A DNA stretch of 64,000 bases from the human T2T-CHM13v2.0 reference genome, Homo sapiens, in assembly GCF_009914755.1 (NCBI RefSeq), contig NC_060926.1. The stretch is one strand, 5' to 3'. How positions within the stretch are numbered: the stretch's first letter is position 1; each line of letters opens with the position of its first letter. Under the pieces are notes generated by a model. The model searched no databases and had not been told where the DNA came from. It saw only the letters and a program-made list of their open reading frames with translations. Shown here piece after piece: positions 1 through 64,000 of this stretch. The position numbers and the translations under genes are program-made.

Positions 1-2832
1 GCCAGAACTGACTCACTCAGGAATGTGTAGACTTTGGCATCAGGGGCTGCTTTAATTTGCACAATTTCCAAATACCTCTTTTTTCTTCTTTTTCTGATGA
101 GTCATCTCCCTAGACTTGCATTTTAAAGAGACAGATAGTTATCAGGTTCCAGAGAAGACATGGTAGAATGTTTATATCTCAAAGGCACAGAGTTGAGACT
201 TCAGGTTTAGATACTATCATTTGCCTAAACCAAAAAGGAGCGTGTAGGTAAAGTTCTAGTCAAGACAGGATGGCCAGGAAAAACACCTTAAACCAAGGGA
301 CGGCTTGCTTTGCTGATTTAAGCCAATGGCTTCTTTATCATAAGACTTCCCAGTAATTTAGTCCTTCCTCTCTTCCAGTGCACAGAGACATACCCCTCCT
401 TACAAATAAAAATTTTCTTTATAGATGTAAATTTATTTTACAAAAATGTTTCAAAATAACCAGATGAAAATCATCATTATGCCAGAAAGACTTGTTTTTT
501 TTTTTTTTCTCATTAATAGAAACGAAACAGTAAGTATTTGTTGTATTGACGTACTTAGGCTCAGACCTATGTTTAACAAGAAAGCCTAATAATAGCACTG
601 TGGTTAGACTCTAGCCATCATTTAATTATTTAGGAAATAAAGGATCAAATACCTTTCATTCATCTGATATGATTCTTTAAAACACATTCCACTAATAAGT
701 CCCATTTGGAACAGCTGAAAATCTTTTAGTAAAAGCTTTTTAAAGATGAGCTCGTGGCTTAGTGTAAATTTCACAAGCTTAATTAGGTCAAATGGAAGGA
801 ACTCAGATGAGTAGTTGCCCAATCAGAGCCCATTATTTGTAAGTCATCAGCCCCCTTCATGACCTAAAAACTCTACTCTGACCTAGTTATTGCAAACCTA
901 TATACAACAAAGTGAAAGGATTAATTTTCATTCATCAACCTCTCAATCCTAGATTTTCAAAGAAAAAACCTATCTAAGGAATACTTACAAAAATCAGACA
1001 GGAAAATTAGAGCCTGCATACTTAAGAGTCAAATTTGTTCCACTACAGCCAGGTCGCATACAATTACATCATTTGGTTCTTCGTACACGCTAGAACTGAC
1101 CAGGACAGAGTTTAGCGTAGAAAAACTGTAAGAAATAGGTTCCTACACATAGGAATTGCAAAGTTCAAAAGGGTATGAAGAAAACTAATATAAATGAGAG
1201 ACTCCCCTCCGTTTTAAAGAAATACACGCTCTCTAAAAATATACGCAATTTTTACAAATACATTTATAAGTTGTTTTTATCTTAAAAATTGGGGATATTT
1301 CACATTTATAACTAATTATTGAGACTTAAGTTTTCTTGGCCATTTCTAGGCTAATAAACTAAGAATCATTTAAACTAAGCCAAAGTAGAATAGATATAAA
1401 AGTCCTGAACACTTCAACTTCCTACTCTTCAAGAAGTATACCCGGCAAAGCTCATTTGAGAGAGGAAATGCTTTCCTCCACCCTCTGTTTTACAGCGCTG
1501 AGGCTTCTTATCACAGTTCTATGACTTGTAGCTTAAATCCATGTTACATGGTCACTGACATTGTTGGTGCTTCTCTTTTAACACTGTAGGAATTAATTCG
1601 GTGGCATATTTAATTAATTTTATCACTAGCCTGGCTGCTGGCCACCCTTCTCAACAAGGAAATTAAGTCAGAAAGGCTTATTTTCACTAAGTAAGACTTC
1701 GGGAACATGGCAAAGTTCATGACAATAAGAAAGAAGTGGCAGCAAGGGTTGGAAAAGAGTGGTTTCAGTCAACTGAGAGGTTCCCATGGGAGAAGCAGGA
1801 TCAAAGAGAGAGAGAGAGAAAACAGGGAGGGCTGATTAGATTAGTCGATAGTTGTCCCAAGAGTGATGCCTTTGAGGGCTTCCCTTAGTGGGGAAACAGT
1901 CCAGGCCAAAGGGATGACCCATGAGATGGCTGCTGTAAAAGTGGACAATTCTTTTTCCAGTGGCCTGGCTATTTGCAAAAAAGGCAGACATCTTAGGGCA
2001 CAGGGGTGTTTAGTTTGCATGCACAAGTACAAGTACTCTCAATCCCTGCAGTTGTTGTAACTGGGAAGACACGCACCTATTTACCTTTGTAAGGGTTTCC
2101 CCACTGTCACCACTGTAACTCTAGGTTATCTTGAGGGAGGCCAAACTTATCTATCTACTGAACCCAGTCCAGTTTCCATCTGATCATCAGACTGAGTGGC
2201 CTCCTACCTCGATCCAATGCAGTTCACAATCAAATCCAACTTGATGCTGGACTCAGTCAAGTTTTTGCCAATGACTCGTCAGCTACCCAAACCTCAAAAG
2301 GCCGTATATTATCTCACAGCAGAAACTGGCCATTGGCACCCATCCCAAGATAATTTGCCCTCTCACAGCACAAAACCCTGGATTTGAAACCCAAAAGGAT
2401 CAAGGTTCAATGCAAAAAGAACAGAGTCTGGCCTAAGAGGAATGTACAACCTCAGAAGGAGGGCAAAGGGGCCAGCAGTGTCTTTCCTGCTTTCCTCAAG
2501 GGGTCTTGGGAGGTGGATCCCATTCAGCTTGCCAGAACTCTCAAAAGACAAAATTACAACAAATTTAGTTTAAAGATCTTATTTAGCTTTTATTTATTAT
2601 TTCAGAATCAACTTTGAAACCCAGTCTGGATAAAAAAATTGGCTTAAACAAATGCATAGCTCAAAACACAAATTCTTGGAGCTTCAAAATTTGAGAGAGA
2701 ACTTGCCCAGGACCCCTGCTGCTGTGAGAGATCTGTGTGCACAATGGGCCTGGTGGGTCGCTGTGCTTGGCCACTCCATGCTTCTGGGGTTTGATGGAAG
2801 TTCTACTTCAGATTGCATTTCCTACACGAATC
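1..2832 (-). mobile_element. Degenerate ERV1-class internal sequence (MER57/MER4-group-like)
   Basis: Directly follows the minus-strand LTR at 2833-3259, with a PBS-like region at ~2800-2832. No intact ORF. Family name from memory. Confidence 0.55.
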
Positions 2833-3259
2833 TGTTAAAAAAAAAAAAAAAACCTTTACATACATTAAATTTAGCAGAGTTTATTTGAGCAAAGAAACAA
2901 TTTAGGAATCAGGCATCAGTTTGCACCAAAAATGGCTCAGAACACTCCATGCCACCGTATGTGCAGGTTATATTTACAGCTAGAGAAAAAGAAGTGCACG
3001 GAAACAGCCTGATTGGCTGCTGTTGGCATTTACCTTATATAGTCATGTTTTGGCAGCTTTCAGCCTCTGATTGGCTGAAGGCTCAGCTGTTTTCATTGGC
3101 TGAGACATAGTTACATGTTATAAGACTACAGTCTTGGGTTAAGTTAGTTATTTTTACACATTAAGTTAGGTTTCAACTAGCTATGTATAGAGAACTCATT
3201 AGGCCAAACTTAAAATAAGTATGGAGGCAGCTTTAGGACAAAGATAATTCAATTTAACA
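2833..3259 (-). mobile_element. ERV1 LTR, MER57-like (5' LTR of the element to its left)
   Basis: TGTT...AACA termini; reverse complement begins TGTTAAATTG...CCTAAAGCTGCCTCCATACTTATTTTAAGTTTGGCCT, resembling the MER57 start. Confidence 0.65.
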
Positions 3260-3264
3260 ATACC

Positions 3265-3720
3265 CTTATGTATATTTTACGCTTTTTATGTATTTCTATA
3301 TATATTAATAAATATAAGTAGTTGTATGTACATATATAAAAACATACCTATGTGTGTGCATACACATGTATGTGAGTATATATGTTTGCTTCTACCTTGT
3401 ATGAGCAAAGTATGCCAGAGTGGCAGAGTGCTACATATATATGTGTAAATTTCTATATTAAATATATTTATGTATGTTACCTATATATTTATATGCTCAT
3501 AAATATATGTTTCCTTGAATAGTCACCTATGTTCTATATTTCTAAATTTATAAATATGCATATTTATGTGTGTGTATATGTACATATATTTATATTTAAT
3601 TTTTATGTGTTGCTTCTGCCTTATTTGTTAAGGTAGCCCAAAATGGCAGAGAGATTACATATGTATGCTATAAATGTTTATACTATATATATTATGTTTA
3701 TGTATATATTTATATATGTT
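3265..3720. repeat. Degenerate (TA)n/(TATG)n low-complexity tract
   Basis: Visible alternating TA/TG runs. Confidence 0.85.
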
Positions 3721-3847
3721 ACGTAGTTCTTTTTTTCAAGAATTTGAAAAAGTTTCTAAATTGAGGAAAAATTTACATAAGATTAAGCACTTTAAAGTGT
3801 ATCATTCAGTGACATTTAGGACATTCTTAACACTCTCTAGTTCCAGA

Positions 3848-4121
3848 ATTTTTTTTCTTTTTTGAGAGGGGTCTCATTCTGTCCCTTATGCTGGAGTGTG
3901 GTGATGAGATTTTGACTCACTGCAATCTCCACCTCCCAGGCTCAATCAATCTTCCCACCTCAGCCTTCTGAATAGCTGGGACCACAGGCACGTGTGCCAC
4001 CACGCCCAGCTAATTCTTCGTATTTTTTTTGGTAAACATGGGGTTTCACCATGTTGCCCAGGCTGGTCTTGAACTCCTTAGCTCAGGTGATCCACCTGCC
4101 TTGGCCTCCCAAAGTGCTGGG
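3848..4121 (-). mobile_element. Alu (AluJ-like), 5' end clipped
   Basis: T-rich tail followed by the Alu reverse complement, ending CTCCCAAAGTGCTGGG. Confidence 0.9.
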
Positions 4122-4759
4122 AGTTTTTATAGTTCGAAGTCTTACATTTAAGTCTTTAATCCCTCTTGAGTTAATTTTTGTATATGGTGATAAGTAGGGG
4201 TCTAGTTTCATTCTGGCATCTAGATAGCCAGTTATCCTGGAATCATTTATTGAATAGGAAGCCCTTTTCCTATTGCTTATTTTTGTCACCTTTGCCAAAG
4301 ATCAGTTAGTTGTAGACGTGTGGCTTCATTTCTGGGTTCTTTATCCTGTTCTAATGGTCTATGTGTCTGTTTTTGTACCAATACCATGCTGTTTTGGTTA
4401 CTGTAGCCTTGTAGTATAGTTTGAAGTGAGGTAGTGTGATGCCTCCCGCTTTGTTCTTTTTGCTTAGGATTGCTTTGGTGATTTGTGCTCCTTTTTAGTT
4501 CCTTATAAATTTTAGAATAGGTTTTTTTTCTAATTCTGTGAAAAATGACATTGGTAGTTTGATAGGAATAACATTGAATCTAGAGATTGCTTTTGATAGT
4601 ATGTGGCAATTTTAACAATATTGATTCTTTCTATCCTTGAGCATGGAGTGTTTTTCGATTTGTTTGGGTCAGCTCTGATTTCTTTCAGCAGTGCTTTGTA
4701 ATTCTTGTTTTCTTGTTGTAGAGATCTTTCACCTCCCTGGTTCCCTTTATTCCTTGGTA

Positions 4760-4761
<2 letters not shown>

Positions 4762-4800
<39 letters not shown>
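4762..4800. repeat. (TG)n microsatellite
   Basis: Perfect TG run. Confidence 0.97.
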
Positions 4801-4801
<1 letters not shown>

Positions 4802-7024
4802 TATTGTGAATTAAATGGCATTCTTGATTTGGCACTCAGCCTGGATATTGTTGGTGTATAGAAATACTGCTGATTTGTGTACCTTGATTTTGTATCCTGA
4901 AACTTTGCTGAAGTTGTTTATTAGATCTAGGAGCTTTTAGGCAGAGACTATGGGGTTTTCTAGGTATAAAATCATGTTATCTGCAAACAGAGATAGTTTG
5001 ACTTCCTGTCTTCCTATTTGGATGCCTTTACTTCTTTCTCTTGCCTGATTGTCCTGGCTAGGATTTCTAGTACTGTGTTAAATAGGAGTGATGGGAGTGG
5101 GTATCCTTGTCTTGTTCCACTTCTCAAGGGGAATGATCCCAGCTTCTGCCTGTTCAGTGTGATGTTGGCCGTGGGTTTGTCATAAATGGCTCTCATTATT
5201 TTGAGGTATGTTCCCTCAATACCTAGTTTATTAAGGGTTTTTAACATAAAGGGATGTTGAATTTTATCAAAAGTCTTTTTTGCATCTATTGAGATGATTA
5301 TGTGGTTTTTGTTTTCAGTTCTGTTTATGTGATAAGTCACATTTATTGATTTGCATATGTTGAACCAACCTTGCATCCCAGGCATAAACCCTGCTTGATT
5401 ATGGTGGATTAGCTTTTTGATGTGCTGGTAGATTCAGTTTGCTAGTATTTTGTTGAGGATTTTTGCATCTGTGTTCATCAAGGATATTGGCCTGTAGTTT
5501 TTTCTTTGCTGTGTCTCTGCCAGGCTTTGGTATCAGAATGATGCTTGCCTCATAGAATGAGTTAGTGAGGAGTCTCTGGTCCTCAATTGTTTGGAATAGT
5601 TTCAAGCAGGGATGGTAGCAGCTCTTCTTTATACGTCTGGTAGAATTTGGCTGTGAATTCATCTGATCCTGGGCTTTTTCTTGCTCAAAATCATAAAATT
5701 AGATGGAAATTATTTTATTACTGATTCAATTTCAAAACTCATTATTAGTCTGTTCAGGGTTTCAGTTTCTTCCTGGTTCAATTTTGGGGAGTTGTGTTTT
5801 CAGGAATTTTTCCACATTTTGTAGGTTTTCTAGTTTGTGTGCCTAGAGGTGTTCATAATGGTCTCAGAGTTTTTGTATTTCTGTAGGGTCATTGATAATG
5901 TCTCCTTTGTCAATTTTGATTGTGTTTATTTGGATTTTCTCTTTCTTCTGCTGTTAGTCTAGTTAGCGTTCTAGCTATCTTATTTAGTCTTTAAAAAAAA
6001 CTTCTGGTTTTATTGATCTTTTGTATGTTTTTTCATGCATCACTTTATTTCAGTTCGGCTCTGATTTCAGTTATTTCTTGTCTTCTTCTAGTTTTAGGGT
6101 TGGTTTGATCTTGTTTTTCTAGTTCTTCTAGGTGTGATGCTATGTTGTTAATTGGAGATCTTTCTAACTTTTTGACATGAGCATTTAATGCTATAAACTT
6201 TCCTCTTAACAGTGCTTTAGCTGTGTCACACAGATTCTGGTATGTCTTATCTTTTTTTTCTTTGGTTTTGAAGCTTTATTTCTGCCTTAATTTCATAATT
6301 TACCTAGCAGTCATTCAAGAGCAGGTTGTTCAATTTCCATGTAATTTTATGGTTTTGAGCAATCTTCTTAGTATTTGCTTCTATTTTTATTGTGCTGTGG
6401 TTTGAGAGTGTAATTGGTATGATTTCAATTTTTAAAAATTTTTTGAGAATTGTTTTTTGTCTGATTGTGTGGTCAGTTTTAGAGTATGCACCACGTGGTG
6501 ATGAGAATAATATATATTCTGTTGTTTTGGGGTGGGGAATTCTGTAGATGTCTGTTAGTTCCATTTGGTCAAGTGTTGAGTTCAGGTCATATATTTTTTA
6601 GTTTTCTGCCTTGATGATCTGTCTAATACTGTCAGTGGAGGGTTGAAGTCTCCCACTATGATTGTGTGGAAATTTAAGTCTCCTCACAGGTCTCTAAGAA
6701 CTTGTTTTTATGAATCTGGGTGCTCCCTGGGTGCACACATAATTCTTGTGTTGGATGCATATATATTTAGAAGAGTTAAGTCTTCTTGTTGAATTGAACA
6801 CTTTACCATTATGTAATGCCCTTCTTTGTATTTTTTGATTGTTGTTGACTTAAAGTCTGTTTTGTCTGAAATTAGAATAGCAGCCCCTGCTATTTTTTTG
6901 TTTGTTTGTTTTGTTTTTGTTTTCTGTTTACTTGGTAGATTTTCCTCCATCCCGTTACTTTGAGCCTATCTGTGTCATTGCATGTGTGAGATGGGTCTCT
7001 TGAAGATGGCATACAGTTGGGTCT

Positions 7025-7332
7025 TGTTTGTTTGTTTGTTTGTTTTTAATTTTTTGAGACCGTTCTGTCTCTTTCACCCATGCTGGAATGCAGTGGCACA
7101 ATTATGGCTTACTGAAGCCTCAATCTCCTGAGTTCAGGTGATCTTTACACTTCAACTTCTGGAGTAGCTGGGACTACAAGTGCAGGCCACCGTGCCTAAC
7201 TAATTTTATATTTTTTATAGAGATGAGTTTTTCCCATGTTGCCCAGGCTGGTCTCGAACACCTGGGCTTAAGCGATCTGCCCACCTTGGTCTCCCAAAGT
7301 GCTGGGATTACAGACATGAGCCATTGCACCCA
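7025..7332 (-). mobile_element. Alu (AluJ-like) inserted in L1
   Basis: (TTTG)n tail followed by the dimeric Alu reverse complement. Confidence 0.9.
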
Positions 7333-7569
7333 AGTGGGTCTCGCTTCTTTATTCAACTTGCCACTCTGTGCATTTCAATTGGGGTATTTAGCCCACTTAC
7401 ATTCAAAGTTAATAATTCTATGTACGGAATTGATCCTGTCCTTATATATATATATTTTTAGCTGGTTATTATGCAGACTAGACTTGATTTTGTAGTTGCT
7501 TTGTAGCATTAATGGTCTATGTATTTAAGTGTGTTTTTGTGATGACTGGTAATGGTCTTTTGTTTTCAT

Positions 7570-7868
7570 ATTTATTTTATTTTATTTTGAGACAGGATCT
7601 CACTCTGCTGCCCAGGCAGAGTGCAATGGTATGATCTGGGCTCACTGCAACCTCTGCTTCCTGGGCTCAAGCCATCCTCCTGCCTTAGTCTCCTGAGTGG
7701 TTGGGACCACAGGCGCATACCACCATTCCTAGCTGATTTTTATATTTTTTGTAGAGACAGGGTTTCACCATGTTGCCCAGTCTGGTTTTGAACTCCTGGG
7801 CTCAAGTGATCCGCCTGCCTCAGCCTCCTGAAGTGCTAGGATTACAGGCGTGAGCCACTGCGCCTGGC
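7570..7868 (-). mobile_element. Alu (AluJ-like) inserted in L1
   Basis: (TTTTA)n tail; ends GAGCCACTGCGCCTGGC. Confidence 0.92.
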
Positions 7869-8009
7869 TTGTTTCTATATTTAACACTCCCTTAGAGACC
7901 TCTTTTAAGGCAGGTCTGGTGGTGATAAATTCCCTTAACATTTGCTTGTCTGAAAAGTATCTTCTCCTTTGCTTATGAAGTTTGTTTGACTGTATATGAA
8001 ATTTTTGGG

Positions 8010-11000
8010 CTCCCCGGCATTGCGCCATCAAAAACAAAGTCGTTCTCCAACTTCTTGTCCTGCATCGCTGCCATCGCAGCTCTCAGCACTAAAAAGGTGG
8101 CATCAGACTCCTCCAAAGAACAAGTGGCCAATTCGAGGGAATCCTCCTCGTTATCAAAAGAAGTAAACGACAGTCCGAGAGCCGCCGACAAGTCTCCTGA
8201 ATCCCAGAATCTCATCGACGGGACCAAAAAAACATCCCTAAAGCAACTGGATAGTCCCAGAAACATCTCAAGTGAGAACAGCATCAAAGGAACCCCGGCT
8301 TCTCCCGCAGGGTCCACACCACCAATCCCCAAAGTCCGCATAAAAACCACTAAGACGTCTTCTGGGGAAATCAAGAGAACAGTGACCAGGGTATTGCCAG
8401 AAGTGGATCTTGACTCTGGGAAGAAACCTTCCGAGCAGACGGTGTCTGTGATGGCCTCTGTGACATCCCTTCTGTCGTCTCCCGCATCAGCTGCCACCCT
8501 TTCCCTTTCCTCTTCCGCCAGGGTGCCTCTCCAGTCTGCAGTGGTGACCAATGCAGTTTCCTCTGCAGAGCCCACCCCTAAACAGGTCACAATCAAGCCT
8601 GTGGCTACTGCTTTCCTCCCAGTGTCTGCTGTGAAGACAGCAGGATCCCAAGTCATTAATTTGAAGCTCGCTAACAACACCACGGTGAAAGCCACGGTCG
8701 TACCTGCTGCCTCTGTCCAGAGTGCCAGCAGCACCATCATTAAAGCTGCCAATGCCATCCAGCAGCAAACTGTCATGATGCCAGCATCCAGCCTGGCCAA
8801 TGCCAAACTTGTGCCAAAGACTGCATCTTGCCAACCTTAACCTTCTGCCTCAGGTTGCCCAGGCCACCTCTGAACTCTGCCAAGTGTCAATCAAAACTCA
8901 GCAACAGATAAAGAAGGCAATAATTAATGCAGCAGCCTCACAAGCCCCCAGAAAGGTGTCTCGAGTCCGGGTGGTGTCGTCCTTGCAGAGTTCTGTGGTG
9001 GAAACTTTCAACAAGGTGCTGAGCAGTGTCAATCCAGTCCATTTACATCCCAAACCTCAGTCCTCCTGCCAATGCAGGGATCACATTACTGATGCCTTGG
9101 TACAAGTGCTTGGAGTGTAGGGACTCCTTTGAACTTGAAAAGAGTCTGACCCAGCACTATGACAGATGGAGCGTGTGCATCGAAGTAACATGCAACCTTT
9201 GTACAAAGAACCTCGTTTTTTTACAACAAATGCAGCCTCCTTTCCCATGCCCGTGGGCATAAGGAGAAAGGGGTGGTAATGCAATGTTCCTACTCAATTT
9301 TAAAGCCAGTCCCAGCAGGTCAAACGATAGTTTCTCCATCAACCAATACTTCTTCTTCATCAGAGGAAAAATCCACTCTTCAGAGCCCTGTGGGAGCTGG
9401 CATACACACTGTCACAAAAATTCAGTCTGGCATAACTGGGACAGTCATATCGGCTCCTTCAAGAACTCCCAGCACTACAGCCATGCCCCTAGATGAAGAC
9501 CCCTCCAAGCTGTGTAGACATAATCTAAAATGTTTGGAGTGTAATGAAATCTTCCAGGACAAGACATCGCTGGCTACACATTTCCAGCAGGCTGCAGATA
9601 TGAGTGGACAAAAGACTTGTACTATCTGCCAGATGCTGCTTCCTAACCAGTGCAGAGAATCCATCAGCACAAATCTCCTTACACCTGCCCTGAGTGCAGG
9701 GCCATCTGCAGGTTGGTGCACTTCCAGACCCACGTCACCAAGAACTGTCTGCACTACACAAGGAGAGTTGGTTTTTGATGTGTACGTTGCAATGTTGTGT
9801 ACTCTGATGTGGCTGCTCTGAAGTCTCGCATTCAAGGTTCTCACTGTGAAGTCTTCTACAAGTGTCCTATTTGTCCAATGACGTTTAAGTCTGCCCCAAG
9901 CACACATTCCCACACCTACACACAGCATCCTAGCATCAAGATAGGAGAATCAAAAATAATATATAAGTGTTCCATGTGCAACACTGTGTTCACCCTGCAA
10001 ACCTTGCTGTATCGCCACTTTGACCAACACATTGAAAACCAGAAGGTGTCTGTTCTCAGGTGTCCAGACTGTTCTCTTTTATATGCACAGAAGCAACTTA
10101 TGGTGGACCATATCAAGTCTATGCATGGGACATTGCAAAGCATTGAAGGGCCAACTTGGGTGTAAACTTGCCTTTGAGCATTAAGCCTGCAACTTATAAT
10201 TCAGCATATCAGAACAAAGAGGACAGCAAATCCATGAATGGGAAAGAGAAATTGGAAAAGAAATCTCCATCTCCTTTGAAAAAAATCAGTGGAAACCAAG
10301 AAAGTGGCCAGTCCTGGGTGGACATGTTGGGAGTGTGACCGCCTGTTCATGCAGAGAGATGTGTACATATCCCACGTCAGGAAGGAGCATGGGAAACAAA
10401 TGAAGAAACAACCCTGCTGCCAGCGTGACAAGCCTTTCAGCTCATCCCACAGCCTGTGCTGGCACAACCGGATCAAGCACAAAGTCATCAGGAAAGTGTA
10501 CACCTGTTCACACTGCTCAGACTCTAGAGGTACCTTTACCAAACAGTTGATGTTGGAGAAGCATGTCCAGCTGACGCATGGCATCAAGGACCCTGACCTG
10601 AAAGAAATGACAGACGCCATCAATGAGGAGGAAACAGAAATAAAAGAAGACCCCAAGGTCCCCAGTCCCAAGTGGAAGTTGAAAGAACCGGTTCTGGAGT
10701 TCAGGCCTCCCAGAGGAGCAATCACTCAACCAAAGCTGAAAATCAATGTTTTTAAGGTTCACAAGTGTGCCGTGTGTGGCTTCACCACCGAAAACCTGCT
10801 GCAGTTCCACGAACACATCCCTCAGCACAAATCGGATGGTTCTTTCTACCAGTGCCGGGAGTGTGGCCTCTGCTACATGTCACGTCTCTCTGTCCAGGCA
10901 CCTCTTTGTTGTACACAAGTTAAAGGAACCTCAGCCAGTGTCCAAGCAAAACGGGGCTGGGGAAGATAACCAACAGGAGAACAAACCCAGTCACGAGGAT

Positions 11001-12622
11001 GAATCTCCCAATGGCGCCATGTCAGACAGAAAGTGCAAAGTGTGCGCAAAAACTTTTGAAACTGAAGCTGCCTTAAACACTCACATGCAGACACATGGTA
11101 TGGCCTTCATCAAATCCAAAAGGATGAGCTCAGACGAGAAATAGCCACAGACGCTCCATGAGGAAAATCCCTGTCCACATTGGCATAAGACACTTTTGTT
11201 ACACAAAGTTTGCAGTATAATAGAGTTAACAATACTGTCTAGGCTGTTGCAATATATTCTCTTTCAACGTGCCTTCCTTCTTCATCTTGTCATATATATC
11301 CTCATTAAGTATTAAAACAGATTTTGAGTTTAAAAGAGTTTGTATATATTTAAATGAATAACTTTTTATACTCTGTTACATGTTTGTATCAGTATTCAGT
11401 GGAAAACGTTTTGAGTTGTTTTGGGTTAGAATTTTTCTTTTTGTGCTGTTTCTTTAAAACAGAGTTCTTAGTAACAGGGGCAGTTCCTGAATTCAAATAA
11501 ATCATTTTGTATGTTTTGAATTTGAATGGGTTAACTAATTACAGGCTAAAATAATGCCTTTTTTAGTGTTTTTAATTTTTAGAATTCACTACATAAATTG
11601 GAAGTAATCGTGGGTCTCAAAAACACTAGGAACTTTTAAATGTCTTAGCACCTCCTCCATGTGCCTGCCCTGAGGGAGCGAGTACACGTTTGAGACAACT
11701 GCACTCCAGTGTGGGCGTGTCTTTGTCTTCAGGCCACGCCGAAGGGTGTCTAAAGCAGCCTTGCAGGTCGCTCCTTTCCCAGCCGTGGATAAAAACTGAA
11801 GCCAGGAATCTAATAAGGAATGCTGATTTCCTCAATTCCATTTTGAGGAATGGGGAAGGCTATTCTAAAGAAAAAAAAAATGGGACAGGTTTTCTGGGTA
11901 GATCTGCAAGTCTGGCTTTAAGAGCACAAGGAGGGAAAGTAACGAAAGGGCTGGACTACTGTAAAAGTTACAAATACGTAGTTAGACCAATAGATCTATA
12001 TAGTCAGGTTTTTGTCATGTAATTTATTAACTATTACAGAAACACAACTAAGAATATCAAGTATTTCTCTGGCTCTTGATAGAAAAAAAAATCAGCTGAC
12101 TTAATCCTTTGCTGTCAAAAGAGTTGGCGTTTCCTGTTCTGGGTGCTACTGCCAAACGTTCTGGTGCTTAGAGGTGGGATGCACGACGTCAACCACCGAC
12201 TTATCAATGCAGCCGGCTGTGTGTCACAATTGGCCGTTACCTTAAGCACTGAGCCACACGGGATTAGTTCAGCCATTTCAAGAGGTACATTTAACGTCGG
12301 CAGTTCTGCTTTACTAAAATGCAGTAGAGGTACTCTTCTGTCCCTTCCGTTTATAGTTCTCTGAGAGAGTTATATTTTTTGGTTTTGTTTTGTGTTTTCT
12401 TTTGAATTTTATATCTTGTATTTATCCCTGAACATGTTTTGTACTTTTTTTTTTTTAAGAAAAGGAATTATTTTGTGTATATATAGACACTTGCATGATA
12501 TACTGTAGTCAATGTTCGGTTCCTCGAAAGGTCTTGCTGCTGTCAGGTGTTATACACTCCATCCATCATAACTGTATGAAACACATTTCATATGTAAATA
12601 AACGTGGGACATTTGAAAAAAA
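8010..12622 (+). pseudogene. ZNF532: 5'-truncated processed pseudogene of ZNF532 (C2H2 zinc-finger protein)
   Basis: Consecutive frameshifted ORFs (7986-8840, 8800-9120, 9026-9262, 9273-9821, 9797-10165, 10289-10969, 10746-11144) match the recalled ZNF532 sequence ([53 protein letters not shown]). No introns; stop at 11142-11144, long 3'UTR, AATAAA at 12597-12602, A-tract at 12616-12622. The symbol names the parent gene. Confidence 0.93.
12597..12602 (+). terminator. Polyadenylation signal of the ZNF532 retrocopy
   Basis: AATAAA 13 nt upstream of the residual A7 tail. Confidence 0.8.
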
Positions 12623-12649
12623 TATTTTGTTCTATGTAGTTGAAAATCA

Positions 12650-12796
<147 letters not shown>

Positions 12797-12871
12797 TCAA
12801 TAATCTTGGGTGAAATGAGAACACAAAGCCAGAGAGACCAGGTTTCTGTAGTTCTCTAACATCGGATGCTA

Positions 12872-13033
<162 letters not shown>

Positions 13034-13067
13034 CTAGGAACAGAAGACACAGAGCAGTGAACAGGAG

Positions 13068-15447
13068 CCAGTTTCATTCTGCCTATGGATAGGCAGTTAT
13101 CCCAGCACTATTTATTGAATACGGAGTCCTTTCCCTATTGCTTATTTTTGTCAGCTTCACGGATGTTCACTTGGTTGTAGGTGTGTGACTTTATTTCTAG
13201 GTTCTCTATTCTGTCCCACTGGTCTATGTATCTGTTTTTGTACCAGTACTGTAGTGTTTTGGTTATGTAGCCTTCTAATATAGTTTAAAGTTGGATAGTG
13301 TGATGTCTCTGGCTTTTTTCTTTTTTCTTCTTTTTTTTTTTTTTTGGCTTAGGATTGCTTTGGTGATTCCTGCTCTTTTTTTCATTCCATATGGATTTTA
13401 GAGTAGTGTTTTTCCTAATTCTGTGAAAAACAACATTGGTAATTTAATAGGAATAGTGTTAAATCTAGAGATTGCTTTGGGCAGTACGGCCGTTTTAATG
13501 ACACTCATTCTTCCCATCCATGAACATGGAATGTTTTTCCATTTGTTTGTGTCATCTGTGATTTTATTCAGCAGAAATTTTTGTTATTCTTGTGGAGTTC
13601 TTTCACCTCCTTGGTTAGATATATTCCTAGGTATTTTTTTGTGTGGCCATAATAAATGGGATAGCATTCTTGATTTGGCTCTCAGCTTGGATGTTATTGG
13701 TGTATACAACTGCTACTGACTTTTGTACATTGATTATATATTCTGAAATTTTACTGAAGTTATTTATCAGTTGTTTGAATTTTTGGTAGTCTTTTAAGGT
13801 TTTATAGGTATTGAGTAATATCATCTATGAAGAGAGATAATTTGACTTATTCTTTTCCTGTTTGAATTTCCTGTTTTTCTTTCTCTTGCATAACTGCTCT
13901 GCTACGACTACCAGTACTATGTTGAGTCAGAATAGTGAGAATGGGCAACATTGTCTTGTTCTGATGCTTAAGGGGAATGAATCCAGCTTTTGCCAGTTCA
14001 GCATGAGCTTGGCTGCGGGTTTGTCATAGGTAACTCATTATTTTGAGGTATACTCCTTTGATGTCTAATTTGTTGAGGGTTTTTATCATGAAGAGATGTT
14101 GGGTTTCATTTAAAACTTTTTCTGCATCTATTGATGATCATGAAGTTTCTACTTGTGTTCATGTTTTTTGTAAATTTTGTTTATTTGGTGAATCACATTT
14201 ATTTATTTGCATATGTTGAACCAACCTTGCCTCCCATGAATAAAGCCTATTCAATCATGGTGAATTAACTTTTTGACGTGTCGCTGGATTCAGTTTGCTA
14301 GTATTTTGTTGAGGATTTTTGTGTCTGTTCATCAGGAATATTGGCCTGTAGTTTCCTTTTTTTGTTGTGCCTGTGTCAGATTTTGGTATCAGGATGATGC
14401 TGGTTTTATAGAATGAGTTAGGGAGGAGTTCCTTCTCCTCAATTTTTTGGGGAATGTTTCAGTGGGATTGGCACCAGCTCTTCTTTGCATGTCTGGCAGA
14501 ATTTGGCTGTGAACTAATTGGTCTAGGACATTTCTTGGTTAGTAGGTTTTTTATTACTGGTTTATATTTTTCGAACTTGCTGTTGATCTGTTCAGGATCT
14601 CAATTTCTTCCTAATTCTCCCTTGGGAGGTTTTGTGTTTCTAGGAATTTATTCATTTCCTCTAGATTTCTAGTTTGTGTGCACAGAGGTGTTCATAATAG
14701 TCTCTGAGGCTTTTTTGTATTTCCGTGGGTATCAGTTCTGGTTGTATTTATTTGAATCTTCTTTCTTTGTTAGTCTACCTAGCATTCTATCAATCTCACG
14801 TATTCTTTGAAAGAACCAAATTTTAATTTCATTGATCTTTTATATGGCTTTTTGGGTCTCAATTTTATTTCTGCTGTGATTTTTGTTATTTATTTTATTC
14901 TGGTAGCTTTGGATTAGTTTGTTCTTGTTTTTTTAGGTCCTTTAGGTGTGATGTTAGATTGATAATTTGGTATCATTCTAGCTTTTTGAGGTAGGCAAAC
15001 CACTTAAGCACTATAAACTTTCTTCTTAATACTGCTTTTTCTACATTCCAGAGATTTTGGTAAATTGTGTCTCTGTTTTCATTTATTTTAAATAATTATT
15101 TGATTTCTGCTTTAATTTTGTTAACTCAAAAGTTATTAAGAAACAAGTTCTTTAGTTTCCCTTTTATTGTGTGATTTTGAAGTATCTTCTTGATATTGCC
15201 TTCTATTTTTATTCTCCGTGGTCCAAAAATATGCTTGGTGTTGTTTCTTCATTAAAAAAAGTTATTGAGACTTGCTTTATGGCCAAATATGTGATTGATC
15301 TTAGAGTATATGCCACGTGCAAATGAAAAGAATGTATCTTCTGTGGTTGTTGGGTGGAACATTTTGTCAATTTTTATTAGGTCCAATTGGTGAAGTGTTG
15401 AATTTAAGTCAGAATTTCCTTGTTAGTTTTCTGCCTCACTCATCTAT
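13068..15447 (-). mobile_element. Older L1 ORF2 fragment
   Basis: Minus-strand peptide LINNFSKISEYIINVQKSVAVVYTNN, with typical L1 antisense sequence throughout. Confidence 0.9.
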
Positions 15448-15711
15448 TTTTCTAATTAGTATGATTCAGTTTTTTTTCTGACATTGCAGTTTTCTGCACC
15501 TATCACAACACTTCAAGAAGACTATTACAAGAATACTACAAATTTTACACAAAATATCATCAAAGTAGTGACACGTTGGAGAAAAATCATGATAAATATT
15601 CAACAAAACTAGAACATACATTTGTATATTCTTTCATTAATTGTATTAGTTTTTTCCTCTTTTTGTGCCCGTACTTATTAGAATCTTTTTCATAAAAAAG
15701 AAGTTTTCTTT

Positions 15712-20380
<4,669 letters not shown>

Positions 20381-21030
20381 AAGCTGAAAAAACACACCTT
20401 TCAGACAAACAAAACATTACTAGATAAAGATTTAAAAACCTAATAGCATTTACAACATAAAACGTCCAATAATAAATCTAACGAGATACACACCATCTCT
20501 ACCCCCCCAAAAAACCCACAAAAATCTGTTTAGAAAAATAAAAGAAGACATAAATAAATGGGAGGATAAGCCATGTTCAAGAACTAGAAGACTCAACATA
20601 GTAATAATGTCATTTCTCTGCCAATGGATCAATTGTTTCTATGAAATCCCAATAGAAATCCTAGCAGGTTCCTTTGTAGATGCTAATAATCTGATTATAT
20701 GGAAATGCAAGGACCACAAATAGCCATTGTTGTTGAAAAGAACAAAGTTGCAAGACAGACTACTCATTTAAGACTTATGTAGCTACAGTGATTAGGACAG
20801 GGTGATATCTATACAAGAATAGAGTACAACACCTGTGGAACAGACATGAGATTCCCAAACAGACCTGCATGTTTATGAAATGTTTGATTAATGACAAACC
20901 TGGGTAATAATTCATGTTAGGTTCCATGCCAATTGGATATCTATTTGGGAAAAATTTATTTTGAACCTTAACTCATAACCTGTATATATAACAAATCAAC
21001 AAAATTTGCAGGAAATAAAAAAGGAGAGTA
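20381..21030 (+). mobile_element. Ancient L1M fragment
   Basis: Diverged ORF2-like sequence (GAAGACATAAATAAATGG...AAGACTCAACATAG...GAAATCC). Confidence 0.7.
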
Positions 21031-21139
21031 TATCAACTGGAGCGGGACTTACCGTAGACGCAAAGAAGCATAATTGGGACACAGCCTGAGGAGAACATTG
21101 TTTGTTCCGGTGCTGAGCCCAGAGGCGATTAGGGTCCCC

Positions 21140-21541
21140 GTTTTGGGCTGAATTGTGTTTCCTTAGATTCACACACAGAAGCCCTATCCCCCAGTACCTC
21201 AGAATGTGACAGTCTCTGGAGGTGGGGCCTCTTGAGAGATAACTGGGTCAAAATGAAGATGTGGGAGGGGGCTCTACTCCAATGTGACTGTTGCCCTTAT
21301 TAGAAGAGGACATTTGGACACACACAGAGACACCAGATGGAGGCACAGAGAAAAGAACATGTGGGAACACAGGGAGAAGGTGACCAGCTGCAAGCCAAGG
21401 AGAGAGGCCTTGGGAGAAACCAACCCTGCTGACACCTCGATCTTGGACTTGTAGCCTCTAGAACTCTGAGGAGGTAAGTTTCTGTTGTTCAAGCCCCGCC
21501 ATCTGTGGGATTAAGCTATGGCAGACAGAGCAGACAAACAC
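21140..21541 (+). mobile_element. MaLR LTR (MLT1B/C-like)
   Basis: GGGCTGAATTGTG...TACCTCAGAATGTGAC...CAAGCCAAGGAGAGAGGCCT...CTAGAACT motifs. Confidence 0.8.
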
Positions 21542-21924
21542 GGACTGGAGAGTTCCATGTCACAGAGAATGGCTGCAATAATATTAGCCTGGAAAAGGTT
21601 TTAGTGTTATCTAAGGGTCATTTCACTACCAATATTACGATCACATGTCCAACCCAGTTAAAAATATACCCCTCAATAACGGAAAAGCACACAAATGCCT
21701 GTACGTGATTGTTACGAACCCACCAGTGAAATGTAATTTGGACACAACCACCTCTGGGACCCACTTTACTCAGCCCCTGGTCTCCAGGTATATGGGTGGG
21801 GGGTCACAAGATTCAGGGGTTGGTCACCTCAGAGGCAGAATACCTCAGCTGGAAGATAAGAAACGATGGCAGATCCCTGGGCACCTCAAATCACACCATC
21901 TGAAGGTGTCATGGTGTGGCGGTT

Positions 21925-22150
21925 GACAGCAGGAACCTGGGAGTCAGCCAGACTGGGTTCAAATCCTGGTTCTGCCATCACTAACCGTCTGATGTGGGCA
22001 AGTTATTTAAAGTCTCTGTGCCTCAGTTTACATACTCATAACACAGGGATAATAATAACTGTGTCTGGTTCATAGAGTTGTCATGAGGATCACATAAGCT
22101 GACATTAGATAGCATTAGAACATGCCTGGCATGTGGTAAGCACTCCCATT
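21925..22150 (+). mobile_element. MIR SINE
   Basis: GGGTTCAAATCCTGG...GGGCAAGTTATTTAA..CTCTGTGCCTCAGTTT core. Confidence 0.85.
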
Positions 22151-22807
22151 GCTTTAAGAGAGGAAGCTTGCCAACACCATCAGCAGAGATCTGGGGTCAG
22201 CCCTCAGTTGGAGCCCCCACTGAGGCTAACTATGTATGACGCATGTAACTTTTGGATTATCTATCGCAAGATTATCTGGTTACTTCCGTTTGTACAGTGG
22301 ACTGCCTGCAAATGGGTGCCACAACAAAGACCATGAGAAGACCACACCTCAAAATGGGGAGAAGTGGAGACATCAGCAGCACTGTTGGCTCAAAGCCGGG
22401 AGCTGCACTTGCAGCTCTGCCCTTGACCCTATGACCAGGGACTGACTTGGGTGAGCAGAACGAGGGTGTTCCCCGGAGGGCGATGCAGCATTGCAGCCTG
22501 TTAGACGGCCTCAGAGCGGTGCTGGCCCCATCCATCGAGCCACCTTGAGCAAGTGGCTGAGGCTGGTCTGAGCTGGTTCCCTCACACCCACTCCTTTGCC
22601 TGCTGGAGTCCTTGCATACACACTTGCTCCATCCACACACCCGACCCAGTGCGTGGGAGTCACCGAGAGACTCCTGCCCTCACCTGCAGCTTTCCTAGAA
22701 CAGCTCCACTCAGCCATAGGTGGCTGTTTCCTGAAACCTTACATCTTGGGCCCTCAAAGCTGCAGGCCCCAGACAGGGCATTTGGAGCAGGCAGACCTGA
22801 CACTCGC

Positions 22808-23020
22808 CTGGTGGAGAGAAAGCGGCGCTCTGGCAGGTGAGGCAGCCCACCTGTCCAGGCAGGGCACTGAAGGTGTCCGCAGGGCAGAGCCGGCAGTCTT
22901 CAGCTGCCCTGGCCCTGCTGCTGCTTCTGAAGGTCCCTGCTGGGCAGGGCCTTGGGCTGCGAGTCCCTGCAGGGCAGTAGTGGCCCACCGGGCAGGAATG
23001 GCCCTGGTAGCTCTCTGACC
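22808..23020 (-). pseudogene. Cys-repeat exon, last visible; 213 nt, phase 1-1
   Basis: GSESYQGHSCPVGHYCPAGTRSPRPCPAGTFRS...DCRLCPADTFSALPGQVGCLTCQ; acceptor ttcctccAG; donor is CAG|GCGAGT (GC, not GT). Confidence 0.85.
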
Positions 23021-23552
23021 CTGGAGGAACACAGAGGGGAAATTCTGCCCCAGCCGAGGCAGGGACTGAGAGTGGACTGGGGGTGTCCAGGGTAGGGATA
23101 TGCCTGCTGAGGGAGGGGGGAAACAATGCAGTAAATGGGGGAAGAATCTAGATTGTGGGGGCAGTAGAGGGCTCTGTGCCCTGTAACCCCTCACCCTCCC
23201 CGCCAGCCCCTTGGTCTCCCTCTCAGTCAGGTGCGGGGCGCTGGGCAGTGGCTTTCCTTCTCTCCAGAGTGCCTGGGCCACTGGCTCCGACACATCTGTG
23301 TGCATGCTGCTCTGCCCTGTGTCTAGAGGACTTTTAAACCTGACACGGAGGCAGCTGACACTCACCTGCTCTGTGTCTCCATCCTCCACATGTTCTTGGG
23401 TCTGTGTCTTGGGCTGCTCCAGGCCTCTTGGGCTGTCCCCAGGCTCTGAGGGGCCCTCCCTGCCTGCGCCTCCACCCGCCTCACTGATCTCCACTCTGGG
23501 TCACCTCCAGTCCCGGTCCCCCTGCTCCTGCCCAGGCCTCCCAGGGACTCAC

Positions 23553-23756
23553 CCTGGGGGCAGCTGAATCCAGGCGGGCAGGGCTGTAAGGGTAGAGCAT
23601 CCAGGGCCCGGCTGCGGTAGGTGCCCGCTTCACAGAGGCGGCAGGCAGCATATCTCCTCAGAGACCCTGAGGCTGGTCCCATTCAGGGCTTCGGAGCCCC
23701 CAGGGCAGGCACGAGGTTGGGCACTGCCCGGGGGGCAGTAATGGGGAAAGACACAG
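23553..23756 (-). pseudogene. Cys-repeat exon, phase 2-1, with a 4-nt insertion frameshift near 23645
   Basis: CVFPHYCPPGSAQPRACPGG...EEICC, then in a shifted frame RLCEAGTYR...QPCPPGFSCPQG; tctctgcAG / GTGAGT; 204 nt where 200 keeps frame. Confidence 0.85.
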
Positions 23757-24065
23757 CTGCAGAGACAGAGCCCGGCTGGTTCATGCTGCCGGAACCTGTG
23801 TGTGCGGTGGGTTCTCTCGCTAGCGGGGGCCGACTTTCCCTGGCCTGGGGCCTCAGCTGCTAGCGGACGGGGACTCTGCTACTGTCCCAGTCAGGGGTCC
23901 TGGGGTTGCCTTGTGTCTGGTGGGGCCACGGCACCAAGCTGCCTTTCTGGTGGTGGATGAGCCATGCCCAGTTAACCAGGCCGGCACTGCCTGCCCATTC
24001 CACCCTGGGCAGAGGGGTGTTGTGGAGTGGATCTGATGTCAGGGTGTTAGTCCCAGACACGGGAT

Positions 24066-24257
24066 GGGGCTTACCAGATGAAATACTCCATGCCCAGTCC
24101 TATTCAAATTTCAAATAAACAATGAGAATGATTTTAGTAGAAGTGCACCCCCAATATTGCATGGGCCATACTTACAGTAAAAATGCATTGTCCTTTACCG
24201 GCAATTCAAATGTAACTAGGCGTGCTGTATTTTTGTGAGCTCCATCTGGCTGCCCCA
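24066..24257. mobile_element. MER53-like palindromic DNA transposon (MITE)
   Basis: GGGCTTACCAGATGAAATAC...AATATTGCATGGG...GTATTTT..ATCTGGCTGCCC, imperfect inverted symmetry. Confidence 0.75.
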
Positions 24258-24520
24258 CCAGGATGAGCCTGCACTCTGATGGGGCATCCCAGGGCAATGT
24301 GCTTCCTCACCCCACCTTCCCTGGGGCAGAGGCAGGGGCTGGCCCTAGCTGGGAAGCCCAGGCAGAGGGTCACCAGGGCTTGCTTTTGGGCCCTGCCCTT
24401 TGGCTGGGTTTCTGAGGCACACATGCTTGTCATGGTGGGGCCTCACATAGGGTGCTGACAGCAGTTCCAGGGCTGGGGTTGGGGCTCAGACCCTTGGGGG
24501 GGTAGGGGGAAGGAACTCAC

Positions 24521-24648
24521 CGCTGCCCCAGGCCACTGTAGGTGGAGGAGCTGACAGGGCAGGCATAGCCCCCCGGGGCAGAGTGGGGGCAGCCCCGTCT
24601 GAGGCCCACAGTAGGAGCCGGGCCTACAAGGGACCTCAGCCACAGCAC
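24521..24648 (-). pseudogene. Cys-repeat exon, phase 1-2, with a 1-nt insertion in a G run (24569-24574)
   Basis: GAVAEVPCRPGSYCGPQTGLPPLCPG / GYACPVSSSTYSGLGQR; ctcttcAG / GTGAGT; 128 nt where 127 keeps frame. Confidence 0.85.
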
Positions 24649-25430
24649 CTGAAGAGACAGGGCCAGGGATGCGGGAGAACAGGCCACAATGTGGGCATGG
24701 TTTGGAGGACACCCCAAGTCCCTTCTTCACCCATCAATGGCACTTGGAAGCCAGGAGAGGTCCAGAGCCGGAGGAGAACTCAGGAGGGTCCCCAGGCTCC
24801 CCAGGTGAGGCCTGGGCAGGGAGGACAGCAGTAGGGTGAGGCCTCTGAGGTGGTGGGGAACAGTGTGGAAACCAGGAAGGAGTGCGGAGCTTGCAGGTGA
24901 AGGGAGATCTCGTGTGGTCAGGGAGGGTGACTCGTGCGGGTGGTGGTGTCATGAACCGAGATCAATGGCAGGAAGTTCCCGTGTCTTTGTGCAGCCAGCC
25001 GCCGCGGTGGGGAAGGAGGATGCATTTCATGAGGTGGAGGTGGGAGCTCTGATGAGGACGCACAGGGCAGTGGCACTGAGGCCACAGCTCACCTGAGGGC
25101 AGCCAACAGGAGGGTGCTTTTGGTTGTGCCTTGAGGTGTGGCAGGTACTGGACACTTTGTAGGGGGCATGCTATTTCTAGTTAAACCTCTGGCCGGCCTC
25201 CTCCTTGACCCAGATGGGGAGTAAGAGGTGACTTGAAGGCACCTTGGTCTGGGGACATCCAGGTGGTGTGGATGCCACCAGAGACTGGGTGTGCCTTGTG
25301 GGGGCTGGTCAGGTGTGGCTGTGCCACATCTGTGGCCTGAGCTCAATCAGGGCTTTCTGCAGAGCTCAGGCATGAGCCTCAGGGATGAGGGAAGGGATGG
25401 GAAGGGGCTGGGGTCATCCTGCAGCCTCAC

Positions 25431-25655
25431 CTGCTGGGCACTCAGATCCAGCTGGGCAGGGGATGGCAAACACATTTGCATGACCCTGAAGCTCAGGGTC
25501 TGGGCAGTGGTAGCCAGGAGGGCAGAGCTCACAGTCTTCCTGTGCTGATGCCCCTGGCTCTGACCTAAAGGTGCCAGGTGGGCAGAAAAAGGCACCCTGG
25601 TCACCTAGACACCAGTGGCCCGGAGGACATGGGTGGTCTTCAAAGGAAGAGAGAC
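25431..25655 (-). pseudogene. Cys-repeat exon, 225 nt, phase 1-1, open
   Basis: GLSSFEDHPCPPGHWCLG...CPPGTFRSEPGASAQEDCELCPPGYHCP...CPAGSECPAG; AG / GTGAGG. Confidence 0.9.
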
Positions 25656-25762
25656 CTGGGGGCAAAAGCATCAGGCTAAGAAGGGTTGCCTGAGGGGCTC
25701 CTGACAGCCTCTTCCCTCTCCTCCCCAAGGCCCCCACATCCAGCCTGCAGACAGGCTCTTAC

Positions 25763-25933
25763 CTGGCCATGGGCAGTGGTACCCAGCAGGGCAGGGGAGG
25801 CACTCCGCCTGACTATGGCCTCCATCTGTTGCCAGGTAGGTATGCTCAGGGCAGGCCTGGGGAGCTCCCGAGTGGGTCTCACTTCCTCCAGGGCAGTAGT
25901 GGCCAGAGGGGCAGGCCTGGGTGGCCGGGGTGC
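25763..25933 (-). pseudogene. Cys-repeat exon, 171 nt, phase 1-1, open
   Basis: GTPATQACPSGHYCPGG...ACPEHTY...AECLPCPAGYHCPWPG; ctctgcAG / GTAAGA. Confidence 0.9.
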
Positions 25934-26268
25934 CTGCAGAGCAAGGGCTGCCCTCACTTTTCTCCCCAGATGTGGGGCTGGAAGGTTCCAATCTCACAGG
26001 TCCTTGGCTGGGGTGATCCCTCAGCCAAGGTGATCCCTCAGCCATCCCCACCAAACAACTCAAGCCACAGCAAATGCCCAAAATGTACTTTAACCACAAC
26101 CACAACCCTCTGCAAGCCTTCTTGCCTCAGGCCTGACTCTAGCGGGGCACCTCTCCTCTGGCTTCCTCCCACCTGCTCAGGGGCACAGGTGCAAGCCGGA
26201 GGAATCAGATCTGTCTGCAGTCCTGGGACAGGAGGGCGAGTTGGGCTGAGAGCGGAGCCCAAGGATAC

Positions 26269-26391
26269 AGTCACGGCAGAAGGATCCCAGGGGGCAGGGA
26301 GCCCCTGTCACCCTGTCCTTTGGAGAAGGGGATGATGCACCTTCTGCACAGAAGTAGCCAGGCTGGCAGGGCCCGCTGGGGGTGGAGAGGC
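26269..26391 (-). pseudogene. Cys-repeat exon, 123 nt, phase 1-1
   Basis: GLSTPSGPCQPGYFCAEGASSPSPKDRVTGAPCPLGSFC; acceptor cctccAG; weak donor GTATCC. Confidence 0.8.
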
Positions 26392-26555
26392 CTGGAGGTG
26401 GAGGGGAACTGGGTTAAATGCTGAGTAGACTCACTATAAAAGACGTTGGCCTTTGGAGCCAACTGGGATCCCTGTGGGCATCAGTCCTCTGAGGACTCGG
26501 GGTGTGACTAGAGTACTCAGCTAGAACTGAGAGTTATACTAGTGGTCATGCCTTT

Positions 26556-27146
26556 GCTGGGCCTGCATTGAGCCTGTGTTGAGCCTCTGCTGAGTCTGTG
26601 CTGAGTCTTTGCTGAGCCCTGTGCTGAGCCTGTGCCGAGTCTGTGCTGAGTATATGCTGAGCCTGGCCTGAGTCCTTGTCCTGAGCTTGCATTGAGCGTG
26701 TGCTGATCCTGTGCTGGTTGTGTCCTGAGCCTGGGCTGAGCCTCTGCTGAGTCTGTGCTAAGCCCTGTGCTGGGCCTGTGCTGAGCGTAGGCTGAGTTGT
26801 GCTGAGCCCTGAGGCTGAGTTGTGCTGAGCCCTGAGGCTGAGGCTGTGCTGAGCCCTGAGGCTGAGTTGTGCTGAGCCCTGAGGCTGAGGCTGTGCTGAG
26901 CGTAGGCTGAGTTGTGCTGAGCGTAGGCTGAGTTGTGCTGAGCCCTGAGGCTGAGTTGTGCTGAGCCCTGAGGCTGAGTTGTGCTGAGCGTAGGCTGAGT
27001 TGTGCTGAGCCCTGAGGCTGAGGCTGAGCTGAGTCTGTGCTAAGCCCTGTGCTGAGACCTGAGACTGAGTTTGGGCTGAGTCTGTGCTGCACCTTTGTGG
27101 AGCCTGTACTGATCCTGGGCTGAGCCTGTGCTGAGCCTGAGCTAAG
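26556..27146. repeat. Intronic minisatellite built from GCTGAG modules (units of ~21-23 nt, e.g. GCTGAGTTGTGCTGAGCCCTGAG)
   Basis: Near-perfect core at ~26780-27030 with degenerate flanks. Confidence 0.92.
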
Positions 27147-27701
27147 TGTGCCATCTGCTCCTGCCCAACCCTGTGACATGGGTACTACTCTCATTCACAA
27201 AGAGCCTCAGGTCATCATCAGTAAGGTGCAGAGCTGACATTAGAGTACAAGTTTAGCCAACGCAGCCTAAGGTCTTGACCTCAGGGGCTGTAGAGCTGAG
27301 AGCCTCCCAAGGCAGAAGGAGCCTGGTGCATGCCTGGGTGCTCGGTGCCCAGCAGGGTTGTCCACAGCAGGTGCTTGGGAAGTGCAGGCAATCAGACATG
27401 GGGAGTACAGAGAGGGATCAGGGAGGTGCCACTGAGCCCCTCCCTGGGCATAGAGACCTGCTGGCCTGGCCACTCCTCCCTACCTTGCTGTTCTGTGGTG
27501 GCTGGCCTGCGTTCACCCAGAGTGACAGCAACAGTGACAGTTTATGAAGCACAGTCCTGCCAGGAAGCATGCCAGGCACAGCCCCCTGAGGTAGGCAGGC
27601 AGTGCTTCTCATTGGACAGGGAAAGATGGCGGTTACATGTTCACCCTCACATTGGTTCTCCCACCAGCCACAGCCTAGGCCACAGCACGATAGGTCCTTA
27701 C

Positions 27702-27881
27702 CAGAGGTGCCACAGAAAGAGCCTGGTGGGCAGGGCATGGGCTCTGGGCTGCCCTCTGGACAGTAGGAGCCAGCAGGGCACTTTTCCCCTGTGGCTGTGG
27801 CTGGGCACAGGCAATTGGTGCTGGTGTAGTTGTCCAGGTTGAAGGGGCGGGCGGTCCATGCCACAGACACACAGAACCATC
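27702..27881 (-). pseudogene. Cys-repeat exon, 180 nt, phase 1-1, open
   Basis: GWFCVSVAWTARPFNLDNYTSTNCLCPATATGEKCPAGSYCPEGSPEPMPCPPGSFCGTSG; ctaccccAG / GTAAGG. Confidence 0.9.
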
Positions 27882-28074
27882 CTGGGGTAGAAACCAGTGG
27901 GGAGGGGTGGGTGGTGGGCCAAGGAGTCCAAGGCCAGGCTTACCAGGCTGCAGGCCCACCCATCCCTCCCAGTAGCTGCTCCAGGAGATAGTCTGGATGA
28001 CCCCAGGTCCAGGGGCAGAAATGGGAAGTGCAGAGATGGACAGGGGGCTTCTTAGGGCAAGGCAGGAGACTCAC

Positions 28075-28224
28075 CTGCCGCACAAGGCCCAGAGGCCCGG
28101 GTCAGGTTCTCCTACCCGCAGCAGTGGCCTGGGGGACAGGGCAGGCAGCTGTCCAGGCTCTGGGTCAGTGGGTCTGGGTCGTAGTAGCTCCGAGGGCAGG
28201 GGAACTGGGTGGCGTACTTCGTGC
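28075..28224 (-). pseudogene. Cys-repeat exon, 150 nt, phase 1-1, in-frame TAG at 28112-28114
   Basis: GTKYATQFPCPRSYYDPDPLTQSLDSCLPCPPGHCCG*ENLTRASGPCAAG; cttctcAG / GTGAGT. Confidence 0.88.
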
Positions 28225-28871
28225 CTGAGAAGCAAAGTTCAGAGGAGGGGAGCCCAGCTTGCTGGTTCCTGAAGGCGCCCTCTGCTCCAGGGCCTGGGGC
28301 AGGGGAGGCTCAATGTGGCCAGCTGCTCCCTGTACCCCTCCTCCTGCAGGGCTGGTCCTTGGCAGACTCCCCACCCTCAACCCCACAACTCACTCACTCC
28401 TGGCCTTCCAGGCCGGAGAGTTCAGCCCCTGGGCTGGGTGGCCCTAGACCCAGGCTCCACAAAGCCACAGCATGTGCACTACTCCCCTTCCTGGTGCTCA
28501 ACTTCACTGAAAGGCACGGGACCCAAACTTTCTACATTTTGCTAAAGTAATTTCACATATTTGTTTTTTAGCCAACACGGATATGCTATGGAATACAATG
28601 TAAAACCTTCGGGCATTTTAAAACACAGCTGGAGACTTGGATGGAACTCATACTTGTCACCAGCTGCTTAGAGCTCATCCTTGGAGTGCCCTCATATCCC
28701 TGGCCTTCAGGACGGGTGGTGGGAAAGCCCGGAAGCAGAGGACACACCTATGCATGTGTCTGTTGCCACAGAGTTTGCATTGCTGTGAGCCCCCAAGTCC
28801 CCAGCTGAGCCTAGAGCAGCTGTACAACTCTGCCCAGCCTCGCCCCGGGAAGTTGTGGCCTAGGCGCTCAC

Positions 28872-29074
28872 CTCGGGGCAGTAGAAGCCAGCGGGACAGG
28901 GGTGCCTGCTGTAGTTGGTGATGTTCTCGGGGCAGTAGTAGCCAGTGGGGCAAGGGAAGCAGGAGGCCTGGCCAGTCAGGTAGCTGTAGGAGCCAGCAGG
29001 GCAGGGCTGTGGGAGGCTGGTTCCCCTGGGGCAGAAGTGGCCTCGGGGACAGGGGCCCCCCTGCCCTGAGTGGC
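28872..29074 (-). pseudogene. Cys-repeat exon, 203 nt, 1 nt short of frame at its 3' end
   Basis: GHSGQGGPCPRGHFCPRGTSLPQPCPAGSYS..GQASCFPCPTGYYCPENITNYSRHPCPAGFYCP; ends in phase 0 while the next exon starts in phase 1. Confidence 0.88.
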
Positions 29075-30320
29075 CTGAGGGGAGGAAGGAAGCTAAGTGA
29101 GGAGTGCACACCCCAGTCCCAGCAGAGAGTGCCAGAGCTGGGGGAGGCTTGTGCCCCGGCACCAGAACCAAATGTGGACTCCAGTTTAGGTCAGAGGTTT
29201 GTTTTTGAGAGGAGCCGTGCTTGTGACTGGCATTTGTACCACACCTTACAGATCAAAAAGCATGTGTTTTACACAAACGTCACATTATTCGGGCCTCAGA
29301 AAAATCCCTGTTTGGTAGGTGGACAAGAGCAATGATTGGTTTTTACTGAGGATGAAGTCCTAAGACGTTAGCGGGCGAGCCAGGATCTCCCTGGACTCTG
29401 CCTTGGCTCAGAGCTGGTTTTCCAGACATCCCTCCCAGTGCTCTTTCTAGGACACACCATGATTGTGCACTTTTCAGTAAAACAGGCTGACAGACCAGGG
29501 CTTTCCCACTGAGTTGTACTAAGCCAGGCCAGCTGCTTCTGTTTTGGTCTTTTGTCCAGGTTCAGCAGCCTGAACGGGGGCTTGGCTCTGGCTCTCCAGT
29601 CCTCATCCATGATGCCCCAGAACTCAACCTTCCATCTGAGAGCTGAACTCGCTCCTCCAATGTTCTCTGAATAATGGAAGTGTCAGAGCAGAGGGATTCA
29701 AGGATCCTGGCCAAGGATCAGCTGCCCTATCTGCCTTCACATGTTCCTGAGGACCCAGAGACTCCAGGCTGCCCCCTGACCACTGGAGATGGCTGCAAAG
29801 GGGGCGTCCTCTGGAAGATGGTCAGCAGCCTCTAGAGGAAGCAGACATCCTGGACGCTGACCTCCAGGGCCTAATGCTCTGCCCCCTCTCCTGACCTGCA
29901 CCTCGAGGGGGATGTGTAGAGGGTCTGCTCTGGGAGTCTTGGCTGTGGCCCCCACCTACCCAAGAAAGCCAATGCCCACGATCAGCTCAGCTTCTGGGTG
30001 GCCCATGGGGCACCATTCGGTGTCCACTGACTGCAACCCCCTCCCCCCAACACCCGTCCTCTCTGTCCACCTCCCGGCAAACCTGTGGTGGATTCAGCAG
30101 GTCTGAGTGAGACAGAGGTGGGCTGGGAGGCCGCAGGTGTGACCGTAAATGGGCAGGGCAGCCAGACCACAGCACGCCTCAGCCATCTGACTCCAGCCCC
30201 TCTTACATACGTCCCCTCCATCCTCAAACCACCCACAGCCCATCGGTGCCAAACCATGAGAGCCCCCACCTCAGGGCGTTGGGTGGTACAGGGCTCACCC
30301 GCTCCCAGGGGGCTCCACAC

Positions 30321-30460
30321 CTGTCGGGGTTGGGGAGGAGGCTCCTGCCAGACAGAAGTAGCCGGGGGAGCAGGGGCCAGAGGGCGCAGCCAGGCCAGAG
30401 GCACCACAGAAATGGCCAGGGGGACAGGACAGGCCCTCAGAGACCATGGAGAGAAACATT
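30321..30460 (-). pseudogene. Cys-repeat exon, 140 nt, phase 2-1
   Basis: MFLSMVSEGLSCPPGHFCGASGLAAPSGPCSPGYFCLAGASSPTPTG; tctccccAG / GTGTGG. Confidence 0.85.
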
Positions 30461-31230
30461 CTGGGGAGACAGAAAGAAACCCAGGAGATGAGCCAGGGAG
30501 GGGAGCAGGCGGGAGGAAGGGGCTGTGGGACCAGGCCTCTCTGAAAGGGTGGACCCAGGCGCACCCTGGCAGGGACCACCTTTCCGCGATTTCCTTTTCA
30601 TCTCTCCTCTCTCAGGCTCCCTGTGACTCCTGCCTACACTGGCTCCAGGTAGCATTTCCGGCAGGTGCCTGAGGGAAAGTGTGGCAGGGCTCTTCTCTCT
30701 GTCTCTCTTTCCCCTCTGAGATATGCACCTGGTTATAATTCTTCTCTGTCTTAATCCCAATTCAAGCTCAGGCCGTCCAGGGCCACAGACCTCTGTGATC
30801 TGGCAGCTACAATCAGAACATCTAACAGTGCCCCACACTACCCCCCGCCCTCCCCTGAGCCATCAGCTCCACGACTGGCCCTTGCTTTGGGCTGTCTTCT
30901 CTTGGGAGCTGGGAGGGTCCTAAAGATGAGGAGATGGGTCTGGTCTCAAAAGAGATATCGGCAGACACAAATTCTTAATGGCTTTGCTTTCTTGAGTATG
31001 ACGTGTTCTCAAGCCCCTCAAAGCCCGCATGGCCTGCCCTCGATCTGGCCCCTCCAACCGACACTCCCCAAGGCTTTCTGCCCTCGCAGCCCAGGTGGAA
31101 GTCCGGCTCTCCAAGCCTCACACTCTCCCATGGCTGGGGGATGTTGTTGGTCAGCTGTTAAGTGGAAAGGAGGACCGAGAGGAGGTCTGGGCTCAGCCCC
31201 TGGGACCAGGGCAGTGGCACTCATACTCAC

Positions 31231-31330
31231 TAACCTGAGAAGGTGCCCATAGGGCAGGGCAGGGCCACCCCTGTGCCCACTGGACAGAAGTGACCTAGAG
31301 GGCAGGGCCCTCCCGCAGTCACATGGATGC
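31231..31330 (-). pseudogene. Cys-repeat exon, 100 nt, phase 1-2
   Basis: GIHVTAGGPCPLGHFCPVGTGVALPCPMGTFSG; donor GTGAGT; the junction codon with the next exon would read TA|A. Confidence 0.8.
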
Positions 31331-33068
31331 CTTTATTGGGATGAGTGACCTCAGCTCTTGCCCAGAGAATCAGAAGTGGCTGAGATTGCAGAGCAGCCCT
31401 CCCTGGCCCCCAGTCAGGCTCTCGACCACCCCCAGCTCACACACCCCTGCAGTGGGACATTTCCCAGAATAAGGGAGCAGAGCTCGCGAGCTGGAGTGAC
31501 AGTGCCCTCCACTGCCAGGGTGGCTCTCAAGCCCAGGGACGGCAGTGGGCCCTGAGATGCGGCCCCTTCTGAATTAATTCTTGGCTATCTGTGCCAGACC
31601 CTGCTTAGGAGCCCAAAGCTGGGGAGAAAGCATGGGGGTTCCAGGACTTGCCCATCCTGTGGAAAGGTGGGTGTGGTGCCTTCAGCCCCACTCTTGGTGT
31701 GGAGGGCACTGCAAGGCACTGAAGAGTTGGGGCTCCAGACCCCACTCAGGGAGCCTCCAGATGAGTGTTCTAGAAACCTGCTTCCACTCCAGCTAAGCTT
31801 GTTTTCATTTACATATTCATTATGTCATCACTTATGGTTTGCTCAAACCCTTTCTGAATGAGATGGACCTAATTTAATAAAAATTACACTGACAAGTACT
31901 CTAAGGAGAAGGGGCCCTTATATTTCTATGGGAAGAGAAAAGAAACAGTAATGTGTGACTGTCCCTAAAGCCAACGGCTTTGTGTGAAGACATGTCTTAT
32001 ATGGGAGGGTGGGGACACCCGTGGAAGACGACGCCTCACCCTCCCCACACAGGTGGCCAAAGGTGCAAAAAGAAGGTGGAGGAGCTCAGGTGAAAGCACT
32101 GGTGGCCTCACAGCATGCATGAAAGTTATCTCCACAACCACCAGCCCTCAGGTGACTCGGTAGGGGGAGAAGTCACCTCACCTCATGAGCTGTCTCAGGG
32201 AGAGGGAGGGTGGGGCTGGGGTTCAGGCCAGGGGTGGTTTTATTAGCCTCTCCACCCTGAGGTGTCCCTGGACCCTGTCCTGGAGCCACTGCCTGTGAAG
32301 CCAAAGTGCCACTTGGCTTGCTGGGTGGATGTTAATCCCACAACATAGTCCTCAGAGCCCTGCCTGTGGGCTGGGGGCCACCAAGGTCATGCTGGGACTA
32401 TGCCAGGGTTGAAGGCTGGGCCTGCCACTCAAGGGCCTCGGGGAACACAGCTCCAGGCTGCCTCTTGTGGCTGCAAGGACATGTGGGAAGTCCTGCTCCT
32501 AAAGCTCCTCCAGCCCAGCACCCTCCAATTGACCTTTTTATGATCCTCCTTCTTTAGCTCAGCCCTTAACTTCTCCAGGAAAGCTGTCCTGATGCTGCTC
32601 TCATCTTTTGGGCAGCGTGGAAGCCTTGGCCAGGCACCAGCAGAGATGGGACATTTCCTGCATGTCAGAGACCCTGCAGAGACTGGATCCTACCTTTCTC
32701 TGTTATGCCCTCCGTCCCTGCCGCTCGCCTGCCCTGCGGGAGGGGCCATCGTGGCGGTGGGGTCCACGTCCAGCCCTGCCTCTCCTCAGGCTTATTCTGC
32801 TCTGCAGCCTCCTCCAGGACAGGTGTTTCTTTACTGCCCTTCCTGAGCTCAGTCTTATTTAATGCTCATCTCAGCTCTCATCTGAGGGGAGAACTCAGGA
32901 TTCCCGAGTTAAGGGATTTCCCACAGTCAGGAAGTGGGTTCTGACTCCGCCCAAAGGCCCTGCCCTCTACCTCGCATCACAGACCTCTGGGCCCTGGGAC
33001 AGCAAAAGAGGTTTTCCAGGAGCTGAGTCCCTTGGGCCCCACCGCACAGCCTTGCCCCCCCTCCTCAC

Positions 33069-33418
33069 CTGCAGGACATGGCGGGCAGCTGTGGGCCTGG
33101 CTTCGGTCCTCCCAGGGACTGGACACGCCTGGAGGACAGGGCCTAGGGAGGTGGCTAGTGCCCTGGGGGCAGTAATGACCTGGGGAGCAGGTCCTCCCCT
33201 GGTGGGTCTCTCAGCCTGGAAAAAGGTGACCTCAGTCATCCCAAGGCCTCGCCCGTCCAGTGTGTAGGTGTCCTACTGTGCTTTCTGAGCAGGCCGAGTA
33301 CCTGTGCCGTAGCTGTGCTCCCCGTCTTGCCGAGGTGTGGCCGCCAGGGAGCCCTCGAAGTGTCCCCACAGCCCACCAAGGGGTGTCGGGGTCTGCGCCC
33401 CTCCTGGGCAGTGGAAAC
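33069..33418 (-). pseudogene. Cys-repeat exon with a cysteine-free linker (one 350-nt exon, or two exons 33302-33418 and 33069-33215)
   Basis: Starts GFHCPGGAQTPTP; ends TCSPGHYCPQGTSHLPRPCPPG...SCPPCPAG|GTGAGG; either model contains a stop. Confidence 0.75.
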
Positions 33419-34166
33419 CTGGAGGAGGGAAGCACCAGGCCGGCCTGCTCTCTGGAGAGGCCTGGCTCCCGCCTTCCCATGCACGAGGCTCCGGCTGTAC
33501 CCGTGACTGCTGTGGTGGGATCGGGCTCTGGAGGTGCCCCAGTAAGCTCATAACGTAGGACCCTCTCAAATCCACATCTTCAAATCTGTGTCTCCCACAT
33601 GGCCGAGTGAAGGTGGCAGTGTGGGCAGCAGCATAGTGGAGGACGGTGCCCGCCTCTCGTCTGTCTGGACCCAAACTTCGCCCCTCACTAAACCCATGGA
33701 TAGCCTGCTGTGCATGGGGACCCCAAGCGCAGAGGCTCTTGAGGAACCTTCAGCCCATTTCTCAGAGGCTGGTCCAAGTGTTGTCCCAGGGACAGATGGG
33801 CAGTGCTCTCTGGAGAGGTGGCAGGCCTCCCTGGGCCAAGCAGAAAGAACCCTCCCCTCACCCTCCAGGACACTTCCCCCATCCCCTTCGCCTCCCGCAA
33901 CACCCGGGCCTCAAGCTGGGAGGATGTGAGCAGCTTGGGAGCAGCTGGATGCTGCCGTCTGAGACCCCGCCCCACCATGTTCAGTATCCGCCTCTGCCCA
34001 GTCTCCAGCCTGCCTCCTCCTCATTCACACAAGCCTGGCCACATCGCCCAGGCACACCTGCCCTGGGCTCTCTCCAGCGTGCCTCTCCCCCAGGCACTGA
34101 GGCTCCCAGGGTGGCAGGTCCCAGCCGTGCTCTGCTTCATGCTCAGAGGGATGTAGGAGTCCTTAC

Positions 34167-34368
34167 CTGGTGCATACGGGCCCCCAGGGGCAGCCTGGCC
34201 TGTGGTGGCACAGAAGAGCCCAGGTGGGCGAGGCAGGCACCAGCTTATGTCCTGTGCCCCTCTCTCTGCATTCCAGGTGCCAGCCGGGCAGAGCCACTGC
34301 CTGGGGTCCTTGGTGCCAGCAGGGCAGAAATGACCCGGGGGACAGAGGTCACCAAAGGGGAGTCCCTT
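34167..34368 (-). pseudogene. Cys-repeat exon, 202 nt, phase 0-1
   Basis: KGLPFGDLCPPGHFCPAGTKDPRQWLCPAGTWNAERGAQDISWCLPRPPGLFCATTGQAAPGGPYAPG; ttcctctAG / GTAAGG. Confidence 0.88.
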
Positions 34369-35395
34369 CTAGAGGAAGAGGGGTCTGTTGAGGTTTACAA
34401 GCTGAGAGCAAGTGGGTTCTCTCCACTGGCTTCCCTCCTCTTCCTCCCTGAGCCCCTCTCTAGGGAAGCCTGCCCAGCTCAGCCCAGCCACACCTGTTCT
34501 GCACCGCCAGGAACCCTCTGGGAAACACTCAGGAATTTAACTTCAGAAAAAGAAAGTAAATTTTGATTGTTAAGTTGTTAAATAACCTAACCAATTCCAA
34601 CTCTCTGCTAATATCACCAACACACAGCTTTAATTGTGATGAGGTGCAACTATCATCTATCAATTAATCAATCTATATTTATCATTTCTCAAATAATCAA
34701 TCAATTATCTATCATCTATCAATCATCTATGCACCAAACGATGTACTTACAACAATTATTAATGCTTACCTAGTATCCCTCTAGGTTGATAAGCTATATC
34801 TCTGTCTAGATTTTTTTTTATTATTGGGCCTTTATGGTGTTTTGTTGTTGCTTTGAACGTTTTTTCACAAATGACTTTTTTCCCGTTTCAGATTCTTTCC
34901 CACATTGGAATTACTGGATCAATTCCAATAATTCCAAGCTGCCCTAGGCTCTCGTTAGGTATTGCAAGACTGCAGCAGCCCCTGGGCCCAGGCTGCAGCG
35001 GAGAGCATGAGAGCATGGACTCTCCCACACGGACGTCTTATGAGGCCTTCAGCACTTGCTTTACTATCAGTAGTTAGTAGATGCGTCGGGTACTGAAGTG
35101 GCATTGCTTCATGTGCCCTTAATGTCAGCCCACTGAGCCTTTTCCTGGCTGAAGACATATTTGTATTTGGTGCCTTTTGCAGTGGGTACTGGATGCTAGC
35201 CTCTTGGGCCCTTCCTCACTGGTTACATGTTTTCACGGGCCATGTATAATGGCTGCAGTTCTACCCGCTCTGCAGTGATTTCATTCTATCTTCTCAGGGC
35301 TACTCTGCCCCTCACGGGGCAGGCAGGTGCTGGGCCTTTGCCCTGTGGTGTCCCTGACCCCCGCCCTGGGAAGGCCCGATAGGGCCTGCACTCAC

Positions 35396-35548
35396 CAGGG
35401 ACGAGGTGTTGGAGCCAGGCCCGCAGTGATGCCCAGGGTGGCACAGGCCCTGGGGCTCGGCCAGGCCAGCTTTGCCACAGAATGCCCCCAGGTGGCATGG
35501 CTGGCAGTATTCCACACGGGCGGCCCCAGGGGCCTTTCGGAAAGTGCC
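35396..35548 (-). pseudogene. Cys-repeat exon, 153 nt, phase 0-0
   Basis: GTFRKAPGAARVEYCQPCHLGAFCGKAGLAEPQGLCHPGHHCGPGSNTSSL; ctgcccAG / GTGAGT. Confidence 0.88.
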
Positions 35549-36086
35549 CTGGGCAGATAGAGGGATGTCACCAGGGTCAAGGTTCTGGAAGCCACAGTGG
35601 GGCCAGGGAGGAAGCAGAGCAGGGCCCTCCACCCTCTCTCCTTGGGCACACAGAACCAGGGAGAAGACAATCTGTCCTCACCAAGGACAGAGCCCTCAGG
35701 ACCCATCCACTAGTGTGTGGGATTGAGGTTTCCATAGATTGAAGTCTGGCTGCAAAACAGAGGGGAGGCTGCCCCCACGGGGAGTACCACCTGCACCTAA
35801 CTCCCCAGCTCCCTCCCCCCTCCCTCCTCCTCCCCACCTCCTGCTCCCTGGGCCTGGGTTACTCCATCCCTCGTGACCTTCTGGTCTGGCACCGTAGGGA
35901 AACTAGCCGTGGGAATGTGAGCAGCCCAGCCCTTATCTGAGTGGTGGGGGAGGCAGGGGCTGGGTATGGCCATGTCATGCTGAAGGGACGTTGTCCCTCT
36001 CAACCACCAGTATGGGGCCAATGGCTCCAGAGCCTTCCCATGCCGAACCAGAAACACCAGCTGGGGATCCCAGGGGAGAGGCTCAC

Positions 36087-36226
36087 CATGGGGCAGGGGA
36101 TGGATAGCAGGCCCTGGGCTGGGCAGTAGTGCCCAGGGCGACACGTCATGGCCCAGGGCCAAGCAGCTTTGTCTGGTTGCAGAGTTTTCCTCCTGAGCAC
36201 TCCTGGCACCAGAGATGACCTGGACC
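36087..36226 (-). pseudogene. Degenerate Cys-repeat exon, phase 1-0
   Basis: Ends TCRPGHYCPAQGLLSIPCPM|GTGAGC; the 5' half fits the motif poorly. Confidence 0.65.
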
Positions 36227-36845
36227 CTGGAAAGGGGTGTGGACAATAAGGTCGAGGTTCCATCCACACCTGGAATGCATAGGTGGGCCTGGTGCACGAC
36301 AGGTACTGAGGAAAGGTATGTGGGGCTGCTGCTGGCCAGGCCTGGCTCAGTGCGTACCTCCCCTATGAGGAAGGCGGATGCCACAGAACCAGGGAGCTCT
36401 CCAAGCACATGGCTGCAGGATTGGCAATGCCCGGAGGAGGAGGGCCCAGGCTGGAGGCTCCTTCTGTCTTCTCAGGGCTACTGATCCTCCGGGAGGCCTC
36501 TGCATGAGTCAGGAGAGGCCAATGTGGCCCTGCAGGGCTGCACTCATGAGTGGTCTGGGCAGGGCCGTCACGATGGCTGCACAGTGGGCCATACTGTGGG
36601 TTCTGGGTCACCCACCCTGCCACCTCCCCATGCCTGCCAGCGCTCTCGAGGTGTCCACATAGAGGCCTGGGCTCACTGGGAAGACTCAGGGCAGAAGGTT
36701 GGGGGCTGCCATGCCAGGTGAGTATTGGTGCTGGAGCCCTGCTGGGTTTGCCTCCCAGCTGTGCCATCTGCAGACCCCTCCTCATCTTGAAGGGGAAAGC
36801 TATGCTGGGGGTGTGGGTATCCCTGAGCTGACACAGTGAGTGCTG

Positions 36846-37024
36846 TGTAGATGGTAGAGCTCCAGGTAACTGCAAGGGGGGATGATGGTGCTTCCTGAGA
36901 AGGAGGGAAAGATTGTGTCTGAAACACAATTTGCTGTAGATGGTAGAGCTCCAGGTAACTGTAAGGGGCGATGACGGTGCTGCCTGAGAAGGAGGGGAAG
37001 ATTTTGTGTCCGAAACACAATTTG
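36846..37024. repeat. Two-copy tandem duplication, unit ~89 nt
   Basis: TGTAGATGGTAGAGCTCCAGGTAACTG...GAAACACAATTTG at 36846 and again at 36935. Confidence 0.92.
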
Positions 37025-37770
37025 GGCTCTTTGGGCTGCAGTGACTGGCCACAGTTGCCCTGTGTGGAAAGCTGCGAGATACTGAATAAACTGCACATTC
37101 TTTGACTGCACAACTCCCCAGGGCCACCTGTGGCTTCCCTAAGCTTGACATCATTTCTTGGAATAATCACCAAGCTTCACTGAAGAAGCCTGCAAAGATG
37201 GCATTAGCAGAGCAGTGAGGGACTCGTGCAATGGCACCCCCTTCCTGACACTTGAGTGCACATGGCAGGCAGTGGGGAGGAGGGTGCCGATAGCTCCTCT
37301 GGGTCTGGAAGGCCAATGTCATGCAATGTCCCAGGCTCCTGCTCATTGCTTACCTGGGTGGTGGGGGAAGAGGAGGTAAAATGGAAGTGTGCTGCCTTCA
37401 TCACCCATAGCTCCCTGTAGAGGGAACTAAATGCAGACACCTACCCCAGTGGGCTCAGGGCAATGACTCTGTTCCCCCATCTCCCTCCCTCTGCTTCTTC
37501 CCCTTCCCCTTCCCCAATAGGCGCCAGGCTGGCCCATGGAGCAAGGGCCCAGGCCTGCCCCCTCTGCCCTAGAAGAAGCACCTGGAGGCCTGCCCAGCTC
37601 CCAAGCCCACATTGGAGCAAAGGATTCTCCCTGCAGTTGCGTGTTTCCCTTGCCTGAGCGGAGCTCTGGGGAGTCACCATCGGGGCAGGCTGGGGCAGGC
37701 ACCTCCCAATTTTAGGATCCCCCACTCTTCAGAGCCCTCTGAGGATGGAGTCTGTTCTGGGAACACTTAC

Positions 37771-37894
37771 AGAGAAGCTGCCAGTGCTGCATGGTCGTGG
37801 CGTGGTGGTGCCTCTCTCAGGGCAGTGGTGACTGGCAGGGCGAGGCACACAGGCCACAGCCAGCTTGGCTGCTGGACCTTGGCAGTACGTTCCT
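37771..37894 (-). pseudogene. Cys-repeat exon, 124 nt, phase 2-0
   Basis: RGTYCQGPAAKLAVACVPRPASHHCPERGTTTPRPCSTGSFS; ccccctctAG / GTAAGT. Confidence 0.8.
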
Positions 37895-38154
37895 CTAGAG
37901 GGGGTGGAGAGAGCTAAAGGTGGATGCCCACGGCCTTCCTGGGGAAGAGTCCCCACCCATGAAGTCGCCATTTCTCCAAGGCCAGATCCCTCCACTGTCC
38001 CCCAGCTTCCCCTCAGAGTGTAAGGGCAGAACTCCCAGCCCGCCTGAGCCTTAGGAGGCCCTGTAGGGGAGGCTGAGGGTGTGGCCTCAGCTGGAGAAGG
38101 CAGGGCAGGAGATTTAAAAACCAGGCTAATTGTGCTTCTTTCTAAAGTTGTCTG

Positions 38155-38785
38155 TGAGATGCACCGGGGCCCCTCTTAGGATCCTGCTACCCCTGACCCT
38201 CCCAGCATGGAAATAAAGACAAATCTTGAGTTCCTTCAAGGGAAAGTCCAGCACCTCACTAGCCCTGAGGAGTAAATGAGCAGCCCGATAAGCAAGAAGG
38301 TAACTGCAGCTTTGAACAGTGGCCAGGGAAGTCAGAGCCACGAGAGGCTTGGTTTTCTCTGGAAGCTAAAGATGCCATCTTAGCATATGTCCCTGATTGC
38401 TTTTCAGAAACCAGGACCCCCAGCAAATGGACCCGCTGGCAGGCAGACCTCAGATAAGGGGGGAGTGAGGACTGAACTCTGACTGCCTCAGTGCTTTGTT
38501 CTAAATTTCTGCCTGGGGGCTCCTGGCACGCCCGCAGGCCAGACCTTAACATCCCTTTCTGCTGACCCTAAGAGTTTAGACACAGCTTCAATTCCTTAAC
38601 CAAACGGGGAATCTTTGACTCCACCTATGACGCGGAAGTGCCTGCTTCAAGACAGACTGCCCTTTTAGGCCAATGTGTAAACTTCATGTCTTGATTTACA
38701 ATTTTGCCTGTATAAGGGTAAATTTCTCTCCTGAAATTTACCCCTGCCTCTATAAACCCTTGCTTGTAAGCTGCCAGGGAGGTTG
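38155..38785 (+). mobile_element. ERV1-class LTR (MER-type), intronic
   Basis: LTR-like motifs (TCTTGAGTTCCTTCAAGGGAAA, CAGACCTCAGATAAGGGG, TATAAACCCTTGCTTGTAAGC); subfamily not assigned. Confidence 0.6.
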
Positions 38786-38789
38786 GCTC

Positions 38790-38843
38790 ATTTTTTTTTT
38801 TTTTTTTTTTTGAGACGGAGTTTCACTTTTGTTGCCCAGGCTT
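38790..38843 (-). mobile_element. Alu 3' fragment with poly(T)
   Basis: Long T run followed by GAGACGGAGTTTCACTTTTGTTGCCCAGGCT. Confidence 0.85.
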
Positions 38844-39081
38844 AGATTTTCCACATTCTCTCAAGTTTTATAAATATCTATTTATGCTTTGTGATTTTGT
38901 GATTTTGGCTTTTTAAAATTGAAATCTGCATTTGATCTGAAATTTGTTTTGATCAATGTCATTTCCACTTTTTACATGAAGAATGTGTGTTGCTTGTTTT
39001 TAGTAAGACAAACCCTAAGTTTTCTTTTTGACCAGAGGAATAAAAGGCACATTTTAATAAAACAGTAAAATCCACAGATAA

Positions 39082-39774
<693 letters not shown>

Positions 39775-39892
39775 TGAGGGCAGGCTGGGCCCTCCTCTCC
39801 CTTGGTACCAGTGTCCAGTGCTGGGCTCCAGCAGGCACACAATGAACGTGGCGATTTGGCCTCAATAACAACCACACATGCGGCCTCCTTAC

Positions 39893-40033
39893 CGTTGGCA
39901 GAGCTCCGGCTCAGGGACCCCACTGGGGCAGAAGGCCCCGGGGGGTAGGGCAGACAGTCCTCGAGCTGGCCGTTGCCTGCCTGGGAGCTGCAGGTGCCTG
40001 CTGGGCAGGGGAACTGTGTCCTCCACTTCGCCC
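39893..40033 (-). pseudogene. Cys-repeat exon, phase 1-2, with a 1-nt deletion near 39936
   Basis: GAKWRTQFPCPAGTCSSQAGNGQLEDCLPYPPG / AFCPSGVPEPELCQR; tgaaacAG / GTAAGG; 141 nt where 142 keeps frame. Confidence 0.85.
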
Positions 40034-40495
40034 CTGTTTCAGAGAGAAGAGGGGTTCAGAGGAAGAAAGAGGGGTCGGACCTGTGTCATCACTGGCACAC
40101 CAGCTCCTCACCTGCTGCCTGGAGACAGTTCCCAGGGGAGGCCACTGGGGATGGGGCAGGGGGAGGGGGTGTCACTCTCCAGGACACAGTCTTTAGGAAG
40201 CTGTGCTTTGGGCTGAGACACCTGGGAACCCCCATTTAGGAGGCTCTGAGGCTTATCAATCCCTTCCAGCCCCCAGCCTGCTGGTGGCTTCTGTCCCCAC
40301 AGCCTCCCCGAGTTTCCTGCTCCTCCCAGCCCTCCTCTCAGGAAGGTGGTCCTGAAATGGAAGCTTCCCCTCTCCCGTTGCACACCAGGCTTCTCCTGCT
40401 GCATCTGCTCCAGAGGAGGTGCACAGGCCAGCCCATGGCACCCTCTCCTGGCACTTGCCTGCAACCTTGCCAGGGCAGAGTCTGGCCCCACTCAC

Positions 40496-40720
40496 CTCAT
40501 GGGCAGTAATGCCCGGCCCTGCATGTCCCTGAGGGCACCTGAGCTCCACTGACACAGAACCAGCCCCTGGGGCAGGGCATACACTCCTCGCTCATGGTCA
40601 ATCCAGTCTGGTTACTCCAGATGCCGGGAGGACACTGGAACTGGGTTGGCTTTTTGGTGCCGGGAGGGCAATAATGGCCAGCTGAGCAGGGGATGGGGGG
40701 CCAGTCTGGGCCCCCGGTTC
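40496..40720 (-). pseudogene. Cys-repeat exon, 225 nt, phase 1-1, TGA at 40497-40499
   Basis: [74 protein letters not shown]; tttgcAG / GTGAGT. Confidence 0.9.
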
Positions 40721-41070
40721 CTGCAAACACAGTACTGAACTAGACCTGAAGGGCTGCTGCCCCTCTCCAGCCACAACCCCTGGCAGGCGTCAGAGACACG
40801 GGCTGGGGCCTTGCCTCGGGGCAGGGGGTATCTGGATTAACAACCTCCAAGGCCACCGTACCCGAGGCAGCAGGGTCGGGACTCAGGCTGCTTTTAATTG
40901 CCCAATCCTTTGGGCTCCCCATGGAGGGGTGGGCAATGCTCTTTGTGAGGAACAAAGGGGCTATGGGTCAGGGTCTATTGTCCTGGCCTCCCTGTCCCGG
41001 GGTGGAACTGGTTTTTCACCCAAAGGCAGGGTCCTGAGGTGGTGAGGCCACTGTCCCCCTCCTCACTTAC

Positions 41071-41207
41071 CCCCAGGACAGGCTAGTCCCTCGGGGCAGA
41101 CCTCACACTGCGATGGGTGGGAGAGGTCATTGCGGTTGCTAAAGGTCCCAGGAGGGCAGGCATGGGAGGGAGCGTGGGGACTGGAGGAGCCTGAAGGGCA
41201 CACGTAC
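41071..41207 (-). pseudogene. Cys-repeat exon, 137 nt, phase 2-1
   Basis: YVCPSGSSSPHAPSHACPPGTFSNRNDLSHPSQCEVCPEGLACPGG; gctgtAG / GTAAGT. Confidence 0.88.
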
Positions 41208-41620
41208 CTACAGCAGCAGGGGAGTTGGCACCTGGTGCCCACCACGCAGAGCCCGGCATCTTGGAGAGTCATGGCCAGATCCCGCCGTGCCCCTGGCCTG
41301 CTCTGTGAGTCTGCATGGTAACCTGGCCTCTCTGAGCTACTTTCTCCATGGACAAAGCCAGGAAGACAGCTCCCTAGACGCCTCCTGAGCATGGATGGAC
41401 CTGAGACAGTGCTGGGCCTCGGTGCTCGGGGGCAAGTCCTGGAGCCCTGGGCTGGCTGAGACAGAGCTTTGATCTGAAGGCGCAGCCCTCTCCGAACCCT
41501 GAGAGGGTCAGAGGCTGGGAGAAGTCTGGCCTTGACCTGGGACTGATTCTCTAAGGGTGTTAGGGGGATGGCTCTGGCCCCCATCGGGACACTCATCATT
41601 GAGAAATGGCGGGCACTTAC

Positions 41621-41806
41621 CCCGGTGAGCACGCTGCGTCGGGGTGTGTCAGCCCAGCCTGGGTACAGGCCCTGCCTGCTGGGCAAGGGGTGCAGTCTGT
41701 GGCTTCATCCTGGCCTAAGCGGGGGCCAAATGTACCCGGCTGGCATGGGATGGGGCGGGTGGCTCTGTTGGGGCAGAAGTGTCCCGCAGGGCACCGAAGA
41801 CACAGG
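41621..41806 (-). pseudogene. Cys-repeat exon, 186 nt, phase 2-2
   Basis: LCLRCPAGHFCPNRATRPIPCQPGTFGPRLGQDEATDCTPCPAGRACTQAGLTHPDAACSPG; ttctcAG / GTAAGT. Confidence 0.88.
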
Positions 41807-41969
41807 CTGAGAACTGGGGAGACAGCAGTTTTCTCTCTCAAGGGAAGCAGTGACAAGAAAAGCAACCAAAGCTCTACAGGCCTTGGCCACACCTGACCCT
41901 CCCATGGGCCTGGGAGTGCAGGAGCTGCCACCATCCCTGGTTACCAGGAAAGGGGTATCACTGCCTCTA

Positions 41970-42070
41970 GTGTAAAGATGAGGCTCAGAGAGGTGAAGCA
42001 CCTTGCTGATATCACACAGCCTGTGCATAGCAGATCTGGGCCATCCCTGGCCTGGCATTTTCTAGGCCCA
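41970..42070 (-). mobile_element. MIR fragment
   Basis: GAGGCTCAGAGAGGTGAAG...TCACACAGC. Confidence 0.7.
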
Positions 42071-42504
42071 GTCTTTTGTCCGCTCCCAAGAAAGGCCTCC
42101 TATGTACCTACTGACACTCTCACTTTTTACTTTAAAACTTCTCATTTCTTTTTCTCCTGTCCTCAGCACTGGTGATTCCCAGTCCCGTCAACCCTCTGTC
42201 TTTACTGGCAGCTCTGGGTTGAACAATCCAGGCTGCCTTGGAACTTTCTATACAGGTCCTGATTTCCCCAGCTGAACCCAGAGAACATGGAGTTCCCAGA
42301 GCTGGAGCCTGATGAGGCCTGGCTGCACCCCGGGTGTGGCTTTCCTGGGGCTCACCCGTTGACTGGTACCTGGACTCGCTGCCCGGGCTGCTGTCAGTCC
42401 CTTAACATCAGCTTCTGTTAGCGTTTGATAAGCACCAATCAGCAAGGTCAGAGTCAAGGCCACTCTTCCTGTCTTGCAAGCAGAAGGCAGAATCCAGAAC
42501 TGAC

Positions 42505-42606
42505 CTGCTGAGCAGAAGCTGGTGTCCTGGTGGGGCACCTCTCTCCTGTCCTTGAAGTTTCCGGCATGGCGTGGCACAAAGGCAGCACCATATGGGTGGA
42601 AGTAGC
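42505..42606 (-). pseudogene. Candidate heavily decayed exon, 102 nt
   Basis: GYFHPYG...PRHAGNF...FCSAG with AG / GTCAGT ends; most cysteines are lost and the phase does not match the next exon. Confidence 0.4.
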
Positions 42607-44704
42607 CTGTGAGGGGGGCCTCATGGGGTGGGTCCCACCAGGGCTTGGGGTCCTCATCCCCTGGGGAGTCTGCTGGCTGTGGAGGGTGAGCTGGAAGCCT
42701 GGCACCTGGAGTGGCTTCTGGGGGGTCTGCACCATGCAGGGTGAGGCTGGGTCCCACCCCGGGCCCATGTGCCATCACTGCCAGGGAGCAGGGTAGAGCA
42801 GCACAGGCTCTACTCTCTGCTTCTGCACAGTGCTGCTTCCTCTGTGGGGAGCTCTCCCAGCCTGGAAGAAGCCTCCTGGGCTCCTCCCTGAGCAGACAGA
42901 CTCTCAGGGGTGCCTCGTCTGAGCCTCAAGGGCCCTGTCTCCACCCTGATTCAATACTTCCCAGGTCGCAGCTTTAGGGAAGCTCTGGCGTCTGCCTCTC
43001 CCCTGGATGGGGAGCACCTGGACCCTCAGCGCTGCCCCAGGGCCTGGCACATGAGACAGAAGTGGGGGTGCACAGAGGGCCGGAAGGATGCTGGGACCCC
43101 TGTCAGCTCTGCCTCTCTTCCCCTTCTGCCCCTTCAGCCCCTCCTTGTCACTGCAGTGTAACCTGTGGTCCCCTGCAAGACCACCAGACACTTAGCTGAG
43201 GCCCCCACTTCTTATTGACAGGCAAAGCAGCACCAGGGCCTGTTCTTTCCCATGGAGCAGCTCTGTAGCCCATGCCCCCTCCTCTCCAGGGGCCCCCTCC
43301 CAGCCCTGGCACCTGGCCTGTCCCCAACACACACCAGAGTGGGTGGGCAAAGGGAAAGCCGAGGGCCTCAAGGTGGGGGCGGTAATGCCTTGCAGAAGTG
43401 GAGGTGAGTTGATGAGAGAACCTTGATCACATGGTGTCTGAGCCGCTTCCCTCCTGCCCTCCTGTGCTGGGCTCCCCTCCGTGCCTTCGCCGCTGCTGCC
43501 CTGTGGCCAGAGCACTGGGAATGAATGACACATTTCATTTCCACCCTGAACAAAACTGAGGAGGTAAATCTTTTGCCTTTGTGGGGGTGTTGGGGGGGAA
43601 CCTACACAGTCTTAAAGTTAACAATAATGAAAATAACGAATGTTTTGAGATGCCCTTCCCCTCCCCCACCCTTCCTAATCCTCAGGATCTGGAAGGATTT
43701 TCTCCATGGCTCACATCCTCAGAGCTAGTGATTTCCAGCCACATCGTTCCTCTGTCTTGGCTAAAACTCTAAGTTGAATAATCCAGGCTGCCTTTAAACT
43801 TGTACGGGTCCTGATTTTCCTAGCTGAGCCCAGAGAACATGGAATTCCTAGGGCTGGGGCCTGCCAGACCCTGGCTGCACCCCTGAGTGTGACTTTCCTG
43901 GCATTCAGCAGCACTGCTGATGGTCAGCAGGGGTGCCTGGAAGCCCAGCTCCTGGGCTCCTCTCTTCCAGCCACCCCTCTGAGCCTGGGGAGCCCTGGTT
44001 ATTAGAACCCGGCAGTCTCAGGTGTCCGCATTTTCTCCATAACATCGCCTCCCACAGGCTTCAGTGTCCCCCATGGTCCTTGTCACTGCACACCCAGCTC
44101 TGCACAGCAATGCTGTCGTCTGTGCACCTCTGGGTGGGCTGGGATGCCCAAAATCCTCCCTGAGAAGGTGCTTACTTCACATCCACGGTGGCTGGTGAGG
44201 CGACCACTCATCTTTCCTGCCTGTCATCTGTGGGTTGGGAATGAAGACTGACCCAACCTGGCCTCTCCCCAGCTTGCTGCTGTCTGGGTTACCTGCACCC
44301 ACTTCTAAGAACACAGGCAACGGTGGGGCCGTGGAACACTCAGGAGCTGGAGAGGTGGGAAGAACAGGGGCTGCATGTGTTGGGGGCTGCAGGGTCGGCC
44401 AAGGGGCTCCTTACCTATGAGAAATGACAAAGCTCTTGTCTCCGAGGTGAGGTGCTCCATGCCTGTTATTTTCTTTAGACGCAGAGGTCCAGCCCCAACT
44501 GGGAGCTCTGCATTTAAATTGGTAGCTACTAACCAGTCTGGCTCTAACTGCAGTAGCTACCATTTACTGAGTGTTGACTTTGAGCTTTCTATGTAGGACT
44601 TCACCTAATAGAAGCATTCAGGCACTGTTATGATCAATTCCACTTTAGAGATAAGGAAAGGGAGGCCTGAGGAGAGTTAAATACCTTCCAAACTCACACA
44701 GTTT

Positions 44705-46640
44705 GCCATAAGGAAAGTCTTGATAAATTTCAAGAGATTGAAATATTAGAGAGTATGTTTTCTGATCATAATAGAGTTCAGTTAGAAATCAAAGACACCC
44801 AGAAAAGCCCCAAACACTTAGAAATTAAACAACACACACCAAAACAATCCATTAGACAAAAAATCACAGGGAAATTAGAAGCATTTTAACTCAAAGGGTA
44901 ATAATAGAAACACACCATCATAAAGTGTGTGGGATATAACTAAAGCAGTGCATAGATTCAGATTTACAGGATTCAATGTCTAATCAGAAAACAAAGAAGA
45001 TGTAAAATCAGCTATCTACTTTCACCTTGGGAAGCTGAAAAGAGGAGAGCAAATGTAAATCAGGATTAATAAAACAGAAAAATCAATAAGGACAATCAAT
45101 AAAACCAAAAGCTAGTTCTTTGAAAAGGTAAATAACATTGATAAAGCCCTAACTAGACTAATAAAGAGAAAAAGAGAAAAAAATATACCAATATCAGGTA
45201 TGAAAAAGAGCTCTCACTGCAGATGACACACTGAAAGGGCAGTAAACATGTGGCCTGAACCACTCTCTGACAATCAACCTTATACCTAACAGAAAATGAA
45301 CAGATTCCTTGAAAGACACAAATTCCCAAACTGTTGCAAGAAGAAATAGAAAATCTGAATAGCCTTAAACGTGTCAAAGACATTTAATTCGTAAAGATCT
45401 TTCCACCAAGAAATCTCTAAGCCCTATGGCTTTACTAAGCTCTATACAATACTCAAGAGAGAACTCATACCAGACAGACATGAACTCCTCCAGAAAAAGA
45501 GAAGAGCAGGGACTACTTTGCAACTAATTTCCTGGGAAAATTAGTTGAGCCAGTGTTGCTTTGATACCAAAGAGACTAGAAAAAACTACAGAACAATGTC
45601 TCTCATACACATAAGATTAAAAGAAACTTACAAAAATGTTAGCAAATCAAATTCAATGATATGTAAAAATGATAACATCATAACCACATGAAGTCCAGGA
45701 ATGCAAGATTGGTTTAACATCCAAAAAACAATGATACTCACCATCTTATCAGAGCAAAGGAGAGAAAATCCATATGCTTACCCCTATAGGTTCAGGAAAA
45801 CACAGGACAAAATTAAATATCTATCCCTGATAAAACTCAGCAAGAAATAGAAGAGAATGTCCTCAACCTGATTAAAGGCACCCGTAAACTACAGCTAACA
45901 GCAACGTTGTGATTAGAGACTGAATGCTTTTTCCCTAAGATCAGGAAGAAGCCAAGGATGTTCATTTCTATTCAAAACAGTAGTGGAGTCCCTAGACAGT
46001 ATAATAAGGCAAGGAAAAGTAACAAAATGTGAATGGATTGAAAAAGTAGAAGTTGGTCAGGCGTGGTGGCTCACGCCTGTAATCCCAAGACTTTGGGAGG
46101 CTGAGGTGGGCAAATCACCTGAGGTCAGGAGTTCGGGACCAGCCTGACTACATGGAGAAGCCCCATCTCTACTAAAAATACAAAATTAGCCAAACATGGT
46201 GGCGCATGCCTGTAATCCCAGCTACTCAGGAAGCTGAGGCAGGAGAATCGCTTGAACTTGGGAAGCAGAGGTTGCGGTGCGGTGAGCTGGGATTGCACCA
46301 TTGCACTCTAGCCTGGGCGACAAGAGTGAAACTCCGTCTCAAAAAAAAAAAAAAAAAAAAAAAGGGAAAAGTAGAATTTAAATCATCTTTATTCACAGAT
46401 AACATGATTACCGGCAGAGAAGACCCTTAAAAATCTACACAAAAACTACCATAACAAATAAATGAAGTAAGCAAGGTTGAGGGATACAAGGTCAATACAC
46501 ACAAATCACTACCAGCAATGAACAACTGGAAATGGAAATAAAAAATACAGTTCCACTTACAACATCATCCAGAAACATGAACTACTTGGGGATAAATTTA
46601 ACAGGACCTGTACACTGAGAACTGCAACAGTCTGCCAAGA
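44705..46640 (+). mobile_element. Ancient L1M ORF2 fragment interrupted by an Alu
   Basis: A-rich diverged ORF2 sequence (GGAATGCAAGATTGGTTTAACAT; TCTTTATTCACAGATAACATGATT). Confidence 0.85.
46055..46363 (+). mobile_element. AluS with poly(A) and target-site duplication
   Basis: Full dimer flanked by AAAAGTAGAAGTT and AAAAGTAGAATTT. Confidence 0.95.
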
Positions 46641-46934
46641 TTACACCCTAGCCAGGAGCAGAACAGGACTCCAGCCATCCTCCAATGCCCCGTTCCCCAA
46701 CACTCTGCATACTTCTTTCTTCTGCATCATCTCATTTCATTTGTGCCACTTCCTGTGTTGATAGTTCTTTGTGTGTTTGGGCCCAGGGCTAGCTGGGCTC
46801 TACCCCTCAGAGGCCACCTGGGCTCCTGGGGTATGGACAGGCTAGTCCAAACACAGGAGACCCAAGGACCCTCCCAGCTCACTCCAGGGTCTGGTGCCTC
46901 CCGAATGTCATTGGGGAAGCCCAGTCACACCTAC

Positions 46935-47040
46935 CTGAGGGGCAGGGCTGGCAGCTGGGGCTTCTGCCTGTGAAGTAGTGCAGAGAGCACAAAATGCAGC
47001 TGGAGCACTGTGGGCCTGGCTCCTGTTCAGGTGGGCACTG
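46935..47040 (-). pseudogene. Candidate upstream Cys-repeat exon, 106 nt, phase 0-1
   Basis: QCPPEQEPGPQCSSCILCSLHYFTGRSPSCQPCPSG; gtccctcAG / GTAGGT. Confidence 0.65.
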
Positions 47041-49564
47041 CTGAGGGACAACAGGGCCCGGGGTGAGAAGGCAGCGGGATGGTGACTGATACCCAAACCT
47101 GCACATAGCTGAGTCAGGGCCTCAGCTTAGGTGTTCACTCTGCCGAGACTCTTTGTGGATCCCCCAAGCTCTCTGTCCCTCCAACTTCCTCTGAAAAAGA
47201 AAATTCCCTGCACATGGAAGTGAGCAGGAATTAGTCCACGTGGTCTGTGGAGCTTTGGGGCTAAGGAAAGGCTCTCACCTTCTCCTCCAACTCTCTGTGG
47301 CTCTGCAGTCCCAACAGTTGCAGCTGTTCTAGGACACCGCAGGGGCATAGCCAGCTCCCAGGGGGCCTGCCTCGTCCTCCTCTGCACCTGTACTGCACAC
47401 ACGGGGCACCTGGCAACACATGGCATGTGTGGGAATGGCTGGGTCATGAGGCGGCTGCCACGAGTGTGCATATCACTGTGCACCCCACATCTCCATGGCT
47501 TCTCTCCTGAGTGTTGTGTGGGCATGGTCGCTCTGAGCCTCTTCACACTTCCCTGTGCATCTTCCCATTCCATCCCCACAGCAGCCCTGGAGGTGGGTTA
47601 AGCTCATTTCCAGGTTAGGCAAGTCCCGCCGTACAAGGTCAGAATGGGCAGGAGGTGTTGACTGCTCCCCAAGGACAGCATGGACACCTCATGCATACCT
47701 CATAAATGAGGCATGGAGAATGAGGCTTAGTTCTGATCCCCAGAGATTTAGCCTCTTCTGGGGACTTCCCCATAACCTCCTTGCTTCTCTCCCCAGCAAA
47801 GAATGGTTGAGACAGAGCTGCCCTCCCACTGGGGTCACCTGGCAGTCCTCGCTGTCTGTGAGTTCTGGGAGCCGACTGCAGGTGCTGTTGGGGCCCAGCC
47901 ACAAAGCCATCACTCCATTCCAGCAGCTGCAGAGACCAGAGAAAACAAAGTGGCTGAGGAGAAGCCTTGTGTGCCGAGGAGGTGCCCAGCCAGGGCAGCA
48001 AAGATGGCATGGAGGCCCGTCACATAAACCGGCATGTACAGTTGCCTGCCCCACTGCCTGGCTGAATGTTTGCCTGTCCCAACTGGATGGGCTGAGATGG
48101 AGAAAGAAGGGTGTCCCCAACTGGATGACTCAGAGCTGGTGTCAATGCCGAAAGGCCTGAGGACAGGGTCTTTCCACACAGACCTTGGGGTGTCAGTGCA
48201 GGCTCCAGACCAGTGTGATCAATCTGGACTCACCATGGGGGCCCAGGTGGAGGGGTCGGAGCAGTGGGGTCATGGGCAGAGGGATGAACTCCTTCATCTG
48301 GTCCAAGGGTGGAGGCCACAGCAGCAGGAACTGCTGATGGTGAGTGGGGAGAGAATGTCCTTTGGAAGCGGCACCTCTGACCGCCAGCCCCACTTCCCAG
48401 GTGAGGAGTCGCCCAGGTCACAGGACAGGTGAGAGGCAGAGCCAGGCCACAGCTCACTTCTGGCATAGCACCCACCCTCCATCAAGGTCAAAAGTCTCAG
48501 GGGCTATATCCTGGGGTGGGCCCTGGTGGCTCTGGGCACCAGACTCCTGGCACGCATCTCCAGGCAGTGTTCATCCCCCTGGGAGCCCTTTGCACTCAGG
48601 TCCATTGTGGAACGAACCTGCCTAGGCAGTGTTGCCCTTCCCTCCCTCCCCTCCTATCTTCCTGGAACACCGGGATGTCTGCTCCTTACTAAAAGCCCAG
48701 GGGGCACTGCAGGTTGCTCCCAGCCATGGAGTGCTGGCCTGCCAGGCAGACAACAAGGCACAGGCAGTGGCTGTCAGCTCCACCTTGGGGGAAGGGGATA
48801 GCCGTTCCTGCAAAGAGTGAAGAGCCTGTATGAGAGCCCTGCTTCCCGTTCATCTCTGCAGAAGGCCCCTCTGAGCTGGCCATCTCCATTGGTGTGACTT
48901 CAGCCCAACACTGCAATTCGTGACAGCTGTAACAGCAAGCCTGCGCTGAGGACACGGGACGTGGTGGCTGGTGCCGAGGTCGGCTGCTCAGGACACAGCT
49001 GGCATGAATTGCAGGGAGAGAAAAGCAGAGAGGTCATGTAACACAGGCCACAGGCTGGCTGTGAGGCCCAGGAGCCTGGTAACCTAAGCTGGGAGGAAGC
49101 CACAGGGGCTCAGTTATCATCATCACCTCCTAGAGTTTCCAGGAGCTCAGGGCGCCTTGCAATCAACATCATAGAATAGTGGAGCTGACATTTCATCTCC
49201 TGGCACAGAAACACTCTCATTTACACCTGGGGAGGCTGAGACCCAAAGCAGTTGAGTGACCTCACAAAGCTACCCTGAAGCCCTGGAGGGAGGGCTGGCC
49301 TGGGTGCGGGTGCAGTGCATCCAAGCCCCTGTCTGTGCCCTTGGCAAGTCAGGAAGCTTGGTGTGGGCTCCTGCCTCATCCTCAGCCACTCACGCAAACC
49401 AAACCTGTGCTGGGCACGAAGGCAGCTTGTGGCCTCCTTCGGGACTGAAGACCAAGCGAGGGCTGACTGAGCTTTATCTTGAAACTGCTCAGCAAATCCT
49501 TCTGGAGGCCTTGAGAGGCTCCAGGTTCCAGTGGGGAAGCCGCAGGCTTTGGGGACAGACAGAC

Positions 49565-49700
49565 AGATCTGGCTGAAATCCCAGCTCTACCACCCACTTG
49601 CAGTGTGACCTTGGGCAAGTTAGCAACTTCTCTCAGACTGATTTATCACTTGCAAAATTGGGACACGATACCTACCTCTGAATTATAGGCAATAAGTGGA
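49565..49700 (+). mobile_element. MIR SINE
   Basis: AATCCCAGCTCT...TGTGACCTTGGGCAAGTTA core. Confidence 0.8.
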
Positions 49701-49706
49701 AAATAC

Positions 49707-49760
<54 letters not shown>
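49707..49760. repeat. Compound (TA)n(CA)n microsatellite
   Basis: Direct reading. Confidence 0.95.
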
Positions 49761-49762
<2 letters not shown>

Positions 49763-50947
49763 AATCATATGCATTCCTTTGACAAAGCAAAATCCTAGTA
49801 CTTGTGTCATGTGAAGCCCAGGCTTGCTCCCTCCCAAGGAAAGGAGACAGACAATTCACAGAGAAAAGCTAACATCCATTAGGGCATCAGGAACCTCTTG
49901 AGGCTGCATGGGATTCAGGGGCTCCAGAAAAGGTTCAGAGTGGGTGGAGGGAGGGCGCCATCCCTGAGAGCCCCGGAAGGGAGGAAAGCTGTGTGGGAAA
50001 TGCCTCCCTTGGGTCAGGGATGAGAGCTGAAGCCTGAAGACGAGGAACAGAGGGTGGGTCAGAGAAACCCAGAAAGGGGAGGCTGGTGAGCATGTGCCCC
50101 CTCCCGCCCCATCCTCAGGCACCTCCCCAGCAGCAGTGAAGGCTATGTCTTGGTTTCCTACCTGGACCTGATCCTTACTGGAGGCATGCCCTCAGCCAAG
50201 CAATTTACCTCTCTCAGCCTTGCGTCCTCACTGCATAGAGCTGATGAGGCTGACAGAGAACGCAGGTGTAGGCTCTAGGCCCTGTGCAGGGTGTTACTGT
50301 GTTGTCTCGCTGTTGACTCACCTGCAGTGGCGGCAACCAGGAGAGGGACCAGGCCCACCCAGAGCCCAGGCTGTGACATGCTACAGTGGTGGCCAGGAAG
50401 GGCCGGGCCAGTGGATGGGCCAGATCCTGGGCCTGTCTGGGCTGGAGCAGGTGACCTGTGCTGCTGTAATCTGACCCAGGATTCTCCCAGGGCCCCAGGG
50501 AAATGTGACCTCCCTGAGAGCATCAGAAGAGAGAGGGGAGACGTGTTCTGTGTTCTGCTCTCCTGCCCTGTCCTTCCAGAAGAGCCAGACTGCCAGGCTC
50601 CAGTCCCCTGGGAACTTGCCGGCTATGGGGTCTGGGAAATAACTTACTGTTTTGCTGTCTCAATTTCCTTGCCTGGCAAGCAGCGGTGCTGGGACAGCCC
50701 ACCTGCTAGACTGTGGGAGGGCTAAAGGAGGAGTCCTCTGAGTGGGGCCCGCCTGCACAGGCACACTCAGCATCATTACTCATTCACCTTTCAATGCCCT
50801 GGGCATTTATTGGGCACCTGCTGTTTGCCTGCAGAATAGAGGGGCTGTGAGGGGGAGGCAGAGATGCCAAAGTCTGACTCATGTCCCTAAGGGCTTGACT
50901 TAAAGGTCCCGGACTAGCCCCCAGGAAGCAATGATGAACACCTGTAT

Positions 50948-52651
50948 CCCGGCCAAGTTACCTGTCAGAACCTCAAAGCCAGGGGCGGTTTCAGGCCCGT
51001 TTCTGAAACTCAGACCTGACCTGATACTCAGACCTCTCCCAGATTCCAAGGGAGGGCAGCTAGGGCTGCAGGCGAGCAATTATGTGGCCCCACTGTGGGC
51101 CAGGCCCTGTTCTTGGCCTCTTCCCACGTGCAACCCTGCCTAGCGGTGTCCTCTTTGTGAATGCAGGGAGAACAGTGACCTGCATGAGGTGCCCCTGCGA
51201 GCCAGTGGTGGAAGCTGGTCTGTGTGGGGTTGAGTTGAGCCCATGCTGACTCAACACACTTCCAGTGGTGGGGTGAAGACTATGGTTCAATGCTCACTGT
51301 GGCCCGCTCCCCAGGGACCTTCCGGACTCGAATGTAGAGGCCCCTGCATTTGCCCAGAGATGGCCGCTCTGAGACACAGGGACACTGGTGGCTGGACCTC
51401 AGCTGTGGGACTCTCCCTCATCCCATGGCCAACCATAACACTGCCCCTCTGCTCCTCACCCACTAAGGACCATCTCAGAGTTCTGCTTAAGGGTCTACCA
51501 CGTTGTTTTAATTCTCCACTTGCACTCAGTCCCACCATTATTCATCTTATTTGTTTGTTTACAGATTGTCCGTCTTTCTCCACTGGACTCCAAGCCCAGG
51601 AGGGAAGGGACCGGGTTGGTCTGTCCTCTGTGGCCCCAGTGCCTAGCATGGTGCCTGGCATATGGTAGGAACCTAGTGAGTTCTCAGGGAAGGGGTGAGA
51701 GATGCCCCAGCACAACAACTCTGTTAGCCGCAGAAGTTTATTTTTCAGGTTGATATAGACTCCTCGTAAACAAAGCAGATCTGAGTGGAGCAGCTCTGTT
51801 TGGCTTGAAGGCATGTGGGGGCCCAGGGACCCCTGCTGTGCTGAACTTCCTCCATAAGCAGCCCCTGCAAGTCCCATTCACAGCCCCCAGGGTTCAAAGA
51901 ACACAGTTTGAGGAACCACTGGTCTGGGACAAGCTCCTCATTTTCCAGTGGATAAATAGAGGCAGAGAGGTAAGGTCATGTGCTCCAGGTCACGCAGTGA
52001 GAGACATGCTGAGAAGAGTACAGGGTCCCCTATTCTTGCTGTCACCCACGTGGGTGTTTAATCAGCTGTCAGGCCCAGGACCCTCTTTGGACTGGCCATC
52101 CCAACACCTGCCCCGGTCTCCCGGCTCTCAGATGGAGGCCGGAAGTGAGCCCCAGACCTAGCCTCCCCGCTGGAATGCACTCCAAAAGGCATCCTGGTAA
52201 AGAACGAAGGGGCAGGAGAAATACCGTCTCTGTGCTGTGCATCCCACAAAGGCCTGGCCTCTGCCTTGCCAATCAGCATGGCCCCATCTGCTGCACTGCA
52301 TCAAGTAAGTTTACCATCCCAAAAAGAACCCAGGTGTATCTATTTTTATCTACTTGGTAAAAAAATTCCTGGGAATTCATGTAATTGTTCTTAATAATAG
52401 ATAAGAATTGCCAATTAAAACTCAATTTGTAGTGTGGAAAGGGAGGCTGGGAGCCAAGTCTGCCTGGCTAAGGCAGGTCTGTGGAGCAGGGGGCTCACCA
52501 ACACAAGGCCTCAAGAGAAGAAGACCCGGCCAAGTTACCTGTCAGAACCTCAAAGCCAAGGGCAGTTTCAGGCCCATTTATAAAACTCAGACCTGACCTG
52601 ATACTCAGACCTCTCCCAGATTCCAAGGGAGGGCAGCTAGGGCTGCAGGCG
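50948..52651 (+). repeat. Dispersed 127-nt direct repeat pair (50948-51074 and 52525-52651)
   Basis: CCCGGCCAAGTTACCTGTCAGAACCTCAAAGCC...GGGCTGCAGGCG; 5 mismatches by manual alignment. Confidence 0.93.
51530..51680 (+). mobile_element. L2 3' fragment
   Basis: CCCCAGTGCCTAGCATGGTGCCTGGCATATGGTAGG. Confidence 0.7.
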
Positions 52652-52971
52652 GCTGTCTGGCTGCATTTCCTACTTCCCTTTTAATCACTCCTAGGTGCGG
52701 CTTCCGTGTTAGCACTGATAAAATCTGGTTCCCACTCCACACATAAAGCAAAAACTGGTGAGCTTATGGCAGATGTCCAGTGGATGGATGGCTTTTTGTT
52801 AAGGCAACTGCTCCAACAAATTAAGGATGTCTGAATCTAATGGGCTTGGGAAGCAGGAACTGTTTTTTGTTTTTGTTTTTGTTTTTTTAGCTTTTGATGT
52901 GTGAGCCCTGACTTCAGAAGGGGACAGTGAGAATCAGGGAAGGACCCTGGCCATTTCAAGTCATACGGTCA

Positions 52972-53172
52972 TTGTGGTGGTGATGATGTTGGATGATGGT
53001 GATGATATTGGTGATGGTGATTGGTGATGATGACATGATGGTGATGATGAAGATAATGGTGATGGTGGTGGTGGTGGTGATGATGGTGTTGATGATCATG
53101 TTGCTGATATGATGGTGATGGTGATGAAGGTGATAACAGCAATGATGATAATGGTGATGGTCATGACGATGT
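52972..53172. repeat. Degenerate (TGA/TGG)n trinucleotide repeat
   Basis: Direct reading. Confidence 0.92.
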
Positions 53173-53494
53173 TGTAGGACTTTTTCCTTAGTTCAGCTAA
53201 GAGCCAGGTTGTTGTCACAAGGTCATGAGAGATTAGGCTTGCAGACACTTTGAAGAGTGAGAAAAAAGGAGCTTATTGGACAAAAAGGGGAAAAATGGGA
53301 AACAGAGACCCTCCACGAAGCTGGAGTCCCTGCTGGTGCGCTTCCTGCCTTGCAGATCGAATCCCAGTTTCCACCCAGGAAGAGGAGGGGCCAGGCTCCT
53401 CCCCGCTGCAAACAGTGCGAACTTCTGTAACTCCACCCCAGTGTGCAGGCAGGTTGGAGTTTCTCTGCGGACCCCTTCCCACCTGGCTGTCTCA
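53173..53494 (-). mobile_element. Solo ERV1 LTR, MER61-like
   Basis: Reverse complement starts TGAGACAGCCAGGTGGGAAGGGGTCC and ends CCTACA. Confidence 0.78.
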
Positions 53495-54499
53495 ATGACA
53501 ATCATTTCTTGGGGGCTTGCTTTCTTCCAGACATCATATGAACATTACTTCCTCTGCTCCATCAATCATTCTGTGAAGTGTCTGTTATTATGAACTCCAT
53601 GTTATGGATGAAGAGATTGCATCATTTCCCTAAATCACTTTTCTATTGTGAGGCCAAGATGTAACCAAATTCAGGCTTGTCTGTCTTTAAAGCCTGTGAT
53701 TTTAAACACACGGACGAGATTATTATCCTTGGATATACATTTGAATCCCCTTGGAAACTTCTTAAAAATCCAGATATCCAACCCCACGAATCCCCACTAG
53801 TTAAGCACGTCAGCGCTGTGCCCCATCACCTTATCCATACCTTCAAGGTCCCTGTTCCTTCTGAACTGGTTCCAGCTTTGGTTTCAGGAATTTGCAGTAT
53901 CCTGGGGCAGTTGCTGCTGTGCCAAACAGAATGCGAAACTTCTCTTCCCACAGAGAAGAGGTTATCTCAAAAAATAAAAAACAAAACAAAACAAAACATA
54001 GCTTTGCAAAATCAGCAGAAATAAATCTGAAATTAGTATACCCATTAAACCCATCTTTCTTCTGTGTCCTTACCGTCACTAACTGCCGCCAGGAAATGAG
54101 TTGATTTGAAGATAAACCCACCCTCCAGCTTGATTTCTGCACAGAGCCACAATTCTGGTCAGAAGAGGTGACATTTCACCGATTCAGTATTGTCTCACCC
54201 TTTCTGAGGTCTTGCATAGGTTACACACTAGGGTGAATTAGCAGCCCTCATCATGAACGTCTGGAAGCCCTCTTCTTTGGAAAACAATAGTTGTGGTTCT
54301 CATCTGCACACTGGCAAACCAGATAAACTGTTGTGGTTTATATGAAGCGTGATCTGTATCTGCATTCTAAGTGTTGAAAATTACTCTAAAGAGGGCAAAT
54401 TTGTGGTCTGGGATGCTTTCAGATTCTGCTATTTTGAATATTCTTTCAAAATTTAAAAACCATTATCCGATTCAGCAAAAAAGTTGCTCATGTTATGGA

Positions 54500-54833
54500 T
54501 GGATGAGTAAAGTTGTGACATATGTATGCATTGTTTTTCTTTAAAGGAAAATATCAACTATCATTTATATTGGAACTATTCTTATTTGTCAATTGTACCC
54601 ATAGGTTGGCTACAGAAACAATAATTTGTCAAGAATTAACAAAAGCGTTCTTTGAGAATCAAATGGCAATATGGAATTTACAACTAAGAGTATTGTCTAC
54701 TTTATTATTATTTGTAAGTAGTGTGGCATACATTCCTCATATCAAAAATGTTTTACAATGAATGTATGCATATATATGTATATACAATTGTTTTTGGAGA
54801 GCTGGTTGTTACACATACACCAGCACATCACTG
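54500..54833. mobile_element. hAT DNA transposon remnant (MER63-like)
   Basis: Ends GGAGAGCTGGTTGTTA...CCAGCACATCACTG; left boundary uncertain. Confidence 0.5.
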
Positions 54834-55411
54834 TGTGAATCTCAAATGAGTTTCAACAGGCCCCTTAATCTTTGAGATCAATAATGGAGGATCAACTGAG
54901 CTATCTCAAGGTGCTCTGTGAACAAAAGTGTGGAGGAAGGAAAATGACACTGGTTTGGTAAAGGCACCTAAAATGGAGCAGGAAGGCCATTTCAGCTGAG
55001 CCACAGGCACGCCTTAAGGGAAGAATGCATGACGGCCAGAACTCCAGCTGCCTGCCTTCTGCTGAGCTAGGAGGTCCCTGACTACAGACCGCCTTTTTCA
55101 CTGACAAGCAATACCCTGACTTCCGAGACTGCTCTAGAGATGATCACACCAACTGGAATGGCTGAAAAACAACTTTTGTAATTGAGCCCTCTCCTGATTT
55201 GTCATATATTTTTTTGTTTCCAAAGCCTCAGCCTCTCTTTTGTTCTCTGGAACACTTCCCAAGTTAACTTGGAAGTATTTCCCAGGCGATAGCATTTAAA
55301 TTTGGCTCAAATGAATTATTCATTGTATAAGCCCTGCCTCAGTTTTTTTCCAGGCTACAGTGTGATGCTGGACTGGCACACGTAAGGTGCTGCCGTCAAG
55401 ACGGTGCCTCA

Positions 55412-55895
55412 TGATGAGGTTTCTCTTCAAATAATCTGATCAATCTTTTATTCTTTAATTCATAGTACCCCTCCCCCAACCTTTTTTCCTTTTTGCCTTT
55501 GTTAGATGCCCAGGCACGCCACAGTACCAGGCGTTATCAGTACCAGCTCACATTCCTTTCCTTATTTGGAAAGAGGACTAACTTTCTAGTTCATTACAGA
55601 CACCCCTTCCCCTTCCTCTCCACTTTCTTTTATGTGCCCATCTTATCTAAAAAAAATTCAAATGTTTAGCCAACTGGGATTAGTTTAGATTGTATGACCG
55701 GACCCTGGCCAGTGGGGAAAGGGTACAGGGGCAGGACTTGCATCAGGAATAAAGGCTCTCGTGCCCTTTGTTCAGGTGTGCTGCCATGGCAACTGGCCAA
55801 GGAGGCACCCCTCTGCACGGAGGTAAAATTGCTTTGCTAAGAATCCTTTGTTCGAGTGTTCAATTTCTTTAGGATTTTGAGCGTTATTCCTAACA
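55412..55895 (+). mobile_element. ERV1 LTR (LTR10/HERV-I-like)
   Basis: TG...TAACA termini, AATAAA near 55748; family and left boundary tentative. Confidence 0.55.
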
Positions 55896-56074
55896 ATAGG
55901 GTGTGAACCATGTACTCAGGAGAGCAAAAAAATCTGACATATTTTGCTTTATGAAATCACTCTAATTTTGCCATTCAACTCCATCCTGCTGCACTGGTTT
56001 TAAAAAAAAAAAAAAAAAAAAAACCTAACCTCAGACATTTGTGTGTTTCAAGTCATTTTTATGGCCAAGTCCCC

Positions 56075-57497
56075 ATAGTTGGATCAACCTAAAAGGCAAA
56101 ACACACATAAGAAGACCGTTTATTTGGGCCAAGCTTGAGGACTGCTATACTGGAGTATAGATTCAAGTTGCCCCGAATATGCATTTCAATGAGCAGCAGT
56201 TACTAGTGGGTTTTTAAAGGAAAAAAGAGGGACAGGAAGTGGCTGATAAAAGCTGTTTGTTAGGAATTCTCACTGGATTATAGAAATAACACGGATTAGT
56301 GATTTGCTATATATTGTGAAGCTATAGCACGTGGTTGCAGTGTCTGGCATGGTATTATTAGGCTAATTTACAACTACTCGTGGTGTGGGGAAAAAGAAAG
56401 AGAGATCAGACTGTTACTGTGTCTGTGTAGAAAGAAGTAGACATAAGAGACTCCATTTCGTTCTGTACTAAGAAAAATTCTTCTGCCTTGAGATGCTGTT
56501 AATCTGTAACCCTAGCGCCAACCCTGTGCTCGCAGAGGCATGTGCTGTGTTGACTCAAGGTTTAATGGATTTAGGGCTATGCAGGATGTGCTTTGTTAAA
56601 CAAGTGCTTGAAGGCAGTATGCTTGTTAAAAGTCATCACCACTCACTAATCTCAAGTACCCAGGGACACAGTACACTGAGGAAGGCCGCAGGGACCTCTG
56701 CCTAGGAAAGCCAGGTATTGTCCAAGGTTTCTCCCCATGTGATAGCCTGAGATATGGCCTCGTGGGAAGGGAAAGACCTGACCGTCCCCCAGCCCGACAC
56801 CCGTAAAGGGTCTGTGCTGAGGAGGATTAGTAAAAGAGGAAGGCCTCTTTGCAGTTGAGATAAGAGGAAGGCATCTGTCTCCTGCTCGTCCCTGGGCAAT
56901 GGAATGTCTCAGTGTAAAACCCGATTGTAAGTTCCATTTACTGAGATAGGAGAAAACCACCTTACGGCTGGAGGTGAGACATGCTGGTGGCAATACTGCT
57001 CTTTAATGCACCGAGATGTTTATGTATGTGCACATCAAGGCACAGCACCTTTCTTAACCTTGTTTCTGACACAGAGACCTTTGTTCACATGTTTTCCTGC
57101 TGACCGTCTCCCCACTATTACCCTATTGTCCTGCCGCATCCCCCTCTCCAAGATGGTAGAGATAATGATCAATAAATACTGAGGGAACTCAGAGACCAGT
57201 GCTGGTGCGGGTCCTCCGTATGCTGTGCGCCGGTCCCCTGGGCCCGCTTTTCTTTCTCTATACTTTGTCTCTGTCTCTTATTTCTTTTCTCAGTCTCTTG
57301 TTCCACCTGATGAGAAACACCCACAGGTCCACGTGGAGGAGCTGGTCCCCTTTATCGTGGCAACAGCAAGAAGTTTCAAGGGGTGAACACGTAGCTCAAG
57401 GGGAACGCCAGAGGTGATTGCTCTCTCATTTTAATGTCCCTTTTGGCCTGATAATTTTAAAAAACTCACATTCTTCAGATAAAAGTTCTTCTCTCAG
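56075..57497 (-). mobile_element. Older ERV LTR split by the LTR5 insertion
   Basis: LTR-like sequence on both sides of LTR5, ending TTCTCTCA on the + strand. Confidence 0.5.
56384..57354 (+). mobile_element. HERV-K(HML-2) solo LTR5 (LTR5A/B-like)
   Basis: Starts TGTGGGGAAAAGAAAGAGAGATCAGA; 971 nt; exact 6-nt TSD TCGTGG at 56378-56383 and 57355-57360. Confidence 0.95.
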
Positions 57498-57646
57498 TTC
57501 TTTTGTTGCACCAAAGCCCCGGGGAGGCCCTTCTTCTCTCTGCAGATACATCAGCCATCTTAAGCACGTGGCCTCTTCTGGTCTGGAGGCTCTAAGGGTG
57601 GGTGTCCAGTCTGGACCTGGGATCTTTGTCAGGCTGGGAATGCTGG

Positions 57647-58515
57647 TGTTACAGGCTGGTCTTTGATTTTAGAGCTCCCAAGATGGCGGCAGGCCGCTCC
57701 CAAGATGGCGGCAAGCCTTTTGTTCTCTGACCTGGGGTTCTTGGCCTCACGGATTCCAAGGAATGGAACCTTGGGCCATGCGGTGAGTGTTATAGCTCTA
57801 TTAGAAGCCATGGGTCAGGGCAGAGAACCATGGAACCCAGCGAGTAGTATTCAGCTTGATTAGAACGAATCCGGGCACTTAGCTGTGCAGGAACAACAGT
57901 GAGCCTCTAGCCCAATCGGGAGCAGCAGTGGGCGCCTCACTGGATCAGAAGCGCAGCAAACACCCTGCCAGATCGACAGGGGTGGAAGTCAACAGTGGGT
58001 CTGCAATGGCGACGATCAGCATCGGGAGCGGCAGTGGGCGCCTCACTGGACCAGAAGCGCAGCGAACACCCTGCCAGATCGACAGGGGTGGAAGTCAATG
58101 GTGGGTCTGCAATGGGGACGATCCGCAGTGGCCGACGGTGAGCGAAAGCTCAGCTCAAGCAGGAACAAACACAGACCAGAAGAGTGTGCAGTTGCAAGAT
58201 TTAATAGAGTGAAGACAGAGCTCCCATAGAAGGGGAGAGGACCCAAAGGGGGTTGCCGCCACCGGCCTGAATGCCTGGGTTTATATCCTGATCATTGTCC
58301 CTCCCGCTGTGCTCTCAGGCAATAAATGATTTGATTATTTCTTTACCTCCTGCTTTTAGCCTAAGTGGTATTTTAGTGAGCTCTCTTTACTACCTGATTG
58401 GTTGGGTGTGAACTGAGTTACAAGCCCCATGTTTAAAGGTGGGTGTAGTCACCTTCCCCAGCTAGGCTTAGGAATTCTTAGTTGGCCTAGGAAATCCAGC
58501 TAGTCCTGTCTCTCA
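57647..58515 (-). mobile_element. HERV-W solo LTR17
   Basis: Reverse complement starts TGAGAGACAGGACTAGCTGGATTTCCTAGGCC and ends GTAACA; 4-nt TSD CTGG on both sides. Confidence 0.92.
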
Positions 58516-59539
58516 CTGGTGCTGAGGGGTTGGGCTTCTTTTCAACCCCTGGGGCACACCCAGAAAGACTGGAGGGAGCCATCATGACCACAGTGCTCCT
58601 TGCCTCTCTCCCTAGCCTCAGTCCTGGGGCATTTCCCCCTTCTCTCTTGCTCTCTCAAATCTCTGGCTCTCCCTATCCCTCCTGGACATCTGTATTTCTG
58701 TGATAGGCCTGAGCTTCCACAATGGGCAGAAATTGCCTCTGGCTTTCTCTTTGCCTTACATTTAGAGGGGGACAATTAGCATGGACATACATGCATCAGG
58801 GATATTGTGACTCCCGTTGATATTATCTCAAATCCTTAAAGCCAATTTGGTAAAGCAGCTAGGCAAATTTTAGGGGTAGCTAGCTGTTGCTAGCACTGAA
58901 TTCCTAATTCTGCTGCTATTGCCAAACCACTGTATGCTTTCTCCCCACATGCCAGTCAAGAGCCCATCCTCTGGTCCTTAGAGGCATTAACTTCCTTTGA
59001 AGCCTTGAAGTTAGCATTGTCTACACCCCTGCCCGCCCCACCCCAGGCTTACCTAATTTTGATAAACCTTTTCACCTATATTGTCATGAAGATAATGGGA
59101 TTACTGCAAGTTTTCTAGGCCAGCCTTTTGCCTCTCAGATATGCCCTGTAGCATATTTCTCATGCCAAGTGGATCCTGTGGCAGCAGCCATGCTCCCATG
59201 CCCACGTGCAGTGTCAGCAGCTGCCCCCTAATTGCTAAAGCCACCACGTTTACATTAGGCTCCCCCATTTGCCTCTGTGTTCCCCACACTCTCTCTGCTC
59301 TTACAAGTTCCTAAGGCACAGCACCTCTCTACACGAAGACACACTACATATGAATAGTCCTATTAATCAATCCCTCTATTATCTTACATCTTCGTAGCAC
59401 CTTAAATCCCTTAAATCCTGCTATGCTCCTACCCTCCCTGATGACGGACATCTTCATCCCATTCCACAGGATTGCCTAGCAGCTATAGAAATGGCTTCAA
59501 AGCCACAAGAGGGTCTCTCAGACACTCCTTTAGACAACA

Positions 59540-60232
59540 TGTTAGCAGTGGCAGAGATCCGAGTTATCCCGAGTTAGCCGTGGCATATCTGTATGGGTCC
59601 ATAGCAACTTCAGTCCTTGCCTCCTCAGAAGAAAGAATTTGACTGAGGGGCATAAAGCAGAAAAAGAGACCAAGGCAAGTTTCACAGCAGGAATGGAAGT
59701 TTACTAAACAGGCTTTAGAACAGGAAAGAAAGGAAAGAACCCTTGGAAGAGATCCTAGTGGGCGCCTGAAAGTCAAAGAGAGAAAAGGAGAGCAAAAAAT
59801 GCATTTAACATTGATCTTTGGACTCTATAGGCTTGTGTCTCTCCCATGATTCTTCCCGTAGGGCGAGTTTCCTGCATGCTCAGTGCTCTCTGTACCCTTT
59901 GGAATTGAACAGCTCGTTGTGTTTAGGAGGTTATACACATGCCCATCTGAGGCTTTCTTCCTTTTCTCGTGGAGTGTACCCAGAAGATACTTTGCCATTT
60001 TTGTCTCTTAATGTGCATGCCCAGGAAGTTTCTTCTCACTGGGGCCTACACTCAATTAATATTTTGATTTCAGCAGGTGTAGACTATGAAGAAATGGCCT
60101 CTCCCTGGCTGCCAAATTATCACTGTTAGAGAGGAAGTGTGATAATCATTGAACAATCACCTGACATTTCTAGTGGGTGGGGGGAGAGCCCTCTCCTGCC
60201 CCACTCGTTGCCTTATCTAACTACCTGTAACA
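59540..60232 (-). mobile_element. Solo ERV1 LTR (MER66-like) inserted in pol
   Basis: TGTTA...TAACA termini; flanks AACA / AACC; the host pol sequence (DTPLDN|PD...YDGS) resumes after it. Confidence 0.75.
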
Positions 60233-60978
60233 AACCCAGATTTCTATTTTATGATGGCTCTCATAAATGAAATTTTAAGGGGAACAGCATAAATGGCTAT
60301 GCCATAGTTTCCCTGCATGCAGCCCTAGAGACATACCCTTTGCCTTGAATCTGGCCAATCTGCTGAATTTAAAGCTTTTACTAGAGCTTGCACACTGACA
60401 AAAAATAAAAACTGCCATTATTTATACTGACTCCAGATACACTTTCAGAGTCTGTCATGCTGCCAGCAAAATCTAGGAAGCCTGTAGATTCTTAACCTCC
60501 ACTGGCACTCCTATTGCCAATGAATGTGTAATTGCTGCCTGTAATAAACATGCTATTCATCTTCCTATTAAATTGCTATTGCTCATTTTCTGGCCCACAC
60601 TAAGGAGACTAATACTATATCTTTAGGGAATGATAGGGAACACAAGGCTGCCAAGTACACAGCACAAAATGAACCCCTGTATTCATTTTCCACACAATTT
60701 ATTAAGTTGCCTTTATCCCTGACTAATATTATTAATAAGCATATGCTCCAAAGATAGACCTTCCATGGCCCATTTCTTTTAACCTGTTGGTTTGCAGAGG
60801 GGCGTCAGTTAAGGAACTAAACAATAATTGTTTTTTCTCTAAGATTTACAAAATTTCTGACCAAATTATTTCCCAATGCATTACTTGCAAATCTCACCAA
60901 AGCTCTGGAGGAAAGCACCCTTCTTCAGGAAGGCCCACACTTTCCCTTGCAGCAGTCCAAGTGGATTCCATAGGTTGA

Positions 60979-61467
<489 letters not shown>

Positions 61468-63257
61468 TAAACGACTTGCCTGCAACCACTCTAGGGTACT
61501 CCAAATTTCATAACCCATACCATTCCCGATCCCCAGGGCAAGTGGAGCATAAAAATTTAAACATTAAATGGAATTTGAGAAAAGTCTGTCTAGACACCAG
61601 AATTAAAGGGCCAGAAGCATTACCTCTGGCCCTTATAGAAATTTAGAATACTCGGAATAAAAGACATGGATTACCCCTTTTGAAATAGTGTTTGGGTGGC
61701 ATCTCTAAATCTTCCATTCCTGGGTTGAATGAGCACTATGGGGACCTGTGAACAATTTGATGCTATGACTAGCTATATACGGGCACTAATATATTTGGAG
61801 CTTATCATCAACAGATAAAAAGGGTGTGATCTCCACCAACTGACAAGACTTGCCATGCTTTTTGACCAGGAGATGATGTGTACACAAAGGTTTTTAAAAG
61901 AAGGCAAGCACTGTCACCTCACTGGAAGGTCCATGTGAAGTACTGCTGACTACTTACACTACCATCAAAGTAAAATAAAACAACTCCTCGTTCATGCAAG
62001 TCACACCAAGCCAGATCCTGCTAAGCACTCTCAAGAGAATTGGAAAATCACCCCTACAGGTGACCTTTAGATGGTATTTCTTCAAAGTAGACACTTTTCC
62101 CAAGATCACAGATCAAGAAAGTTTACTTCCACCTATGTTGTCCCTGTTTTAGGACTCTGTATTACTCTACCTTTAAAAACTTTTTTTTTTTTTTCTTAAA
62201 AAACCTCTTCTTTTTTTGGTTGACAATTTTTTTTCCTGTCTGTTGATGGCCTGTTAAAAAGCTGACTAGGGACTTTCTCAGTCTATTCTATTCTCTCTCT
62301 AACCCTCCACTATAAATGCTTTTTTTCAAATTGTATCTTGCTCTAATTAACACTTACCAACAGGTTGGACACAGACCTGGCACCGTTTTACATTAGCCTT
62401 TCAAACCCTCACTATGATAATTAATCAATCTGATCACTGGTTAAGCAACATCTAGGTTATTCAAAAGAACGTGAACGTGTTTCTGCCATTATAATTGTCT
62501 GGTAGATAAAGTCCAGAAAATAGACGTATGACAAGAGAAAACAGTGTCATGCTATTGTCCTTTAGGTAAATCAATTAGACACAGAGAAATCTTTATGAGA
62601 GCTCCAGGACTGTCTCTGCTCTGATAAAGTCATTAAAATATTTTTTCCTTCTACATTAAAGCAGAAATTATGCTGGACTTTTTCTTAGGTAACACACCAA
62701 TGAGGTATTGCAATCAAACCCTGTGCTTTGATTCCATCATTGACATTCACAAATGTCACAAATCTCACAAAGGTCAAAAACAGTCCTGATCTGACTCTCA
62801 TGATATAAACATTTGCCAAATCACCAGATCTTACAAAGGGCTCCCAAGTCAGAAGAAGCTTCCTTCCTTCCTTTATGAGGCCAGCAGATGCCAAAGATCA
62901 CATGTGGATAGATTAGAATTCTGGACTAACTTGGCCAGGTTACAAAATTAAGTCCTATAACTGCCAAAACAAAACTAAAGGCCTTCTCTATCAGATTTAG
63001 CAACCCGTTCTGTTCCTATGGACTGAGAGAGACGCGTGGAGGATAAAGATGCACAGATGCCGCTATGACGGAAGACAAGGCACAGCAACAAACCCCAACT
63101 TGGGAATCACAAGTTCCACTCTGACCTTGTTTATAAACAATTCTGGTCCTTTTATCTTTGGTGATAAGGTGTATAAAAGAGCCCCACCTAGATGACTGGA
63201 GCAATGTGGATGCAGATACCTAACACCTCTGTCATCTGGTACTCTAAATGCTAGAGC

Positions 63258-63320
63258 AGTCACTGCACTCCAGCCTGGGCAACACAGTGAGATCCCCATT
63301 TCTTTAAAAAAAAAAAAAGG
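63258..63320 (+). mobile_element. Alu 3' fragment
   Basis: CACTGCACTCCAGCCTGGGCAACACAGTGAGA followed by an A-tail. Confidence 0.85.
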
Positions 63321-63518
63321 TAAGAAAAAGAAAAGATGTAGAACATCTCCTTCCCCACAGGGATCCCTCACACTGCCCTTTTTGGCCAAACCCACTTCTC
63401 TCCTGTTCCTCCTCTCCTTAACCCGTGGCCCACTAATCTGTTTTTTATTTCTAAAATTTTGTCACTTCAAGAGTACTATTTAAATTGAATCACACCATAT
63501 ATAACATTTTAGGACTAG

Positions 63519-64000
<482 letters not shown>

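What the first reader, a model, noticed from the sequence alone, without database searches (positions are those of the whole stretch)
22808..47040. Hidden ~20-exon fossil gene for a giant cysteine-repeat (GCC2_GCC3/Ephrin_rec_like) protein
Seen: short ORFs on the minus strand assemble into about 20 exons (~3.4-3.5 kb) bounded by splice sites, each translating to CPxG[HYFW][YF]CPxG...PCPxGT[FY]...C..CPxG units. Split codons rejoin sensibly: GG|G-YVC, CG|A-GTYC, CG|C-CVFP. Known: this repeat type (Pfam Ephrin_rec_like, formerly GCC2_GCC3) occurs in a few copies in SCUBE and SVEP1 and in long arrays in protist surface proteins such as apicomplexan CRMPs. Inference: an array this long matches no characterised human protein I recognise. 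It resembles uncharacterised vertebrate models I recall (zebrafish si:ch211-286b4.4, mouse Gm9195; unverified), so this may be an ancient secreted or surface protein gene lost in this lineage.
Basis: partly seen in the sequence, partly recalled or inferred. Interest (0 to 1): 0.9.

Follow-up and report, generated by a model that had tools for sequence, protein, structure and literature searches.

The report
Dead giant cysteine-repeat receptor gene
This stretch of human chromosome 2 holds the broken remains of a very large cell-surface protein gene that other vertebrates still carry, so it marks an old gene that our lineage has lost.

Summary
The minus strand from 22.8 to 50.4 kb carries about 26 exon remnants of one gene made of CPxGxYCPxG cysteine repeats. 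They are collinear, at 82-94% amino-acid identity, with a 2767-aa sooty mangabey model, and at 60-90% with ferret, cat, bat, tree-shrew and deer-mouse ('Predicted gene 9195') proteins.

Intact relatives have 2500-5000 aa: a signal peptide, a giant Ephrin_rec_like (PF07699) ectodomain, a conserved domain next to the membrane, one transmembrane helix and a coiled-coil tail.

The human copy is dead. It has one stop, four frameshifts, lost cysteines and an internal deletion of about 1450 codons, and it has no membrane anchor. Four anchor exons lie on chr22 and the last two exons on chr13, both decayed. The chr2 relic exists twice, as an inverted duplicate 99.4% identical. I found no intact paralogue in the genome.

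RefSeq splits the relic into two 'protein' models and three lncRNAs. It is a new member of a known kind (unitary-type pseudogene) from an uncharacterised, ancient gene family.

The parts
50302..50379 (-). Exon 1 remnant: start codon and signal peptide (MSQPGLWVGLVPLLVAATAG)
   Evidence: Translation. Matches the N-termini of Rousettus P0061 (aa 1-26, 54%) and Tupaia P0002 (aa 8-50). Compare MPQPGLWMVLAPLLAA of Rhinolophus P0007.
48692..48823 (-). Exon 2 remnant (first cysteine-rich unit after the signal peptide)
   Evidence: tblastn: P0007 aa 15-58 at 59%, P0002 aa 42-84 at 53%. Overlaps lncRNA exon 48690-48880 (hub table).
47847..47954 (-). Possible exon remnant (weak)
   Evidence: P0061 aa 11-46, 47% identity, E 3.7e-5. 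Coincides with lncRNA exon 47839-47926 (hub table).
46888..47043 (-).
   Evidence: P0007 aa 88-141, 41% identity, E 1.5e-5.
42506..42590 (-). Exon remnant (…KDRREVPHQDTSFCSA)
   Evidence: Mangabey P0046 aa 1-92 maps to 42775-42506 at 82%. Only the 3' end resembles bat and ferret coding sequence.
41620..41838 (-). Repeat exon
   Evidence: P0046 aa 85-157 at 84%; P0007 at 80%; P0014 at 78%.
41066..41206 (-). Repeat exon
   Evidence: P0046 aa 158-210 at 83%; P0026 at 75%.
40500..40721 (-). Repeat exon, the best preserved
   Evidence: P0046 aa 203-276 at 93%. Used as the query.
39892..40046 (-). Repeat exon with a frameshift near 39,918-39,945 and a Cys>Tyr change
   Evidence: Two tblastn pieces in different frames (-3 then -2) against P0007, P0004 and P0012. 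CLPYPPG against CLPCPPG.
37771..37896 (-). Repeat exon with a Cys>Arg change (CVPRPASHHCP against CVPCPAGHHCP)
36084..36232 (-). Repeat exon with a frameshift near 36,155-36,173
   Evidence: P0046 pieces in frame -1 (36229-36155) and frame -3 (36173-36087). The same split appears with P0003 and P0005.
35399..35653 (-). Repeat exon
   Evidence: P0002 aa 319-387 at 72%; P0046 at 65%.
34165..34368 (-). Repeat exon with two lost cysteines (C>R, C>Y)
   Evidence: P0046 aa 508-575 at 94%.
33300..33422 (-). Repeat exon
   Evidence: P0046 aa 574-614 at 90%; P0002 at 75%.
33061..33216 (-). Repeat exon
   Evidence: P0002 aa 495-542 at 46%; P0045 aa 54-105 at 62%.
31236..31355 (-). Repeat exon
   Evidence: P0002 aa 541-580 at 82.5%; P0046 at 90% over 20 aa.
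30316..30465 (-). Repeat exon
   Evidence: P0046 aa 635-683 at 88%; P0004 at 84%.
28872..29084 (-). Repeat exon
   Evidence: P0046 aa 749-815 at 94%. Weak PF07699 match, 17 bits.
28073..28249 (-). Repeat exon with an in-frame stop at 28,112-28,114 (HCCG*ENL where five of five orthologues read GQENL)
   Evidence: (P0046, P0004, P0006). ORF boundary 28112.
27700..27888 (-). Repeat exon
   Evidence: P0003 at 89% and P0002 at 88%; P0046 at 93%.
26550..27143 (.). Minisatellite inside an intron (units of 11/23/47/67 bases)
   Evidence: The alignment between the two chr2 copies breaks here.
26276..26374 (-). Last repeat exon before the deletion
   Evidence: P0046 aa 941-973 at 82%.
25944..26275 (-). 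Deletion junction. Only 332 bases separate exons that are 1452 codons apart in mangabey (aa 974-2425), 1378 in ferret and 1382 in Peromyscus
   Evidence: The missing part is absent from the whole genome (57 of 57 candidates scored, best 51% identity; no match to Lynx aa 360-1119).
25755..25943 (-). Repeat exon
   Evidence: P0046 aa 2426-2488 at 89%.
25420..25659 (-). Repeat exon
   Evidence: P0046 aa 2485-2564 at 89%.
24466..24652 (-). Repeat exon with a frameshift near 24,527-24,579
   Evidence: P0046 pieces in frames -1 and -2.
23548..23755 (-). Repeat exon with a frameshift at about 23,644 and a Cys>Leu change
   Evidence: P0046 pieces 23755-23645 (frame -1) and 23643-23548 (frame -2).
22806..23027 (-). 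Last repeat exon present. Nothing of the membrane-proximal domain, transmembrane helix or tail follows
   Evidence: P0046 aa 2668-2740 at 89%. PF07699 21.9 bits. C-terminal 775-799 aa of P0014, P0066 and P0045 give no match in the window at E<=1 beyond two chance-level hits.
1..17911 (.). Duplicated flank shared with chr22 (91.7-94.7% identity). On chr22 it starts 4.4 kb beyond the gene's transmembrane exons

Best explanation
The region is the decayed human remnant of one ancient gene. In other vertebrates that gene encodes a giant single-pass membrane protein with five parts: a signal peptide, roughly 2000-3500 residues of Ephrin_rec_like (GCC2_GCC3) cysteine repeats, a conserved membrane-proximal domain of about 350 residues with no Pfam family, one transmembrane helix, and a cytoplasmic tail of 400-600 residues ending in a coiled-coil-like motif. 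One rodent orthologue is labelled 'Predicted gene 9195'. In human the gene cannot make that protein. The chr2 relic keeps about 26 exon remnants (about 1300 codons) but has one stop codon, four frameshifts, many lost cysteines and an internal deletion of about 1450 codons, and it ends before the membrane anchor. Four decayed exons that include the transmembrane helix survive on chr22, and the last two exons survive on chr13, both next to segmental-duplication junctions. Shown: collinear orthology, the lesions, the absence of the middle part from the genome, the scattered 3' pieces and the second copy. Inferred order of events: the 3' end was separated before the split of apes and Old World monkeys, because the mangabey model stops at the same exon. 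The large internal deletion came later, because mangabey keeps that part. Last came an inverted duplication that made two copies 99.4% identical; both carry the deletion. What remains active is only transcription and splicing of old exons into RNAs that RefSeq predicts as three lncRNAs and two short 'proteins'. This rests on the annotation table and was not tested here.
For: Collinearity: mangabey P0046 aligns in order along the minus strand from 42,775 to 22,809 in 23 orthologous pieces, 84.1% identity over 1248 positions. Tupaia, Lynx, Bos, Mustela, Rhinolophus, Galemys, ferret, Panthera, Peromyscus and Rousettus proteins give the same order. Family: 606 proteins of 2252-5000 aa at E<=1e-10. 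PF07699 scores 46-94 bits in 4 of 4 orthologues tested, against a cut-off of 23.1. Architecture comes from sequence analysis of 9 orthologues, and the chicken C-terminal module is found in 87 of 147 stored proteins, from sharks to mammals and echinoderms. Lesions: confirmed against other species; 16 of 124 mangabey cysteines are not Cys in human. Deletion. It is shared by both copies, since the flanking exons are about 2.0 kb apart in each. No anchor in the window. chr22 exons C22:17521076-17523086, 52-81% identity, one frameshift and one stop. chr13 exons C13:23820007-23822090, 55-70% identity, one stop and frame changes. Second copy: (99.42% over 25.7 kb and 14.9 kb). No other locus matched (53 of 53 candidates scored; 57 of 57; 17 of 1098 scored) or 35 (36 of 49 scored). 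Relaxed constraint: human-mangabey identity (84.1%) is about the same as ferret-Panthera (85.4%), although, by my recalled dates, that pair split about twice as long ago.
Against: Single human ORFs do not pass the Pfam threshold: 3 of 25 have E<0.01 and the best scores 21.9 bits against a cut-off of 23.1. I did not submit a spliced product. The mangabey model is itself patchy: non-homologous stretches at aa 1-100, 684-750, about 1180-1300, 1651-1800 and 2001-2200, with no signal peptide and no anchor. It is therefore a weak witness for an 'intact' primate gene and for exact deletion limits. Two of the whole-genome searches used a stricter first look and scored only part of the candidates, so absence is not proven for every segment. 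I tested the central part directly with 363 aa of mangabey and about 760 aa of Lynx only. The chr22 and chr13 pieces do not overlap the chr2 relic, so their origin from the same ancestral gene copy is inferred from orthologue order, not shown. I could not search any other vertebrate genome, so synteny, the ancestral locus and the dating are untested. Whether the transcripts have a function is unknown.
Confidence: 0.9

Rival explanations
1. The locus still encodes short functional cysteine-rich proteins, as the RefSeq models LOC124905945 ('SCUBE3') and LOC124900614 ('PEAR1-like') suggest.
For: Both models use ancestral exons with AG/GT borders (22710-23020, 25431-25655, 25763-25933). Several exons remain open.
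Against: The models are fragments of one larger collinear gene. They have no signal peptide. One of them includes an exon (24962-25092) with no orthologue match and no GT donor. The exons between and around them carry frameshifts and a stop. No CUB or EGF domain was found in 25 ORFs. Both are marked 'predicted' in the hub table.
Confidence: 0.04
2. The relic has been taken over as a functional non-coding locus (spliced lncRNAs or enhancers), and that is what keeps its exon structure visible.
For: Three predicted lncRNAs reuse at least eleven ancestral exons on the same strand, and RefSeq lists enhancers inside the region (hub table). Ancestral splice sites are retained.
Against: Amino-acid divergence from mangabey looks like neutral drift. 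No expression, conservation or perturbation data were available here. Transcription of a dead gene through old splice sites is common and needs no function.
Confidence: 0.12
3. The repeats are a chance product of G+C-rich, repetitive sequence, or a duplicated or processed pseudogene of a living human gene.
For: The region is 55-61% G+C, and a repeat motif can arise in many frames.
Against: The strand bias is 64 against 14. Identity to orthologues is 82-94% in exon order, with introns. No parent gene exists in the genome.
Confidence: 0.01

Closest known systems
Rodent 'Predicted gene 9195' (Gm9195) and its vertebrate orthologues, auto-named 'SCO-spondin', 'zonadhesin-like', 'MEGF6' or 'TNFR-Cys domain-containing protein'
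   Same: Same gene by collinear exon order and 60-94% identity. Same repeat type and same signal-peptide exon.
   Different: The human copy is broken, lacks about 1450 central codons and has lost its anchor and tail. Those names are automatic: 4 of 4 orthologues tested show only PF07699 and none of the domains of SCO-spondin or zonadhesin. I found no functional study. Gm9195 appears only in gene lists in 2 papers (I read one passage).
SCUBE1-3 and SVEP1 (Ephrin_rec_like / GCC2_GCC3 repeats)
   Same: Same Pfam repeat family, PF07699 (for orthologues; weak in human ORFs).
   Different: Those proteins have a few such repeats next to EGF, CUB, sushi or VWA domains (recalled). Here the repeats form the whole ectodomain, and no CUB or EGF was detected. 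Searches of the human genome with two pieces of this gene matched only the relic at E<=0.001.
Apicomplexan CRMPs and other protist surface proteins with long PF07699 arrays
   Same: Protist entries appear among the distant hits.
   Different: No orthology was shown, and the membrane topology and partners differ (recalled). This was not tested here.
Unitary pseudogenes of human (genes lost in our lineage but alive in other mammals)
   Same: Intron-containing relic, disabling lesions, no living paralogue, long open orthologues elsewhere.
   Different: The relic is not at one place. It is present twice on chr2, and its 3' parts lie on chr22 and chr13 among segmental duplications.

Membership tests
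Pfam PF07699 Ephrin_rec_like (GCC2_GCC3) | Score at or above the gathering cut-off of 23.1 bits | tested here: inconclusive
   Human single ORFs: 3 of 25 have E<0.01 (21.9, 17.5 and 17.0 bits), all below the cut-off. Domains are split across exons and I did not submit the spliced product. Orthologues: 4 of 4 pass with 46-94 bits.
Pfam PF07699 Ephrin_rec_like (GCC2_GCC3) | Regular cysteine pattern CPxG[aromatic]xCPxG…C..CPxG | tested here: met
   Read directly in the ORFs. CPxG occurs 64 times on the minus strand against 14 on the plus strand.
Gm9195-type giant membrane protein (unnamed family) | Same exon order as the orthologues | tested here: met
   23 collinear pieces with mangabey. Ten other mammal proteins give the same order.
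Gm9195-type giant membrane protein (unnamed family) | N-terminal signal peptide | tested here: met
   MSQPGLWVGLVPLLVAATAG at about 50,379, homologous to bat and tree-shrew N-termini.
Gm9195-type giant membrane protein (unnamed family) | Conserved membrane-proximal domain, one transmembrane helix and a tail ending …AQRIEDLEWEL… | tested here: not met
   Absent from the window. Only decayed fragments exist elsewhere: chr22 and chr13. The first 280 aa or so of the module were found nowhere in the genome (7 of 7 candidates scored).
Gm9195-type giant membrane protein (unnamed family) | Open reading frame through the whole ectodomain | tested here: not met
   One stop, four frameshifts and a deletion of about 1450 codons.
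Unitary pseudogene | No intact copy or parent in the same genome | tested here: met
   Only the two chr2 copies matched. Searches scored only part of the candidates.
Unitary pseudogene | Functional orthologue in other species | not testable with these tools
   Long open models with conserved architecture exist in many vertebrates, but no experiment was found and no genome of another animal could be searched.
SCUBE3 / PEAR1 (names of the RefSeq models) | CUB and EGF domains (SCUBE) or EGF/EMI arrays (PEAR1) | tested here: not met
   No such Pfam match in 25 ORFs at E<=0.01 or in 4 orthologues at E<=0.001. That these domains define those families is recalled.
SCO-spondin / zonadhesin (names of many orthologue models) | TSP1, LDLa, VWD, TIL or MAM domains | tested here: not met
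   Only PF07699 was found in P0014, P0066, P0046 and P0048. The list of defining domains is recalled.

The most novel reading that the evidence does not exclude
Humans, and probably all apes and Old World monkeys, have lost a giant single-pass receptor-like protein. The family dates back at least to the common ancestor of vertebrates and echinoderms, has never been studied, and carries a membrane-proximal domain and tail with no Pfam family. The gene was not simply mutated. It was torn apart by segmental duplication, which left its head (twice) at 2q13, its anchor on chr22 and its tail end on chr13. In that case mice and other model animals have a large cell-surface molecule with no human counterpart.
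Probability: 0.45. Interest if true: 0.65.

Novelty: new member of a known kind. Interest (0 to 1): 0.55.

Why it matters
It shows that five separate RefSeq entries at 2q13 are fragments of one dead gene. Two of them are 'protein-coding' and carry the misleading names SCUBE3 and PEAR1-like. Annotation and variant interpretation in the NPHP1 duplication region should take this into account.

It also identifies an ancient, conserved and completely uncharacterised giant membrane protein that rodents, carnivores, bats, birds, reptiles, amphibians and fish keep and humans lack. That is relevant wherever mouse Gm9195 turns up in expression screens, and to lists of human gene losses.

The way the remnants are scattered over three chromosomes, next to duplication junctions, is a clear example of gene death by segmental duplication rather than by point mutation alone.

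Tried and rejected
- **Pfam on single ORFs:** too weak to classify, because the domains are split by introns.
- **Structure of exon 40500-40739:** I predicted it with a 15-sequence alignment. Mean pLDDT was 37.4, which is unusable, so I ran no fold search.
- **PDB sequence search with Lynx P0003:** 0 matches at E<=0.001.
- **Pfam on the 791-aa C-terminal module of Panthera P0045 at E<=1:** 0 families.
- **ESM Atlas on the C-terminal part of P0045:** I did not pursue it.
- **Literature:**
  - 'GCC2_GCC3' with 'pseudogene': 0 papers.
  - The five LOC names: 0 papers.
  - 'Gm9195': 2 papers, gene lists only (one passage read).
  - 'ch211-286b4.4': 1 preprint, which lists it among testis-biased genes. 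I could not confirm that this zebrafish gene belongs to the family.
  - 'Ephrin_rec_like' with 'transmembrane' and 'vertebrates': 5 papers, none about this family judging by title and abstract.
  - 'unitary pseudogene' with '2q13': 1 unrelated paper.
  - Supplementary tables were not opened and might list Gm9195 coordinates or expression.
- **Ancestral locus from flanks:** chr22 and chr13 flanks share only interspersed repeats with each other, so the question stays open.
- **Rejected readings:** a chance motif, a processed pseudogene (introns are present), and a copy of a living human gene (none found).
Full report
**1. Observation**

Listing stop-to-stop ORFs with the standard code shows a long series of minus-strand ORFs between 22.7 and 47.1 kb. 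They carry CPxG[HYFW][YF]CPxG…PCPxGT[FY]…C..CPxG units. CPxG occurs 64 times in the three minus frames and 14 times in the three plus frames, and 55 of the 64 fall in the bins 20-44 kb. The block from 22 to 52 kb is also a G+C-rich island, at 0.52-0.62 apart from one Alu/L1-rich bin.

**2. Orthologues**

One exon (window 40500-40739, minus strand) served as query against the large protein collection, restricted to longer proteins. It found 13 proteins, all mammalian where a source names them: Tupaia 957 aa, Lynx 1286 aa, Bos mutus 1201 aa, Mustela, Rhinolophus, Galemys and a 171-aa Macaca fragment.

The Lynx protein as query, restricted to proteins of 2252-5000 aa, gave 606 proteins at E<=1e-10. 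They come from mammals, birds, reptiles, amphibians, teleosts, sturgeon, sharks, echinoderms, a hemichordate, cnidarians and some protists. Their automatic names are inconsistent ('SCO-spondin', 'zonadhesin-like', 'MEGF6', 'TNFR-Cys domain-containing').

Pfam finds only PF07699 (Ephrin_rec_like) in ferret, Peromyscus, mangabey and chicken proteins, at 46-94 bits against a cut-off of 23.1. Single human ORFs stay below threshold: 3 of 25 have E<0.01 and the best scores 21.9 bits.

**3. Collinearity**

tblastn of these proteins against the window gives one ordered chain on the minus strand. The mangabey protein (2767 aa) gives:

| Mangabey aa | Window coordinates | Identity |
|---|---|---|
| 1-92 | 42775-42506 | 82% |
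| 85-157 | 41838-41620 | 84% |
| 158-210 | 41206-41045 | 83% |
| 203-276 | 40721-40500 | 93% |
| 285-327 | 40046-39918 | 70% |
| 336-387 | 37896-37741 | 73% |
| 399-444 | 36229-36087 | 69-92% (two pieces) |
| 414-506 | 35653-35399 | 65% |
| 508-575 | 34368-34165 | 94% |
| 574-614 | 33422-33300 | 90% |
| 614-633 | 31295-31236 | 90% |
| 635-683 | 30462-30316 | 88% |
| 749-815 | 29072-28872 | 94% |
| 829-881 | 28243-28085 | 83% |
| 882-935 | 27861-27700 | 93% |
| 941-973 | 26374-26276 | 82% |
| 2426-2488 | 25943-25755 | 89% |
| 2485-2564 | 25659-25420 | 89% |
| 2560-2601 | 24652-24527 | 67% |
| 2604-2671 | 23755-23548 | 88-92% (two pieces) |
| 2668-2740 | 23027-22809 | 89% |

Tupaia, Lynx, Bos, ferret, Panthera, Peromyscus, Rousettus, Rhinolophus, Mustela and Galemys proteins follow the same order.

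- 46,888-47,043 and 48,692-48,823.
- A weak one at 47,847-47,954.
- A first exon at about 50,302-50,379. Its translation, MSQPGLWVGLVPLLVAATAG, is the homologue of the bat and tree-shrew signal peptides.

Of 15 RefSeq exon intervals on this strand, 10 have both AG and GT at their borders. The five RefSeq models in the hub table (two 'protein-coding', three lncRNA) tile these same exons, so they are pieces of one former transcription unit.

**4. Architecture of the living gene**

I examined nine orthologues.
- Chicken, Rousettus and Lontra start with a hydrophobic signal sequence.
- Cysteine density is a steady 9-13 per 100 residues for 2000-3700 residues.
- It then drops to 0-3 per 100 for the last 600-900 residues.
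- That last part contains one strongly hydrophobic helix, for example DWAVITGVLLAIGLATMLL.
- The protein ends in a conserved motif, …AQRIEDLEWELSLLLQ.

These include sharks, teleosts, amphibians, reptiles, birds, mammals and three echinoderms. The 791-aa module of Panthera has no Pfam family at E<=1, and the Lynx protein has no relative of solved structure by sequence.

I infer a type I membrane protein with a giant, rigid, disulphide-rich ectodomain. Its most likely role is as an adhesion or receptor-like surface molecule. No experiment on it was found.

**5. Why the human copy is dead**

- **Stop codon.** There is an in-frame stop at 28,112-28,114 (HCCG*ENL). Five of five orthologues read Q there.
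- **Frameshifts.** They lie inside exons near 39,918-39,945, 36,155-36,173, 24,527-24,579 and at about 23,644. Each shows up as two tblastn pieces in different frames, and the first two were confirmed with several species.
- **Lost cysteines.** 16 of 124 mangabey cysteines are not Cys in human. Examples are CVPRP, CLPRPPG, GGPYAPG and DALPLQP.
- **Internal deletion.** Between 26,276 and 25,943, only 332 bases, the human sequence jumps from mangabey aa 973 to aa 2426. The same jump is seen against ferret (1070 to 2449), Peromyscus (325 to 1709), Panthera (408 to 1521) and Rousettus.
  - A 363-aa piece of the missing part, searched against the whole T2T genome, gave only 37-51% matches to other repeats of the two chr2 copies (57 of 57 candidates scored).
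  - The Lynx protein gave no match for its aa 360-1119 (36 of 49 candidates scored under a stricter first look).
- **No anchor.** The C-terminal 775-799 residues of ferret, Peromyscus and Panthera have no match in the window.

Human-mangabey identity over 1248 aligned positions is 84.1%. That is about the same as ferret-Panthera (85.4%), a pair that by my recalled dates split about twice as long ago. This fits relaxed constraint.

**6. The missing 3' end is elsewhere**

The first 436 residues of the ferret C-terminal module match only chr22 (7 of 7 candidates scored). tblastn on 60 kb fetched there shows four consecutive exons at C22:17,521,076-17,523,086 (plus strand). They are 52-81% identical to Panthera, ferret, Peromyscus and Rousettus and include the transmembrane helix (GVLLAVGLATVLLMGLGLLL). 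One frame change and one stop are present.

The last 355 residues of the Panthera tail match only chr13 (33 of 33 candidates scored). There, C13:23,820,007-23,822,090 holds the last two exons (55-70% identity), with a stop and frame changes.

The first 230-280 residues of the module and the middle of the tail were found nowhere.

**7. Duplication context**

- **Second chr2 copy.** The relic lies in inverted orientation at C2:110.742-110.782 Mb, 99.42% identical over 25.7 kb and 14.9 kb. The only break is at the intronic minisatellite. Both copies have the deletion.
- **Flank shared with chr22.** Window 1-17,911 is 91.7-94.7% identical to C22:17,527,504-17,546,103, in the orientation that places it downstream of the gene in both places. 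Homology stops exactly at window 17,911, next to a masked repeat (17,895-20,418). On chr22 it starts 4.4 kb after the anchor exons.
- **Upstream junction on chr22.** The sequence upstream of the chr22 exons (17,520,001-17,520,618) is 96% identical to C2:36.9 Mb, which marks another duplication junction. The exon-bearing stretch itself is unique.
- **chr13 neighbourhood.** About 7.5 kb upstream of the chr13 exons lies a block that is 92-96% identical to sites on chr13, chr14, chr21, chr22 and Y.

My inference is that one duplicated block once held the gene through its anchor exons plus this flank. The chr2 copy then lost the anchor part and the chr22 copy lost everything upstream. The tail end on chr13 may mark the original locus. 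None of this could be tested without other genomes.

**8. Timing (inferred)**

The mangabey model stops at the same last repeat exon and lacks the whole C-terminal module. It has no signal peptide and contains several stretches with no homology to other mammals. One of these (aa 684-750) corresponds to human intronic sequence at 29,368-29,682.

In a search for proteins of 1521-4843 aa, the mangabey entry was the only primate among the 120 listed. The next hit was ferret at 59%. A Macaca entry is only a 171-aa fragment.

The gene was therefore probably already disabled in the common ancestor of apes and Old World monkeys. The big deletion is younger, and the 99.4% duplication younger still.

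**9. Verdict**

This is a unitary-type pseudogene, duplicated and scattered, of an ancient and uncharacterised giant membrane protein family. I found it described in no paper; supplementary files were not opened. It is a new member of a known kind. The main interest lies in the living family and in how the gene was dismantled.

Noticed in passing
window 1-17911: This stretch, which includes the annotated ZNF532 processed pseudogene, is 91.7-94.7% identical to chr22 17,527,504-17,546,103 in inverted orientation. It is an interchromosomal segmental duplication, and its edge at 17,911 abuts a masked repeat.
   Followed up: partly
window 26550-27143: G+C-rich minisatellite (units of 11, 23, 47 and 67 bases; 68-83% matches) inside an intron of the relic. 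It reads as a long open frame of SAQPQPQGSAQLSLR-like repeats on the minus strand. It is the only place where the alignment of the two chr2 copies breaks, so its length differs between them.
   Followed up: partly
window 36846-37024: Two tandem copies of an 89-base unit (91% matches) in an intron. They lie within unusually long minus-strand ORFs (36363..37166) that have no match to the orthologues.
   Followed up: no
L011:1-618 (chr22 17,520,001-17,520,618): 96% identical to chr2 36,905,943-36,906,560. This looks like another duplication module, ending about 460 bases upstream of the first anchor exon on chr22.
   Followed up: no
L023:1-2563 (chr13 23,810,001-23,812,563): 90-96% identical to sites at chr13 13.45, 18.61 and 24.15 Mb, chr22 17.32 Mb, chr21 10.51 Mb, chr14 5.99 Mb and chrY 27.40 Mb, against 71-84% for ordinary interspersed copies. 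This is a duplication family of acrocentric short arms and pericentromeres lying next to the relic's tail exons.
   Followed up: no
window 24962-25092: The first coding exon of RefSeq model LOC124900614 has no match to any orthologue and lacks a GT donor at its annotated end. It looks like an artefact of modelling a dead gene.
   Followed up: partly
P0046 (Cercocebus atys model), aa 684-750: This part of the monkey 'protein' corresponds to the human ORF at window 29368..29682, which is intronic in other mammals. The monkey model appears to read through non-coding sequence.
   Followed up: partly
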